A stretch of DNA of 64,000 bases, taken from the IMG/VR virus record IMGVR_UViG_3300033074_001459, positions 207-64,206 of that record. One strand, written 5' to 3'. A program made the translations under genes and the position numbers. This DNA is from a virus. Taxonomy: Duplodnaviria; Caudoviricetes. This document shows positions 1 through 64,000 of this stretch, piece by piece. Below the pieces are notes generated by a model. The model worked only from the letters and a program-made list of their open reading frames with translations. It did not search any database and was not told where the DNA came from. Every line of letters begins with the position of its first letter. Within the stretch, counting starts at the first letter, position 1.

Positions 1-622
1 CGGGCTTGGTGGTTTGGCGTACGGGGCTTATAAGACGTACAAGGCAATCAAGGGTGCGACCGAGGCAGGAAAAGCAGGCGCAGACGCTTTCGCCAGAGCG
101 GCTACACAAGCCGGGCAGGCTCCGGTTCGTTCTGGTGTGCGCGTAGGTGAAGGCGTGGTGGAAGGGGCGGCTCGCCCCGTGCGCACGCCTAAACCCACCC
201 CTCCGGCTACCTCTCCTTCTGCCCCCGCCGCTCTTGGGTCTGGTCGCACAGCTCCAGGCGCTGCGCCTGGTAATCCCCAGAGTCAGGCTCTGGCCCGGGC
301 CCCGGTAGAGGCGGTGTTCATAGAGGACGCCCCTGCTGCCGCTGTGGCGTCGGGCGCTCGTCAGGGTCTGCCCGCCCCCGCTCGTAAAGCCTTGCCTTCT
401 CCCCGAGGAGGTGAAAGGGTAGGCGAAGGTACGGTGCAGGGAGCCGCTCGCCCGGTTCGTAAACAGAAAGCCATATCCAAGGACGCCGAATCCTGGAAGC
501 AAATTACGGAACCCTTGCCTAACAAGGGCTCTGAAAAGACAGGAACTCGTCTGCCCAAAGGCACCCGAAAGGAACTCAAGAAAGTATCCAGGTTCATCGG
601 GGAAGGCAAAAAGAACAAGTAA
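1..622 (+). CDS. C-terminal part of an Ala/Pro/Gly/Lys-rich putative internal virion protein (open at left edge)
   Basis: Frame is open from base 2 (GGG CTT GGT GGT TTG GCG TAC). It has an internal ~20-aa repeat (GVRVGEGVVEGAARPVR / GERVGEGTVQGAARPVR) and lies directly before the ejection-protein genes. Confidence 0.55.
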   Translation, partial: GLGGLAYGAYKTYKAIKGATEAGKAGADAFARAATQAGQAPVRSGVRVGEGVVEGAARPVRTPKPTPPATSPSAPAALGSGRTAPGAAPGNPQSQALARAPVEAVFIEDAPAAAVASGARQGLPAPARKALPSPRGGERVGEGTVQGAARPVRKQKAISKDAESWKQITEPLPNKGSEKTGTRLPKGTRKELKKVSRFIGEGKKNK

Positions 623-631
623 GGAGTATCT

Positions 632-3076
632 ATGCCTCAGACTCAAGGACCCGTAGTAATACAAAATCCCCGGCAGCAGAACTACTTTGGTGCCGCACTG
701 GGCCAGGGTCTGGGGCAGGCTGCCGGTGCAGTCCTCTCAGGGGTGGCCGGAGCTGCCGGTAAATTCCTGGGGAACCTCATTCACGAGGATCCCCAGGAGG
801 CTCTAATTAAGGCCAACACTGATGTAACCCGGTCGGCTAACCTGCAGAACGCCCTGGCCGCTTACCAGAACTGGTTGGCGGCTGGTGGCGAGGACCGGGT
901 AAACAGCCCAGAGAGCCGTTCTCAGTTTGCGCGGTCCTATCACCTGGATGATGAAGAGGCTGCTGCGTTTGAATCGTTGGCTGCAAGCACCGATACCAAG
1001 TCGGGAATCCTGCAAAAGGCTAACTCGAATGCCGCCACTTCCTCTGAGTTGTCTGACTACGAGCAGAAGCAGGAGGGGCTAGCACCATTTACAATCGGCG
1101 GTGGACTGTCTGCTTCGGTTCCTCCGCCTGAGATGACTGCTCAGGGAGGTACTTCCGCCCAAAATGGTAAGGCAAGCACAGGGGTAGCACCTGCTGCCGC
1201 TGCTTCCCTCGTGCAGCCCACGGTACCTACTGCCTCCAATACTTCCCCTGAGAAACTGGCGGAGATTCAAGCCAAAGCTGAGAGCCCTTTGACCCCTCCT
1301 GCTCCTTCGGCTCAGGCTGAGGCTCAGCAGAAGGAGTTGGCGGCTGGTACTACGGTAGCCCCGGCTAAGGAGCTTCCCCCTATCGCGCGTAAAGCAGACG
1401 CTCTCGTGGAGCCTCCGGCCCCCAAGCCTGCGCCTATCTCCCCGCAGGAGGCACAGAAGCGCAGGGCTTTGGCTAATCTGGCATTCACCCGGCTTCAGGG
1501 TACTATGGCCCAGTTGGGGCAAATTCGACTGGCCCACGAGAAGGGTACCGTTGACCCCAAAATGACCAACGCCGCTGTGGCTATGACTCAGGCTATGGAG
1601 TCTGACATCAACTCGATGGTGGAGCAGGGTTTGGCCCTTCAGGGGTTACCCCCTAATCGGGATGTCAACTTCGCGAAAGCCTCGTATCAGCTCGCTGCGT
1701 ACAAAGCATCTCACGACCCAGTTATGATGGAGCGCCTGAAGGCGGCGGGGTGGGATACCGACCAGATTATGAGCGAAGGCCAAAAGTGGGTAGACACTGC
1801 TTCCAAGATGAGTCCAGCCGCTTTGACTATGATTACGCCAATGGCCGACCTGTTCAAGTTTGAGCCCGGTAACCAGAGCACCATTAACGCATCTATCGCC
1901 AAGAACCACCTGGAGTTCAACAAGCAGGTGCACGCCGACGAGGTAAAACAGGCGAACGAGATGATGCAGCTACGGCGCAACGAGGACGCCCGTCAGGATA
2001 AGATACTAGCCACCAAGCTGGGACTCGATATGGAAAACGTCCGAGGGCTTCGGTTGTCCAATGACCTGAAGGAGCAATTGATGGGGCCTATGGCCGAGGA
2101 GGGACGCCTCAAGGTATCGCAGCTCCGCCAGCAAATTCAGCAACAGGCTAAGGAGTTCGGAGTTACTCTAGAGGGGAAAGAGCTGAACAATCTGGCTTCG
2201 TACGCGGTGCTGGTGGACCACGACTACGACGTATTTCTGAAGATGCAATCCCGCCAGGATACGGCAGACGCAGCAGCCGAAGCGAAGGCTTACGACCGTA
2301 TTACCAAAATCGAAAAAATCCGCGCCGACTACATCAACCAGACTAAGAAGGGCAACTTAGGGGCTTTGATTGATTCGGTCTCCAAGATTTCCCCAGCCGA
2401 GGTTGAGCGGAGAGCTAAGAAAAACCCGACCGCTTTTCAGGAGGCGCTGTCCCTGGTGGCTGAAGGTACTCCCACAGAAGCTGACAAGGTGCAAGCAGCC
2501 ATTGCAGTGGAGAGCCACGAATACGCCGAGTATCTGAGGCAACTCCACGATTACGACAAGGCCATCGAGAAGCAGAACGCGCTTATCACTCGGATTGTGG
2601 CCAAGCAAGACAAAGGCGTGGCAGCAGCCTTCACAGAGTGGCAGAAGGCGATTCGTGACCCTGCTAACGCTGGGCAGGTTGCTGCGCAAAAACGCAACCT
2701 GGATTTCCAGTTGCAATCTTATGCCCAGGGAGTGTACGACAAGCAGCGCACCCGGATTATCGACGCCGTGAAGGGTATGGATACCATCACCGCTAAGCAG
2801 GCTCTGCTGAACAGCCCTGACAAGCTGGATGTGATTCTCGGTAACTTTGCGGTTACGGACGGCAAAGTGAAAGTCACTTCAGGGGGCTTAAGCGACGAGG
2901 AGAAGGCTGCGCTATTCATTATGGCGAGGACGCCGGGTGGTGTTATGTCCCCAGACCAGTTCTCCAAGATGCAGCTAGGACCCCAGACCTTGGGACAAAG
3001 GTTTGGCAAAAATACACAAGAGGCATATAATGCCTATAGGAAATTCCAACAGGTGGTAGGCGCGAATGCAACTTGA
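632..3076 (+). CDS. Putative internal virion (DNA ejection) protein, 814 aa
   Basis: AAGGAG RBS; N-terminal GxxLGQGLGQ glycine-rich segment followed by long helical Ala/Gln/Lys-rich region; sits just before the giant SLT-bearing protein as in podoviruses. Confidence 0.6.
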   Translation: MPQTQGPVVIQNPRQQNYFGAALGQGLGQAAGAVLSGVAGAAGKFLGNLIHEDPQEALIKANTDVTRSANLQNALAAYQNWLAAGGEDRVNSPESRSQFARSYHLDDEEAAAFESLAASTDTKSGILQKANSNAATSSELSDYEQKQEGLAPFTIGGGLSASVPPPEMTAQGGTSAQNGKASTGVAPAAAASLVQPTVPTASNTSPEKLAEIQAKAESPLTPPAPSAQAEAQQKELAAGTTVAPAKELPPIARKADALVEPPAPKPAPISPQEAQKRRALANLAFTRLQGTMAQLGQIRLAHEKGTVDPKMTNAAVAMTQAMESDINSMVEQGLALQGLPPNRDVNFAKASYQLAAYKASHDPVMMERLKAAGWDTDQIMSEGQKWVDTASKMSPAALTMITPMADLFKFEPGNQSTINASIAKNHLEFNKQVHADEVKQANEMMQLRRNEDARQDKILATKLGLDMENVRGLRLSNDLKEQLMGPMAEEGRLKVSQLRQQIQQQAKEFGVTLEGKELNNLASYAVLVDHDYDVFLKMQSRQDTADAAAEAKAYDRITKIEKIRADYINQTKKGNLGALIDSVSKISPAEVERRAKKNPTAFQEALSLVAEGTPTEADKVQAAIAVESHEYAEYLRQLHDYDKAIEKQNALITRIVAKQDKGVAAAFTEWQKAIRDPANAGQVAAQKRNLDFQLQSYAQGVYDKQRTRIIDAVKGMDTITAKQALLNSPDKLDVILGNFAVTDGKVKVTSGGLSDEEKAALFIMARTPGGVMSPDQFSKMQLGPQTLGQRFGKNTQEAYNAYRKFQQVVGANAT

Positions 3077-6000
3077 CCCCCAGGCCGCAGAACTATTGAT
3101 GATGCCTGAGAAGAAGGAGGAGCCCCCCGCTCCTCCTTCCTCTATGCCAGTTCAGGAGGACGCGGTGCCTGATGACGCTGCCGCCTTGCTGGATGTTCCA
3201 GCTCAGCCTGTTCCCTCGAACAACAAAGGTACCGTGGTTATGGACGAATGGACCAAGGCCACGGTGGCTGACTTGCTCAAACCCAAGCAAGAGCAGGTGG
3301 CCAAGTACCCCCAGGCTACGCCATACGACGTAGCGAGAGTTGCCACCGAGTCCGGCATAGGGCTACCCAACGAGCCCGGTCCCCGGGAGCAGCCCACCCT
3401 GCTGCCAGGACGAAAAGACCAGGTTAGCTACGTGCGTCAGTCTGTGTACGGCGGTGCTGACGTGGCCGGGCTGAAGGATGCGCCTTTAGGCGGAGCCTAC
3501 CTCCTACGAAAGTACGCCAACGAGAACGGTCTGGAAGTACTATTCACCAGCGGCGCTCGCCAGAATGGTGGTGACAGCTACCACGATTTCGCCGAGGCTG
3601 TAGACGTGCGTATTATGAAGCGCGGAAAGTCTGGGCAGCTTTACGCTATGAGCCCAGAGGAGGAAGTGCAGTGGGGGGTCAAGCTGGGCAAGAAGGCCGG
3701 ATGGGCTTCGATGCTCAACGAGATTGGTTTTGACCCCGGTGGGCACAAGACCGGCGACCACTTGCACTTCGCCTGGGGCGTGGAGCGCAACCTGAAAGGC
3801 GACCCTAGTCACCACCTTCTGAATGAGCGATACCCGGAAGATGCCAACTATCTGAAGATGAACCCCAGCGCCAAGCTGGCCCCGGCTGGTGACAAGAACC
3901 GCAGCCGTATACCGGCTATGGCCGAAGTCATCGCTAAGGCCGAGGGGCTCGACCCGGACATCTTCGTCAGAATGGTGCAAGCAGAGTCTAACTTCGACCC
4001 GGCAGCAGTCTCCTCAGTGGGGGCTACCGGTCTGGTTCAGATGATGCCAGACACGGTCAAGGAAGTAGCCGCTCAGCTAGGGGTATCCCCCGAGGAGTAT
4101 TACGCTAGCCCCCACATGCAGCTCAAGTTCGGGGCTCAGTATCTCAAGACCCAGCTCAAAGCCAACGGCGGAAACTACGCCAGGGCGCTGGCTGCCTATA
4201 ACGCAGGTCCCGGTGCTCTGGACGAGTTCAAGAAGGGCAAAGAGATTTACGCCGAGACTCGGAACTACGTCAAGAATATCCTTGGCGATGTTCCTGATTC
4301 GGGGATAGCCAGCGAGCAGGATGCGATTGCAGCCATTGTGAATGGTACCGGCCGCACCCTGGACCCGGACCACGAGAAGAAAGCCGTCCAGCACCTGAGC
4401 AACGGAGTCAAATCAGAGTCCGAGGGGTTCCTCTCTCGACTCTGGGAGTACGGAGAGAATGCGCTCAGTAAGATTCCGGGTATGCAAGGGGCCGCCCTTG
4501 CTTCAGAAGCATCTCGTAAGGGCTCTTTGGAAGCAGTCATCGAAGACCCATCGTCCAGATATCGCAAGCAGATAGCCGATGTATCGGATTTTGCCGGTCT
4601 GGGAATGGGGCTTGACCATTTCCTTCCCTGGTTCCAAGAGAAGCTAGAAACCCGAGAGTCTCAAAAGGCCGAGGTGGCTGACCACAATCTGTTCGACCAG
4701 GTATTCGGAGAGAACGGAGCCGTCCAGCGCAACATCCCGTCCTTGATTGGGATGTACGTAGGTGGCGGAGTAATACACAAAGCCCTCAAAGGGCTGCCTA
4801 TATTCTCGGCTGCAGGCAAGGGCACGGCAAGCGCACTGGATACCCTGGCCTCCAAGTCTGCCAACCCTATGATTACCAACCTGCGTGCTATGACCGCAGG
4901 AGGGGCTGGTAGTCAGACGGCTAAGTTCACAGCCGATTTGCTGGAAAGCTCTGCAGTAGGGGCTACAATGATGGGAGTCAGCGGAGCTGTAGACTGGCTC
5001 ACCACCGAAGGGAATGACCCCATCTCAGACCCTGCGGGTTTGGCCAAGGCAGTGGTGGCCCATAGCGCCATAGGCGGAGGGTTGGGCATATTCTTGGGCA
5101 CGTCCTTGCCTATGTTGGGGGCTACCCTTCTCAACACCGCCGGTAATCTGGCTGGTAAGTCGCCTATGGCCAACAACCTGATAGGGGCTATAAGCGAATT
5201 CTACCAAGGTGCTAGCACAATGCAGCGGGCGTCTATGCGTACCATTGCAGGGGCCGGACTGGGCGGAGCCCTTGGAGCCGCTTCTGATATGCTGGGAATA
5301 ACGTCCACCGTATTTGGAGAGGACTCAGGCAACTTGGGTCTTACGGCAGGTACAGGAATAGGCGGAGCTGCTGGGCTCGGCGTTGTCCCAGTCTTGTCCA
5401 AGGTTATGAATTGGAGCGGCCTGTCCAAAAAGCTGGCCGATTCTCCTATGGGCAAAGCTGCCGCAGAGTACGCCGGTAAGGTTGTAGACAATCTGAACAC
5501 GGCGCAACTCCGGGCTATGACCAAAGACATTCTGGATTCGACTGACCAGGCTATGGACCTGAGTTACCGTGACCGTACGTTCCGTATGGCCAACGGCGCA
5601 GACCTGATGCTGACCAAGTCCTTGGAGTCTCTCAAGGGCAACATCACGGAATCGGCCAAGAAAGCTACCATAGCTCTGTCCGAGAAGCAGAAGCTGGATA
5701 CCGAATTCCAGACTATGGTGCAGCAGATGGAGGCCGGTGAGAAGTCTATGCCCCAGGCTGTAGACTTCCTGAACTCCAAGCAGCAGTTGGAAGCGGAGTT
5801 CGCCGAACTACAGAAGCAGGGTGCGCAACTGGCTGAACAGGTGAAGAAGGGGCAAGCACCCGGTGCGGCTCCTATCCCCGGCCTGTCTCCAGAAACCCAG
5901 CAAAGCCTGGGAGGTGCGGCTACGCAGGCGCAGCAGATGTCCGCAGCCCAGGTCAGTGGCACGTTGATTCAGGCCAAAATCGCCGAGGTTCAGAATCGTA

Positions 6001-9000
6001 TTGAGGGTATGAACGACATCCTCAAAAAGGATAAGGACCTGAATGCGCAGGTTATGCGCCTGACCAACAACCGGAATGCTATGACCCAGAGAAAGGCTGC
6101 TTACGAAGCAAAGTCCCTGGAACTCACCAAGCTGGCCGAAGACTCCAAAGCTGTGCTAGAGGGATTTCAGGATACCGAGAAAACCCTAAGCAACCTTCAG
6201 TCCAAATTCCAGGACATTATGAAGAAGGCGCAATCTCCCGAGGATTTCAGGGCAGACTTTGGGGATGTAATCGAGCTGCCCAAAGTATCAGAAACTGTGG
6301 ATAGCACCCTGCTAGACCCGGTAAAGATGCGGGAAGCGCATAAGGATGTTCTGGCCGATTTCGTGAATCAGGTGATGCACAAGTCGGTATTCCAGGGGTC
6401 TACGCCTGTTCCGGCCGAGCTGATTAACGACCTGTCCGGTCAGTATATGACTATGCGGGCCAAGGGCGGCAAGCTGCGCGAGAATGCCAAGACCGTATTT
6501 GGTGACCTGAAAGAACGAGTCAGCAGCCTGAAAAAGGAGCTGAACGTGAAGAGCAGTGATTCCGGCGCTTTGATAAAAGCGTACAGGGATTCACTGAGCA
6601 CCGAGAAGGTCAAAGGCGTCTTCAGTGCTGACAAGAAGTTGCTGGAGAAGAAGGCCCAAACCCTGCCATTCGACAAGTCCAAGGTACACCAGGGCGGCAA
6701 GTGGATGGCTATTGATAGCACGGTGCTATACAAGGATTGGTACAACAAAGCCATAGACCATGAGATGGGTCAGCTAGAATGGCACCAGCACAATACAGCC
6801 AGGGCTATCGAAAGAGGTATTGATGTAGGGGACCTGGACCCCACCACCCCTATTCCAGAGCCCCAACCTGTAACCCGGGAGCAGGCCATCGTCAGCCTCA
6901 ACAAGCGCATATCCGATTCGGCCAAGACCTGGAGAGAACAGCTTATGTGGGGTGACTATACCCCGTTGGAGAACGGCAAGGCTGACTTGATTGAGAAGCT
7001 GGGTTACGCCCAGGCTCATATGGATTTGGGAGAGTCTCACCTGATTCTGAACGTCGGTGAGGATATGAACCGTAAGGTTCTGTCTCAAGAAGTCACGAAG
7101 ATGTACAAGCAACAGAAGATGCAGGAGCTGAAAGACCTGCTCTCTGAAATCGAGGCTACCGAGAAGTTGGTATCCGGGCCGTTAGCCAATCCCATAATTC
7201 CTGATTTGAAGAAGGCCAGTGACACGGGCAAGCCGTACTCCACGGCTGTGTCCGGTCCATACGCTATGGGGGCCGAACCCCGAGAGATGCTGAACCCGGA
7301 GAAAACCGTGCAGTACCTCTCCAAGCGCATTCAGCAGTTGGAAGAGGTAGTCAAGGGACAACCCTTCACCGATGCCGAGAAGTACCAACTGTATCTGAAA
7401 AACGGAGGCAACCTGAGTATGTCTCCGGCGGCTGTACAGGAGTTCGTAAAGAACGGCGGCGACCTGTCCAAAGCATCTCCCGAGGTTCGGGCGTTCATCG
7501 ACTACAACACCCTGCACCACATTGAAGAAATCAAGCGAGTTCGATGGCTGGACCGAAATGTTATCGGACAGGCAGCAGGAGGCAGTGAGCGCATCGTTTC
7601 CGCCAGTCGCGAACTCCGAGCAGCAGGTATCCCCGAGCTGTCTGACCCTACGGTACAACCCATCATCAAGTTCGTTGAGGAGACTTTGTCCCAGATCGAC
7701 TCGGCCAAGATTATGGACTACAACCAGTTCGTGTCCGATATGATTCGGTCGGATTCTTTTCATATGCGCGACCTGCAGGGTATCGCTTCCAAGGGCTGGC
7801 AAGACCTGATTGAGGGCCGCAACCGAGCTGTTCACGTGGTGATGGAGGAGATGATTGTTCCTGCCTTCAACAATGAGTTCTCCAGGTTCAAGGAAGCCCT
7901 GGGCAAAGAAATGACTCCTGTAGAGGAGGCCGCATTCTTTCGGGAGATGGCCGACTCCGTAGAAGACCTGGGCGAAATGAAGGCGTTCAAGGAGAAGTAC
8001 AAGGACAAGGCTGAGGGGCTCATCAAGCTGCACTACGGCGTGCAGAGCGTGTTCGAAATGATTCGTGCCAACAGCCCGGAGCTATACGATTGGGCGCGTG
8101 CCAACTACTGGCCTCACCGGTGGAAGAAGCTGGCCGAGCACAACTCCCTGGCCAAGGCCCTGGGCAAGGTGGGCATCTCGGCCGAGATGGCTTCAGAGCA
8201 CGCGCGTGAGCACCCTACCTTGAAGTACGCGGACACTCAGCGCGAAGAATTCCGTAATATGCTAAAGAAGAAGCGTATTACGGAAGAGGAACTCCTCGGG
8301 GAGTTTGATGACGACCGCGCCAAGCTGTTGGAGTATGGACGAGAGCCTGCACAACAAGCACAGTGGGACCGACTCACCGTCAAGGAAAAGGAAAAGTTGC
8401 GCAAGGTGGCCGACAAGAAGGCTATGTTGCTGCTGGCTGATGACCCGGTATTAGACCCCCGGGAGCTGTACCGTATGCAGTTCTCCAGCGTTTGGAGAGC
8501 TGACGCGGTTCGCCGACTGCTGCGTACCTGGAATAATACGCACGTCCCGGCCATTCTGAAAGACGGCTCCAGCAAGATGTACCGTCTGATGGAGATTGGG
8601 GAGGGTAAGGGCAACTACCAGGTAGGCGAGATGGTTAACGGCAAGGTGGGCAAGCTCCGTCCCTACCACAACCTGGGTGAGATGGAGAGCTTCAAAAACG
8701 TGAAGTTCCGGCACCCGGACTATGCTGAACCTGTGAACGCCAAGGATATTTGGATTCACCCGGAGCTGTGGGGCTACCTCAACAATTTTGTGGGTGGGGA
8801 TACCCGGCCCTACACCGGGGCTATGGGTACGCTTGCACGGGGTTGGGAACTGGGTATGAACGTGGTTCGTAATTCGGTTCTGATTGGTCCGTTCTTCTCC
8901 CACATGCATCAGATGATTAGCGGTTCGATGGGTGAGTTCTGGCGCACCCCGATGCGGGCTGCCAACCTGATGGGTGCGGGTAAAGCCATCCGTGTGCGAG

Positions 9001-10613
9001 GATTGGAAGGGTCGGCTTCTCTGGCCGAGGCCGTACGTTCTGGTCTGAACGTCAAGATTATGGAACACGGGACTCAAGCCATCGCCCACAGCTTGGTGCA
9101 AGACTACGGCCTGGACACGGCCAACAAAATCTACGGGGTCGAGAACCTTGGATTCCTGAAATTCTTGCAGGCTATGGACCCAACCGACCCGATGAACAAG
9201 GAAGCTCGCAAGCAGTTGGGCACGGTGGGTGGATTCGTAGCCGACACCGTAGGCACCCTGACCAAAGCAGACTACGTGATGAACCGCGAAATGCTGTTCA
9301 AGCCTATCGAGCAGGGGCAGTTGGCAGGGTTCTGGTTCCGTACTATGGAGTACCTGAGAGAGCACCAAGCCGAGCTGATGGAGCTTCCTCCAGAGCGTCG
9401 TATGGCGGTAGCTCAGCAGTGGGCGGCCGATATGACCAACCGGTATATGGGTACGCTCCCTGGAGCCCTGGTCAACAACCCCATACGGCAGGTCATCAAC
9501 AAATCGGTTATGACCCCGTCCTGGTGGATGTCCAAGGCGTACACCATTGCTGATGGTATCGACAGCGCGGTGTTCATCGCTGCGCACAAGGCGTCTGGCG
9601 GTCGTATCAAGCGTTCCCTGGCTCAGGCAATCGGGCGAGAGGCGTTCTCGATGTATCCACCAGAAGTCCGTATGGCTGCTCGTACCAGAATGGCTACCGG
9701 TATCGCAGCCGGGCTGATCGGGTCCTTCGCCAGCGTTATTGCAGCACAGTACATCATAGACCGCACGATGCCTTGGGAAGGCAGCCCACCAGACAAGTGG
9801 CTGCACGTCCGGTTCGGTGGAAACTACTACACCGGCCCGGTCCAGGGCTTCACTCGTGACCTGTTCAAGGACATTTTGCATATCTACGGCAACTATGCTG
9901 ACGGCAAAGGAGTTATGGAGAACGTATTCGACACCCTGGGCCGGGCAGTGTCGCGCACCCTGGCTCCCCCGGTCAAGGGTGTAGCCGCCATCCTCGGTGC
10001 CAACCTCCCGGGTATGACGCAGAGGGATGGAGGATTCTCGGAGCGGGCTCTCGGTTACCTGGACGAGTACTCCTCTCAGCTCTCGTCGGCCCCGGAACTG
10101 GCCGGGTTGGACAGCAACGCAACCTTCTCAGACCTGGCTGCCAAGGTATTCTACCCGTTTCTGTCTGAGGACAGGAAGCGGGAAATCTCGGCCAAGACTC
10201 TAACCAGTGAGCAATACCTGGCTCGTATAGGTGGATTCTTCGATACCAAAGATGAAGGCGAGTTTATGCGTGCGCGAGGAGAAATCCACGACCGTAAACG
10301 GGCTATTGAAGCAGAAGACGTAAGGAGGCTATCCCCTTATCTGAACAAGATACGGCTGTACTATAACTCTGGCGATACCGCCAAAATGACCGACGCTATG
10401 AAGTCCTTGATGAATGCTTATTCACAGGGTACTCCTGTCACTGACCGGGCTTTGAAAGCCCTATATCCCAATGGCTACAGAATGAGCCAGCAGAAGCTAT
10501 CTTCCTTGATCCGACGTGCTATCAATCCAGACTCCGCTGCCTTCCAAGGAGCAGGCCCGGAGACTGTATTGGGTATGGTTAACCTAACTGGCGAATTGGA
10601 TGACGACGAATGA
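3066..10613 (+). CDS. Giant internal virion/ejection protein with M15-type Zn peptidase and lytic transglycosylase (SLT) domains, 2515 aa
   Basis: SYHDFAEAVD (H-x6-D) plus DHLH (H-x-H) is an LAS/M15 motif set. VQAESNF, GATGLVQMMPDT, ALAAYNAGPG and ETRNYV are SLT motifs. The rest is helical. Confidence 0.8.
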   Translation: MQLDPQAAELLMMPEKKEEPPAPPSSMPVQEDAVPDDAAALLDVPAQPVPSNNKGTVVMDEWTKATVADLLKPKQEQVAKYPQATPYDVARVATESGIGLPNEPGPREQPTLLPGRKDQVSYVRQSVYGGADVAGLKDAPLGGAYLLRKYANENGLEVLFTSGARQNGGDSYHDFAEAVDVRIMKRGKSGQLYAMSPEEEVQWGVKLGKKAGWASMLNEIGFDPGGHKTGDHLHFAWGVERNLKGDPSHHLLNERYPEDANYLKMNPSAKLAPAGDKNRSRIPAMAEVIAKAEGLDPDIFVRMVQAESNFDPAAVSSVGATGLVQMMPDTVKEVAAQLGVSPEEYYASPHMQLKFGAQYLKTQLKANGGNYARALAAYNAGPGALDEFKKGKEIYAETRNYVKNILGDVPDSGIASEQDAIAAIVNGTGRTLDPDHEKKAVQHLSNGVKSESEGFLSRLWEYGENALSKIPGMQGAALASEASRKGSLEAVIEDPSSRYRKQIADVSDFAGLGMGLDHFLPWFQEKLETRESQKAEVADHNLFDQVFGENGAVQRNIPSLIGMYVGGGVIHKALKGLPIFSAAGKGTASALDTLASKSANPMITNLRAMTAGGAGSQTAKFTADLLESSAVGATMMGVSGAVDWLTTEGNDPISDPAGLAKAVVAHSAIGGGLGIFLGTSLPMLGATLLNTAGNLAGKSPMANNLIGAISEFYQGASTMQRASMRTIAGAGLGGALGAASDMLGITSTVFGEDSGNLGLTAGTGIGGAAGLGVVPVLSKVMNWSGLSKKLADSPMGKAAAEYAGKVVDNLNTAQLRAMTKDILDSTDQAMDLSYRDRTFRMANGADLMLTKSLESLKGNITESAKKATIALSEKQKLDTEFQTMVQQMEAGEKSMPQAVDFLNSKQQLEAEFAELQKQGAQLAEQVKKGQAPGAAPIPGLSPETQQSLGGAATQAQQMSAAQVSGTLIQAKIAEVQNRIEGMNDILKKDKDLNAQVMRLTNNRNAMTQRKAAYEAKSLELTKLAEDSKAVLEGFQDTEKTLSNLQSKFQDIMKKAQSPEDFRADFGDVIELPKVSETVDSTLLDPVKMREAHKDVLADFVNQVMHKSVFQGSTPVPAELINDLSGQYMTMRAKGGKLRENAKTVFGDLKERVSSLKKELNVKSSDSGALIKAYRDSLSTEKVKGVFSADKKLLEKKAQTLPFDKSKVHQGGKWMAIDSTVLYKDWYNKAIDHEMGQLEWHQHNTARAIERGIDVGDLDPTTPIPEPQPVTREQAIVSLNKRISDSAKTWREQLMWGDYTPLENGKADLIEKLGYAQAHMDLGESHLILNVGEDMNRKVLSQEVTKMYKQQKMQELKDLLSEIEATEKLVSGPLANPIIPDLKKASDTGKPYSTAVSGPYAMGAEPREMLNPEKTVQYLSKRIQQLEEVVKGQPFTDAEKYQLYLKNGGNLSMSPAAVQEFVKNGGDLSKASPEVRAFIDYNTLHHIEEIKRVRWLDRNVIGQAAGGSERIVSASRELRAAGIPELSDPTVQPIIKFVEETLSQIDSAKIMDYNQFVSDMIRSDSFHMRDLQGIASKGWQDLIEGRNRAVHVVMEEMIVPAFNNEFSRFKEALGKEMTPVEEAAFFREMADSVEDLGEMKAFKEKYKDKAEGLIKLHYGVQSVFEMIRANSPELYDWARANYWPHRWKKLAEHNSLAKALGKVGISAEMASEHAREHPTLKYADTQREEFRNMLKKKRITEEELLGEFDDDRAKLLEYGREPAQQAQWDRLTVKEKEKLRKVADKKAMLLLADDPVLDPRELYRMQFSSVWRADAVRRLLRTWNNTHVPAILKDGSSKMYRLMEIGEGKGNYQVGEMVNGKVGKLRPYHNLGEMESFKNVKFRHPDYAEPVNAKDIWIHPELWGYLNNFVGGDTRPYTGAMGTLARGWELGMNVVRNSVLIGPFFSHMHQMISGSMGEFWRTPMRAANLMGAGKAIRVRGLEGSASLAEAVRSGLNVKIMEHGTQAIAHSLVQDYGLDTANKIYGVENLGFLKFLQAMDPTDPMNKEARKQLGTVGGFVADTVGTLTKADYVMNREMLFKPIEQGQLAGFWFRTMEYLREHQAELMELPPERRMAVAQQWAADMTNRYMGTLPGALVNNPIRQVINKSVMTPSWWMSKAYTIADGIDSAVFIAAHKASGGRIKRSLAQAIGREAFSMYPPEVRMAARTRMATGIAAGLIGSFASVIAAQYIIDRTMPWEGSPPDKWLHVRFGGNYYTGPVQGFTRDLFKDILHIYGNYADGKGVMENVFDTLGRAVSRTLAPPVKGVAAILGANLPGMTQRDGGFSERALGYLDEYSSQLSSAPELAGLDSNATFSDLAAKVFYPFLSEDRKREISAKTLTSEQYLARIGGFFDTKDEGEFMRARGEIHDRKRAIEAEDVRRLSPYLNKIRLYYNSGDTAKMTDAMKSLMNAYSQGTPVTDRALKALYPNGYRMSQQKLSSLIRRAINPDSAAFQGAGPETVLGMVNLTGELDDDE

Positions 10614-11821
10614 GAGCGGATCAAATCAAGCACAGGTTTCTTTTTGTGACGGCCACGGCGGCCGCGCAGGACACCCTGCAAATGTTCTCCTGGAGGCTTC
10701 TTCAGGAGGGGCACGAGATAGGAGTTATGGGACCCAATGGTATGAACCTACCAGAACAGGTGCAGTTCTTTACCAGGATACCTGATGCAATGGAATATGC
10801 CCCGGAGGTAATCATCCCGCTGGATGAGCCCAGCATAAGGGCATCGGTGAACATCTTCGGCAAGAAGCCCAAGTTCGTAAATAAGGATCCACTGGCCTAC
10901 CAGATTGCAAGCACTCGTTCTTTTGGACTAAGCCTGATGGCGAAAGCTGGTCTGCAGACGGTCCCATACTACGTGCTGAACAACCAGAACGATATGCTTC
11001 GGTTCCGGGCCAAGCAGGCAGAGTCTGAAGTACCCTGGGAACTGTTCCCAGACCATCCTGATATGCTGCACCCGGCCCCAGATGGTGACCTTGGAATCCA
11101 AATGGTACAGGGTCAAACCGTATCAGTAGGCTTCCTTATCAGCGGCAAGCACCTGTGCAAGCCCTCCTTTGTATACTCCCCTCTGCTGGGACTGCTGGAG
11201 AAGGGGGGCATCCGGGACTTCCGGGGTATGGTGGTATGCCCTGTAAGCGGAGGAGTCCTGGAATCAGTGGGTACTAAAATCCGCCACGCTATCTCGGCTA
11301 TGGGGGCTGTAGGTTTCGTGTTCGTGGACCTGTTGTTCCAGGATGACGCCACCAAGCCGCTGGTTTCCCGAATCAGTTTGATACCCCCAAAGGGATTCTT
11401 TGCTGCACTGCTGCTCTCAGACCTGATTCAGCAATCTGTAGGCCAGGCTTTGTACAGCGTAGCCAAGGGAATCAGCTTCAACTGGAAGTTAAAGACGGGG
11501 TGCCTATCCTGGGCTCGGTTGATAACCGACTGCTCCTCCAGAACGGAGTTCCCAGAGGAGCAGGGATTTTACCAAACATCTTCCACAGCAGAAGAATATG
11601 AGGTAGGATTCCACGTAAGCACTGAGACAGATGTACCAGACGTGTTATGGGAGCTTCGCCCTTCGGCCGAGGTAAAGCTAAGGACGGAGGAGCTAGGCGC
11701 TCGGTTGTTGTCAGACCTGGCAGGGTTGGGGATTGTCCCGTGCAGAGGTACTCAGCCCGTGGAACCCGCCCCAGAAGAGGTTCAAGAAGAGGAGGCAGAA
11801 TATGAGTATGCAGAGGGGTAG
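10610..11821 (+). CDS. Divergent PurD-like ATP-grasp fold protein
   Basis: RLLQEGHEI, TRSFGLSLMAKAGLQTVP and GAVGFVFVDLLFQ resemble phage phosphoribosylamine-glycine-ligase-like proteins; canonical catalytic residues are not obvious; ATGA overlap with the upstream gene. Confidence 0.45.
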   Translation: MRADQIKHRFLFVTATAAAQDTLQMFSWRLLQEGHEIGVMGPNGMNLPEQVQFFTRIPDAMEYAPEVIIPLDEPSIRASVNIFGKKPKFVNKDPLAYQIASTRSFGLSLMAKAGLQTVPYYVLNNQNDMLRFRAKQAESEVPWELFPDHPDMLHPAPDGDLGIQMVQGQTVSVGFLISGKHLCKPSFVYSPLLGLLEKGGIRDFRGMVVCPVSGGVLESVGTKIRHAISAMGAVGFVFVDLLFQDDATKPLVSRISLIPPKGFFAALLLSDLIQQSVGQALYSVAKGISFNWKLKTGCLSWARLITDCSSRTEFPEEQGFYQTSSTAEEYEVGFHVSTETDVPDVLWELRPSAEVKLRTEELGARLLSDLAGLGIVPCRGTQPVEPAPEEVQEEEAEYEYAEG

Positions 11822-12200
11822 CACCCCAACACCGGTTATCCCCGGTACCTGGACCGGGGCTACTACGTGGACCCCCGCCTCTTCGGCGGCACCTTTCCCG
11901 GTCTACACTGCTGCCGCTCCTGTTGCGGTTACGGCCGGGTCTGTAACCTGCTCCAACGTGGCTACGGGTGCAAGTGCTATTGTGGCTGCCGCATCCACCA
12001 CCCGGAGAAAGCTACTGCTTCACAACTCCGGGTCTGTAACCGTCTACCTCAACAACGGAGCTGCTGCGGATAATACTAAATTTCCTCTTCCAGCAGGTTC
12101 GGGAATTGAATTCACATCCGAAGAGGGAACCGCCCAACTTGAATGGCGAGCATATTCAGCCTCCGCAGGGGTGCTGGGTATTATCGTAGTGGAGGGTTAA
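11802..12200 (+). CDS. Small beta-rich virion structural protein
   Basis: GAGGAGG RBS before ATG 11802; RRKLLLHNSGSVTVYL and FPLPAG pattern typical of small phage structural proteins. Confidence 0.55.
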   Translation: MSMQRGSTPTPVIPGTWTGATTWTPASSAAPFPVYTAAAPVAVTAGSVTCSNVATGASAIVAAASTTRRKLLLHNSGSVTVYLNNGAAADNTKFPLPAGSGIEFTSEEGTAQLEWRAYSASAGVLGIIVVEG

Positions 12201-12204
12201 GCCG

Positions 12205-13149
12205 ATGCCAAAGATATTCGGAGGCGGCGGCACCACCGACGCCGGGGACCTCACCACGGGAACACTGGACGCCGCGCGTTTGCCGGGTGTCCTGGCCAAC
12301 GTCGACACGCAGGCGGAGCTGCTGAGCGCTGCTGCCGCTGCTGCGGCGTCGCACACTCACGCCGCCTCAGACATTGCAAGCGGGTCCCTGGCCGCTGCCA
12401 GACTCGCTGACGGCACCGCGACTGCCGGGTATGTGCCAATGAGCGACGGCGACGGGACCAGCACCTGGGGGGCGGTGAGCGACTCGACCAAGTTGCCGCT
12501 ATCAGGGGGCGCGATGACCGGGGCGCTGCAGTGGAGTGGCACCCAAACCAGCGCCGGGAACTCCATCGTCAACCTGTTCCGAGACTCTACCGGCGACCTC
12601 AATATCAACGTGGACACCGGGGATGTGGTGGATTTCCTGGTTTCGGGGACGTCGCAGGCGACGATTGGCAGTGGTGGACTAATTTTCCCAGCAAACAATA
12701 GTCCAGGCGCAAGCGCCTATGCAGTTTTTCGAGAATCTGGCGGAGCTACCATTTTGCAGGGCGCTGCCGGTGGTGGATACTCAGTGATGTCATCAAATGG
12801 GGGCGCTACTCCTCGGCATCTTGTTTGCGGCGCTTCTACTGGTTTTTGCGACGGCGGGATTATCTCGTCGCCGGCAGGCGTATCGCTCGCCGCTGCCGGA
12901 ACTCGAACCGTTGTGACAGGCGCCAAAAGCGGCACCGTGACCCTGATTAACGCTACCGATTACAAAAGGGCTACGTTTTCCGTCGAAGCCGGGACTCCGG
13001 TAAAAATTGAGGGAGATGCTTCGTTTGTGGCGGGCTCACCGGGCGCTTCACAAATTGGTCTGGAGCTTTCCTCGGCTACGCTTCGCGTAAATAATGGCTA
13101 CGCAGGCGCTAAATTGATAGCGATTCACGCAATTCTCAATAACGTTTAA
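12205..13149 (+). CDS. Tail fibre/spike-like protein
   Basis: Gly/Ala/Ser/Thr-rich; DLTTGTLDAARLP repeat; LPLSGGAMTGAL motif common in fibres. Confidence 0.55.
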   Translation: MPKIFGGGGTTDAGDLTTGTLDAARLPGVLANVDTQAELLSAAAAAAASHTHAASDIASGSLAAARLADGTATAGYVPMSDGDGTSTWGAVSDSTKLPLSGGAMTGALQWSGTQTSAGNSIVNLFRDSTGDLNINVDTGDVVDFLVSGTSQATIGSGGLIFPANNSPGASAYAVFRESGGATILQGAAGGGYSVMSSNGGATPRHLVCGASTGFCDGGIISSPAGVSLAAAGTRTVVTGAKSGTVTLINATDYKRATFSVEAGTPVKIEGDASFVAGSPGASQIGLELSSATLRVNNGYAGAKLIAIHAILNNV

Positions 13150-13159
13150 GGAGCAAATC

Positions 13160-13660
13160 ATGGCATACCTCAAAAATTTCCAGTCCCAACAATTCGCAGC
13201 GGAATTCCCTGGCGCTTATCACCGGGTAACCGTGCATGAAAAGCAGGCGCACTACGGAGTTATTGTGTTGCACGTTGACGTGTTTGCATCAAAACAGGCC
13301 GCATCACCTCCGCCTCCAACCCGTGAGATCGCTCGGGACGCCGAGGGCAACCTGATTCTCCTGGAGGACCGCACCGATTACGTTTGGGTGGATGTGCCGA
13401 GTACTCAGCGTAGTCAGGGTAATCCTATCGGATCGTATCAGGTGCAGGTGTGGAATCGCCAACCATTGGAGCGCAAAGCCGGAGATGGCGGCCCTGAGTT
13501 CGTGGTGGATGCGGCCGCTTTTAACGCACTAACCGGCAAGGGCGCACCCATCGCAGCGCCGCAGGGAACGCCTGACAAGGAAAAATTCGCGCCCAAGGCC
13601 CAGGCCTACAGGCTTCTCAAATCGTTGCCGTCACTGGCTGACGCGGTTGACGATAAATGA
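13160..13660 (+). CDS. Hypothetical protein, possibly tail-fibre associated
   Basis: AAGGAG RBS; follows a fibre gene; YHRVTV...VDVFASKQAA pattern. Confidence 0.5.
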   Translation: MAYLKNFQSQQFAAEFPGAYHRVTVHEKQAHYGVIVLHVDVFASKQAASPPPPTREIARDAEGNLILLEDRTDYVWVDVPSTQRSQGNPIGSYQVQVWNRQPLERKAGDGGPEFVVDAAAFNALTGKGAPIAAPQGTPDKEKFAPKAQAYRLLKSLPSLADAVDDK

Positions 13661-13740
13661 ATCGCCTCTGGGCCGCTATCACGTGGGCTGTCTGCGTGGC
13701 TTTCTGGGCCATGCCAAAAATGATTGGGGGTAGGCGATAA
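13657..13740 (+). CDS. 27-aa hydrophobic micro-ORF (MNRLWAAITWAVCVAFWAMPKMIGGRR)
   Basis: ATGA overlap with upstream stop and TAATG overlap with next ORF; not in the ORF track. Confidence 0.3.
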   Translation: MNRLWAAITWAVCVAFWAMPKMIGGRR

Positions 13741-13832
13741 TGGCGCCCAGGTGGCTTATCACGGAGTCGCATGTGTTGGTGCAACTGCCCAACGGAGAAT
13801 GGCTGATTTACGCAACGAGGAGTGGGGGGTAG
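13740..13832 (+). CDS. 30-aa micro-ORF (MAPRWLITESHVLVQLPNGEWLIYATRSGG)
   Basis: Coupled to the previous ORF; same GGGGGTAGGCGAT RBS context as the next gene. Confidence 0.3.
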   Translation: MAPRWLITESHVLVQLPNGEWLIYATRSGG

Positions 13833-13835
13833 GCG

Positions 13836-14162
13836 ATGACTGTATCCGAATTACAAAAGGCTATAGCAACTCTTACGGCAGCCGCAGGGGCCGCAACTAC
13901 CCTGGGGGCGGGATTTTTCGGGTGGCTGCGCGGCCGGGCGGAGACGGCCACGGCCGAGGCCAAGGCACAGACTGAACAACTGGCCACCCTGACGAAGGCC
14001 TTCGAAGCGCAGGCCAAAACGAGCCAGATACTGATGGATCGCAGCCAGCACCAAAGCGAGAAAATCAGCTCGCTGACTGAGGCGATTGCGGATGATGGAA
14101 AAATCGACTCCGGCGAGATTATGGCATTGGTGGCCGCTGCAGTCCAGGAGTTGTCGGCATGA
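13836..14162 (+). CDS. Membrane-anchored coiled-coil protein (holin-like candidate)
   Basis: N-terminal hydrophobic helix ending GFFGWLRGR, then heptad-rich region. Confidence 0.45.
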   Translation: MTVSELQKAIATLTAAAGAATTLGAGFFGWLRGRAETATAEAKAQTEQLATLTKAFEAQAKTSQILMDRSQHQSEKISSLTEAIADDGKIDSGEIMALVAAAVQELSA

Positions 14163-14350
14163 GCAATATTTTTCGCGTTGAAGACCTAACAGTCTATTCC
14201 CTGGCCGACGAGGATCGGGTGGATATTGTCTGTCTACCTCCCGAAGGATCGATGAATAGTAGATGCGAGCGAGCCCGAAAAATTTGCTTGACTAAAGCTG
14301 AGGCTCTGGACCTAGCGGATAAATTGCGCTGGGCGGCAGAGCGGCTGTGA
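14159..14350 (+). CDS. Hypothetical protein, 63 aa
   Basis: AGGAG RBS and ATGA overlap; LTKAEALDLADKL pattern. Confidence 0.45.
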   Translation: MSNIFRVEDLTVYSLADEDRVDIVCLPPEGSMNSRCERARKICLTKAEALDLADKLRWAAERL

Positions 14351-14438
14351 TTGGCGCCCTGTGGGTGGCCTACCGGGCCCAGTGTGTGGCCTGTGTGAGC
14401 CCTGCAGAGAATTTGGCGCAGATAGGGAGGTAATAAAA

Positions 14439-14810
14439 ATGGAGGCTATGGGTAACCAGGCGGTAAGTTGGATTCTGCAATTAAAAGAAATTATTGCTTT
14501 AGTGGCACTCCTTCTCGGCTGGTGGCACCTCCAGAGCAAGCATATTCCATTTTTGCTTATGCGGGAACAGGAAAAAGCTCGTCAGGAGGCCGACAGGTTT
14601 CAGCAGGTTCTGAAATCCCTTGAGGATAGGCACCAGAGTAATCACGCAGCTATTGAGAGGCTCCTAGAGAAACTCAACGATACGTTAGCAGACGGTCTCC
14701 AGCACCTTAAGGATGTCCTGGTGGAACACTATCGTTCAACGGACGGTAGAAACCTTCCGGCTACTGTGGAAAAAGCGCAGAATGCGATGATGAAGAGGGA
14801 GCGAGCCTAA
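14439..14810 (+). CDS. Single-TM coiled-coil protein (BhlA/XhlA-like holin candidate)
   Basis: GGGAGG RBS before ATG 14439; TM segment IIALVALLLGWW followed by coiled coil. Confidence 0.45.
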   Translation: MEAMGNQAVSWILQLKEIIALVALLLGWWHLQSKHIPFLLMREQEKARQEADRFQQVLKSLEDRHQSNHAAIERLLEKLNDTLADGLQHLKDVLVEHYRSTDGRNLPATVEKAQNAMMKRERA

Positions 14811-15487
14811 TGCCTGGTAATTCTTTTTTAGGGAACATAGTTTCTAGGGTGCCTTTAGGCAGCAACGGACAAGTTCTTACTGTGGACGAATCCACTATGA
14901 ATGGCGTTGTGTTCAAAGACCCTGCAGTCACTCCGGCTACAACCAATGCCAGCGACCTCACATCAGGAACTTTGAATGCGGCCCGATTGCCGGGAGTATT
15001 GGCAAATGTTTCTACTCAACCTCAGCTCCTTGCTGCTGCAGGGGCGGCAGTTCCTACCAAATACGCCAGGCTATCCCGCGTAACTTCAAATCAATCCAGC
15101 ATTTCAGGGTCTTGGGCTCAGGACTATCTCCAGTACAACGAAATCACAGAGGACAATGATGGGATTATAGATTCTATCAGCGGGGATGATATTACCATTG
15201 CAGAGCCCGGAACCTACCTGATACTGCAAACCCTATATTCCAATAACAACCTGGCAGGGTATATCAACGTCTCGGTGAATGGAGTGGGCGTTAGCACTTC
15301 CGACCCAATTATCCTGGCTTCCACTACCGCAATAGCCTATTTCCGGTATATGTGGGTAATCAGAACCACCGCCGCAAACCAGGTACTGAAAATGGGTTTC
15401 TTTTCCTTGGCCACATCTCAGATGGATTACACCGACTCTAATCGTCCAGGTAATGTGAACTTCCTCGAAATTTTGAAATTGGGGTAA
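14810..15487 (+). CDS. Tail fibre-like protein with C-terminal beta-sandwich
   Basis: LGSNGQVLTVD motif; DLTSGTLNAARLPGVLANV module shared with 12205..13149; ITIAEPGTYLI motif. Confidence 0.55.
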   Translation: MPGNSFLGNIVSRVPLGSNGQVLTVDESTMNGVVFKDPAVTPATTNASDLTSGTLNAARLPGVLANVSTQPQLLAAAGAAVPTKYARLSRVTSNQSSISGSWAQDYLQYNEITEDNDGIIDSISGDDITIAEPGTYLILQTLYSNNNLAGYINVSVNGVGVSTSDPIILASTTAIAYFRYMWVIRTTAANQVLKMGFFSLATSQMDYTDSNRPGNVNFLEILKLG

Positions 15488-15491
15488 TACC

Positions 15492-15791
15492 ATGCACTAC
15501 GACAGAGAAAAACTTGGGGCTTACCTGGCTTCCAAATACCCGGATAAGTACGGGCCCTTCTCTCCAGAGATCCAGCTCCTGGCTGTAGAAGGCCCTAACG
15601 GAGAGGTCCTGGCAGAGATTGTTAAATGGATGGAGGGCTCCCCATTCCCAGACCCTGCCGAAGTGGATGCTATGCAACCCTCACAAAAGGATACTATCGA
15701 CACTTGTGAGCAGGCTATCAAGGACGCCACCACTATAGCCGGGCTGAGGTCCGCCCTCCTTCGGCTGGTTAAGGTGCTCAAAGGCCAATGA
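15492..15791 (+). CDS. XkdW-like small protein
   Basis: YLASKYP...IVKWMEGSPFPDPAEV resembles the XkdW family that follows fibre genes. Confidence 0.4.
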   Translation: MHYDREKLGAYLASKYPDKYGPFSPEIQLLAVEGPNGEVLAEIVKWMEGSPFPDPAEVDAMQPSQKDTIDTCEQAIKDATTIAGLRSALLRLVKVLKGQ

Positions 15792-15997
15792 CAGCAGAGC
15801 AAATAACTCTCACCCATCTGAGCAACCTGTCCTACCGTTCCAGCAACGGATGGACCGTGTCAGGCGTTCCTGCCACCAATGGACAGGTATGGTACACTGT
15901 CGAGGACCCAGAAGGTAAGAAGGTTCCGTTCAAATTCACTCTCCTCACCCGAGCAAAAAACTGGATACGCGCCAATTCAAGGAGGCCCGATGAGTAA
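15788..15997 (+). CDS. Hypothetical protein, 69 aa
   Basis: ATGA-coupled ORF with protein-like composition. Confidence 0.5.
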   Translation: MTAEQITLTHLSNLSYRSSNGWTVSGVPATNGQVWYTVEDPEGKKVPFKFTLLTRAKNWIRANSRRPDE

Positions 15998-16283
15998 GTA
16001 CGTTCATTTTCTTCGTCTGATTTTCTTCACCGCCATGCTGTACATCCTGGTGGCTGAGGTGGTGGAGTTCCCCGGTGAGAAAAAAGGAGAGGCCAAGAAA
16101 GACTTCATCCTTCGCAGTTTCAACGAGGGCATCGACGCCAAGTTCCCCAACACCCCCTGGATCGACTTCATCCAGGCGTGGGTGTCCAAGGCTCTGGGAG
16201 CCCTGATTGACTGGATGGTAGCCAAGGCCAAGGCCGAAGGCGGGCTAGACAAAATCAAGGCTGAAGTCCTGAGTTTTTTCTAG
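15990..16283 (+). CDS. Holin-like protein, 97 aa
   Basis: AAGGAGG RBS before ATG 15990; N-terminal TM helix; GEKKGEAKKDFI pattern of LL-H-like holins; ends on T TTT TTC TAG. Confidence 0.5.
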   Translation: MSKYVHFLRLIFFTAMLYILVAEVVEFPGEKKGEAKKDFILRSFNEGIDAKFPNTPWIDFIQAWVSKALGALIDWMVAKAKAEGGLDKIKAEVLSFF

Positions 16284-16597
16284 AGGGGGCGGGCTATGAC
16301 TGGATTACAGAACCCCTTATCGCCAGGGCCATTAAGCCTCTGGTGCAGGCGATCCAAGATCGCTCGCCCCTCGATCTCCAACGCTATGCCGACAGATTTT
16401 CCTCGTTTACCCAGCTCTCAGGATTACTGGAGAGAATCGACGGAAGAGGTACCGACGAGCGGATCCGAACCCAGGTTCAAGATTACGCGGATCGCATCAG
16501 TGGAGGCGTCGTTATCGAAGCCCCAGACTGGGGAGGAAGTCTCCCTGATGCTTACTTCCATATTGCGGAAAAGTTACGAAAAGATGCTGGACTATAG
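16277..16597 (+). CDS. Start-less reading frame (…DWITEPLIARAIKPL…KDAGL), probable -1 frameshift extension or frame-broken gene
   Basis: Protein-like helical sequence with genome-like codon usage; no start codon with an RBS in this frame; see findings. Confidence 0.5.
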   Translation, partial: FLEGAGYDWITEPLIARAIKPLVQAIQDRSPLDLQRYADRFSSFTQLSGLLERIDGRGTDERIRTQVQDYADRISGGVVIEAPDWGGSLPDAYFHIAEKLRKDAGL

Positions 16598-16639
16598 TAC
16601 ATTACTGCTATTGTCCAAAGATGACACGTAGGAGGTGAC

Positions 16640-17086
16640 ATGCCCAAAGACACTCTGCCGATAGGCAACTTCGTAGACAGCATTATGATTGGGGCCGACA
16701 ATACCGCACTGGTTGCGGACAGCACCAACGACTACAAGGCCAAGTTCCGCGCTATGACTATCTCTGACATCACCAACTTGCAGAGCAGCCTGAACGCGGT
16801 GGGCGGAGTTTACAACGGGCACGTCACCGGAGTAGGCGGTACGGGGGATGCCATCACCGGTACCATTTCCCCGGCCCGTACTTTGGCCGCAGGTGACCGG
16901 GTATCCCTCAAAGCGGGTGCCGACAATAGCGGTGCTACCACCCTGGCTTTGACTGGTGCTACACCGGCAACGGCTATCGCCATCCAGAAGAAAGGTGCGG
17001 CCTGCTCTGGAGGCGAGATTGACCAAAACGGTATGTATATGCTGGTCTACGATGGTACCGTTTGGCAGTTGGTTTGTGGTGACTGA
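16640..17086 (+). CDS. Tail/baseplate structural protein
   Basis: AGGAGG RBS; NSGATTLAL...GEIDQNGMYMLVYDGTVW motif common in phage tail proteins. Confidence 0.6.
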   Translation: MPKDTLPIGNFVDSIMIGADNTALVADSTNDYKAKFRAMTISDITNLQSSLNAVGGVYNGHVTGVGGTGDAITGTISPARTLAAGDRVSLKAGADNSGATTLALTGATPATAIAIQKKGAACSGGEIDQNGMYMLVYDGTVWQLVCGD

Positions 17087-17724
17087 TGTTTGAACCGAAA
17101 TCCATCCTCAGTCACAAGAAGGTCCTGTCCATTTCGTACCAGTCGCAGATGGACAGCGACACCGCTCAGTGGGGTCGTATGTGCGGCTCCTCCTCTTCGG
17201 CGATGCTCTGTGAATACCTGAAGGCCGGGTGCCTGAAGAACCACAGGGGGCGCCGAAGCGGGGAGCAAGTGGACGACTTCTATCTGCGCAAACTGAACGA
17301 ACTGTTCGGGGACACCACGGACGCCAACGCCCACATCAAGATGCACCGCTGGTTGGGGTGCTATACCAAGTTTCGTCAGGATAAGACCCGCGAGACTTTG
17401 GAGTGGTACCTCGCCCACGACCTGCCTATTATGGTGGGCTGGCTGCACCACGGTTCCTACTATGCGCCCAACGCAGCCAAGAGCCACTGGTCCCTGGTCG
17501 TTGGGTACGACCCCGACGGCGACTGCTTTGTATTTCACGACCCGGCAGGCACCGCCAATATCCCGGGTGGTGGGTACATCAACAACCAGGGCAAGTACCG
17601 CAAGTACCCCTGGGAGCAGTGGCAGCGTCGATGGATGGCCGACACGCAGGGCAACTTTATGCCGGGCACCGGGTGGGCCATCGTTCCAGAAACGGACAAG
17701 AAGACCGGTCTGTACATCGGGTGA
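17086..17724 (+). CDS. C39-family cysteine peptidase, probable endolysin
   Basis: YQSQ...MCGSSSSAM (Cys), SHWSLVVGYD (His) and HDP (Asp) catalytic triad pattern. Confidence 0.75.
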   Translation: MFEPKSILSHKKVLSISYQSQMDSDTAQWGRMCGSSSSAMLCEYLKAGCLKNHRGRRSGEQVDDFYLRKLNELFGDTTDANAHIKMHRWLGCYTKFRQDKTRETLEWYLAHDLPIMVGWLHHGSYYAPNAAKSHWSLVVGYDPDGDCFVFHDPAGTANIPGGGYINNQGKYRKYPWEQWQRRWMADTQGNFMPGTGWAIVPETDKKTGLYIG

Positions 17725-17873
17725 AAAATATGAAGGACGCATAGCTTCCAACTACTGCGCCCTTGTTTTTCTCTTCCTCGTACCCGTGGTAATAATAGCG
17801 GGTACGAGGAAGATTTTGCAATACACTGGATGCAATTGGTAATAATGTACTAGAGTAGTAGCAGGAGGTCGGA

Positions 17874-19625
17874 ATGTGGCGAACACGCAACGCGCAAAAT
17901 AGGGAAACCCGGCACACTTCCATTCCTGCTGACTCCGCCGGTTCTGCAGATGGCGGCGGGGTGTACTTTATCAACCGCATCCTGGATGACGAACTGAATT
18001 CAGGCGGAGCGCCTCCAGGCAGTCCAGCATCCGGTGACAGGTATATAGTACCTTCAGATGGTTCTGGGGCTTGGTCCAGCCTGGCTGGTAGATTGGTATC
18101 CTGGAATGGCGCTTCCTGGGCTACCCTTGGTTCCAGCGGTACAGACTACACGGTGGGGTCGCTGGCTCACGTTTACAATGAGAATCACCACACTGTGTTT
18201 GAGCGAGTCACCGCATCCCAGAGCAATGGGTTGGGTACAGCAGGGTCCACCTACCAGTTCTGGATTCCCGATTGGGTTAGGGACGCTCTGCATTCATTGC
18301 TGGTAGAGGTTATTCAGGACAAGGACCTGACGACTGCTCCGGCTACCCCGTTGACTAACTATCCTCGGTATATTGTAGGGGCCGGAGCCACAGGTGTGTG
18401 GTCAGGCAAGGATGGTAAAATCGCCCTGGGTGTGGTTCACGAGACTACAGGTACAAACGCCTGGATATTCCGCGACCCTGTGGAGGGTATGCTAACCTGG
18501 ATAGCTGACGAGAACAAGTTCTATCACTACACCTCTGGCGGGGCTTGGGCTCCTCTAGGCGGCAACCTGGCTTTGAACGACCTGTCTGATGTTGTGGCCC
18601 CTAGTCCGTCCTTGGGTGACGTAGTGTACTTCGATGGTACGAACTGGGTTAACCAGCCCGCATCTACTCCAGGGGCTCACGACCTGGATTCCCACTCCGA
18701 TGTGACTATCACAGCTCCCACTGACAGACAGGTCGTGCTCTATGATAACGGCACCTCGGAGTTCATCAACGACGACCTGAACATCGCTGACCTGGGCGAC
18801 GTAAACCTGACCGGGCTGGCTAACGGATACACATTCGTGTGGAACTCCGGCACCAGCAAGTGGGACGTGGCAGCCGGGCCTGCGGCAGCCCCGCACCAAT
18901 TCCTTTCAGCCAGCCACAGCAACACGGTTGTGACGGGCTCTCAGACCACCGGTGACGTGGCCTACTACAACGGTACCAACTGGACCAATCGACCCAACTC
19001 GCTGGCCAACTTGCTGACTGTGAGCATCACCGGTCCTGCATCTGGTCAGATTCTGACCTACAACGGCAGCAACTGGGTAAACGGGTCCGTCAGCGGAACC
19101 ATCAACCTGGACGACCTGGCAAACGTCAACACCACGGGTAAGCTCAATCACGACATCATCTGGTGGGACTCGGGCACCGGTAAATGGGTAGACCGCACCC
19201 TGGTTCTCGGGGACATCAGCAACGTCAGCACAGCAGGCGCGGTTAACGGGCAGGCCCTGGTATTCAACGGGTCTACCTGGGCTCCGGGTAGCCCGACCGC
19301 AACCGTCACGGCCGAATGGGGCTACTTCTATTCCACTGGGGGCGGGTTTGTGGCCGGGTCTGGGAGCACCGTCACCTTACAGACAGCGTATACCCCGAAC
19401 AGATTCGTTGTCCCGTCTACAGGCAAGTGGGCTATGATTGTTCATACAAGTGCTGCAGCCCCTGATATTGTCCTGGCCACCAGTGCTGGGTGGTTCTCTG
19501 CTGCCGCCACCTTCGGAGCTTGCCTGCTTGCACCGTTATCTGCCGGACAGTACTTCTATTTTAATGCAGGCCCTAGCCCAGTAGGGACACAGTACTCTGT
19601 AATAATATTCAAAGTAGGCAACTAA
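17874..19625 (+). CDS. Tail fibre with two DUF2793-like domains and L(N/D)DL(S/A)DV...WxN repeats
   Basis: PPGSPASGDRYIVP..GAW and YIVGAGATGVWSGKDGKIA segments; about six GDVVYFDGTNWVN-type repeats. Confidence 0.75.
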   Translation: MWRTRNAQNRETRHTSIPADSAGSADGGGVYFINRILDDELNSGGAPPGSPASGDRYIVPSDGSGAWSSLAGRLVSWNGASWATLGSSGTDYTVGSLAHVYNENHHTVFERVTASQSNGLGTAGSTYQFWIPDWVRDALHSLLVEVIQDKDLTTAPATPLTNYPRYIVGAGATGVWSGKDGKIALGVVHETTGTNAWIFRDPVEGMLTWIADENKFYHYTSGGAWAPLGGNLALNDLSDVVAPSPSLGDVVYFDGTNWVNQPASTPGAHDLDSHSDVTITAPTDRQVVLYDNGTSEFINDDLNIADLGDVNLTGLANGYTFVWNSGTSKWDVAAGPAAAPHQFLSASHSNTVVTGSQTTGDVAYYNGTNWTNRPNSLANLLTVSITGPASGQILTYNGSNWVNGSVSGTINLDDLANVNTTGKLNHDIIWWDSGTGKWVDRTLVLGDISNVSTAGAVNGQALVFNGSTWAPGSPTATVTAEWGYFYSTGGGFVAGSGSTVTLQTAYTPNRFVVPSTGKWAMIVHTSAAAPDIVLATSAGWFSAAATFGACLLAPLSAGQYFYFNAGPSPVGTQYSVIIFKVGN

Positions 19626-19634
19626 GGAGGCCCC

Positions 19635-20003
19635 ATGTCCACGTTTGACAAGTCCACCAGAATGAACCTACCGGCAGAGAAGATGCTGCCGGAGGTAGGG
19701 CGCACCGGGTACCTCTCCAGCTCGCCCACCAAGGTTTGGGAGTCTGATAGCAATCTGCCAGCCCATGTGCGGTTGCTCATCATCAACACGGGAGCTGCCA
19801 CCAAATTCAATGTGTATGTGGTGGATGACGGCGAGAGCCCGGTGGCTCTGGACCTGGTAGGCTACCAAGTGGATCTGGACACGAACGAGACTATGGCGTA
19901 CCCGGACAACGACCTGTGGATTCCAGCCAATGCCGAGGTATGGGTGTCTTCTGTGGCGTCCGATCAGGTGCTTGCATACCTGATGGCACACAAGTACGTC
20001 TAG
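19635..20003 (+). CDS. Small beta-rich structural protein
   Basis: AAGGAGG RBS; last gene of the plus-strand arm. Confidence 0.5.
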   Translation: MSTFDKSTRMNLPAEKMLPEVGRTGYLSSSPTKVWESDSNLPAHVRLLIINTGAATKFNVYVVDDGESPVALDLVGYQVDLDTNETMAYPDNDLWIPANAEVWVSSVASDQVLAYLMAHKYV

Positions 20004-20164
20004 CTCTGCAGAACCGCTTCTAGCCTTTTTCGGATTACGGAGTCAGCCAGAGGAAACCAGACTGGGGCCACAGCGGCGTAATAGGTAGAGTGTATCCAGT
20101 AGTATTCAGTCCGAATAGCACTGTACATTTTTTGCGTGAGCGTTTTACTGCTGGTTACTGTCAC
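20000..20164 (-). CDS. Hypothetical protein, 54 aa (MTVTSSKTLTQKMY…AVLQS)
   Basis: GTG start just after the upstream stop; TAG stop overlaps the opposite-strand stop within CTAG; not in the ORF track. Confidence 0.35.
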   Translation of the reverse strand: MTVTSSKTLTQKMYSAIRTEYYWIHSTYYAAVAPVWFPLADSVIRKRLEAVLQS

Positions 20165-20165
20165 G

Positions 20166-20324
20166 CTACCCCCGCTTCCGTATCACGTCGATAAGCGCGT
20201 CCAGGAACGCACTGACCGACAGGTCCCTGGACTCGGCTTCCCCTCTCAGCCATTCGGAATTCTCCTCCTTAAGGGAGAAGCTGCATCGGACCACCGTCTG
20301 GTCCACTCGACGTGCTCTAGCCAT
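20166..20324 (-). CDS. Ribbon-helix-helix DNA-binding protein
   Basis: AAGGAG RBS, TAATG overlap; VVRCSFSLKEENSEWLRGEAESRDLSVSAFLDALI fits a CopG/Arc-like pattern. Confidence 0.55.
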   Translation of the reverse strand: MARARRVDQTVVRCSFSLKEENSEWLRGEAESRDLSVSAFLDALIDVIRKRG

Positions 20325-20848
20325 TATAGGGTCACTCCTTTTAATCGACGTATGGGCTTGGGTATCAGGTACCAAAATAATAACTGCACCGTAATAATAT
20401 CGCCACGGCCATCATACCTCTTTGAAGTGCTCAGGTCTATCACTTGGGCATCGTCTACGTAAGCCCCCCATCCGCCCTTACCCTTGGGCATAAGCGCGTC
20501 CAATACTTGCTTGGCCAGATTGTCCACGTCCGGCCTGGAGATGCGTTCTTTACCCTCCCAGTGGGCTGTCGGGGTGGAGAAGTAATTGTAAATCTGACAG
20601 CTCACCGGGCCGCCCCAGGGGAAGTCTGCTGCTATACCCAGCTCGCCTACCTTCCGGGTGAACGCCCGAAGAATCTCTTCCTGGTGTCTTCGGTCTTTAT
20701 CGTTCTTGCGCATATACAGCTTGCCGGTTTTGGATACCCCCGGGCTGGCCCGCTTCCAGGACACGGGCCGCTTCCACATCGAGAACACCACGTTATGCGC
20801 CAGCGGGGCACTGACATCCGGTAACCATATTCGCAAAGGACTGTCCAC
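20324..20848 (-). CDS. rusA: RusA-family Holliday junction resolvase
   Basis: RPDVDNLAKQVLDAL and YVDDAQVIDL motifs. Confidence 0.85.
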   Translation of the reverse strand: MDSPLRIWLPDVSAPLAHNVVFSMWKRPVSWKRASPGVSKTGKLYMRKNDKDRRHQEEILRAFTRKVGELGIAADFPWGGPVSCQIYNYFSTPTAHWEGKERISRPDVDNLAKQVLDALMPKGKGGWGAYVDDAQVIDLSTSKRYDGRGDIITVQLLFWYLIPKPIRRLKGVTL

Positions 20849-22577
20849 CTTTCTTCACGACCTGCAGTACAGAGTCGTCCGCCTGCAATCCGTCCGACCT
20901 GGGCAGGGTAACCAGGATAGTCTCAGCCGAGGAGGCTGCAGCCATATTCCGTAATACATCCAGGTACCTGCGCATACCAGTAATATCTAACACTCCGACC
21001 GGGTCGTCAATAAGTAATACGGACAGCTTGCATTTTGCCTGCTGCAGTAGAGTATCCCGGAGCGCCAACAGGATGGCGAACGTAGCCCTCCAGGCTTCCC
21101 CCTCGGAGTAGGTGCTGATGTCCCTGGGGGCCTTGCCCTCCTGGGTGACCGTGATTTCGAACTTCTCTCGACCCGCTGAGTCTGTGCTGGGGTAAGCTAT
21201 GGTCAGCATATCCCCGGCAATGGTACGCAGATACCTATCAGTACAGGCTTCCAGCGCCCCTCGGATACGGTCGAACAGCAGGTTGCGGACCTCACTGGAT
21301 AGTATCGTCACCAGCTTGCCTGACACCTGAATCTCGGTAGCCAGGTCCAACTGCTTCTGCACCACCGCGTGGATTTCGCCTTTCTCTTCGGCTATGGCTT
21401 CGACAATCTCGTCCCGTCGTCGTTCCAAATCCCGGGAACCCTGCGTGGTTTCCGACTTCTTTCGGTGCAAGTACGCCAGCTCATAGTTCAGCTCGGCGAT
21501 GTCCGACTTACGCTTTTCAGCCTGCTCCCTCCAGGTGCGCAGAGCGGTGATGCGCTTCTCGATGTTGTCGTAGTCTCGGTCCAGCACGGCCTTCTCCTGA
21601 CGCAGGGCTTCCAACTCCTGGGCTCGGGCCTCATTCTCCTTCTTGATGTACTGCAGGGTGTTGTAGTCCACCACGCTGCAGCAGTACCTGCATCGCTCGC
21701 CTTCCCCTATCCTGGCAGGTAGGGGCTGGTTGTTGGCGATTTGCTCCTGGTTCACCCGGATGCGCTTGTTCAGGTCGATACGCCGTTCTTCCAGGAACTC
21801 GGCGGTATCCTTGGGTTCCTTAAGGTTCGCGCAGACGATGTCGTGGAGTTTCCGCTGCAGTCGGGTAATCTCCTCATTCAATTTGGTCAGCCCCTCGGAT
21901 TCTTGCACCCTGATGGATGCCAGGTCTGCCACGATTTGGGCCAGCTTCTGCTCCTGGGCCTGGATGTTGCGCTTACGCAGCTCTATCTCGTGAGTCAACC
22001 TGCTATAGGCGTGCTCGGCTGTACTCTTGTTGGTCTTGAGGATGGCAGCCGCCCTCTGGAATACCTGGTCATCTACAAGGTCCCCGAGTACGGCAGCCCT
22101 GGCAGCAGGCTGCAGCTTCAGAAACTGGACAGAGCCCGAAGTGCTGGCCAGGTACATCGCGTTCGCAAACAGGGAGAAGGTGATGCCTAAATACTCACAG
22201 ATGCGCCGGTCTACCTCCTTGACATCTCCCACGATTCTACCGTGTTCTGGCGTCTCCAGCACCACGCTGCTGCCCTTGGCGGTGTAAGTACGGGTGATGG
22301 TCACCTGCTTCCCGAAGCGCACCATAACCTCCATCCTTTCGCCCGGGACACACTGCTCACTGACCAACTCCGAAGCCTTTACCTTGCCTGCAGTCTGGCC
22401 AAACAAGGCGTAGCAGATAGCGTGCAGTATGGTGGTCTTACCCGATGCGTTGCTGTCCGCCTCCTGCGGGTTGTCCTGATTGCTGCCGAGCAGGAACGTA
22501 AGCCCGTTCGGGAACTTGAACGAATGCTTGCCGTAGTAAGCCCCGAAGTTCTCCAGCTCAACTTTGTCCAGTCTCAT
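20793..22577 (-). CDS. SbcC/Rad50/T4 gp46-like ABC ATPase
   Basis: LENFGAY, SNASGKTTI (Walker A), central coiled coil with CRYC zinc hook, YSEGE signature, VLLIDDP Walker B. Confidence 0.85.
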   Translation of the reverse strand: MRLDKVELENFGAYYGKHSFKFPNGLTFLLGSNQDNPQEADSNASGKTTILHAICYALFGQTAGKVKASELVSEQCVPGERMEVMVRFGKQVTITRTYTAKGSSVVLETPEHGRIVGDVKEVDRRICEYLGITFSLFANAMYLASTSGSVQFLKLQPAARAAVLGDLVDDQVFQRAAAILKTNKSTAEHAYSRLTHEIELRKRNIQAQEQKLAQIVADLASIRVQESEGLTKLNEEITRLQRKLHDIVCANLKEPKDTAEFLEERRIDLNKRIRVNQEQIANNQPLPARIGEGERCRYCCSVVDYNTLQYIKKENEARAQELEALRQEKAVLDRDYDNIEKRITALRTWREQAEKRKSDIAELNYELAYLHRKKSETTQGSRDLERRRDEIVEAIAEEKGEIHAVVQKQLDLATEIQVSGKLVTILSSEVRNLLFDRIRGALEACTDRYLRTIAGDMLTIAYPSTDSAGREKFEITVTQEGKAPRDISTYSEGEAWRATFAILLALRDTLLQQAKCKLSVLLIDDPVGVLDITGMRRYLDVLRNMAAASSAETILVTLPRSDGLQADDSVLQVVKKGGQSFANMVTGCQCPAGA

Positions 22578-22975
22578 TTGGAAGCCTCGATCAACAGGGT
22601 TTTGAAGTGGTGGCGGTTGACCGCGTCTACTTTTTTAATAGCCTTGCTGATGGCATTGTCCAGGCGTATCACGGTCTGGAATTCTGGGAGCACCTGCAGC
22701 AGGTATTTGGTCCGAAGCTCCAGCGAGTTCTTCATAGTGGAGAACAAGCGCAGCATCCTGGGAGAGGCAGTGGCAATCAGGTTGCGAGCAGCCTCCACCG
22801 CTTCTTCGGTCACACCTTCTCGATAGGCTCTCTTGGTGGAAAACTCCCCGCAAGCGTCGGTATCTTCATACACCTCTGGTCGAAAGAATTCCAGGCCGTC
22901 TGGCCCGTTATACACCACAGGCGGATAACGGTAGCACAATCTGAACTTCAAATGGATGCAGTCTTTACATGTCAT
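22574..22975 (-). CDS. Hypothetical Cys-rich phage protein
   Basis: CKDC...CYRYPP...DACGEF motif. Confidence 0.6.
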   Translation of the reverse strand: MTCKDCIHLKFRLCYRYPPVVYNGPDGLEFFRPEVYEDTDACGEFSTKRAYREGVTEEAVEAARNLIATASPRMLRLFSTMKNSLELRTKYLLQVLPEFQTVIRLDNAISKAIKKVDAVNRHHFKTLLIEASK

Positions 22976-23118
22976 CGTTGCTTTCTTCTCCTTTTTCGTA
23001 CGTAGACTCCGAACACACCGGCTTTGGAGTACACTCCCACCGACCTAGTTAGCCAGTGCAGGCCGCAGTTGTCGCAGTTTTGCGAGCGTAACTTTTTAGA
23101 ACAAGTCGGGCAGGTCAC
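22972..23118 (-). CDS. 48-aa zinc-ribbon protein (MTCPTCSKKLRSQNCDNCG…)
   Basis: GTGA and ATGA overlaps on both sides; two CxxC motifs; not in the ORF track. Confidence 0.5.
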   Translation of the reverse strand: MTCPTCSKKLRSQNCDNCGLHWLTRSVGVYSKAGVFGVYVRKRRRKQR

Positions 23119-23333
23119 CACAGCTTGTAATACCTATGACCGGATGCGCATCGATAGGTGGTCATAATACTTACCTCGTTCAGTCGCTCGGTGCAGGGAA
23201 GCCCGCACGTCTTGCATAGCACCCCTGATTCGAAGGGCTCCCACCTTTCCAGATGCTCCAGAGATTCTTCCTGGCTGCGTCCTTTGCGTGTGTACACGTA
23301 ATGCACCCCACGTTTCCCTCCGTAGTTAGACAT
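23115..23333 (-). CDS. Hypothetical Zn-finger protein
   Basis: CKTCG and CASGH motifs; GGAGG RBS. Confidence 0.55.
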   Translation of the reverse strand: MSNYGGKRGVHYVYTRKGRSQEESLEHLERWEPFESGVLCKTCGLPCTERLNEVSIMTTYRCASGHRYYKLW

Positions 23334-23496
23334 CTTGCATAGCCCTCCACTTCTCGACTAGCTCTTGCTCGTACAGGTTCAGCTTCTCCAACTGCGATTG
23401 CAGCTCAGCCCTGCTTTCCCTTACGTAATACAACTTTCTCTGGAGCAGGACGGCCTCGAACTCTTTTTCGCGCTCCTCTTCCACTTCATCGGTCAC
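23326..23496 (-). CDS. 56-aa coiled-coil protein (MTDEVEEEREKEF…)
   Basis: GTGA overlap with the nuclease stop; not in the ORF track. Confidence 0.5.
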   Translation of the reverse strand: MTDEVEEEREKEFEAVLLQRKLYYVRESRAELQSQLEKLNLYEQELVEKWRAMQDV

Positions 23497-24542
23497 TTGC
23501 CGTACACCTCATTCCTGGCTCTCTTGATGGCGTGTTCGCCCAGTTCTATGTACATCGGGTCGGTAATCTTCTTGTTGTCCAGCAGGGCCCGGAATACAGC
23601 AATTGGGTCGGAGCTGTTCACCTTCTCCAGTCTGCGGTGCCCCTCGTCGATTCGTCGCTGTCCCCACCAATCTATCTGCACCCGGTCCTTACCTAGCCAG
23701 GACTTCAGCGCAGGCACCAGCTCTATGTGAGCCTGGATGCGCAGGCATTCGTGGGGCCCCGGCTCAGGCGGCAGCTTGTCATCAGGACCTAGCTTCACGG
23801 TTCTGTATTGCAGATACTTGCCGGACAGCTTGACGTTGTCCACTTTGACCTGCCCGGAGTTGGTGTCCACCACCCATACCCCCTGGTCGTGAGCGTCCCC
23901 AAACCCGTGGGGGATAGGAGAACCCCCATACATAGTCCTGTCCCCCAGGTGTTGGGTCAGGTGGTAGTCCCCGAGGAACACGAAGTTATACCGGTGAGGT
24001 TGCAGGTCGCTTAGGTAAACCTTCTGTGGCACCCTGTAGCAATTGCTGGGGCTCACCTGCCCCTCGTTTAGACCGACATGCCCCACCAGTATCTTCACCT
24101 GGACCGGGTCGATGGCAGCCCGCTGAGCTGACGTTGCAGCCACTTGCTTGAAGGTATCCCCCAGATACCAGGGCAGGAAGTAGAGCGTGCAATTGCCCTC
24201 TGTCATAGAGGATGGGCGGGTGACGACATCAGCCACGCCCTGGAACAGGTTCAACAGTGTATCGTGGGGGGCTGACTTCAACCCTATCTCGTGATTGCCT
24301 CGCAGCAGGACCCACGGCACACCCCTCTGCTTACTCAGGGATAGCTCGTTGTATACCAGGTTCAGAACCTCGGCATTCACCCCGTGCTTCTCGTCCCACA
24401 GATCCCCTGCAAGCACCACCTTGGAGCAGCCCTGGTGCAAAGCCTGCAAAGAAATCTCGCGTAATAGCATTCCGTAATACTTAGTCTTCCAAGCAGGCTT
24501 GTTCTTGCAGTGTACGTCACACGTGAATAGGTATCTCGGCAC
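23493..24542 (-). CDS. SbcD/Mre11/T4 gp47-like metallophosphoesterase nuclease
   Basis: DVH, GDLWD, GNHE, GHV and GDYH motifs. Confidence 0.85.
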   Translation of the reverse strand: MPRYLFTCDVHCKNKPAWKTKYYGMLLREISLQALHQGCSKVVLAGDLWDEKHGVNAEVLNLVYNELSLSKQRGVPWVLLRGNHEIGLKSAPHDTLLNLFQGVADVVTRPSSMTEGNCTLYFLPWYLGDTFKQVAATSAQRAAIDPVQVKILVGHVGLNEGQVSPSNCYRVPQKVYLSDLQPHRYNFVFLGDYHLTQHLGDRTMYGGSPIPHGFGDAHDQGVWVVDTNSGQVKVDNVKLSGKYLQYRTVKLGPDDKLPPEPGPHECLRIQAHIELVPALKSWLGKDRVQIDWWGQRRIDEGHRRLEKVNSSDPIAVFRALLDNKKITDPMYIELGEHAIKRARNEVYGK

Positions 24543-25341
24543 TTCTTAAAACCTCTCTGGCAGCCTGGGGTGTAAGGTCCCCGGGCTCGGGCTGGTCGGT
24601 AATAACGACCACGTTCTTTACCGGACCCTTAAGTATTACTATAGCATCCTTGGCACCCTTGACGCCTGGTACATCTGGGTCATACCAGACCACCAAATTT
24701 TTGATGCGGTCGCCGTGCTCCCAGAACCAGTCCTGCATAGCATCGGTTATCTTGGTGCCCAAGGTGGCAACAGCCCATCGCTCCAGCGCAGGGGTTATCA
24801 CATCGAAGATGCCCTCCACCAGGATGACAGTCTCCAGGTTCATTTGTTCTCGGCGCAGGAACCAGTGCTCCGCCCTGGTGGTGCCTTTGGGTTCCACTCT
24901 CCAGCCCTTGCAATCGGGGTCTACGTGCCTCGACATCCAGGCGTCGGTGGGTTGCTGGTCTATACGGAACAGAGGGGCCCGTATACGCTCCCGAGTCTCG
25001 TCATAGGTGAAATCTTTGACCTGTTCGGGGGTGCATTTTCGATAGTCTTCCAGGTGCCAGCGTGCAGACCAGTAGTCCTGGTACGGATATACTATGGAAG
25101 GCTGTCTCTCCTTGGGCTTGGGCAGCTCCACCGGCAGCCCTGCCTTCACGGAGCTGCGGAACATCCTGGCCATACCCCTGGCACCGAACCCGGGCTGCCC
25201 TGGGCAGGAGAAGCACCGTCCGGCCTGCCGGTCGTCGTTCCACCACAGGTTGTTGTGCAAGCACTTGGGGCATTGCATCTTGTATTCGGTCCCGTTTCGC
25301 CCACGGTACCTGCTTATCCAGCGCGACGGAGTGAACCTCAT
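24517..25341 (-). CDS. DNA primase (Zn-binding plus TOPRIM domains)
   Basis: CPKC...CFSC; ILVEGIFD; WYDPD (DxD). Confidence 0.85.
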   Translation of the reverse strand: MRFTPSRWISRYRGRNGTEYKMQCPKCLHNNLWWNDDRQAGRCFSCPGQPGFGARGMARMFRSSVKAGLPVELPKPKERQPSIVYPYQDYWSARWHLEDYRKCTPEQVKDFTYDETRERIRAPLFRIDQQPTDAWMSRHVDPDCKGWRVEPKGTTRAEHWFLRREQMNLETVILVEGIFDVITPALERWAVATLGTKITDAMQDWFWEHGDRIKNLVVWYDPDVPGVKGAKDAIVILKGPVKNVVVITDQPEPGDLTPQAAREVLRSAEIPIHV

Positions 25342-25616
25342 ACCGCCGCTTCGATGTCCAGCCCACGGAACTCTGGCAGTTCGCCCACCTCGAAGTAAGG
25401 CAGGTCGTACAGGATACTCTTGGTCAGAGCTTCAATGTCTGGCAGGTAGTCTTCGGGGAATACCCAGGATGCAGTAGCCTTGCGGAACCCGAACTCAGGG
25501 GGCCGCCTGTGCTCGTAGGGTACTATGGCCTTGACCGCAGCAATCAGCTTGGGATTGTAAGGGAATCGACACTCTATCAGTCCGTTCTTGATGCATACGT
25601 AGGTAGCGTACTTCAC
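25338..25616 (-). CDS. Stand-alone HARP-like domain protein
   Basis: FPYNPKLIAAVKAI...WVFP pattern. Confidence 0.5.
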   Translation of the reverse strand: MKYATYVCIKNGLIECRFPYNPKLIAAVKAIVPYEHRRPPEFGFRKATASWVFPEDYLPDIEALTKSILYDLPYFEVGELPEFRGLDIEAAV

Positions 25617-27115
25617 TTCTTCTCCTCCTTTCCGGCAGCGACGGCGCGAATCACCTTCTTGGCCAGGGCCTGAACCTCGGGGTCTTCTTCTGAAGTAGGC
25701 TCGGGCTTGGGTTTCTGGATGCGCTTCTTCTTGCTCTCGGGGCTGTTGGGGTCTTGGCGTGGGCCTGCATCCAGGTAGTAGGGTTCGGCCTCATCCTCGA
25801 TGAAGGTTTGGGTGCGGTTGTCTCGCACGTAACTGGTCACGAACTTGTTCCTCAGCCTCCTGGTCTTGGCCCAGAAGATGCTCATACGCCCCAGCAACCG
25901 CTGCGCTTTGGTACCAAACAGCATAGGGATAACAGCAGCGTGATGGGATTTGGTGAACGCCTCCGAGAGATTGTCGATGTCCGGGACCTCAATGTATTTG
26001 GCTGTTCGGTTGAGCTGAGTCGGGAAGATGCCTAACTTTTCGAACTCCTCGCACAGCCCGGCGAACTCCTTGGTCACTTCGTCCAGTCCGAACCGATGCT
26101 CTCTGTACGACCGGCGGGCAGTGAACGTGTCGATGTAGTCCCCCATAACTGCGTCGAATAGCCCGGCACTCTTCTCGTGTACCCCCCTGGCCAAGTCGTA
26201 GGGGCGTAGCATCTTCTCGAACTGGAGCATATCCCTGCGGAAGTCAGCCACCGTTTTGCTACCTCGTGGCCACTTCCTTATCACCAACTGTCTGTGGATG
26301 TTCGGGTACCGTTTCCTGACCTGCATCAGTTTGTACTGTGTCTGGTTGTCAGGGTTTACCAGGTCATCCGTAGAACAGCCTGCCAGGTTCGCCCAGATTT
26401 TGGCAATGAACTCTTCGAACGTATTGTCGCACTGGGCGATGTAGACCCGGAACCCCTGCCGGATCATATTGCAGGCCAGAGTCACCAGCATCATAGTTTT
26501 CCCATCCTCTGGCAAAGCGGCGGGCATAATCAGCTCCCCTCGGCGGCCCCCGCCACCCAACCAGAAGTCGGTACGGGGCCAGCCCAGGGGGATGGGGTTA
26601 CCCAGGTATGTCTTCAGCGTCTGCTCGGGCTGGGTAATCCAGCGGTCGTCCAGGGGCATAGCCCACTGCCCGGCCTCGTTGCGAGAGATGGCGGTCAATA
26701 CATCCAACCTGGACTGCACCCAGCTACAAATCTCCGGGTAGGTGTGCGGGTCCATCTCTGCTATTCGTTCGGCCAGGGTAGCCCGCTCAGCCTCCAGCAC
26801 GCAGCCCAGCACCACCTGCCGGTCAAGACCGTCTAGTTCCTCTTCGTAGATACGGTCCACGACCTTCAACAAAACGCGGCCCTTATCAGGAGAACTACGT
26901 AATACTTGTTTGGTGTCTAGCCAGCTCTTCATTTGAGATTGAGTGGGAACAGTCTCAAACCGCTGCCAGGAGTCTTGAATCAGTTGATGGATGAACTCGA
27001 CCACCTGATTCTTGAACTGGAAGTTTGTCTCCTGGAAGATGGGTTCCAGGCTAGGGTACTCGTCGGGGTTCTGGACAATGTAAGATAGTAGGCTGATCTC
27101 CGGCGCAGCAGACAT
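25613..27115 (-). CDS. DnaB/T4 gp41-like replicative helicase
   Basis: GGGRRGELI, PEDGKT (Walker A), MGDYID, FPTQLNR motifs. Confidence 0.8.
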   Translation of the reverse strand: MSAAPEISLLSYIVQNPDEYPSLEPIFQETNFQFKNQVVEFIHQLIQDSWQRFETVPTQSQMKSWLDTKQVLRSSPDKGRVLLKVVDRIYEEELDGLDRQVVLGCVLEAERATLAERIAEMDPHTYPEICSWVQSRLDVLTAISRNEAGQWAMPLDDRWITQPEQTLKTYLGNPIPLGWPRTDFWLGGGGRRGELIMPAALPEDGKTMMLVTLACNMIRQGFRVYIAQCDNTFEEFIAKIWANLAGCSTDDLVNPDNQTQYKLMQVRKRYPNIHRQLVIRKWPRGSKTVADFRRDMLQFEKMLRPYDLARGVHEKSAGLFDAVMGDYIDTFTARRSYREHRFGLDEVTKEFAGLCEEFEKLGIFPTQLNRTAKYIEVPDIDNLSEAFTKSHHAAVIPMLFGTKAQRLLGRMSIFWAKTRRLRNKFVTSYVRDNRTQTFIEDEAEPYYLDAGPRQDPNSPESKKKRIQKPKPEPTSEEDPEVQALAKKVIRAVAAGKEEKK

Positions 27116-28243
27116 TTACTTCTGATTCCATCGGTCTTCTTGGCAGGACTCGTCGAACAACTCCTGGTAAAAGCACTGCCCTCCCTGTTCCCGCAGTAAT
27201 TCATGCACAGCGGTATTCTCGGGCTTGACAATTTCCTTGTACCAGTCCATCCGATAGCGGCTCTCGCCGTTCCATACCAAGTAGTTGCCACGAGTCTCCA
27301 TATAACCGTGGTGGGCCATAAAATCGAAGCAGGCTATCTCGTTCAGCCACCCGCTGCGGTAGTGATAGGGGACGTAGAAGGAGCGTCCGCCTACCTCGTC
27401 CCGGAGCTTCTCCAGGGAGAATTTGCTGCAGTCTATCCAGCGTCTTCCTTTGGTTTCCTCCGCCACCAGATATACACCGTTTTCTTTGGCAGCAGTGGCA
27501 GACACGATAGACATTTCGATTCGGGTGCTGATGTAGTGGCGCAGAGCCCTACCACCGGGGACTTTGTCGGTAGGCGGACCATACGAACTGCCGCCTGTCT
27601 GGTCACGGTGCTGCTGTAAGAACACCAGGTATACATTCGAGTTGGTGAGGCGCTTAAGCGCATCGGTAGAACGAAAGTACTGGGCGAGTTTGCCGGGCGT
27701 TCCCATAGGTAGCCCGCTGTGCCGGATGTCGTTCTCAGACTCCTTCTTAGGTGCAAGCATAGCCAGAGTGTCTAGCCCTATGACAATCGGGACATCCACG
27801 TCTGTGATACCCGAGTCCAGGAACTTGTCCAGGCTGAGCAGCCACTCCTCAATATTGAGCGGACGGGTATACATAAACCGAGTTTCGTCCAGGTCCACCT
27901 TCAGCATTCGGGCCACCGGTTCGTTCCAGGAATCCTCCGGGTTAGCCAGCCAGAAGAATCCTCCCTGTTCTTGGGCCTGTGCTCCCAGGTGGTACAGGAA
28001 GGAGGATTTCAGCGCGCCCTCTCCCCCGTGAATCAGGCAAGCCCTGCCGCCCGGCAGCCCGCCACCAGTAGGCTTGTCCAAAAAAGTCAGCCCCGTGCGT
28101 AAACGATTGGTAATACTTGGGACCTGCAGATCCTCCTTGGTGGCTTTGCTGATTGCAGCCCGGACTTTCTTCCAGTAATCCCGAGCTGAGGAACCTTCGG
28201 GCAGTGCGATGCCCTTCGATTTTGGCTTGGTTGGTCTACCCAT
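27116..28243 (-). CDS. RecA/UvsX-like recombinase
   Basis: TGLTFLD..TGGGLPGGR, IVIGLDTLA, LQQHRD, VPGGRALRHYISTRIEM motifs; start placed at ATG 28243 after GAAAGG. Confidence 0.85.
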   Translation of the reverse strand: MGRPTKPKSKGIALPEGSSARDYWKKVRAAISKATKEDLQVPSITNRLRTGLTFLDKPTGGGLPGGRACLIHGGEGALKSSFLYHLGAQAQEQGGFFWLANPEDSWNEPVARMLKVDLDETRFMYTRPLNIEEWLLSLDKFLDSGITDVDVPIVIGLDTLAMLAPKKESENDIRHSGLPMGTPGKLAQYFRSTDALKRLTNSNVYLVFLQQHRDQTGGSSYGPPTDKVPGGRALRHYISTRIEMSIVSATAAKENGVYLVAEETKGRRWIDCSKFSLEKLRDEVGGRSFYVPYHYRSGWLNEIACFDFMAHHGYMETRGNYLVWNGESRYRMDWYKEIVKPENTAVHELLREQGGQCFYQELFDESCQEDRWNQK

Positions 28244-28322
28244 ATACATCCTTTCGCTAGAGACAAAGGGGCCCCGGCAGGCTACCACTACTCAGGTAGG
28301 CCACCGAGGCCGGTTAGTGTTA

Positions 28323-29219
28323 CTATACCTGACCGCGCTTCAACGAGTCCAGGTCATAGTCGTGGAACTGGATGAGAGCCTTTATAGCCCAGCACTGTTT
28401 GAGCATACTCAGGCCCCTGTCGTAGCCTACCTTGTAGTTCTTGGAGAAGGGTCCCTGCTCCTGAGATGCGCCAAACCCAATTACATTTGGCATTTTGGAT
28501 GCAATCTCCAACTCCTTGGAGTTCAGCTCGCCGCGCTCGGCCGGAGTGAGGGACTGCCCGTTCTGCTTCTTCTCCCACGTAAACCAGCGACCCTTGCGGC
28601 TGCTGAGGTTCTCCTCCTCTTCCAGGACGTGGGCGTGAATCAGCTTGATGAGTGAAAGGTCCGCATTCCCTTCGTAGTTTTTGGCGTTCAGTGCCAATAC
28701 GGCTCCCATCATAGCCCGGTCATCAGGGACGTAGACTTTTTTGCTCTCGCCCTTGTCGTTGGTCTGGTCGGCTTCGCTTGCACCCACCAGGATGGGATAC
28801 AGGAACTTGCGGCACTCGTTGGAGGACATCTCGTCCACGCAATTGAGCAGGTCCCGGTCGATCATATCGTCGTCGCTGTACTCTTTGGAGATGTCGTGGA
28901 CAACGTCACAAACCGGACAAGGAGCGGCCAGCTTACCGCTGTCGGTGTACCCCTTGTAAGACTCGGTGCAGAGGATTCGGAAGTAGGACTCCTCTCGCTC
29001 CTTCATAGTCATACTCCAGCGAGAGCCGGTGGCTTCCTTCTGCACCTCGTGGACGGTGTAAATGTGGAACCCTTGAGGGCACTTCTCATCGTTGGCCAGG
29101 AACCGGATACGGTATCGACCGGCAGCGAATTTGTTGCGGTTGGCCCAGGGCCACCGGCTCACTTTCTTACCAAGCGGTTTCTGTTCGTCGATCTTTTTGA
29201 ATAGGTCTGCTACGTTCAT
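28323..29219 (-). CDS. Single-stranded DNA-binding protein (T4 gp32-like)
   Basis: YRIRFL, H...C...CPVC zinc motif; position within the replication/recombination cluster. Confidence 0.6.
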   Translation of the reverse strand: MNVADLFKKIDEQKPLGKKVSRWPWANRNKFAAGRYRIRFLANDEKCPQGFHIYTVHEVQKEATGSRWSMTMKEREESYFRILCTESYKGYTDSGKLAAPCPVCDVVHDISKEYSDDDMIDRDLLNCVDEMSSNECRKFLYPILVGASEADQTNDKGESKKVYVPDDRAMMGAVLALNAKNYEGNADLSLIKLIHAHVLEEEENLSSRKGRWFTWEKKQNGQSLTPAERGELNSKELEIASKMPNVIGFGASQEQGPFSKNYKVGYDRGLSMLKQCWAIKALIQFHDYDLDSLKRGQV

Positions 29220-29686
29220 TCTTCATTCTCCGTTACTTCGATTGCATCTATCTCTTTGTTCCTCAGTCCTTGAGAGCCGGGCATCATTGTGACCTTCAAC
29301 TCAAGGGCCTTGAGGTATCGTTTTATGTCCAGTTGCTTGTATTTCAAGTCGAGCATAACCCTTCTCAGGTGCTTGACCTTAGAGTGTTGGTTGTAGACAA
29401 TCCCCGCAAACTCCACAGAGTATACCCGCTCGGTCTGGGGATTGACTTGCTCGGTGATGTATTTCACTACAGCACCTTTCAATTCCTCATACTCGGCCTT
29501 AGCCAATTCGTACTGTTTTTCTAGCTTCGTCAGCTTCCGCGAGTATTTGCCGTAAGCCCACGCCGTATACCGGACGTGATCTTCCAGGTTCTCCTGCTCC
29601 ACAGCCAGGAACTTCAAAGTAGGGTCAGACTCCTGGGCGAACCTCTGCTCGATGAACCTCAGTGCATCCTTCGAATTCATAGCCAA
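29216..29686 (-). CDS. UvsY-like recombination mediator candidate
   Basis: About 150-aa helical/coiled-coil protein between polymerase and SSB ending LKALELKVTMM; call rests on pattern and context. Confidence 0.45.
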   Translation of the reverse strand: MAMNSKDALRFIEQRFAQESDPTLKFLAVEQENLEDHVRYTAWAYGKYSRKLTKLEKQYELAKAEYEELKGAVVKYITEQVNPQTERVYSVEFAGIVYNQHSKVKHLRRVMLDLKYKQLDIKRYLKALELKVTMMPGSQGLRNKEIDAIEVTENEE

Positions 29687-32520
29687 GACATCCCCGGAAT
29701 TTTCTTCGGTGTCGGGAAGTGAATCTCAGCCATAGCACCCAGGTGCGGTCCGGCTTTCATCTCCACCGCCAGCAGCACAGGTTCGTCAGTGTTGAATCGG
29801 ATACCCCATTTGGTCAACAGGTTTACGTCGGTGGCCACTCGCCGGACAACGTGATACCACTGTTCCAGGTAATCCTCTTGGACATATCCCCAGATGGAGT
29901 CGTGCATAGTGTTGTTGGTCACCACCCACGGCAGATTCTGGTCGATGATAAGCCGGGTCAGTTCTATAGCCGAGACGTCGGTAATGTCTTTAGCCGTAGA
30001 CTGGGTAAGAAAGTTCTCCAACTTGCGAGCGATATGGGCATCTTCTTCCGGCATTCCGATAGCCGCCTGCAGCTCACTAAGCGGTAGATGCTTATGTCTA
30101 TCGTGGTCATACTCGTAGTTCCCCTTGAAAGCGAATTTGCAGATGCGTCCAGAGGTACTTACAATCGGCTCCCCTTCGAAGCATTTGCGTCTGGCCTCTG
30201 CATTATATGCCTGAATCTCTGGAACGGATTCCCAGAACCGCTTCATAAATTCTTCGGCAATGTCTAGAGGAACGTTGTCTCGCTGGTGCACACCGTAAGC
30301 AGTGGCTTCATACATAGCACCTAGCAGCAATGGCTTGCACTGCTGGCGTTCTTCTTTGGTTACGTCACCAGCTTGATACCAGGTCTTGCCCTGCGTCCGC
30401 ATAAAGTTGCGCCACTCCACCTTGTACAGATCGGCATCAGGGTTGTCCGGCTCCTTGTCCCGCAGCTTGAACACATTGATCCAGGATTTGCAGTTGCTGT
30501 TGTATGCAAGCACCCTGGGCTCAATAGACGCCTGGTCTTCTTCCCAGCATACCCACCCCTCGGGGGCCGGGAAGCTGCGCCTGAAGGCTGGCTTCTTGTC
30601 GATGTTGGTGCCGCAGGGATTGGTGCTGGACACGCGGCCAGAATCTACCCCTCCTTCCAGTAGTACATCCGTACCAGATGCATCAGTGATCTTGCTCATC
30701 TTGAACATAGGGTGAGCCCGCATTTGCCCCATTTCGTAGAGGCCGTCCCGAGGAGCAGCAGGCACAGCATACTGAATGAACGGGTCGATGAAGGAGCTGA
30801 TTTGTTTCTGGTATCTCCTCCACTCCAAGATGGCATTGAAGAAATGGTGCCGTCCGTTGGGCTCCTCTCCCGGCCCCGGGTTGGCTTGTCTAAGCAGTTC
30901 TCTTGCGTCAATCTTGGGGCGCTTGGTCTGGTCGGTTACCTTGACGGTCTGGATACCCAGATACTCGACAAGGTCCCCCATTTGGGTGGGAGACGTCGGA
31001 TTGAACTCCTCTGGCAGGATAGGGTCACCGCCGGTGACCTTGGGCTCCCCCTTGCGAGGCCCGGTCTTGTAATACTGAGGCTCACCATCCGGTCCGAGAA
31101 CCGGGGTAATCGGCTTCCGGGGGTTGGGAGTCTGTCGTAACTGCTCAACCAGAGGGTGCTTCTGCAGCCAGGCGTAAACGTAGTCTGACTTCTTGCCCAT
31201 AACCTCGCGATACAGGCGCAGGTAGTCCATATCCAGAATCAGCCCGATGCGCTCGCAGTAACAGAGGAACTCGGTGAAAGCCTGGGTCCTCTTCCAGGGC
31301 CATCCGTTGTACTCATCCTTCAGGTGGCAGGGGTTGTCAGGATGTGCGTAGTGTTCCCACCACAGCCGGGCCTGCCAGTACAGGTCCCACGCCTGGTACT
31401 CGTTACGGAAATCCCTGGGAAGGTGGCGGTAGTCGTAATCCGTGAGCCCATCCTCCAGGGGAATGGTACGCTCTGCCTTAATCCTGTTCAAGATGTCGTC
31501 AACCTTGTACTTCCAGGGGCTTGCACCCAACAGGCTGACGGCTTGTTCCTCCAGTCCGTTGCCTGCTTTCTCCTGGTCCATAAGCCACCGGATTTGACCG
31601 GTGTCATATAGAGCTGCAATCTTATCAGCGCCTGCATAGCAGTTATACAGAGCGTGGAAGTAGGCTATCTGCAAATCAATTTTGACGTAGGTACCGATGA
31701 CTGTGGTATTACGGAGCAGACTGGAGAACAGCTTGAACCGCTGAGTAAGGTCCCAGTCCAGGCAATCGAACACCACCACCTTGTAGGTTTCAGATTTGGG
31801 ATCCCAGTGGGCGGCCCCAGTGCAGAGTATCTTGGTACTGTCGTGGGTGATGTTGCGGCCCGGCTGCACGCCGAACTCAGTGTCCCAGGCTATGACTGCA
31901 GTCTGGAACGCCAGCTTATCACAATACTCAATCGCGGCAGCGGGCGTGGATACGACCTCATACTCCAGCTTAGGAGGAGACCAACCCTTCGTAAAAACAG
32001 AGTGGATCTGCGAAAACGCCCGTTTGTAGTCCTCACGTAAGTCTCTCCCGTTCCGGTTATCCGGTGCGAAGGAAGAGTGATTTGCCGGGTGATCCGCCAC
32101 GACGACGGGTATACCATACGGACCCTCCTGTATGCCTGCTTTGGCCAGCGTTCCTATGGGTAGCCTGGAGCCCAGCACAGCCCTGGCTGCATCCACACCG
32201 AGGCACAGGATGGCTCTGGGTTGCGCCTTCTTGATGCGCGGTAGCAGGAAGTTCTCGGCGCAGATTTGCTTGCTGGCATCGGTGGGCTTGTCGTGGGCGC
32301 AAGACACCACCGAATCCAGCGTGTAGGATATTCCCACCGACTTGAGCATATCCTCCACCCACTGGTGGGGAGCCCCCATCATAACGGACCTCTCGTGGGT
32401 TCCGATTCGGTTGGTCACCACATACAGGTCAGTCCAGGGTTTGCAATCGTTGCCCCTAGGTTGGCAAAACGGATACTCCGACTTCTCGTACAGTCCGCAG
32501 GTCTTGCAGCAATCGTTCAT
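29677..32520 (-). CDS. polA: Family A DNA polymerase with N-terminal UDG-like (Fe-S) domain and 3'-5' exonuclease
   Basis: CKTCGL...C...C, PRAILCLG, HPA (UDG-like); AWDTE (ExoI); EEDQASIEPRVLA (motif A); RQQCKPLLLGAMY (motif B); MHDS (motif C); start ATG 32520 overlaps the upstream TGA. Confidence 0.9.
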   Translation of the reverse strand: MNDCCKTCGLYEKSEYPFCQPRGNDCKPWTDLYVVTNRIGTHERSVMMGAPHQWVEDMLKSVGISYTLDSVVSCAHDKPTDASKQICAENFLLPRIKKAQPRAILCLGVDAARAVLGSRLPIGTLAKAGIQEGPYGIPVVVADHPANHSSFAPDNRNGRDLREDYKRAFSQIHSVFTKGWSPPKLEYEVVSTPAAAIEYCDKLAFQTAVIAWDTEFGVQPGRNITHDSTKILCTGAAHWDPKSETYKVVVFDCLDWDLTQRFKLFSSLLRNTTVIGTYVKIDLQIAYFHALYNCYAGADKIAALYDTGQIRWLMDQEKAGNGLEEQAVSLLGASPWKYKVDDILNRIKAERTIPLEDGLTDYDYRHLPRDFRNEYQAWDLYWQARLWWEHYAHPDNPCHLKDEYNGWPWKRTQAFTEFLCYCERIGLILDMDYLRLYREVMGKKSDYVYAWLQKHPLVEQLRQTPNPRKPITPVLGPDGEPQYYKTGPRKGEPKVTGGDPILPEEFNPTSPTQMGDLVEYLGIQTVKVTDQTKRPKIDARELLRQANPGPGEEPNGRHHFFNAILEWRRYQKQISSFIDPFIQYAVPAAPRDGLYEMGQMRAHPMFKMSKITDASGTDVLLEGGVDSGRVSSTNPCGTNIDKKPAFRRSFPAPEGWVCWEEDQASIEPRVLAYNSNCKSWINVFKLRDKEPDNPDADLYKVEWRNFMRTQGKTWYQAGDVTKEERQQCKPLLLGAMYEATAYGVHQRDNVPLDIAEEFMKRFWESVPEIQAYNAEARRKCFEGEPIVSTSGRICKFAFKGNYEYDHDRHKHLPLSELQAAIGMPEEDAHIARKLENFLTQSTAKDITDVSAIELTRLIIDQNLPWVVTNNTMHDSIWGYVQEDYLEQWYHVVRRVATDVNLLTKWGIRFNTDEPVLLAVEMKAGPHLGAMAEIHFPTPKKIPGMSWL

Positions 32521-32738
32521 ACCCTCTCTCCACATCCGACGCAACAACCGAATTCTGTCAGCCAATGTTCGCATCCGTGCTCGCGTAGAAATCCCTTCTT
32601 CTTGATTCTGCGAACGTGGGCGAACGCGGCGCTCGCGTTAATCCCAAAATGCTTGGCGAGATCACGATACGAAGGAGACTTCGGCAGTGAGTTTATGTAA
32701 TCCAGGATTGCTTGCTGCCTGGCCGTCAATTTTGTCAT
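32517..32738 (-). CDS. LexA-type winged-helix DNA-binding protein without peptidase domain
   Basis: LTARQQAILDYI...PSYRDLAKHFGI...AHVRRIKKKGFL matches the LexA N-terminal domain; short Cys-rich tail. Confidence 0.65.
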   Translation of the reverse strand: MTKLTARQQAILDYINSLPKSPSYRDLAKHFGINASAAFAHVRRIKKKGFLREHGCEHWLTEFGCCVGCGERV

Positions 32739-32769
32739 ATCCCGTTTTCTTACAATTCTCATCGTTCAC

Positions 32770-32988
32770 CTAAAAAATCGATTTTTGGGTCAGATCCTCG
32801 GCCTGTCTTACCAGGTAGCAAACAGCGTCAAAGTCCAGAGAATCGTCGCTATTCCACAGTTTCACCAGCCGTCGCAGCAGCTTGAATGCCTCCTGTCTCT
32901 CCCTCAGTAAGGCGTTCACCTGGGTGCTCAGGTTTTGGCTATCCTTCTTCAATCGACGCACAGTTGCAGAAATCTCAGGCGCTTTCAT
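32770..32988 (-). CDS. Hypothetical coiled-coil protein
   Basis: GGAG RBS before ATG 32988. Confidence 0.55.
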   Translation of the reverse strand: MKAPEISATVRRLKKDSQNLSTQVNALLRERQEAFKLLRRLVKLWNSDDSLDFDAVCYLVRQAEDLTQKSIF

Positions 32989-33214
32989 TCTCGTTCTCCG
33001 ATTCACGTAATACTCTGCACAGTCCGTTCATTCGTTTGTCCAAGGCATCTACGTTTTGCGCCACTGGGGCAAGGCAAGCGGACAACGCCCTGAGCATAGG
33101 GGTGTCTGGAAGTTCTTGGATTTGGTGGTCAATGTTGCGCAAGCACTGCTTCAGTTGCGCTATCAGGTGCCGTAGGTTCCCCTCTACTTCGTCGGCCAGC
33201 GGATTGATGTTCAT
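32975..33214 (-). CDS. Hypothetical coiled-coil protein
   Basis: AAAGGG RBS immediately after the ncRNA cassette. Confidence 0.55.
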   Translation of the reverse strand: MNINPLADEVEGNLRHLIAQLKQCLRNIDHQIQELPDTPMLRALSACLAPVAQNVDALDKRMNGLCRVLRESENENESA

Positions 33215-33234
33215 ATACGATACACCCTTTTCAA

Positions 33235-33258
33235 AAGTGCCGGTCTTTCCCGGCTGTC
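33235..33258 (-). repeat. 24-bp direct repeat copy 2 (GACAGCCGGGAAAGACCGGCACTT), hairpin
   Basis: Identical to 33440-33463; stem GCCGG/CCGGC with loop GAAAGA. Confidence 0.95.
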
Positions 33259-33262
33259 TGCT

Positions 33263-33352
33263 TGGTGGGACCCTCTCGATTTGAACGAGATCCAGAAGTG
33301 CTGTCCCGAGCCCGTAACTGCCCAGGTCCCTCTGGTTTTTCCTCTAGGTCCC
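33263..33352 (-). ncRNA. tRNA-like RNA B (90 nt, encoded CCA, no D-stem)
   Basis: Acceptor GGGACCT/GGGTCCC-A-CCA; T-arm TCTCG-TTCAAAT-CGAGA; long central arm CCAGAGG/CTTCTGG plus CCTGGGC/GCTCGGG. Confidence 0.8.
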
Positions 33353-33355
33353 GTA

Positions 33356-33435
33356 TGGTGGAGCTTGGCGGGATTCGAACCCGCATTGTGTCCGCCGGTT
33401 TGTCTTCCGTAACCTTCAGAGCCGGCCCAAGCCCC
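33356..33435 (-). ncRNA. tRNA-like RNA A (80 nt, encoded CCA, G3.U70, no D-arm)
   Basis: 8-bp acceptor GGGGCTTG/CAAGCTCC-A-CCA; T-arm GCGGG-TTCGAAT-CCCGC; central helix GCCGG/CCGGC. Confidence 0.8.
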
Positions 33436-33439
33436 GTGT

Positions 33440-33463
33440 AAGTGCCGGTCTTTCCCGGCTGTC
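33440..33463 (-). repeat. 24-bp direct repeat copy 1 (GACAGCCGGGAAAGACCGGCACTT), hairpin
   Basis: Identical to 33235-33258. Confidence 0.95.
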
Positions 33464-33698
33464 AGATACACGTTGGCCTGTTTAGCTGAGCGTCGTTTAC
33501 AGGCTCCAGGGCTATGCTCTCCGGGGGACAAGCCCGGCATACTCAGCAGACCCTACTGCCCGGGTATATCAGCCGAGCAATCGTTTGCGCAGGGACAGTC
33601 TCCACCGCTTGAAGTTGATGAACCCGATTTCAGCACCGGCGGCAGCCAGCCACTGAAACCGGAGCCACCACTCCAGTTCCTCCAGGTATTCAGCCGAA

Positions 33699-34403
33699 TT
33701 AGGGCTGAAAGAATTTGGCGGTCACCTTGGTCCCTGCGTCAATCTTGTAGAGTTCGCAGAACCGAGTGACAGATTCGTCAGACAGCCCTACGCTCTGAAG
33801 CCAGGCAACGAACTTAGGTCCGTCTACCGAGTTAGCCAGACCTCGGCACTTGGTAAGGATCAGCTTGACCCGGTTCACGTCGTGCCCGATGTAACCGGCG
33901 ACAGCTTCAGGGTTGTGGATGTCGATCTCCACTTCCTCTTGCTGTGCTTGCACCTCTACGGTTTCCAGGTTCTTGATGGAGTCGAGAATCTCATCCATCC
34001 TTACCTGAAGGTACTCGAAGATGCTGCGGACAGTCTCCTGGAGGCTATCAATGCGATTCGATAAGCTGTTGTGATTATCGGACAAATGCTCGACAAGACT
34101 GTCGATTCGTGCAGATACTCCTGCCATATCCCCCTGGCCGAAAGTCGGGCCCTGCACTTCGTCGGTAGACGGGTCATCCAGTCCTCCTAATCCGTCGATG
34201 TCATCCAGACCACCGAGGCCCATATCCTCAGCAGCGGGCTTAGTCTCCTTCTTGTCTTTCTTGCCCTTCTTGCTGGTGCCGTTGCTGGCTTCGTTGAGAT
34301 ACTGGTCCAGTTCATTCAGGGCTGCAGGGTCGAGGTTACCCGCCCCCTCCAGGGTGTCCATTGCGTTACCGGCGGGTTTCTGAGTCTTAGGCGCTCGTGG
34401 CAT
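33699..34403 (-). CDS. Hypothetical acidic protein, 234 aa, ending CCC TAA
   Basis: GAAAGGA RBS before ATG 34403; DDIDGLGGLDD low-complexity segment plus coiled coil. Confidence 0.65.
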   Translation of the reverse strand: MPRAPKTQKPAGNAMDTLEGAGNLDPAALNELDQYLNEASNGTSKKGKKDKKETKPAAEDMGLGGLDDIDGLGGLDDPSTDEVQGPTFGQGDMAGVSARIDSLVEHLSDNHNSLSNRIDSLQETVRSIFEYLQVRMDEILDSIKNLETVEVQAQQEEVEIDIHNPEAVAGYIGHDVNRVKLILTKCRGLANSVDGPKFVAWLQSVGLSDESVTRFCELYKIDAGTKVTAKFFQP

Positions 34404-34544
34404 TGTCGATTCCTTTCTTATTTGAAAACAATTCAAGGCGGCTCATATTTAAGTTGCCCCGATTAGCTGGGAGGAAGTTCAGGATACCTGACTTCGGTGA
34501 TACTGAGAATAGGCTGGTAATACTACTAGCTTGATAGGGATAAT

Positions 34545-34628
34545 GGAAGATGGCTGAGCCCAAATTTTTTAGCGTAGCCCCTTGCGCGAAGCGTGTAGAA
34601 AAATTTGGATCTGGCTCAGCCATCTTCC
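34545..34628. repeat. 84-bp imperfect inverted repeat
   Basis: GGAAGATGGCTGAGCC (34545-34560) and GGCTCAGCCATCTTCC (34613-34628) are perfectly complementary; inner CCAAATTTTT/AAAAATTTGG. Confidence 0.9.
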
Positions 34629-34837
34629 CAGTAGGTTGGTTCCTCCTTAGTAATACTTTGTGATACTGGTATTAAAATACTAGAAAATTTGACAGGTTTT
34701 GGATGACATCTTGGAGAAGTCCCCCGCTAAAAACTTCGCTGCTCCTCAGCAAGGGTTCGTCGCGGACGCGAATTTTGAGCGGCTCCGGTCCGTCGCTTCG
34801 CAACGGACGGGACATCTTGAAGAACTCTTGGGGGTCT

Positions 34838-35038
34838 TTAGGGGGAGACTCTGCCTTGCTCCAGCTCTTCGGTGAGCTCCTTCAGATAGTCGGCTATAGC
34901 TCCCAGGTTGACGGCTATCAAGGCTACACTGACCGTTCTTGTTTCGTCCCATCCCCTGCACATTTCCAGGCGGTTAGCGGTTGACGTAGCCAAGTTTACT
35001 TCTTTTGATTCGGTCTTGGTGGATTTTTTTCTAGCCAT
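34838..35038 (-). CDS. Hypothetical protein, 66 aa
   Basis: AGGGAG RBS; overlaps upstream stop. Confidence 0.55.
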   Translation of the reverse strand: MARKKSTKTESKEVNLATSTANRLEMCRGWDETRTVSVALIAVNLGAIADYLKELTEELEQGRVSP

Positions 35039-35369
35039 TTTTTCTCCCTTGTTTGGTATTACTTACAGAGTCTTCGGTGTTACACAGGACCTTCATACCG
35101 GCTTCGGTCAGGGAATACACGCCATAGACAATCCCTTTGCGGTCAGTCTTGTGGGTTATGTAAGGTTCCAGTCTCACCAAGCCAAGAGGCTTAAGCGTTT
35201 CCAGGATTTCCACCCAGGACTTGTTTCCGTAGGTGCTCATCATCCCGTCTTTGAATGCTTCGGGATTGCTGGTTTCCTGGGCGGTATTGATGAAGGCGTA
35301 GTGGTAGACGAAGTCCAGTAGCCATCGAATAGGGACATTGTTCAGGTGTGTTGGGTAAGGACGACTCAT
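35031..35369 (-). CDS. Winged-helix-like DNA-binding protein
   Basis: LKPLGLVRLE...VYSLTEAGMKVL wing pattern. Confidence 0.5.
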   Translation of the reverse strand: MSRPYPTHLNNVPIRWLLDFVYHYAFINTAQETSNPEAFKDGMMSTYGNKSWVEILETLKPLGLVRLEPYITHKTDRKGIVYGVYSLTEAGMKVLCNTEDSVSNTKQGRKNG

Positions 35370-35372
35370 TGC

Positions 35373-37043
35373 TCAGCTCCTTGTGATGATAGTAGATAGT
35401 CGCTTCTTCTCCTGTAGCCAGGATAGTATGCGAGTCTCAATGCTGTTGGGGTGATAGATTTTGTAGGCTGTTACCGGCTTGGTTTGCCCTAACCGGTGCA
35501 AGCGGTTGTTGCTTTGCTCCCACCTGACACTGCTGGGGTGATAATCCCAGTAAGCCATCACACTGGCAGCTTGCAGGTTGACGCCTTCCCCCCATACACA
35601 GGGGTTGGCTACGATGACATCCACCAGCCCGGCTTTGAGGCCCGACTTGGCGTCATTGCGGTCTGTCTTGCTGACGCCTCCGTGTGCTTTGGCTACGGTT
35701 AGCCAGGGGAACTCCTTCTGGATCTTGCTGTGTATGTAGTCGATGGTCTTAGGCCAGTTGCTCCAGACTATAGCCTTCTGACTGCCCATCCCCTCGATAA
35801 TGTCCAGCAAGGTTTCCAGCTTCGGGGTGTCCGCCACTCGGGTTTCATCCAGCAGCACAGGGTGGGAAGCCAGTTGCATCAGGCGAAGGTATACGGTTAG
35901 GAAGTTTGTCTCATTCAGTTCAGTCTCGCCGAACTGAGTGAGCACCTCGCACTCCTTCTCCTTCTCCATCTTCCGATAGAGGGCTTCCTGAATCGGGTGC
36001 ATAGGCACCGGCTTGTTGATCCAGGTGAGCGGTGGAAGCTCGCTGCATATCTGCTCCTTGGTGCGACCCAAGGCAAACCCCCTGCGAAGGAAATTCAACG
36101 TTTCCAGTCGCTTGGTGTCCCATCCTTGTCCACCTCTCTGCCCATAATAGCTTTGCCAGGCGTCAGAGCTGAGCTTAGACCCTGTGCCTACCGCAACCAT
36201 AGAGCTTCTGGCGTCGGGCTTCATCCTCCTGACAATCTTGTATAGCCCGTAATACTGAGATGGGTCCCTCACCTCGGTCCCTGTCAGCAGCCACACTCGA
36301 CCGGCCTTTAGGGCCAGGGCGTGCGCAGCCTGGTGTTGCTGGCTGTGGATTGAGGAGCACCGGTGCGCCTCGTCCAGAACCAGGACCGTTTCCTGTCCGC
36401 AGTTCTCATTCACGTAGCTATCGAAGTCCTGCCTCCAGAATCTGGAGTAAGGGACGAGCATCAGCTTTCCTCGTTTATCTAGTTGTCGTCTGTCCGTCAA
36501 CATCAGGATGTCCTTGTCGGCCATACCCAGGTGCTGGATGGCGGCTTCCCGCCATTCGTGGCTTACGTCGTCGTTAGGGGTGAGCACCAGCATTCTGGTG
36601 TAATACCAGCACAGGTGCTTAGCATACAGGGCCGATAGGGTCTTGCCTGCCCCCATAGTATCCCCCAGCAGTAGGTCCCCTGCCATCATCCTTCTTACGG
36701 CCTGTAGCTGGTATCCTCGGAGCTTCGTTCCTGTCTCGGTGACCTTGGGTAGGTCCCCTATAGCCAGGCTTTCCAGGCGCTTGGTATAGAGCTGAAACCC
36801 TTTGACCGCATTGGTTAGGCAAGGAGGGAATCCCCATTGCGCCGCCAGTTGCTCCACCGGCTTCCAGTATATCTCGCTGATCCACCAGCACTGCCTTTGC
36901 ATATACCTGCCGTATGTGGAGAGGAACTCGCCGAACAGCCCTTCGGGCGTGGTCAGGTGGAACCCCATAGTTTCAGCGTGATACACGAGCTGCACTGTCT
37001 CTGGTAAGGAGTTGCCGGGCTTGGGCTTGAGGATCCTAGGCAT
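35373..37043 (-). CDS. SNF2-family (SF2) helicase/ATPase
   Basis: GDTMGAGKT, VLDEAHR, LLTGT, GEGVNLQAAS, QSNNRLHRLGQ motifs. Confidence 0.85.
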   Translation of the reverse strand: MPRILKPKPGNSLPETVQLVYHAETMGFHLTTPEGLFGEFLSTYGRYMQRQCWWISEIYWKPVEQLAAQWGFPPCLTNAVKGFQLYTKRLESLAIGDLPKVTETGTKLRGYQLQAVRRMMAGDLLLGDTMGAGKTLSALYAKHLCWYYTRMLVLTPNDDVSHEWREAAIQHLGMADKDILMLTDRRQLDKRGKLMLVPYSRFWRQDFDSYVNENCGQETVLVLDEAHRCSSIHSQQHQAAHALALKAGRVWLLTGTEVRDPSQYYGLYKIVRRMKPDARSSMVAVGTGSKLSSDAWQSYYGQRGGQGWDTKRLETLNFLRRGFALGRTKEQICSELPPLTWINKPVPMHPIQEALYRKMEKEKECEVLTQFGETELNETNFLTVYLRLMQLASHPVLLDETRVADTPKLETLLDIIEGMGSQKAIVWSNWPKTIDYIHSKIQKEFPWLTVAKAHGGVSKTDRNDAKSGLKAGLVDVIVANPCVWGEGVNLQAASVMAYWDYHPSSVRWEQSNNRLHRLGQTKPVTAYKIYHPNSIETRILSWLQEKKRLSTIITRS

Positions 37044-37368
37044 TCTTCACCAGCTTCTCGACGACAGCTTCCCCGGCTTTGGCCTGCAGGAACTCCAGTG
37101 CCTTGACTCCAGCCCGGAGAATCTCGTAACCAGTGGCACCGTATCTCTCCATCAGTGCGGTAATCTCAGGCGACTGCCGGACGTTGATTTGTCGGTTCTT
37201 TCGCTGCTCTCTGGCTTTGGCTACGCAGGTCTGACAGTATTCCGACCTGCGGCTATGCAGCACCTGACACTTGGCGCAGGGCTTGAGCTGCCCCAGGTCC
37301 GTTGGGACCGACCGAGGGACAACCGCAGGGGACAGGGGTTTTTTAATCAGCTTCTTGACGACAGACAT
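37036..37368 (-). CDS. Hypothetical Zn-finger/RHH-like protein
   Basis: CAKC...CQTC; GAGGAG RBS before ATG 37368. Confidence 0.55.
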   Translation of the reverse strand: MSVVKKLIKKPLSPAVVPRSVPTDLGQLKPCAKCQVLHSRRSEYCQTCVAKAREQRKNRQINVRQSPEITALMERYGATGYEILRAGVKALEFLQAKAGEAVVEKLVKNA

Positions 37369-37771
37369 TCTTTCTTCTCCTCTTCGATTCACGGTTGCAG
37401 GTGCGGCATTGCCGCTCCCCCCGTGCAAGCAGTACGGTATTAGCTGCAGAGTATTCGTGACCATTTCTGCAATGTGTTTTTTCTCGGTTGTGGTTGCGGC
37501 CCCGTTGGGTATTGACCTTCGGGGTTACCGCCTCCAGGTGGTCAGGGTTACAGCATTTAGGGTTTCGGCATAGGTGATCTATATGGTAGCCCGGTGGTAT
37601 CCTACCCTTCCGCAGCGTATATCCCAGTCGATGTGTTGCGTATCTTGCACCCAGCAGGTAGCAGTATCCGTAACCCTTGACCAGGGGGCCCTGCCATTCC
37701 CAGCAGGGGGTCCCCTGGAACAGGTTACCTTCCTTGCACCTGCTATGTAGTAAAGATTCCAGGTCTATCAC
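37343..37771 (-). CDS. HNH endonuclease
   Basis: CWEWQG, GYG, THR, IDHLCRNPKCCNPDHL, N..R; C-terminal THCRNGH...CRTC. Confidence 0.9.
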   Translation of the reverse strand: MIDLESLLHSRCKEGNLFQGTPCWEWQGPLVKGYGYCYLLGARYATHRLGYTLRKGRIPPGYHIDHLCRNPKCCNPDHLEAVTPKVNTQRGRNHNREKTHCRNGHEYSAANTVLLARGERQCRTCNRESKRRRKNVCRQEAD

Positions 37772-37947
37772 TTGAGCCAGGCTCTCATTCCGATCCCGAT
37801 CTCGGACCGCAGGAACAGAGCTGGCCGCAGGTATCCCGGGTTACCACACAGATACTTGCCGCTGGCTGAGTCGTAACCCAGCACTGTCCAGTAGTGGGAT
37901 ACTCCTGGTATCCCGTTGGGATTGATGAAGAACTTGCGTCCAATCAT
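37768..37947 (-). CDS. Hypothetical protein, 59 aa (MIGRKFFINPNG…)
   Basis: Overlapping stop/start junctions on both sides; not in the ORF track. Confidence 0.5.
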   Translation of the reverse strand: MIGRKFFINPNGIPGVSHYWTVLGYDSASGKYLCGNPGYLRPALFLRSEIGIGMRAWLK

Positions 37948-38222
37948 TTGAGGAACTTCCTGCAGTAGTGGCAGGGCTGAACTTTGTATCCCAGTCTGTC
38001 CTGGACGTGGTAAACCAGCCCCGTTAATGTTTGGAAGGTAGGGGAATCCTCGTCAGGGTTGGAAGGGTCTTCCCCCCTCCCGAACCGCAGCTCCTGGCGC
38101 TTCTTGTCCTTGTTGATGAACACAGCGCCCCAGGCGTCAATGAGTGATCCGTTGGGTGATTCCTCGTAGAGGGTTCCAAAATGTTGCCACCCCCCTTTGC
38201 GTTCCCACCAAGGCTTAGTCAT
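37944..38222 (-). CDS. Hypothetical protein (MTKPWWERKG…)
   Basis: Start ATG 38222 just after the upstream stop. Confidence 0.55.
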   Translation of the reverse strand: MTKPWWERKGGWQHFGTLYEESPNGSLIDAWGAVFINKDKKRQELRFGRGEDPSNPDEDSPTFQTLTGLVYHVQDRLGYKVQPCHYCRKFLK

Positions 38223-38227
38223 TGCGA

Positions 38228-38524
38228 TCACCCACAGTTCGGGTGGCAGTAGCCAGAACGCTTCTGGGCTGCTGTGTAAAGGCGTTCCCCGCACTCTATG
38301 CACTCATCTGTATACTCGTATCGCGCAATGGTGGCGAACGCGTAGGGTATTCCTTCGTCGTTTCGGAACCGCCCCACAATCTGGCCGACCGTTTCCTCAG
38401 AGGTTTCCCCTGATGCTTTGGTCACCGTAACCGCCTGCCCCTCCTTCATCAGTTCGGCCGGGCCGACTAGGCCCCAGTCCCCTGAGTTGAGCTTTTTCCA
38501 TCGGACGTTAGCTTGCTTGGTCAT
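38228..38524 (-). CDS. Hypothetical phage protein with C-terminal Zn motif
   Basis: AAGGAAGG RBS; CIECG...CHPNC. Confidence 0.6.
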   Translation of the reverse strand: MTKQANVRWKKLNSGDWGLVGPAELMKEGQAVTVTKASGETSEETVGQIVGRFRNDEGIPYAFATIARYEYTDECIECGERLYTAAQKRSGYCHPNCG

Positions 38525-38668
38525 AACACGCCTTCCTTACTTTTGCTTGCACTGTGCAAGTCTATAGTAACAACATCAGTTGTGGCAGCACCAGGAACAA
38601 ACATCCTAGTGCAAACCCGATTGCAATCTGTCTCATTTCCATTCTCTTGTGTCCTAGGTATATCTGTT

Positions 38669-38959
38669 TCACGGCATCCATACCCCGCCATTCTCGGCAC
38701 CTTCCTCGGCAGCAGCTTGCCATTCCCTGGCTTCTCGCTTCAGCTTCTGGACCAGGGGACGGTGATTCCACAAGGTTAGTGCTTGCACTGGTCCTAGTGC
38801 CATCGGTCCCGCTGACTGGCAGGTTTGGCAGGTAGCCGCCCATAGTTTCTCCCCTGTGGCTTTGGTAAGGGTGAGCAGGGCCACCGAAGTCCCCTCGCAG
38901 TATAAGCAGGGTTCAGGCTTATCCAACCCAGCCGCCGTTTGTTGTTGCTCGTCGTTCAT
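38669..38959 (-). CDS. Lar-family restriction alleviation-like protein
   Basis: EPCLYCEG...ATCQTCQSAGP...ALTLWNHR matches the Lar pattern. Confidence 0.6.
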   Translation of the reverse strand: MNDEQQQTAAGLDKPEPCLYCEGTSVALLTLTKATGEKLWAATCQTCQSAGPMALGPVQALTLWNHRPLVQKLKREAREWQAAAEEGAENGGVWMP

Positions 38960-39156
38960 ACTTGTTCCCCTATTCTCAAAAACTCTTTGACGAACCTGAC
39001 GATAGGCAGGAACCGGCTGTCTTCCACTCCCCACACCTGGACGTGTTGCACGTCCTTGCTTACCACTACAGCAGGCTCCTCGAACCTGGATTCCAAAGCC
39101 TTTTCCAGGGCTTCGACCTCGTCTTCGAATGTCGCGTTTATCCATACTTCGATCAT
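38956..39156 (-). CDS. Hypothetical protein, 66 aa
   Basis: ATGA-coupled on both sides. Confidence 0.55.
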   Translation of the reverse strand: MIEVWINATFEDEVEALEKALESRFEEPAVVVSKDVQHVQVWGVEDSRFLPIVRFVKEFLRIGEQV

Positions 39157-39698
39157 TTGACCCTACTCATCCAGGCCACTGTGGACCTGTCGTAAATTTC
39201 CTCATATTCCAGCCGACCAGCCAGGATTCTCTCTACGAGTTCGAGCATATCCCGCCAGGAGTATTGTGGCATCTTCCGGGGGTTGGCGGGGTAGTTCCAC
39301 AGCAGTTCCCCTCCGACACATACCTGCATAGCTGCTGCCGTTACCGTATCCTCCAATTCCTTCAGGGTATGCTGGACGTTCACTACGTTGGACAGGGCTA
39401 CAATGTGGTATCTACCTTCGGCGGACCAGTCGGTAACCAGCTCCGGGTTCTGTCCGCCAAAGCGGTCAGGCCGCAGGTCGTAACCGGTTCAGGCAAAGCC
39501 TTCGGCTTCCAGGTATTCCTTGGCTTCTCCGAAGCCGCACCCGAAGTCCAGAACCCTGGTAGGTGCGTTCTCGTCTCCCCGCACCCATCGGGTAGTGGGG
39601 CAGAAGACGCTCTTGACCTTCTGGTATACCAGGCCAGGATGCCCCTGGCGGTGGGGTCCGAACCTGCGCCTGGCTGTAGCTGCTCTTAGGTCTGTCAT
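39153..39698 (-). pseudogene. Class I SAM-dependent methyltransferase interrupted by one in-frame TGA (39489-39491)
   Basis: VLDFGCGFG (motif I), then GFA*TGYD (motif II) and IVALSNVVNVQ continue in the same frame to TGA at 39153. Confidence 0.7.
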
Positions 39699-40097
39699 TT
39701 AAGCCTCCTCTGCTTCTTCGTATGACCTGTAAAGTCCACGCTCTACAAGGTCCAGGTCAGGCCCCTCTGAGGGGCCCCATTCCTCTTGAGGGACCGGCCC
39801 CCAACCCGGAATGTCGGGGGAAGGGGGTTGGTAGATAAGAGCCTGCCAGGAGGTTAGCTCCAGGGGGCAGGCTACCCGCTCGAAGACGGACAGCTTCCAG
39901 TCTTCCAGCAAGGTGCTCAGCAGTGCGTTATCCAGGACGCCTGCCAGACTTAGGGCGCTGGCCAGGAACTTCTCCCCCCTAACCTCCTGGCAAATAGCGT
40001 TCAGGTTGTCGTTGTGCAGAGCCCGCTTCCTGCTGTCACGCAGTGCAAGCACAGCCAAGGCCAGCTTCTCGTGAGCTTCACTTGGTGCTATCATCAC
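39699..40097 (-). CDS. Hypothetical protein
   Basis: Long ORF with genome-like codon usage in the early cluster. Confidence 0.55.
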   Translation of the reverse strand: MMIAPSEAHEKLALAVLALRDSRKRALHNDNLNAICQEVRGEKFLASALSLAGVLDNALLSTLLEDWKLSVFERVACPLELTSWQALIYQPPSPDIPGWGPVPQEEWGPSEGPDLDLVERGLYRSYEEAEEA

Positions 40098-40100
40098 GAT

Positions 40101-40322
40101 TTACTCCAGTTCCGCGCCTGGAAACCAGGCTTGAATCAGTTTTGCTGCGTGTTCCCCGGCGTTTCCGTCGTCGAGGATGGTCGCCAAAGGAGCTGGGCCA
40201 TACGGTTCCCAAATTTCGGCCTTCCCTGCCTCGTCCGCGAAGCGGACCTCAAAAATCATTGAATCATTTTGTGCGCTTTCGCGCACAATGATTTGTGTGA
40301 TGATTCCGCCAGCATTAAGCAT
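40101..40322 (-). CDS. Hypothetical protein
   Basis: Overlaps upstream stop; start uncertain. Confidence 0.5.
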   Translation of the reverse strand: MLNAGGIITQIIVRESAQNDSMIFEVRFADEAGKAEIWEPYGPAPLATILDDGNAGEHAAKLIQAWFPGAELE

Positions 40323-40596
40323 TGACCCATACCCCCTTCACTTGAATCGGTTGGGCGTTGGCGAACACGAAGACGCCTTCGCCTGCGGGGCTCGTCCCCT
40401 GGTGCATATCCCCTTCCCATCCGAGAATCTCGGCCAGGGCTTTGGCAGCTTTGGCGTGATTCTCGACCGGGTCGAGTTTACTGTCCCAATCGGTGAATTT
40501 GTGACCGGCGTCGCAAGACGCCTTGACCCTGGCAGAACGCCAGTCGGTAGGGGGGAAGTATTTGGTGGTGATGGCTTGGTGAACTACTCGGCGCAT
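40315..40596 (-). CDS. Conserved-type phage hypothetical protein
   Basis: AITTKYFPPT...RVKASC...WD...NHAKAAKAL...LGW pattern seen in many phages; GGAGG RBS. Confidence 0.6.
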   Translation of the reverse strand: MRRVVHQAITTKYFPPTDWRSARVKASCDAGHKFTDWDSKLDPVENHAKAAKALAEILGWEGDMHQGTSPAGEGVFVFANAQPIQVKGVWVNA

Positions 40597-40737
40597 AGTT
40601 TCCTCCGTTAGGTAATACTTACGTTTCTAAGGCACGCCCCAGGACCGTAAGGAGGTTGGCTTTCCTCTACACCGCCCCCCGAAGGGGGCAGGTGTTTCGA
40701 CCGGTAGCCAGCCGGTCTCATCAGGAGGATGAGAGAA

Positions 40738-40965
40738 TCATTCGTAGCGGGTAACGTAGGCGGTAACCCTGTTGTCACCGATGAGCGCATACTTTCTGGT
40801 TTCCGCTCCAGGGGATACGATCTCTATGAACTGGTGTCGGTTGTATTCGCTACGCACTTGCTGAAGGGCAAAGGCAAGGGCGCTCTCGCGGGTGGGACTG
40901 GTGGTTCTCACGGTTACCAGCTTACCGTCAGCCGGTCGGCCGGTAGGGACTTGAACTTCGAACAT
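40738..40965 (-). CDS. Hypothetical protein, 75 aa
   Basis: AGGGAGG RBS. Confidence 0.55.
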   Translation of the reverse strand: MFEVQVPTGRPADGKLVTVRTTSPTRESALAFALQQVRSEYNRHQFIEIVSPGAETRKYALIGDNRVTAYVTRYE

Positions 40966-41028
40966 CGGTGCCTCCCTAAAGTTGGTGTGCGTTGTTATGG
41001 CAGGCGCACCCCTGCCCGTCGGGGGTGG

Positions 41029-42195
41029 CTAGTTAGCGAAGGCCATCAGCTTACCGGCCTGCTGGCAGGTGCTGACCTGATCATCCTGGTTACCCAGGAT
41101 GCGGGCGTTCGCAGTGATTGCCGCAACCAGGTTCCACAGAACTGTTGGGTCCTGCGAGATAATGCCCGTGGACCGGTCGCCTCGTTCGATAGTAGCTACC
41201 GCCTCCTTGGCGATCTTCTGAGACAGGTCGGTCTTGCTGGTGACGAACTTAGCCGCGTCCTCTGCGGTCTTGCCTACCAGGAACTGAGTTGCCGCTTGGA
41301 TGACGGCTGCGTTCTTCTTGGTTTGCCCGTTGCAGAAGCGGGTCACAAACCGGTTGAACTCTAGCTGAATCTTGTTCCAAGGATTCCCTTTGTGGATAAT
41401 GCGCACCTCACGCACATCCTCACACCCCCACATATTGAGGTTAGCACAGACACTGTGAACCAGACCTGAGCAGAACCAGACAGATGCCTTGCCTACCTCA
41501 CTGTTGCTGAGCATCAGGAAGGGCGAGAACTCCCCTTCCACACCAGGGACTTCGAATTTCTCAGGCCCCGGCCCGTTATAGGTGGGCAGGTTGATCCGGT
41601 TCACGTTCTGCGGAACCATCAGGGAGAACATATCACTATCCCCCGCATACAACCCACCCGGCCCGTCATAAGCGGGTGGGTTGACGAACCCCTGTTCCAA
41701 CAGGGGCAGGAGCAGGCGGCGGGCAAGGTCCACATCCCAGATCCTGGAGTAAGCCTCGGTCATCAGCGCCCGGATGACAGGTTTCCCGTCCACCATACTG
41801 AGCAGGACGTTCGCGTCTTTGCTTTCGGACGGGGCGCGTCCTTCCAGCCCTAGGTTTAGGCCGTCGGCCACCCACTGGGCGGCCTGTTGCGTTGACTGGA
41901 ACTGCTCGAACGACTGCCTCAGCATTCGGGAAGAAAGTCCCGCAGCTTGGCACAGTTGCGTGAATGCCCAGTGAGTGAGCGCGGCTTCGCCTCGTTCAGT
42001 AGCCAGGCTGACCGCGCCGTCCTTGGCCACGGCCCGCAGCCCGCTGAAGGGGCGGCTCACTTCCTTGCTAGTAGCCTTTCGCTGTGCCAGGAACTGGCAC
42101 AAGTCGGGAACGCTAGCGAACCGTTCGTCCTTGGGGCGCTGCGCCCACTGGCGGTGGGCATCTTGCAACAGGGTTCCGTTGGTGGGGAAAGACAT
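41029..42195 (-). CDS. DUF932-family protein
   Basis: QWAQRPKDERFAS, LTHWAFTQLC, YSRIWD, LYAGDSDMF, NSEVG, VCAN motifs; AAGGAGG RBS before ATG 42195. Confidence 0.7.
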   Translation of the reverse strand: MSFPTNGTLLQDAHRQWAQRPKDERFASVPDLCQFLAQRKATSKEVSRPFSGLRAVAKDGAVSLATERGEAALTHWAFTQLCQAAGLSSRMLRQSFEQFQSTQQAAQWVADGLNLGLEGRAPSESKDANVLLSMVDGKPVIRALMTEAYSRIWDVDLARRLLLPLLEQGFVNPPAYDGPGGLYAGDSDMFSLMVPQNVNRINLPTYNGPGPEKFEVPGVEGEFSPFLMLSNSEVGKASVWFCSGLVHSVCANLNMWGCEDVREVRIIHKGNPWNKIQLEFNRFVTRFCNGQTKKNAAVIQAATQFLVGKTAEDAAKFVTSKTDLSQKIAKEAVATIERGDRSTGIISQDPTVLWNLVAAITANARILGNQDDQVSTCQQAGKLMAFAN

Positions 42196-42201
42196 ATCAT
42201 A

Positions 42202-42238
42202 CCTCCTTGTGCCCCGCCCCTTGTCGGGCTGACGGGCT
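42202..42238 (-). repeat. Conserved ~37-bp gene-leader element, copy 1
   Basis: AGCCCGTCAGCCCGACAAGGGGCGGGGCACAAGGAGG; near-identical to 43391-43426. Confidence 0.85.
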
Positions 42239-42283
42239 ATGGCTACCTGCCTAGTATGCACCCCTGGCAGGGAGGGGAGTGAG

Positions 42284-42329
42284 GGACGGATATACTAGCA
42301 CCGTGCTAGCAGCACTAGTATATCCGTCC
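42284..42329. repeat. Perfect 15-bp inverted repeat with 16-nt spacer
   Basis: GGACGGATATACTAG (42284-42298) and CTAGTATATCCGTCC (42315-42329). Confidence 0.9.
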
Positions 42330-42335
42330 TAGTTG

Positions 42336-43025
42336 CTAGTCGTGAAGGCGAACCGGCATCAGGATGACCCGCAGGTCATCATCAATGCCTTCCTCCCCTC
42401 GGATGAGGAGAGCCAGGCTTACGCCAGGAATTCCGTTCGAGGCTCGCTGCACCCCGACCCTGATGCAGGATCCCCTGAAGGCTTTAGCAGCCTTCAGAAG
42501 ATAGTTGGGGTCGATTCCGATGGGGGTTTCTGGGGGATACCCCTCGCGTCCATAGATTAGGACCCGCAGGTCCCGCAGGGTAACGTCCAGGTCTAAGCCT
42601 GCGTTCTCCCGCTTGAGGAGAATGTTTTTCCCTTTGGGAACAATTCTGTAGGCTGCAGGCTTGAAGGCTTTGCTGGCATCCTTCTTTACCATCCCCCGCT
42701 TGCAGGCCAAAGCGTGAGCCTTGGCCAGCATATCGCAGACCAGGACCAGGGCTTCTCTGTCAAGGTGGATTTCATATTCCACCGACTCGGGGTTTACGTC
42801 AACCCGCCGCCATTCGGGGAAGGTCACCGGCTCCTCGGTTTCGGCACACAAGGTGCCGGATTTGAATTCCAGGTGGTCTGGCCCTTTGGCGACGGCCATT
42901 ATACGGCCGTCGGTGGCCACTAAATGGCCCTGGTTCGCCACGACCCTGTTCAGGGCCGGGCTCACCCGTTCGCGCGAAGTGTGAGCGAAGGGTTTTAAGA
43001 CTTTGATGGCTTCAATGATATTCAT
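42336..43025 (-). CDS. DNA polymerase III beta-clamp-like protein (partial)
   Basis: LVATDGRIM, FPEWRRV, IGIDPNYL and ILMPVRL motifs; 229 aa, shorter than DnaN. Confidence 0.6.
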   Translation of the reverse strand: MNIIEAIKVLKPFAHTSRERVSPALNRVVANQGHLVATDGRIMAVAKGPDHLEFKSGTLCAETEEPVTFPEWRRVDVNPESVEYEIHLDREALVLVCDMLAKAHALACKRGMVKKDASKAFKPAAYRIVPKGKNILLKRENAGLDLDVTLRDLRVLIYGREGYPPETPIGIDPNYLLKAAKAFRGSCIRVGVQRASNGIPGVSLALLIRGEEGIDDDLRVILMPVRLHD

Positions 43026-43136
43026 AGTGTCTCCTTAAATTTTTTGAGGGGGTTCTCGTGCCGATTAGGTATTACTTGCAGGATACACGGCACGACCCAT
43101 ACCCTGCAGGGGCCGAAGCCCCTCGGTTGCCACTGG

Positions 43137-43385
43137 TCAGGGGAGGATTCTGTAATACCAGCCCCTTCTGAGTTCGAACTCCGCAGGGTTATCAGTAGAC
43201 TCCCAAGTATCTGGCAGGCCGTGCCTGAACCCTTCCGGGCCAGAAACCAGGGCTTTGTATCCCTGGCGTTCCACGATAGCAGCCTGCGACAGGGCTTCCT
43301 CCCTGGTGGGGTAGTTGACCAGGACCAACTGCCAGCGGAACCGGTCGGTCCCACCCATTCGGTAGGCCACCTGATAGGTGGTCAT
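43137..43385 (-). CDS. Hypothetical protein, first gene of the leftward early cluster
   Basis: AGGAGG RBS; YPTREEA SPOR-like pattern. Confidence 0.55.
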   Translation of the reverse strand: MTTYQVAYRMGGTDRFRWQLVLVNYPTREEALSQAAIVERQGYKALVSGPEGFRHGLPDTWESTDNPAEFELRRGWYYRILP

Positions 43386-43390
43386 ACTAA

Positions 43391-43426
43391 CCTCCTAATG
43401 CCCCGCCCCTTATGGGCTGCCGGGCT
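43391..43426 (-). repeat. Conserved ~37-bp gene-leader element, copy 2
   Basis: AGCCCGGCAGCCCATAAGGGGCGGGGCATTAGGAGG. Confidence 0.85.
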
Positions 43427-44252
43427 GGGTTCCTGGCGAGGGAACTCCATTCAGTATTATCTAGGCCCTGCTTACACACCGCTGGCTATGTGCGCTGCGC
43501 TATCAAGCTAGCAGTGTGCAAGCACTTAACAAATACTGAATGCAACTCCCTCACCTGGGTCTAGTTGCACGGTTACACCCTGCTACCCGCTGTTCCAGGG
43601 GGAGGGATGAAACACACCTGCCCGCTACTCTTATATCAGAGGAGTAGCATTTTTAAGGACGTTCCTGCTCAAGACACCTGCTAGACACCTCGGGGGGTGC
43701 AAGCATATTAAGGTGCTCTAGTATGCATATGCATACAGGAACGGGTCGGGCTTTTTCCGACCCCCTTCCTCGGGGCCGGGTGTAACCTGGTTCGGATGAT
43801 ACATTTGGCTGAAGGGGGCATTAATTACTCAACCCTCAACCCAGTGGCAGGATTTTTAAGCCAGCCCGCGTTCATTGCCGTTAACCCCTCCCCCTGGGGG
43901 AGGAGTGACCCCAGCAACAACACCCCCTTTACTAGGGGCTAATGCGGTTACCCTTACCTTCAGCCCCTCCCCTCACCAGGGGAGGACACCGAACACATAA
44001 AGCCTACTAGGTCAGACACACCCTTCTTCACTACGCAGAACCGGGTCTTGCTAATCCTTTGGCAACCTCGCACGTGAGGCACCTCATAGCACATCTAGGA
44101 CCCGCTGCCCGTTACTCCGGGAGTTATGACCGTTCGACCTATTATTCACTTGTCAAAGACGTGGGGGCTGCAAGCCCTGGTGCGCAAGGTTCAAAAATTA
44201 GGGGGGATAGCGCACCCGTATCGTGGGTTACCTTTATCGTTCCCACAACCAG

Positions 44253-44281
44253 ATACTACCACAGGGCAAGCACCCGTGCAA
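44253..44281 (-). promoter_or_regulatory. Sigma70-like leftward promoter candidate
   Basis: TTGCAC-N17-TAGTAT with TG extended -10 on the minus strand. Confidence 0.4.
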
Positions 44282-44604
44282 GCACCTATTTATTAAGGTT
44301 CCTTAACAATTTAACCCGGGTGCTTTGACCCATCTGCTAGCAGGGTGCAAGCATACCAAGTATCTTTATACCGGTGCAAGCACCTTGAGAATCTTGACGT
44401 CGAGCTATCCCCCCGCAGGGGGTAAGCCCCCCTTGCCGTTCATTCCCCCTCTAGTCCATCAAGAGGGGTGGGGGTGGGAGCACTTCCCTGGACCACCGGA
44501 ACGCTGATTTTCGGCGGGCGCTTCTGGGCGGGGGAACCCGCAGGGGGCCCTCTCCTCCTTCCTCCCAGCACCCCTCCCCCTTGAGTATAGGAATATCCCC
44601 AAGG

Positions 44605-44663
44605 GTGACTTAAGTATTACCTGGAATATACGAATAGTCCAAAAAGTGACTTAAGTATTACCT
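44605..44663 (+). repeat. 18-bp direct repeat GTGACTTAAGTATTACCT x2 (41-bp period)
   Basis: Copies at 44605-44622 and 44646-44663. Confidence 0.9.
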
Positions 44664-44907
44664 AAAGGCGTAGTATTAATAGGGGAGTAGCTTACGCCCC
44701 ACAAATATGTCATACTGTGTAGATGACACCGATGACTCCACGTTCATCCAAAACTAAATCCACCGGGATGCATTCCGGGATGCATTACGTAATGTCGGAA
44801 AGGATTCCCTTGCTCCGGTTACTTACCGAATGGCCCTGGATGTTTTACCACCTTGCTTTGGGAGTGACCGCCCACTTGCAGCGGAGTCTCCAGAGAAAGG
44901 GTACGAA

Positions 44908-46766
44908 ATGACCCAGATACGCACCAGCAAGAGCCGTCAGCCCATCGTAAAGAATACCGCCAGGTACGTGGAGAACAACCCGATGAAATCTAAGTTTTAC
45001 GTGACACCCGTGACTATGCTGCATAGGTGTAGTACTCTCCTAGTACAATGCGTTCCGCCGACGAACATCAAAGGACCTCTTTTTTCAATACACCAGTGGA
45101 TGTAGTGAACAATGGTACCATTTAACTTGCTCCGTATTATGGTGGGGCTGGCGCGGCCAAGATGACCCTGTTGGCTCTGTCCACCCTTGGCTCTGTCCAC
45201 CCACTTCCTAAGACCAAGCCCCAGCTACTTCACCACAGAGGACATACTCCACATATACTGCCTGCTGAGTCTGAAAGAGGCGCTGAAAGGAGGGTTGTTG
45301 TGACCCAGGTGACTTTGCATTATTATAGAGGGGATGTGCACAGAACTCACGTTATCAGACTGGTGCATAATTGCTTCCTGATGCTGAGAGGGCGGCTGAG
45401 ATGAACCTGTTAAAAATCAGGCTGTACGATAAGGTCCCCGATTGGCCCGTTTACTTCTTTTCACCCAATCGGGTGACCCACAGGTGCTGTGTGCGCATGA
45501 CCTACAGGTGCTGTGTGCGCAGAGCGTTCCAGAAATCCTCCACGAGTATACTCGTACTTAGGGGAGGCGCACGATGACCCTGGTAAATGTGCATCTGTTC
45601 TATGGGTACCCGCCCACAGACTTGCAGCACCACATCGAAGTTTCGTATTCCATTGACATCGTGGACGTACCCGAGGACCTGATTCATAGGTATTACCCGT
45701 TCAGACTGAAACGACTCCTACGGGGAGGTAGACGATGACCCGGCTGAAGATGACCAACCACTATTCCCCCGTGGGGGAATCCCTATACTTTGACGGGCAT
45801 GAGTGGATAGACTTCAGCACACCCCTCAAGAGTCGGGTTCATCGCCTATGCATCATCCGCCTACAACGGAGATTTAAGGAGTTTCCAGTATGACCCCGAA
45901 ATCCCTTCCGACTTCCTACGAAGTGCGGCACACCTACCGCTGCCGACTACATGCCCACCCCGCCGTAAGTTTCCCTTTCCAGGACGCTCCTGCACCTTTT
46001 CTGCATTCCTCGGCGGTAATCCGACTGCAGATAGCCCTGGAGAAGAGGTATTCTTATGACCCCAATAGTCTGTTATGGCAGTAAGTCTACCCGGGAGATG
46101 CTATTCCGGGATGATTGGATCTTCCTGTACAGTCTCTGGGCTGGGTTTCGACACCCCGAGCAACCTACTCAGGTTGCTCACAGTGCCGTATCTCTCCTTG
46201 GTTACGCCTTATTTCGTAGACAGAGGAGGCTCCAGTGACCCTAGGAGATTTAACCAAATCACGTTTCAGGCACGGTACAAATTTCGATGATTCACCTTCG
46301 TATTTCGCACCGTGACCACCCATTGTACGAATCACGTTAGGAGTGTTTACCAAATGACCTCGATACTGACACCCAACCTTACCTACTATGCCCGTAACAT
46401 CCGGCGGCCACCTCATCTATTCGATACGGAATGGTCAACTGTGCGTTCTTATAGCGTTAACAGGTTGTTCGCCAAGTTGCAGGTGGTGTGGGTGGTGTGG
46501 TGACTTCTTTCAAAACCGCCAAGCATCGACCTTCGCTCATAGCCCTATCCGTTGCTATTAAGGAGACTGCCCCTATGATTCCCGTACACTCCACCAGTCT
46601 CAGTTTGGCCAATCGAGTATGGTGGCATCGCCTAAATGTGTTTTCGAACCACCCGGCTCCGGGATCCCCTGTTCCAGATGTCCGCTACTCGATTATGGTT
46701 AGCTTGTGCACCAATATGGGTGGTGCACTTTCTTACAATTTCATTATGCGAGGATACCGTCGATGA
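44908..46766 (+). other. Chain of about 10 translationally coupled micro-ORFs (26-80 aa)
   Basis: Starts at 44908, 45162, 45401, 45574, 45735, 45890, 46056, 46235, 46312/46354 and 46575; most have GGAG(G)-like RBS and (A/G)TGA stop-start overlaps. Confidence 0.5.
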
Positions 46767-46931
46767 CCCCTTTGGAGCTGACATAACATCCGGTCGTCAC
46801 AGCCTACTGCCGAGGTTGGACAGAGGCCGGTTTATTTGCATAACCTTACTCCTCGATTAGTAATTTCATCCGGTTGCCTACTTCACAAGTACGAGCTAAC
46901 CTACAAACACCCAACCGAAAGGAAGACCCAA

Positions 46932-47342
46932 ATGTACAGACACGGTGACCTATTGATCGTAAGCGCCCCCATCCCCCAGGATGCAGTCGTAACTCCGACA
47001 GACATCCTCGCGTACGGTGAAGCTACCGGCCATCATCACAAGCTGGTTCCATTCAGCCTGGATGAGAAATACCTGGTTTCGGAAGCCCGCCCCTCCGGCG
47101 GTTACGACGCCGAGTTCATCTCAGGTGCGGAGCTGCTCAAGCGTCAGCCTGTAGACTACATCGGAGGCAAGAAGGGGCCGGTCCTGTTCGAGAAGGACGG
47201 GGAGCTGTGGTTCCGATGCGAGAGCACTGTAGCCCTTACTCACCAGGAGCACAGCACCATCCTGCTACCTCCCGGCGACTACCGTAGCATCATTCAGCGG
47301 GAATACCAGCCCAAGGCCGTTCCCAGACGGGTGATTGACTGA
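46932..47342 (+). CDS. YRHGD/GEATGHHH small beta-fold protein, partner of DUF6745
   Basis: MYRHGDLLI, LAYGEATGHHH, LTHQEHSTI, YRSIIQREY motifs; GAAAGGA RBS. Confidence 0.7.
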   Translation: MYRHGDLLIVSAPIPQDAVVTPTDILAYGEATGHHHKLVPFSLDEKYLVSEARPSGGYDAEFISGAELLKRQPVDYIGGKKGPVLFEKDGELWFRCESTVALTHQEHSTILLPPGDYRSIIQREYQPKAVPRRVID

Positions 47343-47343
47343 A

Positions 47344-48384
47344 ATGACCAAAGCACAAAAAGACGCAATCGCGCAGCAGATTCGCGACAAGTGGACGCAG
47401 TTCGCTCTGGGAGGGGACGTTTCCATCGCCCCTTCCATTGTGGATTCCGTTCAGTGGGTGTATAGCCTGGACAAATTGCAGGCACCTCCGGTGTTTGTAG
47501 CGGGCAGCCCGTACGGCGCTCAGGTGGTGGCCAACTATTTGACCTCCCCCGACGCTGTGCGGTCGTTGGCAGCTTCTGACCCGTTCATCGCTGGGGTGAT
47601 TGCCGACACCGACCTGCAGTTGGAGAACCACGGAATCAAGCTGTCCCCCGTCCAGGGCCTCAAATCCCGAGTGGATAGCCTGGCCTTCTTGGACTCCGTT
47701 ACCAAACACCCCTTTACCAGTGAGAACGGTGCCCTGACGTACTTCGATTTCAACTACACAGGGATCGGGTACGACACTTCGTGGACCTCGTTCTACGAGT
47801 ACTTGTGCGAGATTAAGGAGTCGGTTAACCCCGATGACGACTGCTACAAACAGGTGGTAAGCTACTTGAAGTCAGGGGTGTGGGACAGCATCTTCTTCCT
47901 GGAAGCCGCTGTCGTATGCCGCAGACCTGCCGAGTCTCACTTTGACGACAACACCCGGCTACACAACCTTCGTGGTCCCGCAGTAGCCTGGTCTGACGGG
48001 TACGAGAACTACTTCATTCACAACATGTCTATCAACTCGGAATGGATCAAGAAGCCGGAAACCCTGTCTCTGGATGTGATCCTCAAGGAGCAGAACGTCG
48101 AACTCCGCCGAGCTATGGTCGAGATTGTTGGGATGAAGAGGTTCCTGTCCGAAGGCAGGGCTGTGGTCGTAGACTCCTGGGTGGACGGTGGAAAACAGTC
48201 GGGCGACTTGGTTCGCCTGGAGGTTGAAGACGACGAACCCGTTCAGGTTTACATCTACAGGGACCCCAGCACTGGCAAAGAGGGGCCATTGCGGGTGCCA
48301 CCTGACATCACTTCTGCGAAAGATGCTGTAGCCTGGACCTACAACATTCCTCCAGAAGAGTACAACCCTCTGGTGGAGGCTTGA
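47344..48384 (+). CDS. DUF6745-like protein
   Basis: LHNLRGPAVAWSDG, EQNVELRRAMVEIVG, DPSTGKE..LRVPPDI..AKDAVAWTY motifs. Confidence 0.65.
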   Translation: MTKAQKDAIAQQIRDKWTQFALGGDVSIAPSIVDSVQWVYSLDKLQAPPVFVAGSPYGAQVVANYLTSPDAVRSLAASDPFIAGVIADTDLQLENHGIKLSPVQGLKSRVDSLAFLDSVTKHPFTSENGALTYFDFNYTGIGYDTSWTSFYEYLCEIKESVNPDDDCYKQVVSYLKSGVWDSIFFLEAAVVCRRPAESHFDDNTRLHNLRGPAVAWSDGYENYFIHNMSINSEWIKKPETLSLDVILKEQNVELRRAMVEIVGMKRFLSEGRAVVVDSWVDGGKQSGDLVRLEVEDDEPVQVYIYRDPSTGKEGPLRVPPDITSAKDAVAWTYNIPPEEYNPLVEA

Positions 48385-48863
48385 TGGCAACAACTCACAA
48401 AGAGATGTACACCTTGGTTGATGAAAAGACCGAGATGCCTGTCGAATCGGCAGTCGTAGACGGCAAAATGGTGCTCAAGCTGGGGGACTTCCGAGTCAGT
48501 CAGCACGACATCGTCAACCTTTGCGGGTCACTCCTGCGAACCATTATCCTTCACGCCAGTGAGATGCCTGAGTTCAGGAGTATCCCTCCTTCTCGTGCGG
48601 TACACCCTATGGCGGCTGTAGACGAAATGCAGAACAGAATGGAGCAGCTCAAATCAGAGATCGTACGCAATGCGCTGTCCACCGTCATCAACAAGGACTT
48701 CGTACCAGAGGCGGTGCTTGCAGTACATTTCGACGTTTGCGCCGAGCAGCCGAAGCTCATTTCCAGTAACGGAAATCCGATGGGAATGAAGATAACCCAC
48801 GTAGTTCCGTCTTTTGTAGCGTTCCCGGCAACTCCTGAAGAGGGAGTCAGGGCAATCAGGTAG
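48384..48863 (+). CDS. Hypothetical protein
   Basis: GGAGG RBS; TGATG overlap with the upstream gene. Confidence 0.6.
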   Translation: MATTHKEMYTLVDEKTEMPVESAVVDGKMVLKLGDFRVSQHDIVNLCGSLLRTIILHASEMPEFRSIPPSRAVHPMAAVDEMQNRMEQLKSEIVRNALSTVINKDFVPEAVLAVHFDVCAEQPKLISSNGNPMGMKITHVVPSFVAFPATPEEGVRAIR

Positions 48864-48891
48864 AACCAGTCTGTATACACCCTTCCTTAGT

Positions 48892-48924
48892 GCCTCTGCG
48901 GCCCCCTCCGCAGGGGCTTTTTTT
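48892..48924 (+). terminator. Rho-independent terminator
   Basis: GCCTCTGCGG-loop-CCGCAGGGGC followed by TTTTTTT. Confidence 0.85.
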
Positions 48925-48932
48925 ATTACCTA

Positions 48933-49550
48933 TTGCCTGATTGGTACGCATATACTATTCTGCAAAGGATGAGTAGCCGTTCCGTAAACAGCAACCTGCG
49001 CTGGGTTTTTGACGAATTTATGCAAAACCCGGACCCGTACGACCTGCGTCCGACCATAGCATCTCTGGAAACTCTGGCCGTAGAGTTGCGCGATGCGGTC
49101 GAAACCAACAACGCGCAGAAGCGTCACGAGTTCTACCAGAAGGTATCGGTCGCCTCAGCCAAGGCCGTATCCAGGCGTCACGAAATCGAATCTCTCGGCC
49201 TGGACCGGGACCAGCTTACCAACTTCGTTATGGACTTGGCCGAGGAGCTGTATGAAGCGGTACGCCGTTCGTATGAAGCTACGTTTGGAACCTCATTGAC
49301 TATCACCCCAGACCAGGCAAAAGTTATGGCCACCATTGTGGAGGCCAAGGGTAAGATGGTCGAGCGGTACAAGAAGATGGCTGAGAACACTACCGTGGCC
49401 CTGGATTACGATGACCAGTTGCTTGCACTCATCATTCAATTCCTGTCTCAGGTGGTCATCCCGAATGTATCGGATATGCGAGAGAGAGCTGCAATAGCCA
49501 CGGCAGCCAAGGCATTCTTGCCCACCCGAAGCCTGACGGCCCCTAAATGA
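48933..49550 (+). CDS. Terminase small subunit candidate
   Basis: Helical protein immediately upstream of and overlapping TerL; start uncertain (48933 or 48969). Confidence 0.5.
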   Translation: MPDWYAYTILQRMSSRSVNSNLRWVFDEFMQNPDPYDLRPTIASLETLAVELRDAVETNNAQKRHEFYQKVSVASAKAVSRRHEIESLGLDRDQLTNFVMDLAEELYEAVRRSYEATFGTSLTITPDQAKVMATIVEAKGKMVERYKKMAENTTVALDYDDQLLALIIQFLSQVVIPNVSDMRERAAIATAAKAFLPTRSLTAPK

Positions 49551-51643
49551 AGGACCGCATAGTCTTACAGAACGGCCGGTTGCCCAGCAAGAGGGACATC
49601 CTCTTTGCCAAGATAGGGGAGCTTCTCGACGCCAACAACAATATGGCTTCAGCTCTGGACGGAAAGTTCCAGCCCAACCCCAACCAGCAGAAGCTGTTCG
49701 ATATGATTGAGCACTCCGAAGTGCCTATGGACAAGTGGATTCACATGCTCCTGTTCGGCCCCCGTGGGTGTCTGAGCGAAGATACTGTTGTCCCTTTTGT
49801 CATTCGGGATGAAGAGGGAGGAATTGTCAATAAAAAGGGCGGGACTATTTCCCGCTTGTATGAAAGATTCCATCGCATCCGGGTTGGCGGTAAAGGCAAG
49901 AACCGAATCGTACCTTTGGGTTACACTTTTCATCTGCCTTCTGTGGATGAGGCTACAGGTATCATATCGACTAACCGCATATTAGACGTCATCGACAACG
50001 GAGTTAGGCAGACGTACACTTTAACCACAGACAGCGGACGTACAATCGAAGCCACAAGCAATCATCCGTTCCTCATCCCATCGGGTCGGTACGTTCCTCT
50101 TGGCGATTTGAAGCCAGGGGATGGCGTTATGGTGCACGCCAATGTGAGGAAAGAACCATATTGCGCCACCGAGGAGAAAGTGGTGAACATAACACCCTCT
50201 AAGGTAACGAGGGTGTACGATATTACGATGGAAGCCCCGCATCACAACTTTCCTGCCAATGGGTTTTTTGTCCACAACTCAGGGAAGAGTATAGGTGCTT
50301 ACGCGTATACCATAAACTGCTTGACGAAGTACCCTGGTTCAAGGGCGCTCGGTGTGCGTACCACCAGTACGGACATCAAAGACAGCATCTACGGCGATTG
50401 CGTGAAGTTCTTGAACCGGTACGGTATACCCTACACCCCTAACGTATCGGATACCACGCTGACTCTGGCCAACGGCTCGGTGTTCCGAATGCGGTCTGAC
50501 AAGGCCCTAACCGATTCTCACTCTGACAAGAGCCACGCCCTGGGCTCTACGTCCTACAACATCGTGATTTTCGAAGAGGCCGACTCCATTTCCCAGGAGC
50601 TGGCTATCTCGATGGCCGGTTCTATGCGCCACCCCGGGAAGTTTCGCAAGGTCATCTTCTACCTGTGCAACCCGCCTTCCAAGCGCCACTGGCTGTGGAA
50701 GATGTTCCACGAAGGTAATGACCCGTACAACGACGCTTCCTCCAGGCGACGGGCTCTGTACTGTGCGGCTGAAGATAACGTGCAGCACGTAGGCACCGGG
50801 TATGTGGAAGCAATGCGAGAGGACTTTGGTATGAATCCTAATCTGGCCAAGCGACTGGGCTACGGCTTGCCCGGAGCCGACGTGAAGGGCACCCCCTACT
50901 TCGCGCAGGATTTCGTCAAAGGCATCCACGTCAGCGAAGTACCGCTGGTCTGGAACCCGGCGTACCCCCTTCAGCGGGGCTGGGACTTCGGATTCGAGGG
51001 TATGGCTATGGTAGTCCTCCAGGCCGACCCGGACCTGAATCAGATTCGCGTGTTCCGGGCCATTCTGGAGCAGCAGAGCTTGATCGACCCGTTCTGCGAT
51101 AAGTGGCTACCCATCCTGGAGAAGGATTTCCCCGGGGCGGTTTGGGAGGATTACGGTGATCCGGCCGGTAGGCAACAGACCCACAGGAGCGCCAAGACTG
51201 ACTTCGATGTGCTCAAGGAACGAGGCTTACGGCCCAAGTACTCCGTATCGGGGGTGGCTTGGGGGCTGTCGGTCATCTCCAACCTTCTACGCACCTTCCA
51301 CAAGGGTCGCCCGAAGCTCATCATCTCCCCAGAAGCCGAGTTGTTGGTGGAAGCCTTCGAGGGAGGCTACTGCAATATGAAGGGGGTTACCGACACGGAG
51401 CCCCGACCCAAGAAGGATGGTGTATACGACCACATCTTCGACGCCTTCAGGTACATCGTGGTATGCTTGCGCCAGCCCAGCATCGAGTATGTACGCGGGG
51501 CTCGGGCCGGGTACGTCAGTATGGCCGAAGGCGATGACCTCTTTGCAAAAGACCTGACTAGGAGTAATGTACTGAGAACCCAAAGTAGAGGTATCCAGGT
51601 GCCACCGCGCCGAGGATTTGGAGGTAGCCTTCTAAATGGATAG
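49547..51643 (+). CDS. terL: Terminase large subunit (intein-containing)
   Basis: GPRG|SGKS Walker A after splicing; IVIFEEAD Walker B; YLCNPP; RGWDFG; DPAG; DHIFDAFRY nuclease motifs. Confidence 0.9.
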   Translation: MKDRIVLQNGRLPSKRDILFAKIGELLDANNNMASALDGKFQPNPNQQKLFDMIEHSEVPMDKWIHMLLFGPRGCLSEDTVVPFVIRDEEGGIVNKKGGTISRLYERFHRIRVGGKGKNRIVPLGYTFHLPSVDEATGIISTNRILDVIDNGVRQTYTLTTDSGRTIEATSNHPFLIPSGRYVPLGDLKPGDGVMVHANVRKEPYCATEEKVVNITPSKVTRVYDITMEAPHHNFPANGFFVHNSGKSIGAYAYTINCLTKYPGSRALGVRTTSTDIKDSIYGDCVKFLNRYGIPYTPNVSDTTLTLANGSVFRMRSDKALTDSHSDKSHALGSTSYNIVIFEEADSISQELAISMAGSMRHPGKFRKVIFYLCNPPSKRHWLWKMFHEGNDPYNDASSRRRALYCAAEDNVQHVGTGYVEAMREDFGMNPNLAKRLGYGLPGADVKGTPYFAQDFVKGIHVSEVPLVWNPAYPLQRGWDFGFEGMAMVVLQADPDLNQIRVFRAILEQQSLIDPFCDKWLPILEKDFPGAVWEDYGDPAGRQQTHRSAKTDFDVLKERGLRPKYSVSGVAWGLSVISNLLRTFHKGRPKLIISPEAELLVEAFEGGYCNMKGVTDTEPRPKKDGVYDHIFDAFRYIVVCLRQPSIEYVRGARAGYVSMAEGDDLFAKDLTRSNVLRTQSRGIQVPPRRGFGGSLLNG
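49769..50278 (+). mobile_element. Mini-intein, 170 aa, no homing endonuclease
   Basis: Starts CLSEDT; has IEATSNHPFL (block B), VYDITME (block F) and ends FVHN followed by Ser. Confidence 0.9.
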
Positions 51644-53783
51644 ATTTGGCACGCTGGCGTACGGTTACGACGGAAAGAATCCTCTGGTCAACCGCAAGGA
51701 ACTGGAGGAACACGGGGTATATGAGGACGACTCCGCTATTCAGGCCCCCTCCACCACCGGTCACGAAGACAAAAACGAAGATGTCTATACCCAGGCTTTG
51801 CTGGAAGCGTTCAAAAAGGTGTGGGACATCGAAGATTTGCGGTACACCCCCATCAAGAACCGTATGCTTGCAGCGTGGCATCTGTACCACATGACCTACG
51901 AGAAGAACATCGACGCCGACCAGAGCGATAAACGGTACCCGGCGGCTATGATGCTGGTCGAGCGTATCGCTTCTCAGTTTATGAGGATGATTGATTCCAC
52001 CCCGAACTGGTTCCAGCCGGTGGCTCTCATCCCTCAGCAACAGGTGCTATACAACCTTGTGAAGCGGTTTGTCCGATGTATTACCGACAAGCGCGACAGC
52101 TACAACCACGAGTTCTGGGCGATGATTGAGGAGGGGTTCAAATCCGGCATCATCGGGGGGCAGATGATTGCCCAGATTGTACCGATGGAGGACGAGCAGA
52201 AGATATTGGCTCAGCCGTCCGAACAGGACAACGAATGGTTCGATATGCTCTCCTTGCTAGACACCTTCGTCGATAACCCCGATGCCGACAAGAAAGGGGA
52301 GCGCCCCTTCATTCCAAACCCCTCCATCCCCAGGCTCTCGCTTACCACCTTGCCTGCTGAGAACTTCCTGATGGATTCCACCGGCCACAACCGGTATAGA
52401 ATGTGGACTCAACTGGTACCAGTTGCCACCGTGTTTGACCAAGCTGCTGCCAAAGGTTTCGACGAAGAAGCCCTACGCCGGGCCAAGCAGAAACGCGCTG
52501 GTGGCATCTCTGACTCCAACAAGTACACGTTGTACACCCGGGAAGGCATGGGTGTTGATACCAACCCACCGGAAGGTATGATGCGCTTGCACTTCTTTGA
52601 AGGCACCCTTCCAGACCCGGTACGTGGGGCGGTGCTGTTCACCAAGAAGATTATGGTGATGGCCAACGGGTGCGAAATCATCTTGAAGCCTACCCCAATT
52701 CCGTTCTGGGATGGTGGGTTCTCCACGATTCACGGGAAGTTCATCTCCCCTCCTCACAGCGTGTACGGTAAGGGTATCCTCAGCGAGAACGCCGATAACC
52801 TGGACGTGAAGAACGATGTCATCAACCGCCTGCTGGATTGGGTACGCGCGGTGCTGAATCCGGGGTATGAAGAAGACCAGGACAAACTGGACGAGGAGGA
52901 ACTCCGCTCCCCCAGGGGGATGTTCCCCGGCCGAATCATCCGTACTCGGGATACCAACGGGCAGCCTGTATACCGGGCAATCAGCCCCGGCGAAATCCCT
53001 CAGTCCTTCTGGAACGTGTTCCAAGTGCTAGACGCCTATTCCCAGACATCGGATGGAACAAATGGGATGCTTGCAGGAGGCACCCGCACCCGAGGCCGTA
53101 TTACTGCCGACGAATTCAACACCCGTCAAGCCGATTCTAGCACCCTGTTCTGGGGAATTTTCCAGGGATTGGAGCGATGGCTGGCCGAGCTACTCCGCAT
53201 TTACTTCCTGCGCACGTTGCAGTACACCCCTGACCGGGTATGGTCGGACTGGGTGAAGATAGAGGCCAAGGCTCTGATACCTAAAGGCATCGAACCCAAT
53301 CTGGCAGCACAGTGGCAGCAGATGTTTGACACGGTCGCATCGTGGGATTCCGAAACCCGGTACCGCCTGCTGGGCGGGTACTTCAGCTTCTCGGTCAAGG
53401 TGTTCTCGGCCCTGGCTGAGCGACAGGCCGAAATCGAGAAAATCACCTTTATGCTACGTCAGCTTGCACAGGTGCAAGGCGCATTCCAGTCTCTGCAGCT
53501 CCCCAAGATTATGCTCAAGATGGTGGAAGCCTTCGGATGGGACCCCGAAGAGGTCCTGAATCCGGCGGTTATCCCCATTCCTGACACGGATTTGCTACCC
53601 CCCAGCCCCACTGACCCCAAAGGTGGAGTACCTGAGCAAGAAGATGAAGGGCTGGATTTGTCAGGTGGGGCTATGCAAGCACTGATGTCGGGTATGGGTC
53701 AGCTAGCACCCAATCAAACAGCCCCTATTCCAGGCGGGCCGAGGCAACCTAGTGTTAATCCTCCGCATCCTGTGGTAGAGTAG
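51636..53783 (+). CDS. Portal protein (podovirus/P22-like)
   Basis: Follows TerL; 715 aa; PHSVYGKG, PGRIIR, ITADEFNTRQ motifs; Pro/Gln-rich tail. Confidence 0.8.
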   Translation: MDRFGTLAYGYDGKNPLVNRKELEEHGVYEDDSAIQAPSTTGHEDKNEDVYTQALLEAFKKVWDIEDLRYTPIKNRMLAAWHLYHMTYEKNIDADQSDKRYPAAMMLVERIASQFMRMIDSTPNWFQPVALIPQQQVLYNLVKRFVRCITDKRDSYNHEFWAMIEEGFKSGIIGGQMIAQIVPMEDEQKILAQPSEQDNEWFDMLSLLDTFVDNPDADKKGERPFIPNPSIPRLSLTTLPAENFLMDSTGHNRYRMWTQLVPVATVFDQAAAKGFDEEALRRAKQKRAGGISDSNKYTLYTREGMGVDTNPPEGMMRLHFFEGTLPDPVRGAVLFTKKIMVMANGCEIILKPTPIPFWDGGFSTIHGKFISPPHSVYGKGILSENADNLDVKNDVINRLLDWVRAVLNPGYEEDQDKLDEEELRSPRGMFPGRIIRTRDTNGQPVYRAISPGEIPQSFWNVFQVLDAYSQTSDGTNGMLAGGTRTRGRITADEFNTRQADSSTLFWGIFQGLERWLAELLRIYFLRTLQYTPDRVWSDWVKIEAKALIPKGIEPNLAAQWQQMFDTVASWDSETRYRLLGGYFSFSVKVFSALAERQAEIEKITFMLRQLAQVQGAFQSLQLPKIMLKMVEAFGWDPEEVLNPAVIPIPDTDLLPPSPTDPKGGVPEQEDEGLDLSGGAMQALMSGMGQLAPNQTAPIPGGPRQPSVNPPHPVVE

Positions 53784-53800
53784 CGCAGGAGGAATGTACT

Positions 53801-54007
53801 ATGGCAGATGAATTCTCCGTATTCCCGCTGAAATACGAGATTGCCTCGAAAGGACCCAGTCCCCACGAGGCAAAATTCCCGAAACCTGGTTCTCCTAACC
53901 GAGGCCCCGGGTATTTGGGAAGGGAGATGAGCTTGGAGGACTATCGGTGCTCGGAGTCTCATTCCCCCAGGTACGCTGAAATCCTGACAAAAGAAGTCAG
54001 AAAGTAG
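53801..54007 (+). CDS. Hypothetical protein, 68 aa
   Basis: AGGAGG RBS. Confidence 0.55.
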   Translation: MADEFSVFPLKYEIASKGPSPHEAKFPKPGSPNRGPGYLGREMSLEDYRCSESHSPRYAEILTKEVRK

Positions 54008-54017
54008 GAGGTGACAC

Positions 54018-54194
54018 ATGCCCGAGTGGAAGCAGAAGTTCACCAACCCGGCTAAAACCGGTGAGGACCAAGGAACCACGTTCATCCATACCAAGGTCGA
54101 AGACGCAATGTCGGAGATCCCCAAGGCTAAGCTCAACAATGAGCACGTGACTCGCGGCGAGAATAAGTTCTCGCAGTACCCCAAGGCTATCTAA
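54018..54194 (+). CDS. Hypothetical protein, 58 aa (MPEWKQKFTNP…)
   Basis: AGGAGG RBS; not in the ORF track. Confidence 0.55.
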   Translation: MPEWKQKFTNPAKTGEDQGTTFIHTKVEDAMSEIPKAKLNNEHVTRGENKFSQYPKAI

Positions 54195-54195
54195 C

Positions 54196-54459
54196 GTGCT
54201 GGATTGGACCGGTGAGCCCGCCTCAGTTGCCGAGCAAATCCTTTTGGATACACTCACCAAGCAACGAGAGCGACTCATTGACAAGCTGGCCGATGCAGAG
54301 CCTTGTTTTGACTCTCTCCTCGCCCTGCGTGCTGAGGCCATTTGCATACGACAGATGACCAAGGACGCGCACACTGAAATTAACAGGCACTATCGCCCGC
54401 CTAACGGTGAAAGGATCGGACACAATGGCATTCGCACCAGGCCCATTCGGGAGCAGTAG
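54196..54459 (+). CDS. Hypothetical helical protein
   Basis: GTG start right after the upstream stop; typical small gene between portal and scaffold. Confidence 0.5.
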   Translation: MLDWTGEPASVAEQILLDTLTKQRERLIDKLADAEPCFDSLLALRAEAICIRQMTKDAHTEINRHYRPPNGERIGHNGIRTRPIREQ

Positions 54460-55219
54460 CAGCCCGGAACCCGGGTCGTCGCAAGCCGGGGAAGAAGTAG
54501 CTAAGCTGCAAAAGCAACTGGAGGAGGTGAACAGCAAGTTTGAAGCACAACGCAACTTGCTGCTTCAGTCTACCAACAATCATTCGCAGGAAATCAGTTT
54601 GCTGAGGAAACAACTCAGTGAAGCGGTTTCTCGCAATACGGGTAGACCGGAGCCCGCAGCCCCATCTGGTAATTCAGACAACTGGATGGAGTTTTTAGGC
54701 GTGAATCCTCAACAGTCGCAACCGCAGCAGCAACCTCAACAGCCTCTTACTGCCGAAGAAGTTCGCAGAATTTACCAGGAAGAGGAGGCCCGCAAGCAGC
54801 AAGCGCACGCCCAGGAGCACCAGAAAGTGGAGCAACTGAATGCTCGGTTTGCTGTAGAGCACCCCGAACTGGCCAAAGACCCGAATGCGGTTACCCTGAT
54901 TCGAAACCAGTTTCTGGCCCTGTCTCAGGTACGTCCCGACTTGACCGCCGAGCAGCGATACCAATTCGCTATCGACAACGTAGTCAAGGACGTATTACCT
55001 AACCTGAAGATCCAGCAGCCTGTTAAGGAACAGCCCAAACCCAAAGCCACCAACAACCCCTATATGCCCAACATCTTCGCAGCCCCTCCAGGCCGTGGAA
55101 ACGTCCAGGAAATTATGGGTATGGTGGATACCCGGAGCGAGAACGAAAAGTTCGCTGACCGGGAAAAGCAAATGCGTGAATGGCAGAAGTCGCGTAATAC
55201 TTCGCTGTTCGGCATTTGA
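54425..55219 (+). CDS. Capsid scaffolding protein
   Basis: Coiled-coil, Gln/Pro-rich protein directly before the MCP; GAAAGGA RBS before ATG 54425. Confidence 0.7.
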   Translation: MAFAPGPFGSSSSPEPGSSQAGEEVAKLQKQLEEVNSKFEAQRNLLLQSTNNHSQEISLLRKQLSEAVSRNTGRPEPAAPSGNSDNWMEFLGVNPQQSQPQQQPQQPLTAEEVRRIYQEEEARKQQAHAQEHQKVEQLNARFAVEHPELAKDPNAVTLIRNQFLALSQVRPDLTAEQRYQFAIDNVVKDVLPNLKIQQPVKEQPKPKATNNPYMPNIFAAPPGRGNVQEIMGMVDTRSENEKFADREKQMREWQKSRNTSLFGI

Positions 55220-55245
55220 CTTAAGTCATTCGTACTGGATATAGT
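55216..55245 (+). promoter_or_regulatory. Sigma70-like promoter for the capsid gene with overlapping palindromes
   Basis: TTGACT-N18-TATAGT; TGACTTAAGTCA palindrome at 55217-55228; TTCGTACT/AGTACGAA at 55229-55250. Confidence 0.55.
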
Positions 55246-55362
55246 ACGAATATACTCCTCGCTAAGTATTACGGAACGGACCCCGCTGGCTTTATGACCA
55301 GCCCCAGGAGAGTAACGCGAGGTCAAAGTCAACTTTGATATTACTCTCTTTTGGAGGTCGCA

Positions 55363-56322
55363 ATGATTCGCAAAACGAATGTAGCGCCAACCACTGCTCA
55401 GGTAGGAGGTTGGTATACACTCAAGCTGAGCGACACTGTGCGTGTAGCAGCTCAGCCCAATATGGTGTTCTCACAACTGTGCCGCCCGGAACCTCGCTTC
55501 GGGCCCCACATGGGCGACACCCTTCAGTTCAACAAAATCGGTGACATGAACAACACCGGTGTGGAAATGACCGAGGATGGAGACGTCCCCGAAGGGGAAT
55601 ACACCCAGACTTACGGCACCTGCACCGTGAAAGAGTACCGAAACAGCATTCGCCTCAGTCACTGGGCCAGCATCTTCAGCGAATTGTCGGTGGTGGATGC
55701 CGCCATCATCTCGTTGACCAATGAGGCCCGCAAGACTCTGGACAAGATTGCTGCGGCTCCCTTCCTGACCTGCGACTTGGTGTACACCCCTACCGGTACC
55801 GCCAGTGCCAAAACCTACACCTTGTCCACCACCGGAACTGCTGGTGCTACGGCCACCCGCGAGTTCTCCTACTGGGATCACCAGAACATCATCGACTTGA
55901 TGCGCGGCACGTATCGTATGCCTGGGTTTATGGGCGACGATTACCTGTGCGTAGGTACCACCAAGTTCCTGCGCAACCTGCGTACCGACACCGACCTGAA
56001 CACCATTCGCCGCTACGTGGACAGCTCCAACAAAGCCATCCTGGCCGGTGAAGTCGGTGACGTGGAGGGGACCCGGTTCGTCCGCGAAACCAATGCAATG
56101 AACAACTCCATCGGTTCCGGTGGAGTTACCGGTCAGGCGGTGTACATCGCTGGCGACCCGGTCGTGATGCTGGAGGTTTACCCGTTCGAGATTCAGGCCG
56201 CAGTGGCTGATATGTACGGGCGATTCCGCACCCTGTCTTGGGTGTGGTTCGGCGGTTACGCACGCACCTGGAGTTGGCCCACCGATTCTCAGGCCCGCCT
56301 TATCCGCGTGGATTCGCTGTAA
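55363..56322 (+). CDS. Major capsid protein (N4-gp56-like)
   Basis: VFSQLC...GDTLQFNKIGD, VKEYRNSI, GEVGDVEGTRFVRE motifs; GGAGG RBS before ATG 55363. Confidence 0.85.
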   Translation: MIRKTNVAPTTAQVGGWYTLKLSDTVRVAAQPNMVFSQLCRPEPRFGPHMGDTLQFNKIGDMNNTGVEMTEDGDVPEGEYTQTYGTCTVKEYRNSIRLSHWASIFSELSVVDAAIISLTNEARKTLDKIAAAPFLTCDLVYTPTGTASAKTYTLSTTGTAGATATREFSYWDHQNIIDLMRGTYRMPGFMGDDYLCVGTTKFLRNLRTDTDLNTIRRYVDSSNKAILAGEVGDVEGTRFVRETNAMNNSIGSGGVTGQAVYIAGDPVVMLEVYPFEIQAAVADMYGRFRTLSWVWFGGYARTWSWPTDSQARLIRVDSL

Positions 56323-56346
56323 TAGCAGGAAGGAGGAGCAACAACA

Positions 56347-56826
56347 ATGGAAGGATTAAATCCCCTAGGCGGTAGATTCCAAACTCTGCACTCGTTCTGC
56401 ATTCAGAGCGCGACTGTGGATATGAAGGGGTCCACCGGAGATCAACTGACCTTCGTCGTACTCCACGATAAGATCGAGCTGATGTTGTTCGGATTCGAGG
56501 TTATGGCCGCCGGTGGCGCTATGACCGTGGCCGGACAACTACGCCTTGACAAGATTCCGTTGAACAACGGTACCCGAGTCAATGGCGTAAACGCCAACGC
56601 GACTGTTACCTGGGCGGGAGCCACTGCAAGCATCTACAGCAAGGTCACCAGTGACCTGAACCTGTATGCCACCGCTGTATCCCCCTCTCCAGTGGCCGGG
56701 CCCGAATCCCGACCCACCGCAGTACGTGGTGACGTGCTTATCGTCAACCTCATCACTCAGGGCACGGGTGCAGGTGCTCAAACGGCTCGTCCGTTTATCC
56801 TGTACCGCGAACGTCCGTTGACCTAA
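56347..56826 (+). CDS. Capsid decoration/minor head protein candidate
   Basis: Beta-rich protein directly after the MCP; AGGAGG RBS. Confidence 0.5.
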   Translation: MEGLNPLGGRFQTLHSFCIQSATVDMKGSTGDQLTFVVLHDKIELMLFGFEVMAAGGAMTVAGQLRLDKIPLNNGTRVNGVNANATVTWAGATASIYSKVTSDLNLYATAVSPSPVAGPESRPTAVRGDVLIVNLITQGTGAGAQTARPFILYRERPLT

Positions 56827-56834
56827 AGGAGCCT

Positions 56835-57437
56835 ATGCAAGCAGCAGTCCTAGTTGCACCCAAGTCCTTCAATCCGCGCGGTAATTACGTGATGTACGCG
56901 GGAGAGTACCGGGCCTCCGTCTTTGTCCAGGATGGGCATATGTTCGGCGAGAACGGGGACGACCTGGTATATACGTACAATACCGACCCGGACAAGGCGC
57001 GGCACCGTAACGTGCTTTATTGGATGAATTACAATGGGTACGCGATAAATGCCGAACTCCGCTCTGAGGTGCTCAAGATGCGGCGCAAAGCCGAGCTTGA
57101 GCAACGCATTGCGGAGGAAATGGAGCGACTGGATCAGGCTCACAAGAGGGAGCTGGAGGAATTGGAGAAGGAGCTGCAGGAGGCCCGGCGACGGGACCGC
57201 CAACGCAACCTCGGACCCATTCCTCCAAACCCCTCAGATCGGGTCATCCCGGAATTGGAGCTGTCGGAAACCGAGGAGCAGATTCTGTCTTCTCTGGGGC
57301 AGGATTACGCTATGCCTCCCCTTTCCGACGACGAGGATTTCCAGGACCCCGACTACGAAGCGGCGACCGCTCACGAGCTGCCGCCGTCTGCGCCTGCTCC
57401 GGCTACAGTGCGCCGAGGTAAAGCCGTTCGGCGCTAA
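56835..57437 (+). CDS. Hypothetical head-associated protein
   Basis: AAGGAG RBS; coiled coil plus acidic tail. Confidence 0.55.
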   Translation: MQAAVLVAPKSFNPRGNYVMYAGEYRASVFVQDGHMFGENGDDLVYTYNTDPDKARHRNVLYWMNYNGYAINAELRSEVLKMRRKAELEQRIAEEMERLDQAHKRELEELEKELQEARRRDRQRNLGPIPPNPSDRVIPELELSETEEQILSSLGQDYAMPPLSDDEDFQDPDYEAATAHELPPSAPAPATVRRGKAVRR

Positions 57438-57445
57438 GGAGGGGT

Positions 57446-58390
57446 ATGTCGTTAGAACCAAACACTCTGGCTGAAATCAAGGCACAGATTCAAAGCAGGT
57501 TCCCCAGATGGAGCACCGACTTTGAAGCTCTGCTCGACACCAATATGGAGTCCTGGCTCTACGAGCTTAGTGATTACCCGTATTGGTTCCTGACGATTCA
57601 GCCCGGGGATTTGCTCTCGACAACCTCCGCCCCCATTAACCTGGCCGGTCTTCCTAACCGAGGACCGGCCGGGTCGCAATGGGTGGATTCCGGGTTCCTG
57701 CGTACGGTGGCCGGGCAAGCTGCTTACGATTTCTACCACCCCCTGGATATGGAAGCGTTTCAAGCGGCCCCAGCCACTGCAGCCTGGTTTCAGCCGTGCA
57801 AGATTCAGCTCGTGGACTACGTTCAGGAATTCGACAGCAACAAGAACTTCGTGCAGTTCTTGCAGGTAGCCGATATGGTGGACGCGCTGGGGTACAACCC
57901 CTACCGCCAATCTAACCGGCCCGTTCAGTGTGTCTGGCGAAAGACCGAGACTAAGAGCACTCTTATCTTTCAGCCCACCCCCGACAAGGCGTACCTGTAC
58001 GCTGTGCAATTTGTACTATCCAACCCGCCTCTATACTCCAATGGCGGTCAGACGTACAACCGGTGGTTCACGTTCTGCCCCGAGGCGGTGGTGCTGTACG
58101 GTTTGATGAAAGCCGCCGAGTTTTTTATGGAGACAGCTCTCCAAGAGAAGTATGAGCAAGAGTTGTACGGATCCCCTCCCAAGGGAGCCAATCTGAAAGC
58201 AGTCCCCAAACTAGGGGTGCTAGGCAGGCTAAAGAAAGAAACTGCCCGCCAAAAAGAGAAGATGTACAAGAAGCTGCGGTGGTGGGAATCCCAGGCCCAG
58301 GCCACAGGTCAAAACGGGTTGCGCTACCCCGGCCCCCAAAGCAGGCTCCGGTTCGTCTTGCCTCAGTACAGGACCGGCCTTAACTGGTGA
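57446..58390 (+). CDS. Head-tail adaptor / tail tubular protein A-like
   Basis: LIFQPTPDKAY and PEAVVLYG..KAAEF motifs; position. Confidence 0.55.
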   Translation: MSLEPNTLAEIKAQIQSRFPRWSTDFEALLDTNMESWLYELSDYPYWFLTIQPGDLLSTTSAPINLAGLPNRGPAGSQWVDSGFLRTVAGQAAYDFYHPLDMEAFQAAPATAAWFQPCKIQLVDYVQEFDSNKNFVQFLQVADMVDALGYNPYRQSNRPVQCVWRKTETKSTLIFQPTPDKAYLYAVQFVLSNPPLYSNGGQTYNRWFTFCPEAVVLYGLMKAAEFFMETALQEKYEQELYGSPPKGANLKAVPKLGVLGRLKKETARQKEKMYKKLRWWESQAQATGQNGLRYPGPQSRLRFVLPQYRTGLNW

Positions 58391-59940
58391 ACCCGACCAG
58401 CCAGTTAAAGTCCCTCCCTATTTCCGATGTAGGGTTGGGGCTATACACTGACGTAAACCCTCTGCAAATCCCGTTAGGAGGTTGCGAGAGTTGTTCGAAC
58501 ATGGTTTGGGTAAATGGCTATCTGCGAGCGCGGCCTGGCGTAGCTACCGCTTTCACTCCGGCACCGAACGCCAACTCCGTAACTCACTTGAACTTCTACT
58601 CGGACCTGAGTGGGAATGTGCAACTTATGAGATTGTCCCTGAGCGGGACCACACTTTCTTTGCACAGACACAACGGGAGCTGGAATCTTGTATCCGGCGC
58701 AATCTCCGGCGGTTCCTCCGCTATCCAACCAACTTCTTGTAACTTCAAGGGTTCGTTCTGGTTCACCACCGGTGATGGGGAGCTGATGCACTATGACGGT
58801 ACCACCTTGAGTTCCGTCGATTCCCTTCAGTCCGACGCCATCCTTAAGGTGTTCGACAAGCCTCGTATCGTAGTGGCGGGGGATTCTCGACTGTTCATCG
58901 CCGATTGCCACGACGCTTCAGACGGCACCGGTACCCGGGTCCCTTATCGAATTGCCTGGTCTGACTTCCTGGACGGTACGGTTTGGAAGGGCGGAGTAGG
59001 CGCAGGCTCCAGCGGTTTTGTGGATTTGCCTAAGAACAATGAGCCCATTACCGGTTTGTATTACTCGAACTCTGGAATCTTGGTGTTCAAACCCAATCGC
59101 ATTTACCTGGGGTATGCAGCGGGCCCTCCGAAAAACTACGACTTCCGCGAGGTTGTGTCTGGTATAGGCTGCGTATCTCACGCCACCATCAAGCAGTACC
59201 GAGAAGGAATCATCCTGTGGCTGGGTGACGACAACATCTACGCAGGGGGCATCAACCGGCAACCGCAGGCCATCGGCGACCGCATTCGTCCTAGACTCCG
59301 GGAAGCTCTATTGCTATCCTCCATCGACAAAGCCAGGGCTGTTATCGACCGGCAGAATCATCTGTACCATCTCTTTTTGCCTGACGGGTCGGCCGACCAC
59401 AGCGGCGAGAACCTCCGAATCTTTACCGTGAACCTGAAGAACGGGAGCTGGTGGGAAGGTTCGTTCTCTGCTGAGGGGCTGAACATCACGGATGGGTTGG
59501 AGTACCGAGATGCCCCTTGGAGCAACCGGTTGCTATTGGCCACCATCGACGGCCGAATCCTGGAGTATTCCTTCAGCAATACGTCGGATGCGGGCGTACC
59601 ATTCAGTGCATCCTGGGTGAGTGGTACGATGTCGGTGAAATCGTTCGTAAACTCCATCGACCAGGCATCTTTACAGATGCTGCGGATAGTCAGCCCCAAC
59701 GAAGCTGCGGCCAAAGCAATGACGTTGCAAGCATTCATAGGGCAAGGACTGGACCGATTTGTCTCTAGCACCTTCGGGGTTCAGACCATAGACGGTGCAA
59801 GCAATATCTATACCAGTGCCCGCCCCAAAGCAGGCGAAACTATGAAGATTTCTCTGGCTACTGCTGATAGCTCCTCGATGCCCAAAATAGCCTCTATGAG
59901 TCTCGGAGTTATTCCGGTGACTCTGAATGTGAAGAGATAA
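58387..59940 (+). CDS. Tail nozzle / tubular protein B-like (beta-propeller)
   Basis: RIAWSD, IGCVSHATI, IGDRIR motifs typical of P22 gp10/T7 gp12-like proteins. Confidence 0.65.
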   Translation: MNPTSQLKSLPISDVGLGLYTDVNPLQIPLGGCESCSNMVWVNGYLRARPGVATAFTPAPNANSVTHLNFYSDLSGNVQLMRLSLSGTTLSLHRHNGSWNLVSGAISGGSSAIQPTSCNFKGSFWFTTGDGELMHYDGTTLSSVDSLQSDAILKVFDKPRIVVAGDSRLFIADCHDASDGTGTRVPYRIAWSDFLDGTVWKGGVGAGSSGFVDLPKNNEPITGLYYSNSGILVFKPNRIYLGYAAGPPKNYDFREVVSGIGCVSHATIKQYREGIILWLGDDNIYAGGINRQPQAIGDRIRPRLREALLLSSIDKARAVIDRQNHLYHLFLPDGSADHSGENLRIFTVNLKNGSWWEGSFSAEGLNITDGLEYRDAPWSNRLLLATIDGRILEYSFSNTSDAGVPFSASWVSGTMSVKSFVNSIDQASLQMLRIVSPNEAAAKAMTLQAFIGQGLDRFVSSTFGVQTIDGASNIYTSARPKAGETMKISLATADSSSMPKIASMSLGVIPVTLNVKR

Positions 59941-60377
59941 TGGATTCGCTTACATCTCTGGCCAACAAGGAAGTCAATTATCAGGCACAGGTCTGGAACC
60001 TGGAGTCGCGCCAGCCTAGCCCTATTGTGATGTACGCCGGCGTGGTGAACGACATTACCACCGACTGGGTTTTGCTGTACCACGTCCCTGAAGGTACCTT
60101 CATCGAGCTGCAGGAGATTCGACTATTCAATGGGGACATAGCCTCTCACGACTTTAGATTGGCTATCGTCAGCCCTGACCAGACTGCCCCCACAGGCAAC
60201 AGTGCCAACCAGCTCGGCATATACTACGAGGCCACAGTGGCCAGCACGAAGTCAGCCAAAGAGGACGCCAAGCTGGGGCTATGGCCGAACTGGTCTATAT
60301 ACGGCTGGTCTGATGCCGCAGCCGGAGAGTACTTCAACGCCCTTCTCAGTGGGCTGGTTGTGAGTTACCTGTCGTGA
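59940..60377 (+). CDS. Small beta-rich virion protein
   Basis: TAATG overlap; LYHVPEGT...IRLFNGD pattern. Confidence 0.55.
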   Translation: MDSLTSLANKEVNYQAQVWNLESRQPSPIVMYAGVVNDITTDWVLLYHVPEGTFIELQEIRLFNGDIASHDFRLAIVSPDQTAPTGNSANQLGIYYEATVASTKSAKEDAKLGLWPNWSIYGWSDAAAGEYFNALLSGLVVSYLS

Positions 60378-60850
60378 TTGCCAGGCAAGCTCAAATAGAA
60401 GACTGGAACGGGCTGAAAGCCTGTTGGCACTCGCTGAAGGATTCTCGCCACGCCTGGAAGATTCACGGTGACGAGGCGGTTCTTCGGTCCTACTTCTCTC
60501 TGTCGCTGGTTCACCCGGTGTTCGGCGTGCTGGTGCTAGTGGATGATAGCACCGGTGAAGTACACGGATTTGCAGTGCTCCAGGAATGCGTGAATTCGTC
60601 TATGGATACTTCCGGTCAGGGTATGGTGAATGAGCCTCATTCATTCATTCGCGCTCTGTACGTAAAATCAGGGACTGCCCCTGAGCATTCTGCTATGCTA
60701 GAATCCGAGATGAAGAATTGGGCCATCCGTAGGAACCACCTGTACCTGTGCGGAAACTGCCGAGCAGACTTCCCAGATCGCTTCGCAAAATTGTACGGGT
60801 ATGAAGTATCCCACGTGGTGGTAAAGAAGTCCCTGAAGGAGGTGAGGTAA
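60374..60850 (+). CDS. GNAT-fold acetyltransferase-like protein
   Basis: ARQAQIED, GEVHGF, FIRALYV, LYGYE patterns; T7 gp13-like position. Confidence 0.6.
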   Translation: MIARQAQIEDWNGLKACWHSLKDSRHAWKIHGDEAVLRSYFSLSLVHPVFGVLVLVDDSTGEVHGFAVLQECVNSSMDTSGQGMVNEPHSFIRALYVKSGTAPEHSAMLESEMKNWAIRRNHLYLCGNCRADFPDRFAKLYGYEVSHVVVKKSLKEVR

Positions 60851-60851
60851 G

Positions 60852-61832
60852 ATGGGATTTGGCGGCGGTGGTGGCGGCGGAGAGATTACCCAGTACAATC
60901 CGCAACCCAATGATCCTCACCCTGAACTGACTGGGCGGCTGGTTAACTCCTCTATCGACTCCTTGCGGGTGTTCCGCCCCTTCGGTGTTCACGGGGCAGG
61001 GTACCAGATGGCCAACCTTAGCCCTATGGGACAAATCTACACCCCTGGGCCTAACCAGTCACTGTACGGGAACCCGTACACGACGACCGGACACCAACCA
61101 TACTTCGGCGCATCCCCTCAGTATCCGACTCAAATCGGTATGGGCGGAGGCTCTGGTGGAGGTGCAGGCGCAGGCGGTGCAAGCAACAACACAGGATCTG
61201 GAGACAAACTCAGTGGATATGTACCACCAGCTACAGGGGCACTTCCGGCCGGAAGGGCTTACACCCAAGGAGGGGACCTTCTGGGTATGCTCAACGCCGC
61301 GCTGGCTACTCAGATTATCAATCCAAATCCTGGCGGGAATCCTGGATCTGGTGCTGGCCCTGGTGGTGGTGCTGGCTATCCCGGTTTGCCTCCTTGGGCT
61401 AATCCTCCGCAGCCTGATCCACAAGTAGGGGCTACCACCCCACCTCCTGCGGCAGCCTCGCCACCGGCATCTCCCAGTGTGTTCGAGGCTCCAACCCCTC
61501 CGGCGTATGACCCGGCAGTAGGTGGTCTAGGTATGGCTGACCCCTGGGCTGGTACTACCAACGCGCAGGGCGTAGCCGGAGGTACCAACTGGAATCCTGA
61601 CGGCACCTACAACGCGCAGGGGGCCTACTCGCCTATTGCCACCTGGGTGGACGCGAATGGGCAGCCGGTGGCCAATAATCCACAGGCGGTGCAAGCATAT
61701 ACCGCTCAAGACCCTTGGGTGTATACCCCGGGCGGCCCTATGCCTGAACCTCCTCAGAACAACCCGTATGCCCCTCCTGGCGGGTATGCAGGACAGACTC
61801 AGCAACAGCCTCAGCAAGGGGGTGCTAAGTAA
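60852..61832 (+). CDS. Gly/Pro-rich putative ejection protein
   Basis: MGFGGGGGG start; low complexity; AGGAGG RBS. Confidence 0.55.
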   Translation: MGFGGGGGGGEITQYNPQPNDPHPELTGRLVNSSIDSLRVFRPFGVHGAGYQMANLSPMGQIYTPGPNQSLYGNPYTTTGHQPYFGASPQYPTQIGMGGGSGGGAGAGGASNNTGSGDKLSGYVPPATGALPAGRAYTQGGDLLGMLNAALATQIINPNPGGNPGSGAGPGGGAGYPGLPPWANPPQPDPQVGATTPPPAAASPPASPSVFEAPTPPAYDPAVGGLGMADPWAGTTNAQGVAGGTNWNPDGTYNAQGAYSPIATWVDANGQPVANNPQAVQAYTAQDPWVYTPGGPMPEPPQNNPYAPPGGYAGQTQQQPQQGGAK

Positions 61833-62611
61833 TGGGAATGCAACAGGGAGGCAGTCAGCCCCAACAACCACAGCAGGGACAGCAGCAACAGCAGCCTCCG
61901 GCTCAGGGGGTTACTCCTACTGGAGCGCCTTTCGCCAACGTAGGCAGCGGGAACAATTTCGGTTTTGGTACGAGTCCGGCAGTCAATCAGGTAGGTGAGC
62001 AGGTACCCGACGCACCTCCGGGGGCTACCCTGCCAGGCCCTATCCCAGGGGCTCCGCAAGCTACCCGGAATGCCTTTATGCCTGCCGTGTTCACGGCACC
62101 GTATTACAATGCAGCAGCTACCGCCGGGAATTTGGGTACGATGCAGACTGCCGGTGTAGCGCCTTATGCTGCCAACTTTATGCAGCAGCAATTCTCGCCG
62201 ACTCTGAACCCTATGGAGCAGAGCTTTATGCAGGCAGGTTTGTCCAATGCCTCCAGAGCCCTGGAGCAGGGGATGCTGCGGCAGGAGTCTCAATTCGAGG
62301 ATACCCCGTTTCACTCTGCTCTCCCCCGGGCGCAGGGTGACGTTATGAGTCAGGTGGCTGATTCTCTGATTGGTCAGGGCTCTCAGTTGGGATTGCAGAG
62401 GATGCAGATGGCAAACCAGCTGGCACCCTTCCCGTTTAACTACGGGTTGCAAGCAGCGCAGGTTGGGCCTAATATGTCGGAGAGGTATTTCAATCTGCTG
62501 AACAACGCATACCAGCAGTACACCACGTTGCCCCTGGCTACGTATTCTCAGATTCCGATACCCAGTCCGGTAGTACAAACGAACTCAGGCGGCGGAGGGA
62601 GTAAGCTATAA
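61832..62611 (+). CDS. Gln-rich putative ejection protein
   Basis: TAATG overlap; ends GGGGSKL as is typical of pilot/ejection proteins. Confidence 0.55.
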   Translation: MGMQQGGSQPQQPQQGQQQQQPPAQGVTPTGAPFANVGSGNNFGFGTSPAVNQVGEQVPDAPPGATLPGPIPGAPQATRNAFMPAVFTAPYYNAAATAGNLGTMQTAGVAPYAANFMQQQFSPTLNPMEQSFMQAGLSNASRALEQGMLRQESQFEDTPFHSALPRAQGDVMSQVADSLIGQGSQLGLQRMQMANQLAPFPFNYGLQAAQVGPNMSERYFNLLNNAYQQYTTLPLATYSQIPIPSPVVQTNSGGGGSKL

Positions 62612-63120
62612 TGGCCAGACAGCAGGAAGCTACCGTAGTACAGGGCGGTGGGGGCAACAAAGGCGGAGGCATTTTAGGCAAAGCCCTGAAGGCGTTTCTG
62701 CCTATGGCCGCAGGTGCCGTGGGCGGGCCCTACGCAGGAGCTGCCGCCAAAGCTGCTACCGGGTTTCTGACCGGTGACCCTTCTCAGATGGCCGAAGGCG
62801 GGGCCGACGTCGTCAAGCAGATGGGCGGAGAAGAGACTCCCGAGGAAGCCAAGAAGGGCGATAACGAAGAACCGGTGATGGAGGATGGGGAGATTCTCGG
62901 GACAACTGCGGCTCAGCCGCCTGCCCCACAAGCCCCCGCTCAGCCGGAGCTTCCCTACACCCCTGAGCAGTTGCAAGAGCAGGAGTTGGCATTCCGGTTC
63001 ATCGACCAGAACCTGCCAAACCTGCCGGTATTCTTGTCCCAGAACCCTGAGATGTTCCCGGCATTTCGCGGGTTCCTGGACCAGGCAGAGACTCGATACA
63101 GAGGAGGACCCCAACAGTGA
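62611..63120 (+). CDS. Putative ejection protein
   Basis: GGILG...AAGAVGGPYAGAAA glycine-zipper segment. Confidence 0.55.
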   Translation: MARQQEATVVQGGGGNKGGGILGKALKAFLPMAAGAVGGPYAGAAAKAATGFLTGDPSQMAEGGADVVKQMGGEETPEEAKKGDNEEPVMEDGEILGTTAAQPPAPQAPAQPELPYTPEQLQEQELAFRFIDQNLPNLPVFLSQNPEMFPAFRGFLDQAETRYRGGPQQ

Positions 63121-63128
63121 AGAAGCCT

Positions 63129-63227
63129 ATGAGTGACAGCAAGGTGAACGCCAAGCACGCCAGCTTAGGTACCATCAAGACCAACAAGCTGGCCGGTATG
63201 CCCCTGCCCAAGAAGAAGGGTAAGTAA
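63129..63227 (+). CDS. 32-aa basic micro-protein (MSDSKVNAKHASLG…PKKKGK)
   Basis: Short ORF between two virion genes; not in the ORF track. Confidence 0.4.
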   Translation: MSDSKVNAKHASLGTIKTNKLAGMPLPKKKGK

Positions 63228-63259
63228 TACGGCCACAAGGAAGAGGAGGTGCAAGCAAC

Positions 63260-64000
63260 ATGCCACAGACCGACGAACTGAGAGAAGAGGAGTACACTCG
63301 TGCGTCTTACCCCGACTACACGAGTGCTGCGGACGATGCTGAGGCGTTGCTGGCACGTTATGCAGATTTAGACCGAGGGTACAAAGGTGAGCATCTATCC
63401 CCAGAGACTCAAGCGCAAGCCGAAGAACTCCGCAGACTGCAAGCAGATGCAGAAGCAGAGGGAGAGACCGTCGAGCACGAGGCTGCAGAGACCCCGCAGC
63501 AAGAGGCCAGTGAAGAGGACGGGTACGAGGAAGAGGGAGAGGTCATCCCCGACGATGATATGGAAGGACCTGTCATCCCCGATGGAGAGCGCCTAGACTC
63601 CCCTCAGTCTTTGGTGGCTGAGCGAGCCGCCGCTGTAGGTACCGGTTTGGAAGAAGCTGCCAAGGGTGCAAGCGAGCTGACGGAAACCCAGAAGCTGGAT
63701 GCATACATCAAGAAGTCGGTGGAAGACTGGGCGAAAAGTACCGGTAGGGATTACGAGGGGCTGTTTGCCAAATCGACTCCGAAACAGACTGGGCCTGCCG
63801 CTTCCCCCAGACCCGCTCCGCGCACCGGTGCCCCCGCTGCAGAGACTCGGGTGCAGACCAATGGTGGACAGCGTCGGCAGGATCTGGAGCGAGAGGCGTC
63901 TGGGTACCGAAATCAAGGTGGAGGAGCCCCAGCTCGTCCGAATCCTCCTGTCAAACCTGCAGAGAAGCCTAAAGTTGGCCGGTTTGACGACGGAGTACCC
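63260..64000 (+). CDS. Acidic N-terminal part of a putative internal virion protein (open at right edge)
   Basis: GAGGAGG RBS; ATG 63260 (MPQTDELREEEY…) with no stop before the window end. Confidence 0.65.
   Translation, partial: MPQTDELREEEYTRASYPDYTSAADDAEALLARYADLDRGYKGEHLSPETQAQAEELRRLQADAEAEGETVEHEAAETPQQEASEEDGYEEEGEVIPDDDMEGPVIPDGERLDSPQSLVAERAAAVGTGLEEAAKGASELTETQKLDAYIKKSVEDWAKSTGRDYEGLFAKSTPKQTGPAASPRPAPRTGAPAAETRVQTNGGQRRQDLEREASGYRNQGGGAPARPNPPVKPAEKPKVGRFDDGVP

Follow-up and report, generated by a model that had tools for sequence, protein, structure and literature searches.

An exact octamer iterated across a complete 64.2-kb phage genome under selection specific to its species

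The octamer TGCAAGCA is present in 34 exact copies, 25 on the plus and 9 on the minus strand, in the window analysed here, a stretch of 64,000 nucleotides (64 kb) from a complete 64.2-kb phage genome represented by a circularly closed contig. It is the top-ranking 8-mer by frequency in the whole phage genome, and its excess is genuine, maintained by selection and particular to the species to which this phage belongs. An earlier note on this DNA had located 33 copies by eye; all of those start coordinates are right, and the exact-match search added a single one, at 25256 on the plus strand (Table 1). As that note had described, the copies occur on both strands, in several reading frames and in non-coding DNA (28 genic, 6 non-coding). 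Their density is 0.53 per kb and the excess about 10-15-fold, the expected number being 2.24 ± 1.64 in dinucleotide shuffles (largest 6), 2.4 under a Markov-1 and 4.0 under a Markov-3 model. The excess persists when synonymous codons are shuffled within each gene, a codon-preserving null that yields 7.0 ± 1.4 copies (maximum 12) against the 34 observed. Given the encoded proteins and the codon usage of the genome, 27 of the 82 synonymously possible contexts hold the word, where 1.9 would be expected. Coding copies occupy every frame without a Cys codon (NTG-CAA-GCA, NTG-CTT-GCA and xxT-GCA-AGC-Axx), and the CAA-GCA and CTT-GCA codons are indeed disfavoured, CAA accounting for 30% of Gln, CTT for 9% of Leu and GCA for 18% of Ala codons. 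The earlier proposal of a DNA-level signal under selection is thus backed by the codon-preserving null, the count of synonymous opportunities and the comparison with relatives given below.

The enrichment is particular to this exact word. The remaining TGC-NN-GCA words have only 0-4 copies each, and the 24 one-mismatch neighbours stay at the background level of 0-7 copies each, with a sum of 63 against about 58 expected, that is, no enrichment. The word does have the form TGC-N2-GCA, but the argument drawn from it, that an interrupted palindrome denotes a dimeric binder, carries little weight. The AA in the middle varies no more than the two arms do, there are 0 copies of the perfect palindrome TGCATGCA and 3 of TGCTAGCA, and flank complementarity fails when checked site by site. 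Flank preference is weak, with G at position -1 in 20 of the 34 copies (P=1.6e-4), including all six non-coding ones, C favoured at +1 and G almost never found at +2. No conserved position outside -2 to +1 and no extended consensus was found among the 34 sites, and the best reading of a fuller form of the word is G-TGCAAGCA-C.

Table 1. Copies of TGCAAGCA and other features of the window. Retained, or replaced by the word given, refers to relatives of 97.7% (L242), 94% (L250, L251) and 80% (L002) nucleotide identity.
Feature	Position	Strand	Context
TGCAAGCA copy	982..989	+	gene 632-3076, sense, GCT GCA AGC ACC
TGCAAGCA copy	2490..2497	+	gene 632-3076, sense, GTG CAA GCA
TGCAAGCA copy	3976..3983	+	giant gene 3066-10613, sense, GTG CAA GCA
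TGCAAGCA copy	10906..10913	+	gene 10610-11821, sense; sole copy from 4 to 19.5 kb
TGCAAGCA copy	19525..19532	-	tail-fibre-like gene 17874-19625, antisense, CTG CTT GCA
TGCAAGCA copy	19969..19976	-	gene 19635-20003, antisense
TGCAAGCA copy	24408..24415	+	SbcD-like gene 23493-24542 (-), antisense; retained in L250
TGCAAGCA copy	25256..25263	+	primase gene 24517-25341 (-), TGC TTG CAC; retained in L250
TGCAAGCA copy	27752..27759	+	RecA/UvsX-like gene 27116-28288 (-), antisense; retained in L250
TGCAAGCA copy	30505..30512	+	PolA gene 29677-32574 (-), antisense; L250 TGCGAGCA
TGCAAGCA copy	33945..33952	-	gene 33699-34436 (-), sense; retained in L250
TGCAAGCA copy	37424..37431	+	HNH_3 gene 37343-37771 (-), antisense; retained in L250
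TGCAAGCA copy	38544..38551	-	small ORF 38521-38700 (-), sense; retained in L250
TGCAAGCA copy	38780..38787	-	gene 38669-39145 (-), sense; L250 AGCTTGCA
TGCAAGCA copy	40044..40051	+	gene 39699-40097 (-), antisense; retained in L250
TGCAAGCA copy, non-coding cluster 1	43517..43524	+	within repeat GCTAGCAG(T/G)GTGCAAGCA
TGCAAGCA copy, non-coding cluster 2	43698..43705	+	retained in L251
TGCAAGCA copy, non-coding cluster 3	44277..44284	+	retained in L251
TGCAAGCA copy, non-coding cluster 4	44346..44353	+	retained in L251
TGCAAGCA copy, non-coding cluster 5	44375..44382	+	retained in L251, ~70 nt from L251 contig end
TGCAAGCA copy	48715..48722	-	fast-diverging gene 48381-48863, antisense; L002 GTCATCGCT
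TGCAAGCA copy	49420..49427	-	gene 48933-49550, immediately upstream of large terminase, antisense; retained in L242; L002 CTGGTAGCC
TGCAAGCA copy	51865..51872	-	portal gene, antisense; retained in L242; L002 ACACTAGCC
TGCAAGCA copy	53068..53075	-	portal gene, antisense; retained in L242; L002 ATGATGGCC (Met to Leu)
TGCAAGCA copy	53674..53681	+	portal gene, sense; L002 ATGCAGGCT, synonymous
TGCAAGCA copy	56625..56632	+	gene 56347-56826, sense; L002 ACTGCCACC (Thr to Ser)
TGCAAGCA copy	56836..56843	+	overlaps start codon of gene 56835-57437
TGCAAGCA copy	59726..59733	+	structural gene 58387-59940, sense
TGCAAGCA copy	59796..59803	+	structural gene 58387-59940, sense
TGCAAGCA copy	61178..61185	+	gene 60852-61832, sense
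TGCAAGCA copy	61690..61697	+	gene 60852-61832, sense
TGCAAGCA copy	62448..62455	+	gene 61832-62611, sense
TGCAAGCA copy	63250..63257	+	between ribosome-binding site and start codon, gene 63260
TGCAAGCA copy	63438..63445	+	inside long ORF 63260->622; crude gene call: nested ORF 63387-63596
LexA_DNA_bind winged-helix gene, 81 aa	32517..32762	-	candidate reader only
Non-coding control region	43355..44720		separates leftward replication arm from rightward early/late arm
Word-poor segment	4000..19500	+	giant virion gene, tail and lysis genes

The earlier note had suggested looking for the enrichment in related phages. Strains 94-98% identical to this phage retain the word, and the enrichment is absent from the 80% identical L002 and from more distant relatives. 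The 97.7% strain L242 retains the three sites it overlaps. In 20 kb of L250 (94%) there are 10 copies: 7 of the 9 aligned sites are retained, a proportion that does not exceed what neutral evolution would give (P=0.25), and a diverged gene has 3 new ones. L251 (94%) retains 4 of the 5 copies of the control-region cluster. No copy was found in L002, L003, L006, L001, L245, L246 or L247, and L244 has one. At homologous positions, L002 and L003 show near-miss words, 2-4 substitutions away from TGCAAGCA, and the substitutions that create the sites include Met, Ile or Val to Leu and Thr to Ser changes. Selection has been shown to write the word by using synonymous codons that are rare and by replacing amino acids conservatively.

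The control region holds five co-oriented copies (3.7 per kb, against 0.5 per kb elsewhere; Poisson P=9e-4), a sevenfold concentration that suggests function. In the word-poor segment only 1 of 21 synonymous opportunities is used, against 26 of 61 elsewhere (Fisher P=0.001), and these 15.5 kb look like a recent acquisition; such a nearly word-free segment would otherwise be odd for a function needing coverage of the whole genome. Spacing is random-like (gap CV of 1.04 against 0.96 for random placement, P=0.28), the longest gaps measuring 6.9 and 8.6 kb. Strand orientation is clumped (P=0.02), about 70% of the copies being on the plus strand in both of the putative replication arms, as deduced from GC skew and the direction of the genes. 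The contig of L251 stops about 70 nt past the three closest copies, within a poly-G run; the control-region copies may lie beside a physical genome end. Around this putative end, at about 44.45 kb, the nearest six copies on one side are on the plus strand and the nearest four on the other on the minus strand. The orientation predicted for a Chi-like role is found only in these copies, whereas farther than 8.6 kb from the putative left end, 14 copies in a row are oriented in the opposite way.

With respect to transcription, genic copies show no orientation (16 sense, 12 antisense; P=0.57), and a TAnnnT (-10) partner was found at the right distance (11-13 bp) in only 1 of the 34 sites. A transcription signal or promoter element, whether a sigma-70 -35 box, a MotA box or a late single-element promoter, was rejected on these grounds and on the lack of an extended consensus. 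The T4 MotA box is (a/t)(a/t)TGCTT(t/c)A, and single-element late promoters have the sequence TATAAATA. The reverse complement of the word, TGCTTGCA, is similar to the former, in a phage with T4-like replication genes, but the -10 element is all but missing and 12 of the 28 genic copies are antisense.

Relatives of this phage have over-represented words of their own, namely TCTAGA, TTATTAA, ATCGAT and TATTAC. Observed counts against those after codon shuffling were 65 vs 21 for TCTAGA, 64 vs 25 for TATTAC, 78 vs 38 for TTATTAA and 30 vs 13 for GTAATAC. In the window, L251, L006 and L247, the words are 2-7 times denser in the homologous control region, a stretch of 1.4-2 kb of non-coding DNA between divergent gene arms. 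The words are not of one type: palindromic hexamers at about 3 per kb stand against an asymmetric octamer at 0.5 per kb, and they may not all have one common reader or role. The G+C content of the relatives spans 45-58%, which suggests that they probably have different hosts. This uncultured family is characterized by PolA, UvsX and SbcCD, is rich in HNH_3 nucleases and has recombination-dependent replication genes.

The only relative found inside a metagenome-assembled genome (MAG) is L248, in the Ardenticatenaceae MAG G001, the link between phage and MAG being one of binning only. The words of L248, TCGATTACA and TATCGATT, cluster on a pair of contigs, namely C89 (L248 itself) and C99 (presumably the same phage), and are at or below chance across the other 3.7 Mb. 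TGCAAGCA itself is not enriched in this MAG (25 copies in 3.7 Mb against a uniform expectation of 113), nor in 301 Chloroflexota genomes and 121 genomes of the same order as G001 (422 sampled genomes in all). Other viral contigs rich in TGCAAGCA did not outnumber those rich in a control word. The host-wide iterated motif contemplated by the earlier note thus found no support in the genomes searched.

The reading that we tentatively favour, at somewhat less than an even chance, is that TGCAAGCA is a recognition word owned by the phage, whose reader would be a sequence-specific factor encoded by the lineage rather than a host-wide system; both the phage origin of this reader and its function are inferred. 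A candidate reader would bind the five co-oriented control-region copies and about 29 dispersed ones, and binding would mark the phage DNA for a DNA transaction and not for transcription, such as end protection, recombination-dependent replication or packaging. On this view the trait would belong to the whole family, every lineage having an over-represented word or words of its own, and the octamer would be the form that it takes here. A bolder and rather doubtful extension is that each lineage writes its own 'self' word, with a fast-evolving phage-encoded factor separating phage from host DNA. Such a factor could act as a Chi-like switch for recombination-dependent replication by the phage SbcCD/UvsX, or the words could be dispersed terminase packaging signals. 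A Chi-like role, as the earlier note had put forward for the phage SbcCD/RecA set, is possible for that set or for a host nuclease.

An alternative that we regard as unlikely is that the word belongs to the host, either as the Chi-like site of a RecBCD/AddAB-type helicase-nuclease or as another host-wide 'self' word, with mimicry guarding phage DNA ends and concatemers and recruiting recombination. HIP1 (GCGATCGC) of cyanobacteria and USS/DUS of Pasteurellaceae and Neisseriaceae are such host-chromosome words, mirrored by resident phages; like TGCAAGCA, they are exact 8-12-mers, present about once per kb in all reading frames and made by substitution. Unlike them, the words of L248 do not extend beyond the phage contigs of its MAG, and none of the bacterial genomes searched shows enrichment. 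The resemblance to E. coli Chi (GCTGGTGG), also mimicked by phages, lies in an exact non-palindromic octamer with all positions essential, over-represented and found in coding DNA. Bobay, Touchon and Rocha (2013, PMC3784561) report an excess of Chi in phages that lack RecBCD inhibitors, virulent T5 among them. The probably different hosts of the relatives, the clumped orientation and, around the putative end, a nearby cluster and the orientation of the ten closest copies (6 '+', 4 '-'), which would suit an end-entering enzyme, are also in line with a host Chi. However, the excess is 4-6 times stronger than in documented mimicry (observed/expected about 2.5, 0.2 per kb), and phages with their own recombination genes, in this case UvsX, SbcCD and RusA, rely less on Chi (PMC3784561). 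Moreover, the 14 distant copies point wrongly, sister lineages use palindromic hexamers at 3 per kb, and no host genome bearing the word is known. The words of L248 are absent from the rest of its MAG, no enrichment of TGCAAGCA was seen in the 422 sampled Chloroflexota genomes, and the comparison of other viral contigs with the control word gave no excess.

A rather less probable explanation is that the copies are genome-wide operators of a phage regulator, similar to stoperators, through which for instance the 81-aa LexA-like protein would block or tune transcription. Cluster A stoperators of mycobacteriophages are reportedly lineage-specific and present at about 0.5 per kb, and the word resembles them in its tens of copies, some in the early control region and others dispersed. 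Members of the word-bearing clade have the LexA_DNA_bind gene (96% in L250), for which no counterpart was found at the corresponding position in L244/L245; at that distance, every gene other than this winged-helix gene is shared too. On the reverse strand at 44277 and 44375, TTGCAC lies 17-18 nt from TAGTAT or TATGCT. However, the gp71 stoperators of L5 (GGTGGMTGTCAAG) are 13 bp long, tolerate variation, are mostly intergenic and are oriented with transcription, whereas TGCAAGCA is an 8-9 bp word that is exact, mainly intragenic (28 of 34 copies) and orientation-free; its unenriched one-mismatch variants would be unusual for operators. No integrase or other lysogeny gene, and no repressor module, was identified among roughly 60 ORFs run through Pfam or PHROGs.

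It is improbable that the word spread by non-adaptive drive, in which a sequence-specific nicking or mismatch-processing enzyme, in a phage replicating by recombination, would convert near-cognates by biased gene conversion, as proposed for HIP1 (compare VSP repair). Its accumulation wherever the protein sequence permits, its random-like spacing, its independence of transcription, the word-free segment that looks recently acquired and the HNH_3 nucleases and recombination-dependent replication genes of the family would all fit. Nevertheless, the varied substitutions, including transversions and amino-acid changes, are not what one mismatch-repair bias would produce, words one mismatch away show no depletion, and the density of copies in the control region points to a function.

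Slightly more improbable still is that the primase of the phage starts at the word, using it as a lagging-strand priming signal. Primases of the DnaG/T7 type read trinucleotides (5'-GTC-3' for T7 gp4), and the enzyme here is a primase of the DnaG/Toprim type, with a CPKC...CFSC zinc finger, adjoining a DnaB-like helicase. A short, lineage-specific template word on both strands genome-wide would be consistent with such a phage-encoded enzyme, and there is a precedent of 8-nt recognition in the NrS-1 PrimPol (5'-TTTGGTTA-3'; PMC8718748). But this primase is not an AEP PrimPol, the spacing is irregular, with the two long gaps, and the strand does not track the two replication arms. The zinc-binding region is, moreover, nearly identical in L244, although its word is TCTAGA, and the family words share no trinucleotide. 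Finally, an artefact of composition, codon bias or a repeated peptide has virtually no likelihood: Cys avoidance does constrain the frame distribution, but the codon-preserving shuffle and the synonymous-opportunity count refute it, every null is exceeded by more than 15 standard deviations, the flanks of the copies are unrelated to one another and six copies are non-coding.

Selected exact words at the genome scale are known from few systems, such as Chi, uptake sequences, HIP1 and stoperators. The same signature is found here in a phage family without cultured relatives, in which the word switches between relatives that are still 80% identical, and the word-free tail segment indicates that word density can date mosaic acquisitions. 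If the word is read by a phage-encoded factor, as in the reading favoured here, this would be a sequence-specific DNA-handling system of rapidly changing specificity, a marker for the lineage and for recently acquired modules, and possibly a new self/non-self principle in phage DNA metabolism.

The octamer TGCAAGCA occurs in 34 exact copies (25 on the + strand and 9 on the -) and outnumbers every other 8-mer in this genome. All 33 coordinates listed in an earlier note are correct, and one further copy, at 25256, had been missed. Dinucleotide shuffles leave 2.24 +/- 1.64 copies (largest value, 6), and a third-order Markov model predicts 4.0. The 24 one-mismatch neighbours appear only 0-7 times each, for a total of 63 against about 58 expected, and the remaining TGC-NN-GCA words, whose abundance would have undermined the signal, show 0-4 copies (TGCATGCA none, TGCTAGCA three). 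The octamer had been regarded as an interrupted palindrome typical of a dimeric DNA binder, but these variant counts, together with flanks that do not match site by site, indicate that it is not a simple dimer palindrome; an extended dyad (GGTGC..GCACC) holds true on average only. The flanking bias is weak, with G at -1 in 20 of the 34 copies (P=1.6e-4), including every one of the six non-coding ones, C at +1, and G at +2 nearly never. A literature search for the octamer returned primer sequences only.

Selection at the DNA level, as proposed in the same note, is borne out by codon shuffling, by a count of opportunities and by comparison with relatives. Within-gene synonymous shuffling leaves 7.0 +/- 1.4 copies (maximum, 12) versus the 34 observed. 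When every place where the encoded peptide permits TGCAAGCA is counted, in any frame and either orientation, 27 of the 82 synonymous opportunities are realised, whereas codon usage predicts 1.9. The codons suspected to be disfavoured are indeed minor in this genome (CAA, 30% of Gln; CTT, 9% of Leu; GCA, 18% of Ala). Genic copies fall mainly in the frames NTG-CAA-GCA, NTG-CTT-GCA and xxT-GCA-AGC-Axx, those requiring Cys being rare, and frame use follows protein tolerance. The closest distinct relative, the uncultured phage L002 (80% nucleotide identity; terminase, 90% amino acid identity), carries near-miss words, 2-4 substitutions away, at seven alignable sites. Examples are a synonymous variant, ATGCAGGCT, and variants with a change from Met to Leu (ATGATGGCC), from Ile to Leu (GTCATCGCT) or from Thr to Ser (ACTGCCACC). 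At the aligned word sites, L003, an outgroup, matches L002, and these comparisons indicate that the TGCAAGCA sites were gained in the lineage of the window phage, at some amino-acid cost. The octamer excess is real, and neither composition, codon usage nor any annotated gene accounts for it.

Among the relatives, a strain 97.7% identical to the window (L242) keeps the three TGCAAGCA sites that it overlaps, and a 94% identical one (L250/L251) carries 10 copies over 20.2 kb, with 7/9 aligned sites kept, two lost and three new ones in its DUF932 gene, an allele that has diverged; 4/5 copies of the non-coding control region are kept. No copy is found in L001, L006, L245, L246 and L247, nor in L002 and L003, which are 13-kb fragments too short to reveal a word at such density (null maximum, 6-7), and L244 has a single one. 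This distribution makes TGCAAGCA a trait of a species-level clade, with turnover inside the clade. Other viral contigs rich in the octamer (L062, with 9 copies in 5.4 kb, and L085) were considered as evidence of a shared host, a lead that was dropped because a control word matched in composition performed comparably (5 loci with at least four separate places, against 11); a triple-copy scan detected mostly tandem arrays. Within the window, the segment 4000-19500, which holds the giant virion gene, tail and lysis functions, uses 1 of 21 synonymous opportunities, whereas the rest of the window uses 26 of 61 (Fisher P=0.001). GTAATAC, a second word of this genome, is also sparse there (4 copies), and the segment is probably a recently acquired mosaic tail/host-range module where TGCAAGCA is not yet 'written'.

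Different words are found in the more distant members of the family: TCTAGA in L244/L243 (G+C 45%; 65 copies in 21.5 kb, versus 21 under codon shuffling in L244), TTATTAA in L247 (78 in 21.6 kb), TATTAC/GTAATAC in L006 and L001 (54-64 in 21.6 kb), and both ATCGAT (32 in 14.2 kb) and TCGATTACA (9 copies) in L248. CTAG, a tetramer that is normally rare, reaches 217 copies in the 21.5 kb of L244. The four words run through codon-preserving shuffles (TCTAGA, TATTAC, TTATTAA and GTAATAC, those of L248 not being among them) exceed them by 10-15 standard deviations. An apparent sister word in L245, CAGGTTGG, was discarded, as it forms a tandem 15-nt array (L245:1400-1700), not a dispersed set, which encodes a pentapeptide-repeat protein upstream of PolA. 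The GTAATAC word is common to the window and the distant relatives L001 and L006 (3/kb there). In the window, GTAATAC/GTATTAC amounts to 36 copies versus about 5 expected (e.g. 44614, 44655, 24474, 40612 and 55266), with CTTAAGTATTAC as its extended form and GTATTAC on the sense strand at 27/36 sites (P=0.004). Two of these copies lie inside a 41-nt direct repeat (see table), which looks promoter-like.

Coordinates of the genomic features discussed in the text (window positions)
Feature	Position	Direction	Remarks
Virion, tail and lysis genes	1-20.1 kb	rightward	includes a 2515-aa protein
Replication/recombination genes	20.3-43.35 kb	leftward	RusA, SbcC/SbcD-like, Toprim primase, DnaB-like helicase, RecA/UvsX-like, PolA, SNF2 helicase
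LexA_DNA_bind winged-helix protein, 81 aa	32517-32762		immediately upstream of PolA
Reading frame interrupted by one in-frame stop	39153-39698	-	upstream part gives a faint Methyltransf_23 match (E=0.005)
Non-coding region, 1.4 kb	43.35-44.72 kb		between leftward and rightward arms
27-nt inverted repeat	43432/43532		in control region
41-nt direct repeat	44579-44660		directly upstream of early genes
Small early ORFs, large terminase with intein, portal, head genes	downstream of 44.72 kb	rightward	
Place of the missing HTH_17 gene	48863-48933		L002:2938-3132 in the relative
Putative small terminase	48933-49550		AlphaFold model all-helical, low confidence (pLDDT 63.5)
Large terminase, 698 aa	49547-51643		contains intein (PF14890)
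522-aa ORF over contig junction	63260-64000 + 1-622		in frame

The record of the source virus is a single sequence of 64,206 bp, of which the window covers bases 207-64206, classed as linear in IMG/VR with a CheckV completeness estimate of 100%. The 522-aa ORF that crosses the contig junction in frame shows that the assembly is circularly closed and cut inside a gene, so the physical ends are not given by the record. Searches against INPHARED (blastn and tblastn) retrieved no cultured relative, with no match or only ~22% PolA matches, and a tRNA search found no tRNA genes. The terminase of strain L242 (528 aa) lacks the intein, whereas those of L002 and L246 contain larger inteins than that of the window, with an HNH_3 domain in the case of L002. 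GATC is scarce in the window (80 copies versus ~244 expected from base composition, a roughly threefold deficit) and in L001 (6 in 21.6 kb, about 14-fold), a deficit that suggests GATC-directed restriction in the hosts.

In every genome examined, the lineage's own word is denser in the homologous non-coding control region than outside it: TGCAAGCA in the window (3.7/kb versus 0.5/kb elsewhere, Poisson P=9e-4) and in L251 (4.7/kb versus 0.6/kb), TATTAC in L006 (10.4/kb versus 2.4/kb) and TTATTAA in L247 (7.1/kb versus 3.2/kb). Many more short and inverted repeats are present at 43300-44800, such as the CCCCTCCCCC / GGGGGAGGG arms, and an Rfam search of the control region gave no match. The L251 contig (64,033 bp) stops in this non-coding region, in a poly-G run (GGGGGGGGGG), and its positions 1-80 correspond to window ~44375-44450. 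This contig end, at window ~44,450 and some 70 nt past the three closest TGCAAGCA copies, may mark a physical end of the genome; alternatively, the assembly may have broken off at a stretch rich in G/C.

A Chi-like word of the host is a less likely, though still plausible, reading of TGCAAGCA. Its orientation is clumped, with 8 changes around the circle versus 13.6 expected (P=0.02), and around ~44,450 the six closest copies to one side are '+' and the four closest to the opposite side '-', so that, if a physical end lies there, these copies would face the right way for a Chi-reading enzyme that enters from an end; the 14 that follow do not fit. As for ownership, one species-genome scan located L248, a member of the family with 41% terminase identity, within an Ardenticatenaceae (Chloroflexota) MAG. 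In this MAG, TCGATTACA is present 9 times on C89, the contig that holds the phage, 4 times on contig C99 and ~28 times in the other 3.7 Mb, equal to the uniform expectation, and TATCGATT shows 4 and 5 on these contigs and 31 elsewhere, versus 113 under uniform expectation. C99, which shares the words of L248, is presumably the same phage, and if the MAG is the host, those words would belong to the phage itself. The same MAG contains 25 copies of TGCAAGCA, under the uniform expectation. In the cellular genomes sampled, from Chloroflexota and WOR-3 only, GTGCAAGCAC and GTGCAAGCA show no enrichment, either across 301 Chloroflexota or across 121 members of the MAG's order (maximum ~0.015/kb versus 0.11 and 0.31/kb in the phage); five genomes flagged as unpublished (G040, G147, G175, G229 and G332) were used solely in this aggregate negative.

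A role of the copies as stoperator-like operators is slightly less likely than the Chi-like one; genic copies are 16 sense and 12 antisense. Position within genes shows no significant non-uniformity (KS P=0.09). A promoter function (MotA box or sigma-70) is rejected by the sense-to-antisense ratio, the lack of any conserved partner element, and the occurrence of TAnnnT at a MotA-type distance in 1/34 sites. A priming grid read by the primase is not supported: the gap CV is 1.04 versus 0.96 under random placement, there are gaps of 6.9 and 8.6 kb, ~70% of copies are '+' in each of the two arms suggested by gene orientation and GC skew, and the primase zinc finger (CPKC...CFSC) is nearly identical in the window and L244 although their words differ.

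Regarding a possible reader, PHROGs and Pfam scans, covering ~50 small ORFs, revealed no Gam, ParB or methyltransferase. The LexA-like winged-helix protein is a candidate: its conservation in the 94% identical relative is 96%, it was not found at that position in L244/L245, no further homologue turned up among 5.8 billion proteins, and its model comprises a three-helix core only. The window also lacks a small HTH_17 gene that L002, L003 and L246 have upstream of the terminase, between a 160-aa gene and the gene preceding the terminase; in the sole region where L002 can be compared, the 160-aa protein has diverged furthest (54%, versus 77-97% for its neighbours). The best-supported reading, although a tentative one, is that TGCAAGCA would be a recognition word owned by the phage and read by a putative lineage-specific factor acting on DNA, not on transcription.

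What the first reader, a model, noticed from the sequence alone, without database searches (positions are those of the whole stretch)
33235..33463. Repeat-bracketed cassette of two tandem non-canonical tRNA-like RNAs leading the replication genes
Seen on the minus strand, 5' to 3': 24-nt hairpin repeat, 4 nt, tRNA-like A (80 nt, CCA), 3 nt, tRNA-like B (90 nt, CCA), 4 nt, identical 24-nt repeat, then the RBS of the genes leading to the LexA-like protein and PolA. A and B differ in sequence but both keep an acceptor stem, a canonical T-arm, A73 and encoded CCA. Both lack a D-stem. Established: RNase P, RNase Z, CCA enzyme, EF-Tu and SmpB read the acceptor/T-arm half, and tRNA-like structures occur in tmRNA, Y RNAs and plant viruses. 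Inference: this is a processed phage tRNA-mimic system. It could act as a decoy for anticodon nucleases, SmpB or RelA, as an amino-acid donor for a non-ribosomal ligase, or as processing punctuation of the replication transcript. I know of no named family with this layout.
Basis: partly seen in the sequence, partly recalled or inferred. Interest (0 to 1): 0.92.

Follow-up and report, generated by a model that had tools for sequence, protein, structure and literature searches.

The report
Phage tRNA mimics behind widespread hairpin
An uncultured phage carries two tRNA-shaped RNA genes that cannot decode, in the spot where its relatives keep ordinary tRNA genes, and the "private" repeat around them is one copy of a very common phage hairpin that Rfam and the papers I searched do not describe.

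Summary
On the minus strand an exact 24-nt hairpin repeat brackets an 80-nt unit A and a 90-nt unit B. Each unit has an intact acceptor stem, a canonical T-arm, A73 and encoded CCA, but no D-stem and no usable anticodon arm. ARAGORN and Rfam call neither a tRNA.

Unit A aligns end to end with the tmRNA model as a tRNA-like domain without the mRNA part (26 bits, below the 47-bit threshold). It has the G3.U70 alanine pair. Relatives (40-61% PolA identity) carry ordinary tRNA-Arg(UCU) and tRNA-Ile(UAU) genes, or other tRNA-like units, in the same slot.

The main correction concerns the repeat. Its 23-nt core (TGACAG, 5-bp stem, GARAGA loop, CAC) occurs in several hundred fetched phage, prophage and bacterial loci. 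The stem covaries. About 10% of copies lie 1-10 nt upstream of a tRNA or a non-decoding tRNA-like gene. Others lie just upstream of start codons or in the tail of standalone HEARO/omega-RNA elements.

I found no homologs of A or B, so expression, processing and function remain inferred. Best reading: processed, non-decoding acceptor-arm mimics placed behind a portable RNA "punctuation" hairpin.

The parts
33440..33463 (-). Hairpin motif copy 1: canonical family core with CTG on its 5' side. Unit A starts 6 nt after the family core ends, which is 4 nt after the 24-nt repeat.
   Evidence: The same 21-22-nt core was found in more than 120 viral and more than 120 bacterial loci.
33356..33435 (-). 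Unit A: 80-nt tRNA-like RNA gene. It has an 8-bp acceptor stem with G3.U70, a central hairpin, a 9-nt linker, a T-arm, A73 and CCA. It resembles a tmRNA tRNA-like domain without the mRNA part.
   Evidence: tmRNA RF00023 matches end to end at 26 bits, E 1.3e-6, below the gathering score of 47. ARAGORN is negative.
33263..33352 (-). Unit B: 90-nt tRNA-like RNA gene. It has a 7-bp acceptor stem, a 10-nt unpaired D-region containing GG, a 14-bp two-part long arm with an 8-nt apical loop, a T-arm, A73 and CCA. The 5' acceptor strand is repeated internally at 33330.
   Evidence: (MFE -37.1 kcal/mol, z -2.7). No Rfam or ARAGORN hit.
33235..33258 (-). Hairpin motif copy 2. It starts 4 nt after the CCA of unit B and lies 20 nt upstream of the ATG of the next gene.
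   Evidence: The distance to the start codon falls within the 16-27-nt peak of the family.
32975..33214 (-). First gene downstream of the cassette (79 aa, no family), followed by the LexA-like wHTH gene and PolA.
33699..34436 (-). Upstream gene (245 aa). The 235 nt between it and motif copy 1 show no promoter, no terminator and no significant fold.
   Evidence: z -1.6.

Best explanation
Units A and B are genes for stable, non-decoding tRNA-like RNAs that occupy this phage lineage's variable tRNA slot. They are transcribed as part of the long minus-strand early/replication operon. The host tRNA machinery then cuts them out: RNase P at each 5' end, followed by 3' trimming back to the encoded CCA. 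Each keeps only the acceptor/T-arm half of a tRNA. The rest is replaced by a well-paired arm capped by the shared GUUACGG loop. Unit A carries the alanine identity set (G3.U70, A73, CCA) in a tmRNA-like frame, so AlaRS probably charges it. The two RNAs most likely act through the acceptor end, either as mimics or decoys for host factors that read that half of a tRNA, or as carriers. The flanking hairpins are copies of a portable, strand-specific 23-nt RNA motif that phages, prophages and some IS-derived elements place at the start of RNA units. It most likely works as a processing, stability or insulation signal. What is shown: the anatomy, the synteny with tRNA genes, the size of the motif family, its stem covariation and its position relative to tRNA 5' ends. 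What is inferred: transcription, processing, charging and function.
For: Anatomy: both units have fully paired acceptor stems, canonical T-arms, A73 and CCA, and their replaced bodies are well paired rather than decayed. Unit A aligns with both ends of the tmRNA model. Synteny: the same intergenic slot holds tRNA-Arg(UCU) plus tRNA-Ile(UAU) in L002, and tRNA-Arg in L003, L008 and L009. L006 and L009 carry further tRNA-like units there. In L008 the identical hairpin lies 2 nt before tRNA-Arg. Motif family: 231 unique canonical contexts have sharp conservation boundaries. Stem pair 4 stays paired in 103 of 105 variant copies, including 4 U.G pairs. ARAGORN tRNAs within 400 nt are on the motif's strand in 57 of 58 cases. 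An acceptor-plus-T-arm unit starts 1-10 nt after the motif in 24 of 231 canonical and 17 of 188 variant contexts, against 0-4 at control offsets. About half of these units are missed by ARAGORN. L361 carries at least five motif copies, four of them each followed after 2 nt by a different non-canonical tRNA-like unit with the same acceptor stem. L618 has a cloverleaf whose anticodon loop is replaced by a tetraloop. No promoter or terminator separates the cassette from its operon.
Against: No homolog of A or B was found in any source: close relatives, IMG/VR, one metagenome scan, and 4.3 Mb of motif-bearing loci. Their structures therefore rest on single-sequence folds with modest z-scores. There are no expression data. 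Unit A has an 8/5 rather than a 7/5 acceptor/T helix and lacks the UUCGAC part of the tmRNA D-loop analogue. The phage encodes no recognisable RNA-handling enzyme that would point to a partner. A mechanical 109-aa ORF (33211-33540) overlaps the cassette, though it has no Pfam match. The hairpin's function is unknown. 125 of 231 contexts (54%) fit none of the three recognised classes.
Confidence: 0.55

Rival explanations
1. Unit A specifically mimics the tmRNA tRNA-like domain. Once charged with alanine it engages SmpB and EF-Tu and enters stalled ribosomes, but it has no tag template. It would therefore either block host trans-translation or rescue ribosomes without tagging phage proteins for degradation. 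Unit B would be a second, SmpB-independent mimic.
For: tmRNA is the only Rfam family that matches, and it matches at both ends. Unit A has G3.U70, A73, CCA and a GGAC element before the T-arm. From my own knowledge of the trans-translation literature, not checked here: tRNA-like-domain-only fragments of tmRNA can be alanylated and can accept a peptide in vitro.
Against: The score is below Rfam's threshold. The UUCGAC half of the conserved D-loop analogue is missing, the GGAC is displaced by 5 nt, and the acceptor stem is 8 bp. Nothing links unit B to tmRNA. No binding test was possible.
Confidence: 0.15
2. A and B are tRNA-scaffolded antisense or guide RNAs in the manner of the P1/P7 C4 and P4 CI RNAs. 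RNase P would release them, and the shared apical loop would pair with a common target.
For: Both units share the apical GUUACGG on otherwise different bodies. In L361, paralogous tRNA-like units keep one acceptor stem but differ in the body. C4 and isrK RNAs lie between two motif copies in L183.
Against: The complement CCGTAAC occurs at chance frequency in the phage (3 and 5 copies outside the cassette itself, against about 4 expected per strand). No complementarity longer than 11 nt was found. There is no C4 hit in the window. Host targets could not be searched.
Confidence: 0.12
3. A and B are decaying relics of the tRNA genes that relatives still carry, kept only by chance.
For: They sit in the tRNA slot, are not callable as tRNAs, and have no detectable homologs.
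Against: Decay should break stems at random. Here the acceptor stems (8 and 7 bp) and both T-arms have no mismatch, CCA and A73 are retained, and the new arms are well paired, including 14 bp in B. Neither unit resembles the Arg or Ile tRNAs of the relatives. Similar non-decoding units recur behind the same motif elsewhere.
Confidence: 0.1
4. The feature is chiefly a DNA-level mosaic joint. The 23-nt motif is a short conserved sequence at which phages recombine, and A and B are simply cargo brought in between two such joints.
For: Groups of loci share the sequence upstream of the motif and diverge immediately after it, for example L033 against L102 and L036 against L029. The motif is present in L008 and the window but absent from L002 and L003. 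Motif-ORF-motif-ORF arrays exist in L174.
Against: There is no target-site duplication signal and no shared neighbouring recombinase or nuclease. Strand specificity relative to transcription, tolerated U.G pairs and the fixed 1-10-nt spacing to tRNA 5' ends point to an RNA-level role. This reading is compatible with A and B being functional.
Confidence: 0.06

Closest known systems
tmRNA tRNA-like domain (Rfam RF00023)
   Same: Unit A shares the GGGG start, G3.U70, a T-arm of near-consensus sequence and the CUCCACCA end. It has no D-stem, and a helix leaves where the anticodon stem would be.
   Different: Unit A has no mRNA-like domain, tag frame or pseudoknots: 326 model positions are replaced by 30 nt. 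The score is 26 bits against a gathering score of 47. The acceptor stem is 8 bp and the UUCGAC element is absent. Unit A is therefore not a member of the family.
Phage tRNA gene clusters, including the stable tRNA-like 'species 1 and 2' RNAs of the T4 tRNA region (the T4 RNAs are recalled from my own knowledge, not checked here)
   Same: The genomic slot is the same as for ordinary tRNA genes in relatives. The units are tandem, closely spaced and have encoded CCA.
   Different: A and B have no D-stem and no 7-nt anticodon loop, and ARAGORN and Rfam do not recognise them.
C4 antisense RNA of P1/P7 and CI RNA of P4 (Rfam RF01695)
   Same: These are small phage RNAs released from a longer transcript by RNase P (from my own knowledge). 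A C4 RNA lies near motif copies in L183.
   Different: There is no C4 hit in the window, and no in-phage target for the loops of A or B.
Theta ribozymes, minimal HDV-like ribozymes flush against phage tRNAs (PMC10879173)
   Same: A small structured RNA element within a few nucleotides of phage tRNA ends, in the sense orientation, also found alone in non-coding regions, and thought to serve end maturation.
   Different: Theta ribozymes abut the tRNA 3' end and have an HDV-type fold, which as I recall it is a nested double pseudoknot. About 90% of those with a predicted host come from phages of Bacteroidota. The motif here is a single 23-nt hairpin on the 5' side, too small for that fold, and is found across many phyla.
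PeSL promoter/stem-loop cassettes of T4-type phages (PMC2839356, PMC4122927)
   Same: Short conserved motifs at gene starts that coincide with mosaic joints and modular shuffling (titles and abstracts only).
   Different: PeSLs are composite promoter-terminator motifs specific to one phage group. The motif here has no promoter-like -10 element, is found across phyla, and abuts tRNA 5' ends too closely to act as a promoter.
HEARO / IscB omega-RNA (Rfam RF02033)
   Same: The identical hairpin lies 30-50 nt after the 3' end of the Rfam HEARO model in standalone multi-copy omega-RNA elements of Contendobacter, Oligoflexus, Thiotrichales and others.
   Different: 114 of 115 viral contexts, and the window itself, have no HEARO RNA. 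The searched supplementary files of the OgeuIscB structure paper do not contain the motif. The hairpin is therefore a separable module, not a marker of omega-RNA.

Membership tests
tRNA (RF00005) | Cloverleaf with a D-arm and a 5-bp anticodon stem carrying a 7-nt loop | tested here: not met
   ARAGORN finds 0 genes in the window. There is no Rfam tRNA hit at the gathering score or at E<=5. The folds show no D-stem and apical loops of 4 to 8 nt.
tRNA (RF00005) | 7-bp acceptor stem stacked on a 5-bp T-stem with a UUCRANY-type T-loop, a discriminator base and CCA | tested here: met
   Unit B is 7/5. Unit A is 8/5 (or 7/5 with one extra pair). Both end in ACCA.
tmRNA (RF00023) | Score at or above Rfam's gathering threshold | tested here: not met
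   Unit A scores 26 bits against 47. Unit B has no hit.
tmRNA (RF00023) | mRNA-like domain with a resume codon, tag frame and pseudoknots | tested here: not met
   Only 30 nt lie between the two halves of the tRNA-like domain. No tag-like frame with a stop codon is present in A or B (read).
tmRNA (RF00023) | G3.U70 alanine identity pair and an ACCA end | tested here: met
   Unit A only.
tmRNA (RF00023) | SmpB binding and alanylation | not testable with these tools
   This needs biochemistry. Unit A retains only part of the conserved D-loop-analogue sequence.
C4 antisense RNA (RF01695) | Match to the family model, and loops complementary to sites in the same phage | tested here: not met
   No hit in the window. 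Complementary heptamers occur at chance level.
HEARO / omega-RNA (RF02033), considered for the hairpin | A roughly 210-nt pseudoknotted scaffold upstream of the hairpin | tested here: not met
   No HEARO hit in the window. The 235 nt upstream of copy 1 have no significant fold.
Theta / HDV-like ribozyme, considered for the hairpin | An HDV-type ribozyme fold whose cleavage site abuts a tRNA 3' end | tested here: not met
   The conserved block is 23 nt with sharp boundaries. It is coupled to downstream 5' ends, not to upstream 3' ends. The published descriptor itself was not run.
Structured hairpin motif TGACAG-stem-GARAGA-stem-CAC (unnamed family defined here) | Conserved flanks and loop, with a 5-bp stem that covaries | tested here: met
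   Both window copies are canonical. Pair 4 is paired in 103 of 105 variant copies. Further compensated variants occur in L006, L156, L243 and Microbulbifer.

The most novel reading that the evidence does not exclude
The 23-nt hairpin is a universal, portable start-of-RNA signal read by a host factor conserved across bacterial phyla, for example as a minimal RNase P-type microhelix or as a binding site on the transcription or translation machinery. Phages and IS-derived elements would use it to launch a large, so far unrecognised class of non-decoding tRNA-like RNAs. A and B, the four-unit array in L361 and the tetraloop cloverleaf in L618 would all belong to this class, acting as acceptor-end decoys or carriers during infection.
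Probability: 0.25. Interest if true: 0.85.

Novelty: new variant of a known kind. Interest (0 to 1): 0.7.

Why it matters
Phage tRNA genes are usually explained by codon usage or by escape from anticodon nucleases. RNAs that keep only the acceptor/T-arm half cannot serve either purpose by decoding. They would point to a different use of tRNA mimicry in infection, such as titrating or exploiting RNase P, the CCA-adding enzyme, AlaRS, EF-Tu, SmpB, or defence toxins that attack acceptor ends.

Separately, a 23-nt hairpin shared by phages of many phyla, by cultured phages such as mEp390, Pokken and Medea1, and by omega-RNA elements has no Rfam family. I also found no description of it. It is small enough for direct reporter and biochemical tests. 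If it is a host-independent processing or stabilising signal, it would be of practical use for expressing RNAs, and it would improve phage annotation. About half of the tRNA-like units that follow it are missed by ARAGORN (8 of 17 called in the variant set).

Tried and rejected
- **Homologs of A and B.** None found by PolA-based synteny in IMG/VR (single protein and alignment), by one metagenome scan, by exact 3'-end and apex-to-T-loop patterns, or by blastn/nhmmer against 4.3 Mb of fetched loci. The apex pattern returned only ordinary tRNAs, where GTTACGG lies in the D-region, at about the chance rate.
- **Two-piece (permuted) tmRNA made from A plus B.** Weak hit only (16 bits, E 0.24). The strands do not pair across the two units, whereas A pairs with itself.
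- **Antisense targets for the shared apex.** At chance level.
- **Hairpin as a sigma-70 promoter.** The TGACA resembles a -35 box, but no -10 element is conserved, and many tRNAs start 1-6 nt after it.
- **Hairpin as a CRISPR-type solitary repeat.** No arrays exist. Only L052 shows a 60-nt period.
- **Hairpin as a transposon end.** No excess of flanking duplications. L008's 8-nt duplication is a single case.
- **A common neighbouring gene.** The largest protein cluster covers 19 of about 240 loci and is a CI-type repressor.
- **Intrinsic terminator.** Only about 6% of copies are followed by a terminator-like hairpin within 50 nt.
- **Hammerhead core.** The CUGA and GAAA elements are in the wrong topology (read directly from the sequence).
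- **Literature search by sequence.** Nothing relevant. AcrIIIA1-associated t(m)RNA fragments turned out to be host RNAs.
- **Last viral scan.** A motif followed by an alanine-type 3' end gave one genuine motif-linked hit among 118 rows.

Full report
**1. What is in the window.** The window is almost the whole of a 64,206-bp IMG/VR virus record that CheckV rates complete. It has no cultured relative: its PolA is at most about 24% identical to any GenBank phage PolA. On the minus strand the described layout is exact.
- Hairpin repeat copy 1: 33463-33440.
- Spacer of 4 nt.
- Unit A: 33435-33356.
- Spacer of 3 nt.
- Unit B: 33352-33263.
- Spacer of 4 nt.
- Hairpin repeat copy 2: 33258-33235.
- Then a Shine-Dalgarno-like stretch and a 79-aa ORF, a LexA_DNA_bind protein, and a 965-aa PolA with an N-terminal UDG-like domain.

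The same strand carries an SNF2 helicase upstream. Downstream it carries RecA-like, DnaB-like, Toprim, Mre11/SbcD-like, SbcC-like and RusA genes. The cassette therefore lies inside the early/replication operon. No sigma-70-type promoter or intrinsic terminator is predicted on that strand between 33000 and 33900.

**2. The two units.**
- Unit A folds into an 8-bp acceptor stem with G3.U70, one linker base, a 5-bp stem carrying a weakly structured 23-nt loop, a 9-nt linker and a canonical T-arm. It ends in A73-CCA.
- Unit B has a 7-bp acceptor stem, ten unpaired bases that include GG, and a long arm of 7 + 7 bp with an internal loop and an 8-nt apical loop. One base and a canonical T-arm follow, and it ends in A73-CCA.
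- Both apices contain GUUACGG.
- ARAGORN finds no tRNA or tmRNA in the window. Rfam finds nothing at gathering thresholds.
- With relaxed thresholds the only meaningful hit in 64 kb is tmRNA, over exactly unit A. Model positions 1-374 are matched with 326 internal positions replaced by 30 nt (26 bits, E 1.3e-6, gathering score 47).
- The alignment covers the GGGG start, part of the D-loop analogue, the T-arm at near-consensus sequence, and the CUCCACCA end.
- Unit A is therefore shaped like a tmRNA tRNA-like domain but is not a tmRNA. Unit B matches no family.
- A permuted two-piece tmRNA reading fails.
- A mechanical 109-aa ORF overlaps the cassette but has no Pfam match.

**3. Relatives.** The 5.8-billion-protein collection holds only six PolA relatives, at 40-61% identity. 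IMG/VR and the metagenome scan added none. Their contigs show that the intergenic slot between the 245-aa-type gene and the small genes before PolA is a variable tRNA slot.
- L002 carries tRNA-Arg(UCU) and tRNA-Ile(UAU).
- L003 carries tRNA-Arg(UCU).
- L008 carries tRNA-Arg(UCU).
- L009 carries tRNA-Arg(UCU), preceded by a further tRNA-like unit with G3.U70.
- L006 has a 75-nt acceptor-plus-T-arm unit that the tRNA finders miss.

None of these units resembles A or B in sequence. A and B thus sit where tRNA genes belong, but I have no homologs with which to test covariation in them.

**4. The repeat is not private.** In L008 the same hairpin (22 of 24 nt identical) lies 2 nt before tRNA-Arg.
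- An exact search for the 21-22-nt core returned at least 120 IMG/VR contigs and at least 120 GTDB species genomes.
- The bacterial hits come from Pseudomonadota, Bdellovibrionota, Clostridia, Bacteroidota, Planctomycetota, Omnitrophota, Spirochaetota, Actinomycetota, Verrucomicrobiota and candidate phyla.
- Across 212 unique full-length contexts, conservation starts abruptly at (C)TG and ends at CAC. Only a weak pyrimidine/T bias follows.
  - When the fourth stem pair changes, the partner changes with it: C-G 61, U-A 33, A-U 5, U.G 4, and two mismatches, so 103 of 105 stay paired.
  - The third loop base is often G instead of A: 91 G and 4 U among the variant copies.
- Further compensated stems occur in L006, L156, L243 and Microbulbifer.
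- This is a real, strand-specific hairpin with sequence-specific loop and flanks. The tolerated U.G pairs favour an RNA.
- It matches no Rfam family in the window or in 35 motif-bearing loci. A literature search by sequence found nothing relevant.
- Cultured carriers include mEp390, Pokken, Medea1, ESP2949-1 and Proteus, Aeromonas and cyanobacterial phages. In most listed records the motif lies in unannotated DNA.
- It is rare in E. coli, occurring in 5 of 5,426 genomes.

**5. Where the hairpin sits.** Of 231 unique canonical contexts:
- 38 lie in the tail of HEARO/omega-RNA elements. These are nearly all in bacterial genomes and are multi-copy. Four of them were checked with Rfam, and there the motif sits 30-50 nt after the end of the HEARO model.
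- 24 are followed within 1-10 nt by an acceptor-plus-T-arm unit, against 0-4 at five control offsets.
- 44 are followed by a Shine-Dalgarno sequence and a start codon, with distances peaking at 16-27 nt.
- 125 fit none of these classes. Some of them precede unannotated structured regions.

ARAGORN tRNAs within 400 nt are on the motif's strand in 57 of 58 cases. Ten start 1-6 nt after it, whereas distances from upstream tRNA 3' ends are scattered. Among 188 variant contexts, 17 are followed by such a unit (control 0), and ARAGORN recognises only 8 of them.

The non-canonical units come in several kinds.
- Units without an anticodon arm (L041).
- Units without a D-arm (L052/L225, L194).
- Long conserved forms (L050/L200).
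- A cloverleaf with a tetraloop in place of the anticodon loop (L618).
- In L361, at least five motif copies, four of them each followed after 2 nt by a different tRNA-like unit sharing one acceptor stem. L361 as a whole gave no Rfam hit at the gathering score, tRNA included.

The window's arrangement, hairpin-A-B-hairpin-gene, is therefore one instance of a recurrent design and not a unique bracketed cassette. Copy 2 fits the "hairpin before a start codon" class, 20 nt from the ATG.

**6. What the hairpin is not.**
- No protein family is shared by its neighbourhoods.
- There is no flanking duplication signal.
- There is no conserved -10 element.
- There are no repeat arrays.
- Terminators follow only rarely.
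- It is too small for an HDV-like or hammerhead fold.
- Theta ribozymes, the closest published tRNA-flanking phage element, abut tRNA 3' ends and come mostly from phages with predicted Bacteroidota hosts.

Mosaic breakpoints fall exactly at the motif in several groups of loci. It may therefore also act as a recombination joint, like the PeSL motifs of T4-type phages. In mEp390 and in an E. coli prophage it lies after the repressor gene, at a nutL-like position. This keeps a boxB-like antitermination role open.

**7. Mechanism, with what is shown and what is inferred.** Shown: the anatomy, the synteny, the motif family and its covariation, and its coupling to downstream 5' ends. Inferred from established tRNA biology:
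- The operon transcript is cut by RNase P at the 5' ends of A and B.
- The 3-nt and 4-nt trailers are trimmed back to CCA.
- Unit A, with G3.U70 and A73, is a plausible AlaRS substrate, as minihelices and tmRNA are.
- Neither RNA can decode.

The most likely role is mimicry of the acceptor half, as a decoy or a carrier. A tmRNA/SmpB-directed role for A is the most specific version of this. I found no in-phage antisense target for the shared apex and no phage enzyme that suggests a partner.

**8. Verdict.** The interpretation as a processed tRNA-mimic system is plausible but untested. The "repeat-bracketed cassette" must be re-read as two copies of a widespread hairpin with no Rfam family and no description that I could find. 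A and B are a new variant of known kinds (tRNA-like and tmRNA-like RNAs). The hairpin family and its link to non-decoding tRNA-like genes are the more surprising result, and they can be tested directly.

Noticed in passing
L361:1500-2520 (IMGVR_UViG_3300036713_000542): At least five copies of the hairpin (stem variant). Four are each followed after 2 nt by a different 85-97-nt non-canonical tRNA-like unit, and all four share the acceptor stem GCGCGYC. The locus as a whole gave no Rfam hit at the gathering score, tRNA included.
   Followed up: partly
L009:2963-3037 and L006:157-231: Relatives of this phage carry further tRNA-like units that the tRNA finders miss, in the same slot. The L009 unit has G3.U70 and lies upstream of tRNA-Arg. 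The L006 unit has a CGCAAAU T-loop, and a stem-compensated hairpin variant lies about 50 nt upstream of it.
   Followed up: partly
L008:50-120: An 8-nt direct duplication (TGGAATCG, the 5' end of tRNA-Arg) flanks a roughly 45-nt segment that ends with the hairpin. It looks like an insertion next to the tRNA gene. No such signal is seen family-wide.
   Followed up: partly
L154:1815-2200, also L147, L170, L034: Standalone HEARO/omega-RNA elements with similar hairpins at both ends (possible TnpA sites) carry the 23-nt hairpin between the omega-RNA scaffold and the right end. In L154 the next ORF is a secreted-type protein, not IscB.
   Followed up: partly
L267:2525-2640 (phage mEp390), L049, L076, L119, L127, L362, L368: A recurrent unannotated structured RNA follows the hairpin directly in lambdoid prophages. 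It starts ACAACAGG and closes with a long-range helix. It has no Rfam family.
   Followed up: no
L050 and L200; L052 and L225: Two pairs of homologous non-canonical tRNA-like RNAs (about 100 nt and about 82 nt) follow the hairpin in unrelated contigs and show compensatory changes. They are probably further uncatalogued families.
   Followed up: no
L268:2025-2368 (Stenotrophomonas phage Pokken): 344 nt of unannotated sequence lie between the hairpin and the annotated tRNA-Ile/Tyr/Pro cluster of this N4-like phage.
   Followed up: no
window:33386-33403 (minus strand, unit A bases 33-50) and L238:1524-1541: An 18-nt exact identity (24 nt with one indel) links unit A's helix 3' strand plus linker to an intergenic site just before a ribosome-binding site in a gammaproteobacterial contig. 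Unit A's central arm also resembles a hairpin-motif copy with an insertion.
   Followed up: no
window:33330-33324 and 33352-33346: The 5' acceptor strand of unit B (GGGACCU) occurs twice. A 68-nt alternative with the same T-arm and 3' strand is therefore possible, though it leaves the 7-bp base of the long arm unpaired.
   Followed up: partly
L183:6771-6954: isrK and C4 antisense RNA genes (Rfam hits) lie between two hairpin copies in a Microbulbifer prophage. In this genome a degenerate, stem-compensated copy precedes the hairpin directly.
   Followed up: no
window:29677-32574: The PolA carries an N-terminal uracil-DNA-glycosylase-superfamily domain. It is conserved in the six known relatives, which form a rare phage group found mainly in wastewater or digester-type samples.
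   Followed up: no

Follow-up and report, generated by a model that had tools for sequence, protein, structure and literature searches.

The RNA locus and its surroundings

The window analyzed in this study, by which we mean the whole 64,000-nt stretch of DNA, is drawn from the complete 64.2-kb IMG/VR record of an uncultured sludge phage. This phage is a distant relative of cultured phages, since its DNA polymerase is no more than 24% identical to that of any of them. The locus of interest lies on the minus strand, where a gene for a 245-aa protein is followed by the first copy of a hairpin of 24 nt (33440..33463, GACAGCCGGGAAAGACCGGCACTT), which ends 4 nt before the 5' end of an 80-nt RNA that we call RNA A (33356..33435). 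RNA B, a 90-nt, CCA-ended, tRNA-shaped RNA recognized by its sequence, its fold and a descriptor scan (33263..33352), lies 3 nt downstream of RNA A. The second copy of the hairpin, an exact direct repeat of the first (33235..33258), starts 4 nt after the CCA of RNA B (5 nt when counted from the 22-nt motif) and lies ~20 nt before the ATG of a 79-aa ORF. A 109-aa ORF (33211-33540, minus strand) spans both hairpins, RNA A and RNA B. It could be assigned to no family, nor did any other ORF overlapping RNA B have a family match, and it is probably a false gene call.

The earlier note on this DNA had quoted a sequence and segmentation for RNA B that agreed exactly with the minus strand at 33263-33352, and the structure drawn there was returned by RNAfold as both the MFE and the centroid structure (-37.1 kcal/mol, 42% of the ensemble). 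The energy of this fold corresponded to a z of -2.7, with 4 of 200 shuffles folding as well, and the plus strand at the same position showed no folding (z = +0.36). The 5' strand of the acceptor, GGGACCU (33346..33352), pairs with 33267-33273 in the fold and the sequence, with G3-C70 and U7.G66 among its pairs; the 3' strand, GGGUCCC, is followed directly by a discriminator A and a genomically encoded CCA (33263..33273). Where a D arm would be expected there is a 10-nt linker that holds a GG (AGAGGAAAAA, 33336..33345). It was unpaired in the MFE and centroid structures alike, as is consistent with the stemless D replacement that had been proposed for this tRNA-shaped RNA gene. The long two-tier central arm described by the earlier note was also present in the fold (33292..33335), and consists of 7 bp (CCAGAGG/CUUCUGG), a 2x6 internal loop, a further 7 bp (CCUGGGC/GCUCGGG) and an 8-nt loop (AGUUACGG). 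A single base, A33291, joins this arm to the T arm, which has a 5-bp stem (UCUCG/CGAGA) and the 7-nt loop UUCAAAU (33274..33290; seen in the sequence, the fold and the descriptor scan).

All 26 of the predicted pairs in RNA B are standard, with G.U the sole type of wobble, the T loop matches the consensus, and the acceptor and T arm form a stack of 12 bp. We searched the 64-kb window on both strands (128 kb in total) with a strict tRNA-end descriptor that required 7 of 7 acceptor pairs, 5 of 5 T stem pairs, a TTCRANN loop and N-CCA directly 3' of the acceptor. RNA B was the sole match, and none of 200 dinucleotide shuffles produced one. The tRNA-end signature of RNA B is far beyond chance.

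RNA B is built like the tRNA-like domain of tmRNA

Standard annotation tools did not recognize RNA B. ARAGORN found no tRNA or tmRNA gene in the 64-kb window, in which no Rfam family reached its gathering score. When a 107-nt region was searched at E <= 10, RNA B gave chance-level Rfam matches alone, none of them to tRNA or tmRNA. The tRNA model (RF00005) did not match at E <= 10 or at E <= 1, the tmRNA model (RF00023) did not match at E <= 10 in the 107-nt search, and there was no match to YrlA (RF02553). The mascRNA model (RF01684) scored 13.4 bits against a cut-off of 42.5 bits, with an E of 1.9, which is chance level. A tmRNA_permuted match across the junction of RNA A and RNA B was likewise at chance level (16 bits, E 1.2), and we rejected the idea that RNA B is half of a permuted tmRNA.

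Comparison of RNA B with the features of tRNAs gave a divided picture. It has the 7-bp acceptor, the discriminator base, the 3' CCA and a 5-bp/7-nt T arm of the UUCRANN type; it has neither a D arm with a stem, nor a 5-bp anticodon arm with a 7-nt loop, nor a variable region of at least 4 nt, and is recognized by neither the gene finder nor the covariance model. That there is no tRNA call from ARAGORN or Rfam, no 7-nt anticodon loop and 1 nt between the arm and the T stem bears out the suggestion that RNA B very probably does not decode. The same spacing led us to a different view of the central arm, which had been termed anticodon-like. This is because an arm that leaves 1 nt before the T stem occupies the position of tmRNA helix 2, or of a class II variable arm, and not that of an anticodon arm, and its layout is that of the mini-tmRNA of mycobacteriophage DS6A (discussed below).

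RNA B shares with tmRNA an unpaired D-loop analogue containing GG and a helix-2-like stem situated 1-3 nt from the T arm, and in the Rfam tmRNA consensus, too, a 5' stretch similar in length to the RNA B linker is unpaired and contains GG. The acceptor has G3-C70, from which the earlier note had concluded that its identity differs from that of RNA A. It is without the alanine mark, which RNA A carries as G3.U70. RNA B is, then, built like the tRNA-like domain of a tmRNA, yet is not a tmRNA: we do not file it as one because both the G3.U70 pair and a covariance-model match are missing.

A tag-less tmRNA look-alike next to RNA B

RNA A resembles the tRNA-like domain of tmRNA, with G3.U70 and without a tag region. 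It aligned end to end with the Rfam tmRNA model (26 bits, E 4e-8), the 326-nt middle of the model being replaced by 30 nt, and has an 8-bp acceptor and an encoded CCA. The Rfam tRNA model scored it at 19.9 bits, under the cut-off, and RNA A was the sole site in the window that this model touched. RNA A probably belongs to the tag-less mini-tmRNAs of phages.

The two RNAs have some short sequences in common. GUUACGG occurs in the apical loops of both RNA A (33407-33413) and RNA B, GGACA is found 3' of the apical stem-loop in each, and in a global alignment RNA A fits best to the inner 68 nt of RNA B. Homology of the two interiors was rejected, as 17% of shuffles scored as well. GTTACGG was present at 10 copies in the window against 5.5 expected, a weak signal, and we discarded the idea that UACG is overrepresented in other tRNA-like RNAs led by the hairpin (8 observed versus 7.1 expected). 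No B-like partner was found beside the mini-tmRNAs of other phages at the seven examples that we examined.

The hairpin at the cassette borders

The hairpin is not peculiar to this phage. Its 20-nt core, within the 23-24 nt of (T)GACAGCCGGGAAAGACCGGCAC, was exact in more than 120 unrelated IMG/VR contigs among the matches listed, in which it was usually preceded by TGA or TGG. It is also present in the Stenotrophomonas phage Pokken, ahead of a tRNA cluster. The hairpin sites are intergenic and often lie 2-6 nt upstream of a tRNA or an odd tRNA-like RNA; others immediately precede the start of a gene. At ~22 of the 121 distinct hairpin sites listed, a tRNA-shaped RNA was located within 0-13 nt downstream. 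Seven of these ~22 were canonical by ARAGORN, including the tRNA-Arg(UCU) of L131, a relative of the window phage. RNA A starts 6 nt after the 20-nt core, inside the 2-6 nt range of the tRNAs, and so fits the arrangement of a tRNA-shaped RNA 2-6 nt behind CAGCCGGGAAAGACCGGCAC; RNA B instead follows RNA A by 3 nt. One RNA of this type elsewhere, at L019 4465-4525, is a 61-nt CCA-ended tRNA-like RNA that lies 5 nt behind the hairpin and has an acceptor, a D arm and a T arm without an anticodon arm.

The hairpin had no Rfam match, and a literature search on its sequence returned no paper containing it. Two other interpretations were set aside. The sequence contains a TGACA resembling a -35 element, but as a sigma-70 promoter it would be without a conserved -10 and its start would fall inside the tRNAs. 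Nor is the hairpin a general motif of the window phage, as there are two copies in the whole window.

Presence, absence and replacement of the cassette

Close relatives of the window phage were located through the flanking proteins (92-97% identity). Alignment with relatives that have no cassette defined a 205-bp insertion/deletion unit on the minus strand (33259..33463) comprising one copy of the hairpin, RNA A and RNA B, with borders that are ambiguous within the 24-nt repeat. Its length is not a multiple of 3. In three relatives from three different samples (L134, L138 and L140), which have identical or near-identical flanks, the slot contained a single hairpin and nothing else; in L134 and L140 the flanks around the hairpin were identical. 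RNA A, RNA B and one hairpin copy thus form a 205-bp accessory unit that is present in some phages and absent from others. As close relatives have either no cassette or another RNA at this site, the cassette is a self-contained accessory module, and its absence from near-identical phages indicates that it is dispensable. Both the absence of the unit from close relatives and its bounding by a widespread hairpin had been missed by the earlier note. In the cassette-less relatives, the frame opened by the start codon of the 109-aa ORF continues across the hairpin and into the 79-aa gene, and its product was called as a 117-aa protein (P0013).

Other phages carry different material in the same slot. 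In L133, and in run X3, a different RNA of ~235 nt lies right upstream of a single hairpin. The L133 cassette (4925-5147, a 94% relative) is a non-coding stretch of ~200-235 nt directly upstream of the hairpin, and the 5' two-thirds of this type of cassette, including CAGTGAAGA.CTGGCAGCCGAGGGGCG.TCGCCTCGGCAT, is kept in L135 (~1410-1600, a 55% relative). No Rfam family matched this cassette, which is a candidate for a structured RNA. Contigs of related phages from public runs diverged from the window exactly at 33258 and 33464. In addition, a 367-nt contig of a variant phage, from a metatranscriptome library, covered the upstream region and the hairpin and then continued as T + GGGACCTAGAGGA..., without RNA A. 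In that phage the first 13 nt of RNA B stand on a different body, 3 nt behind the hairpin, and 27 nt of this B-like RNA were covered. At least three different cassettes therefore have their junctions at the edges of the hairpin. Two samples, both from one study, were the only ones in which an identical A-B cassette was found.

More distant relatives place real tRNAs at this site. Six relatives identified by their DNA polymerases (40-61% identity) were compared, and the 245-aa gene upstream of the cassette has a homologue in one of them, L124 (35% identity). The slot of L124 holds tRNA-Arg(UCU) and tRNA-Ile(UAU), and those of L125, L130 and L131 hold tRNA-Arg(UCU), all with an encoded CCA; the relatives with canonical tRNAs in the slot have DNA polymerase identities of 50-61%. 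In L131 the tRNA-Arg(UCU) is 2 nt behind the same hairpin. The cassette site is a tRNA slot in related phages, and the window phage itself has no canonical tRNA by ARAGORN.

Searches for homologues and evidence from RNA libraries

With a covariance model of RNA B (R1), we searched 1.25 Mb of loci that are related or bear the hairpin; no homologue emerged, and the only match, at L019, was weak and non-homologous. Pattern scans for RNA B in IMG/VR, JGI metagenomes and GTDB genomes gave no match, and no host tRNA from which the 3' half of RNA B might have been copied was present in the GTDB species-representative bacterial genomes. When the A-B region was compared with 50,697 phage records by blastn, the hairpin alone was matched, in phage Pokken, and blastn-short against 120 hairpin loci also returned the hairpin alone. 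A related-locus search with the DNA polymerase of the window gave no match. RNA B thus appears to be a singleton, having no full homologue in the collections searched, and, because no homologue was found, its fold is without covariation support. What speaks for RNA B is its intrinsic signature, together with its context and the 13 nt that recur in the variant phage.

Two metatranscriptome libraries, both from a single sludge study, yielded contigs over 33476-33779 of the window, with carry-over of DNA being possible. This interval contains the 3' end of the 245-aa gene and a 235-nt untranslated stretch before the hairpin, the fold of which was no better than chance (z -1.3). The contigs from the RNA libraries leave RNA B itself uncovered, as they end at the hairpin, or 27 nt into the variant, and may have originated from DNA.

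Proposed role of RNA B

We consider it somewhat more probable than the contrary that RNA B is a genuine, processed, non-decoding RNA. Our preferred reading, to which we give about an even chance, is that it is an accessory non-decoding mimic of tRNA that is processed by host tRNA enzymes and acts in trans. RNA B keeps the parts that are read by host end-processing and acceptor-binding factors, namely the 12-bp stack, the consensus T loop, A73 and the CCA. In the folding model, one long helix that ends 1 nt before the T stem takes the place of the D stem, the anticodon arm and the variable loop, and the GG-containing linker could dock on the T loop. As no sigma-70-like promoter or terminator framing the cassette was found, the cassette would be transcribed together with the leftward replication-gene operon. 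A cut by RNase P at G33352 would then leave RNA A with a 3-nt trailer for trimming to its CCA, and the 3' side of RNA B would be trimmed to its own encoded CCA. The resulting stable RNA B would read no codons and may act in trans, as a mimic or decoy, on one of the host factors to which the acceptor ends of tRNA or tmRNA bind. Candidates include SmpB, EF-Tu, a synthetase or a defence toxin that targets tRNA ends, and our confidence in any particular target is low. Neither SmpB nor a CCA-adding enzyme is encoded by the window phage itself, and presence or absence of the cassette is not accompanied by gain or loss of a partner protein. That near-identical phages are without the cassette makes a pure housekeeping role in processing less likely than an accessory, host-directed role.

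RNA B might instead be a functionless by-product, either a decaying copy of a tRNA or mini-tmRNA or a chimera produced by recombination at the hairpin and the GGGACCT repeat, which would be short-lived in one phage genotype. Its singleton status, with an identical copy in two samples of a single study, and its absence from the closest relatives are in keeping with such an origin, as are the best alignment of RNA A to its inner 68 nt and the presence of its first 13 nt on a different body in the variant phage, which suggests a mosaic. Against such an origin stand the 26 of 26 standard pairs, the consensus T loop and the encoded CCA; chance did not produce the tRNA-end signature in any of the 200 shuffles, and the similarity between the interiors of RNA A and RNA B is not significant. 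Overall, we regard a by-product as unlikely.

It has also been established, through mascRNA-type elements, that tRNA-like structures can serve as punctuation in a longer transcript. RNA B could be a cis-acting cut mark of this kind: RNase P and 3' trimming at RNA A and RNA B would end the upstream message and give the replication-gene message a hairpin-capped 5' end, and the excised RNA would be without function. The cassette has no promoter or terminator of its own and is flanked by an upstream gene and the replication operon, and in many phages the hairpin stands at the starts of genes as well as of tRNAs, all of which would suit a cut mark. Against this, near-identical phages manage with the hairpin alone. 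Furthermore, one tRNA-like element would suffice, yet there are two elaborate ones, and RNase P has no need of the 14-bp arm or of the loop motif common to RNA A and RNA B. We therefore consider a cut mark to be rather unlikely.

Returning to the trans-acting mimic, a more detailed form of it can be imagined in which RNA A and RNA B together are a mobile two-RNA counter-measure. RNA A would be a mini-tmRNA that accepts alanine and RNA B a non-alanine sponge for SmpB or for a toxin acting on acceptor ends, both RNAs would interact with one and the same host enzyme through their GUUACGG (UACG) loops, and the cassette would move by recombination at the 23-nt hairpin, which would double as a processing joint. 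This combined scheme is speculative and, taken as a whole, distinctly unlikely.

The earlier note had also pointed to a second GGGACCT at 33324-33330 that permits an alternative fold of 68 nt. The repeat does exist and is able to form pairs with the 3' strand of the acceptor; the fold itself is weak (-23.7 kcal/mol, z = -0.9, with an MFE that is not tRNA-like) and the repeat is not significant. Shuffles of RNA B had a repeated 7-mer in 17% of cases and a 5-mer present three times in 11%, and we therefore rejected the GGGACCT repeat and the triple GGGAC as a signal. If the 68-nt form starting at 33330 were the functional molecule, it would be an anticodon-armless RNA with a D-arm-like hairpin of 4 bp, colinear with RNA A, with the first 22 nt of RNA B serving as a leader or a switch. 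The pairing of the inner heptamer with the 3' acceptor strand is perfect, RNA A aligns there with GGG.C.UGGGC, GUUACGG and GGACA in the same order, and tRNA-like RNAs without an anticodon arm are present behind the hairpin at other loci, such as L019. We nevertheless think it very unlikely, as the 90-nt fold is better by 13 kcal/mol and sequesters the inner heptamer, and the B-like RNA of the variant phage begins with the outer 13 nt.

Finally, we consider it extremely improbable that RNA B is a D-armless decoding tRNA in which a lengthened anticodon arm would read a codon for Val or Arg by way of the UAC or ACG in its UUACG-containing loop. It is this UAC within the 8-nt loop alone that points to ValRS, which the earlier note had named first among the synthetases. 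D-armless tRNAs exist in mitochondria, relatives hold real tRNAs in the same slot, and in one relative a tRNA whose anticodon arm is 26 nt long is still called by ARAGORN. In RNA B, however, the arm comprises 14 bp and an internal loop where 5 bp are standard, its loop is of 8 nt, the variable region is missing, with a single nucleotide preceding the T stem, and no ARAGORN or Rfam tRNA match was obtained at any threshold tried.

Comparison with known tRNA and tmRNA mimics

To our knowledge, many tRNA-look-alike RNAs of phages cannot decode, and few of them, e.g., the DS6A mini-tmRNA, have been studied. The DS6A mini-tmRNA (JN698994 28478-28560) scored 43 bits against the Rfam tmRNA model. In its fold, a 7-bp acceptor is followed by an unpaired GG linker and a central helix in tiers, which 2 nt separate from the T arm. 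RNA B is similar in being encoded by a phage, in its size (~80-90 nt for the two RNAs) and in having a 7-bp acceptor, a GG linker replacing the D arm, one tiered and loop-capped helix, 1-2 nt leading to a consensus T arm, and A73, with no tag frame. It differs in having G3-C70 for G3.U70, and hence no AlaRS determinant, in encoding its CCA, and in bearing no sequence signature of tmRNA (no match at E <= 10, versus 43 bits for the DS6A RNA and 26 bits for RNA A). A passage in PMC11915505 (citing Mao et al. 2009) reports that the tag-less DS6A mini-tmRNA inhibited the host tmRNA when expressed in E. coli.

With canonical tRNAs (RF00005), RNA B has in common the acceptor stem, the UUCAAAU T arm, the discriminator A, the encoded CCA and its position in a tRNA slot, whereas it is without the D stem, the 5-bp/7-nt anticodon arm and the variable loop and is undetected by ARAGORN and the Rfam tRNA model. 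It also resembles the hairpin-led tRNA-shaped RNAs of other phages, which combine an acceptor and a T arm, and often a CCA, with an aberrant middle in a hairpin-bounded intergenic slot. None of these is a homologue of RNA B by sequence or covariance model, and in the window RNA B follows RNA A and not the hairpin. The mascRNA and menRNA elements are likewise tRNA-like, non-decoding RNAs and are cut out by tRNA-processing enzymes, although the Rfam mascRNA score sets RNA B apart from them. Small stable RNAs that are tRNA-like, non-decoding and excised by tRNA-processing enzymes are found in the tRNA cluster of phage T4 as well. RNA B belongs with the known phage mimics of tRNA and tmRNA, as an unusual orphan.

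The most useful new facts are the natural alleles with and without the RNAs and the hairpin-bounded structure of the cassette. At one hairpin-marked site, near-identical phages offer a comparison between no cassette, a two-RNA cassette and a different RNA, and the locus is thereby a workable system for the role of such a mimic, be it interference with ribosome rescue, a decoy against defence or a processing mark. It also bears on the widespread hairpin as a joint for the exchange of RNA modules, and on whether the layout of the tmRNA domain can function without an alanine identity.

Unusual tRNA-like sequences at other loci

During this work we noted several unusual tRNA-like sequences in other phages. 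In L130 (a 50% relative), ~500 nt of non-coding DNA with no Rfam match (2580-3060) precede the tRNA-Arg(UCU). This stretch ends in a tRNA-like piece with an acceptor of GGGGCCU.../...AGGUUCC-A (G3.U70) and the T arm GGGGUUCGAGUCCC, without CCA. L135 encodes a CCA-ended tRNA (3118-3200) with normal D and T arms and an anticodon arm of 26 nt, which scored 47.9 bits against the Rfam tRNA model with an 18-nt insert and was called tRNA-Pro(agg) by ARAGORN, with the call at position 37. It is a further case of a tRNA with a lengthened arm in the lineage of the window phage. In L153 (minus strand), a second tmRNA-like T arm with a AGCTCCACC end was observed ~190 nt downstream of an 80-nt mini-tmRNA (3054-3137), and may represent an att-type duplication or a second small RNA.
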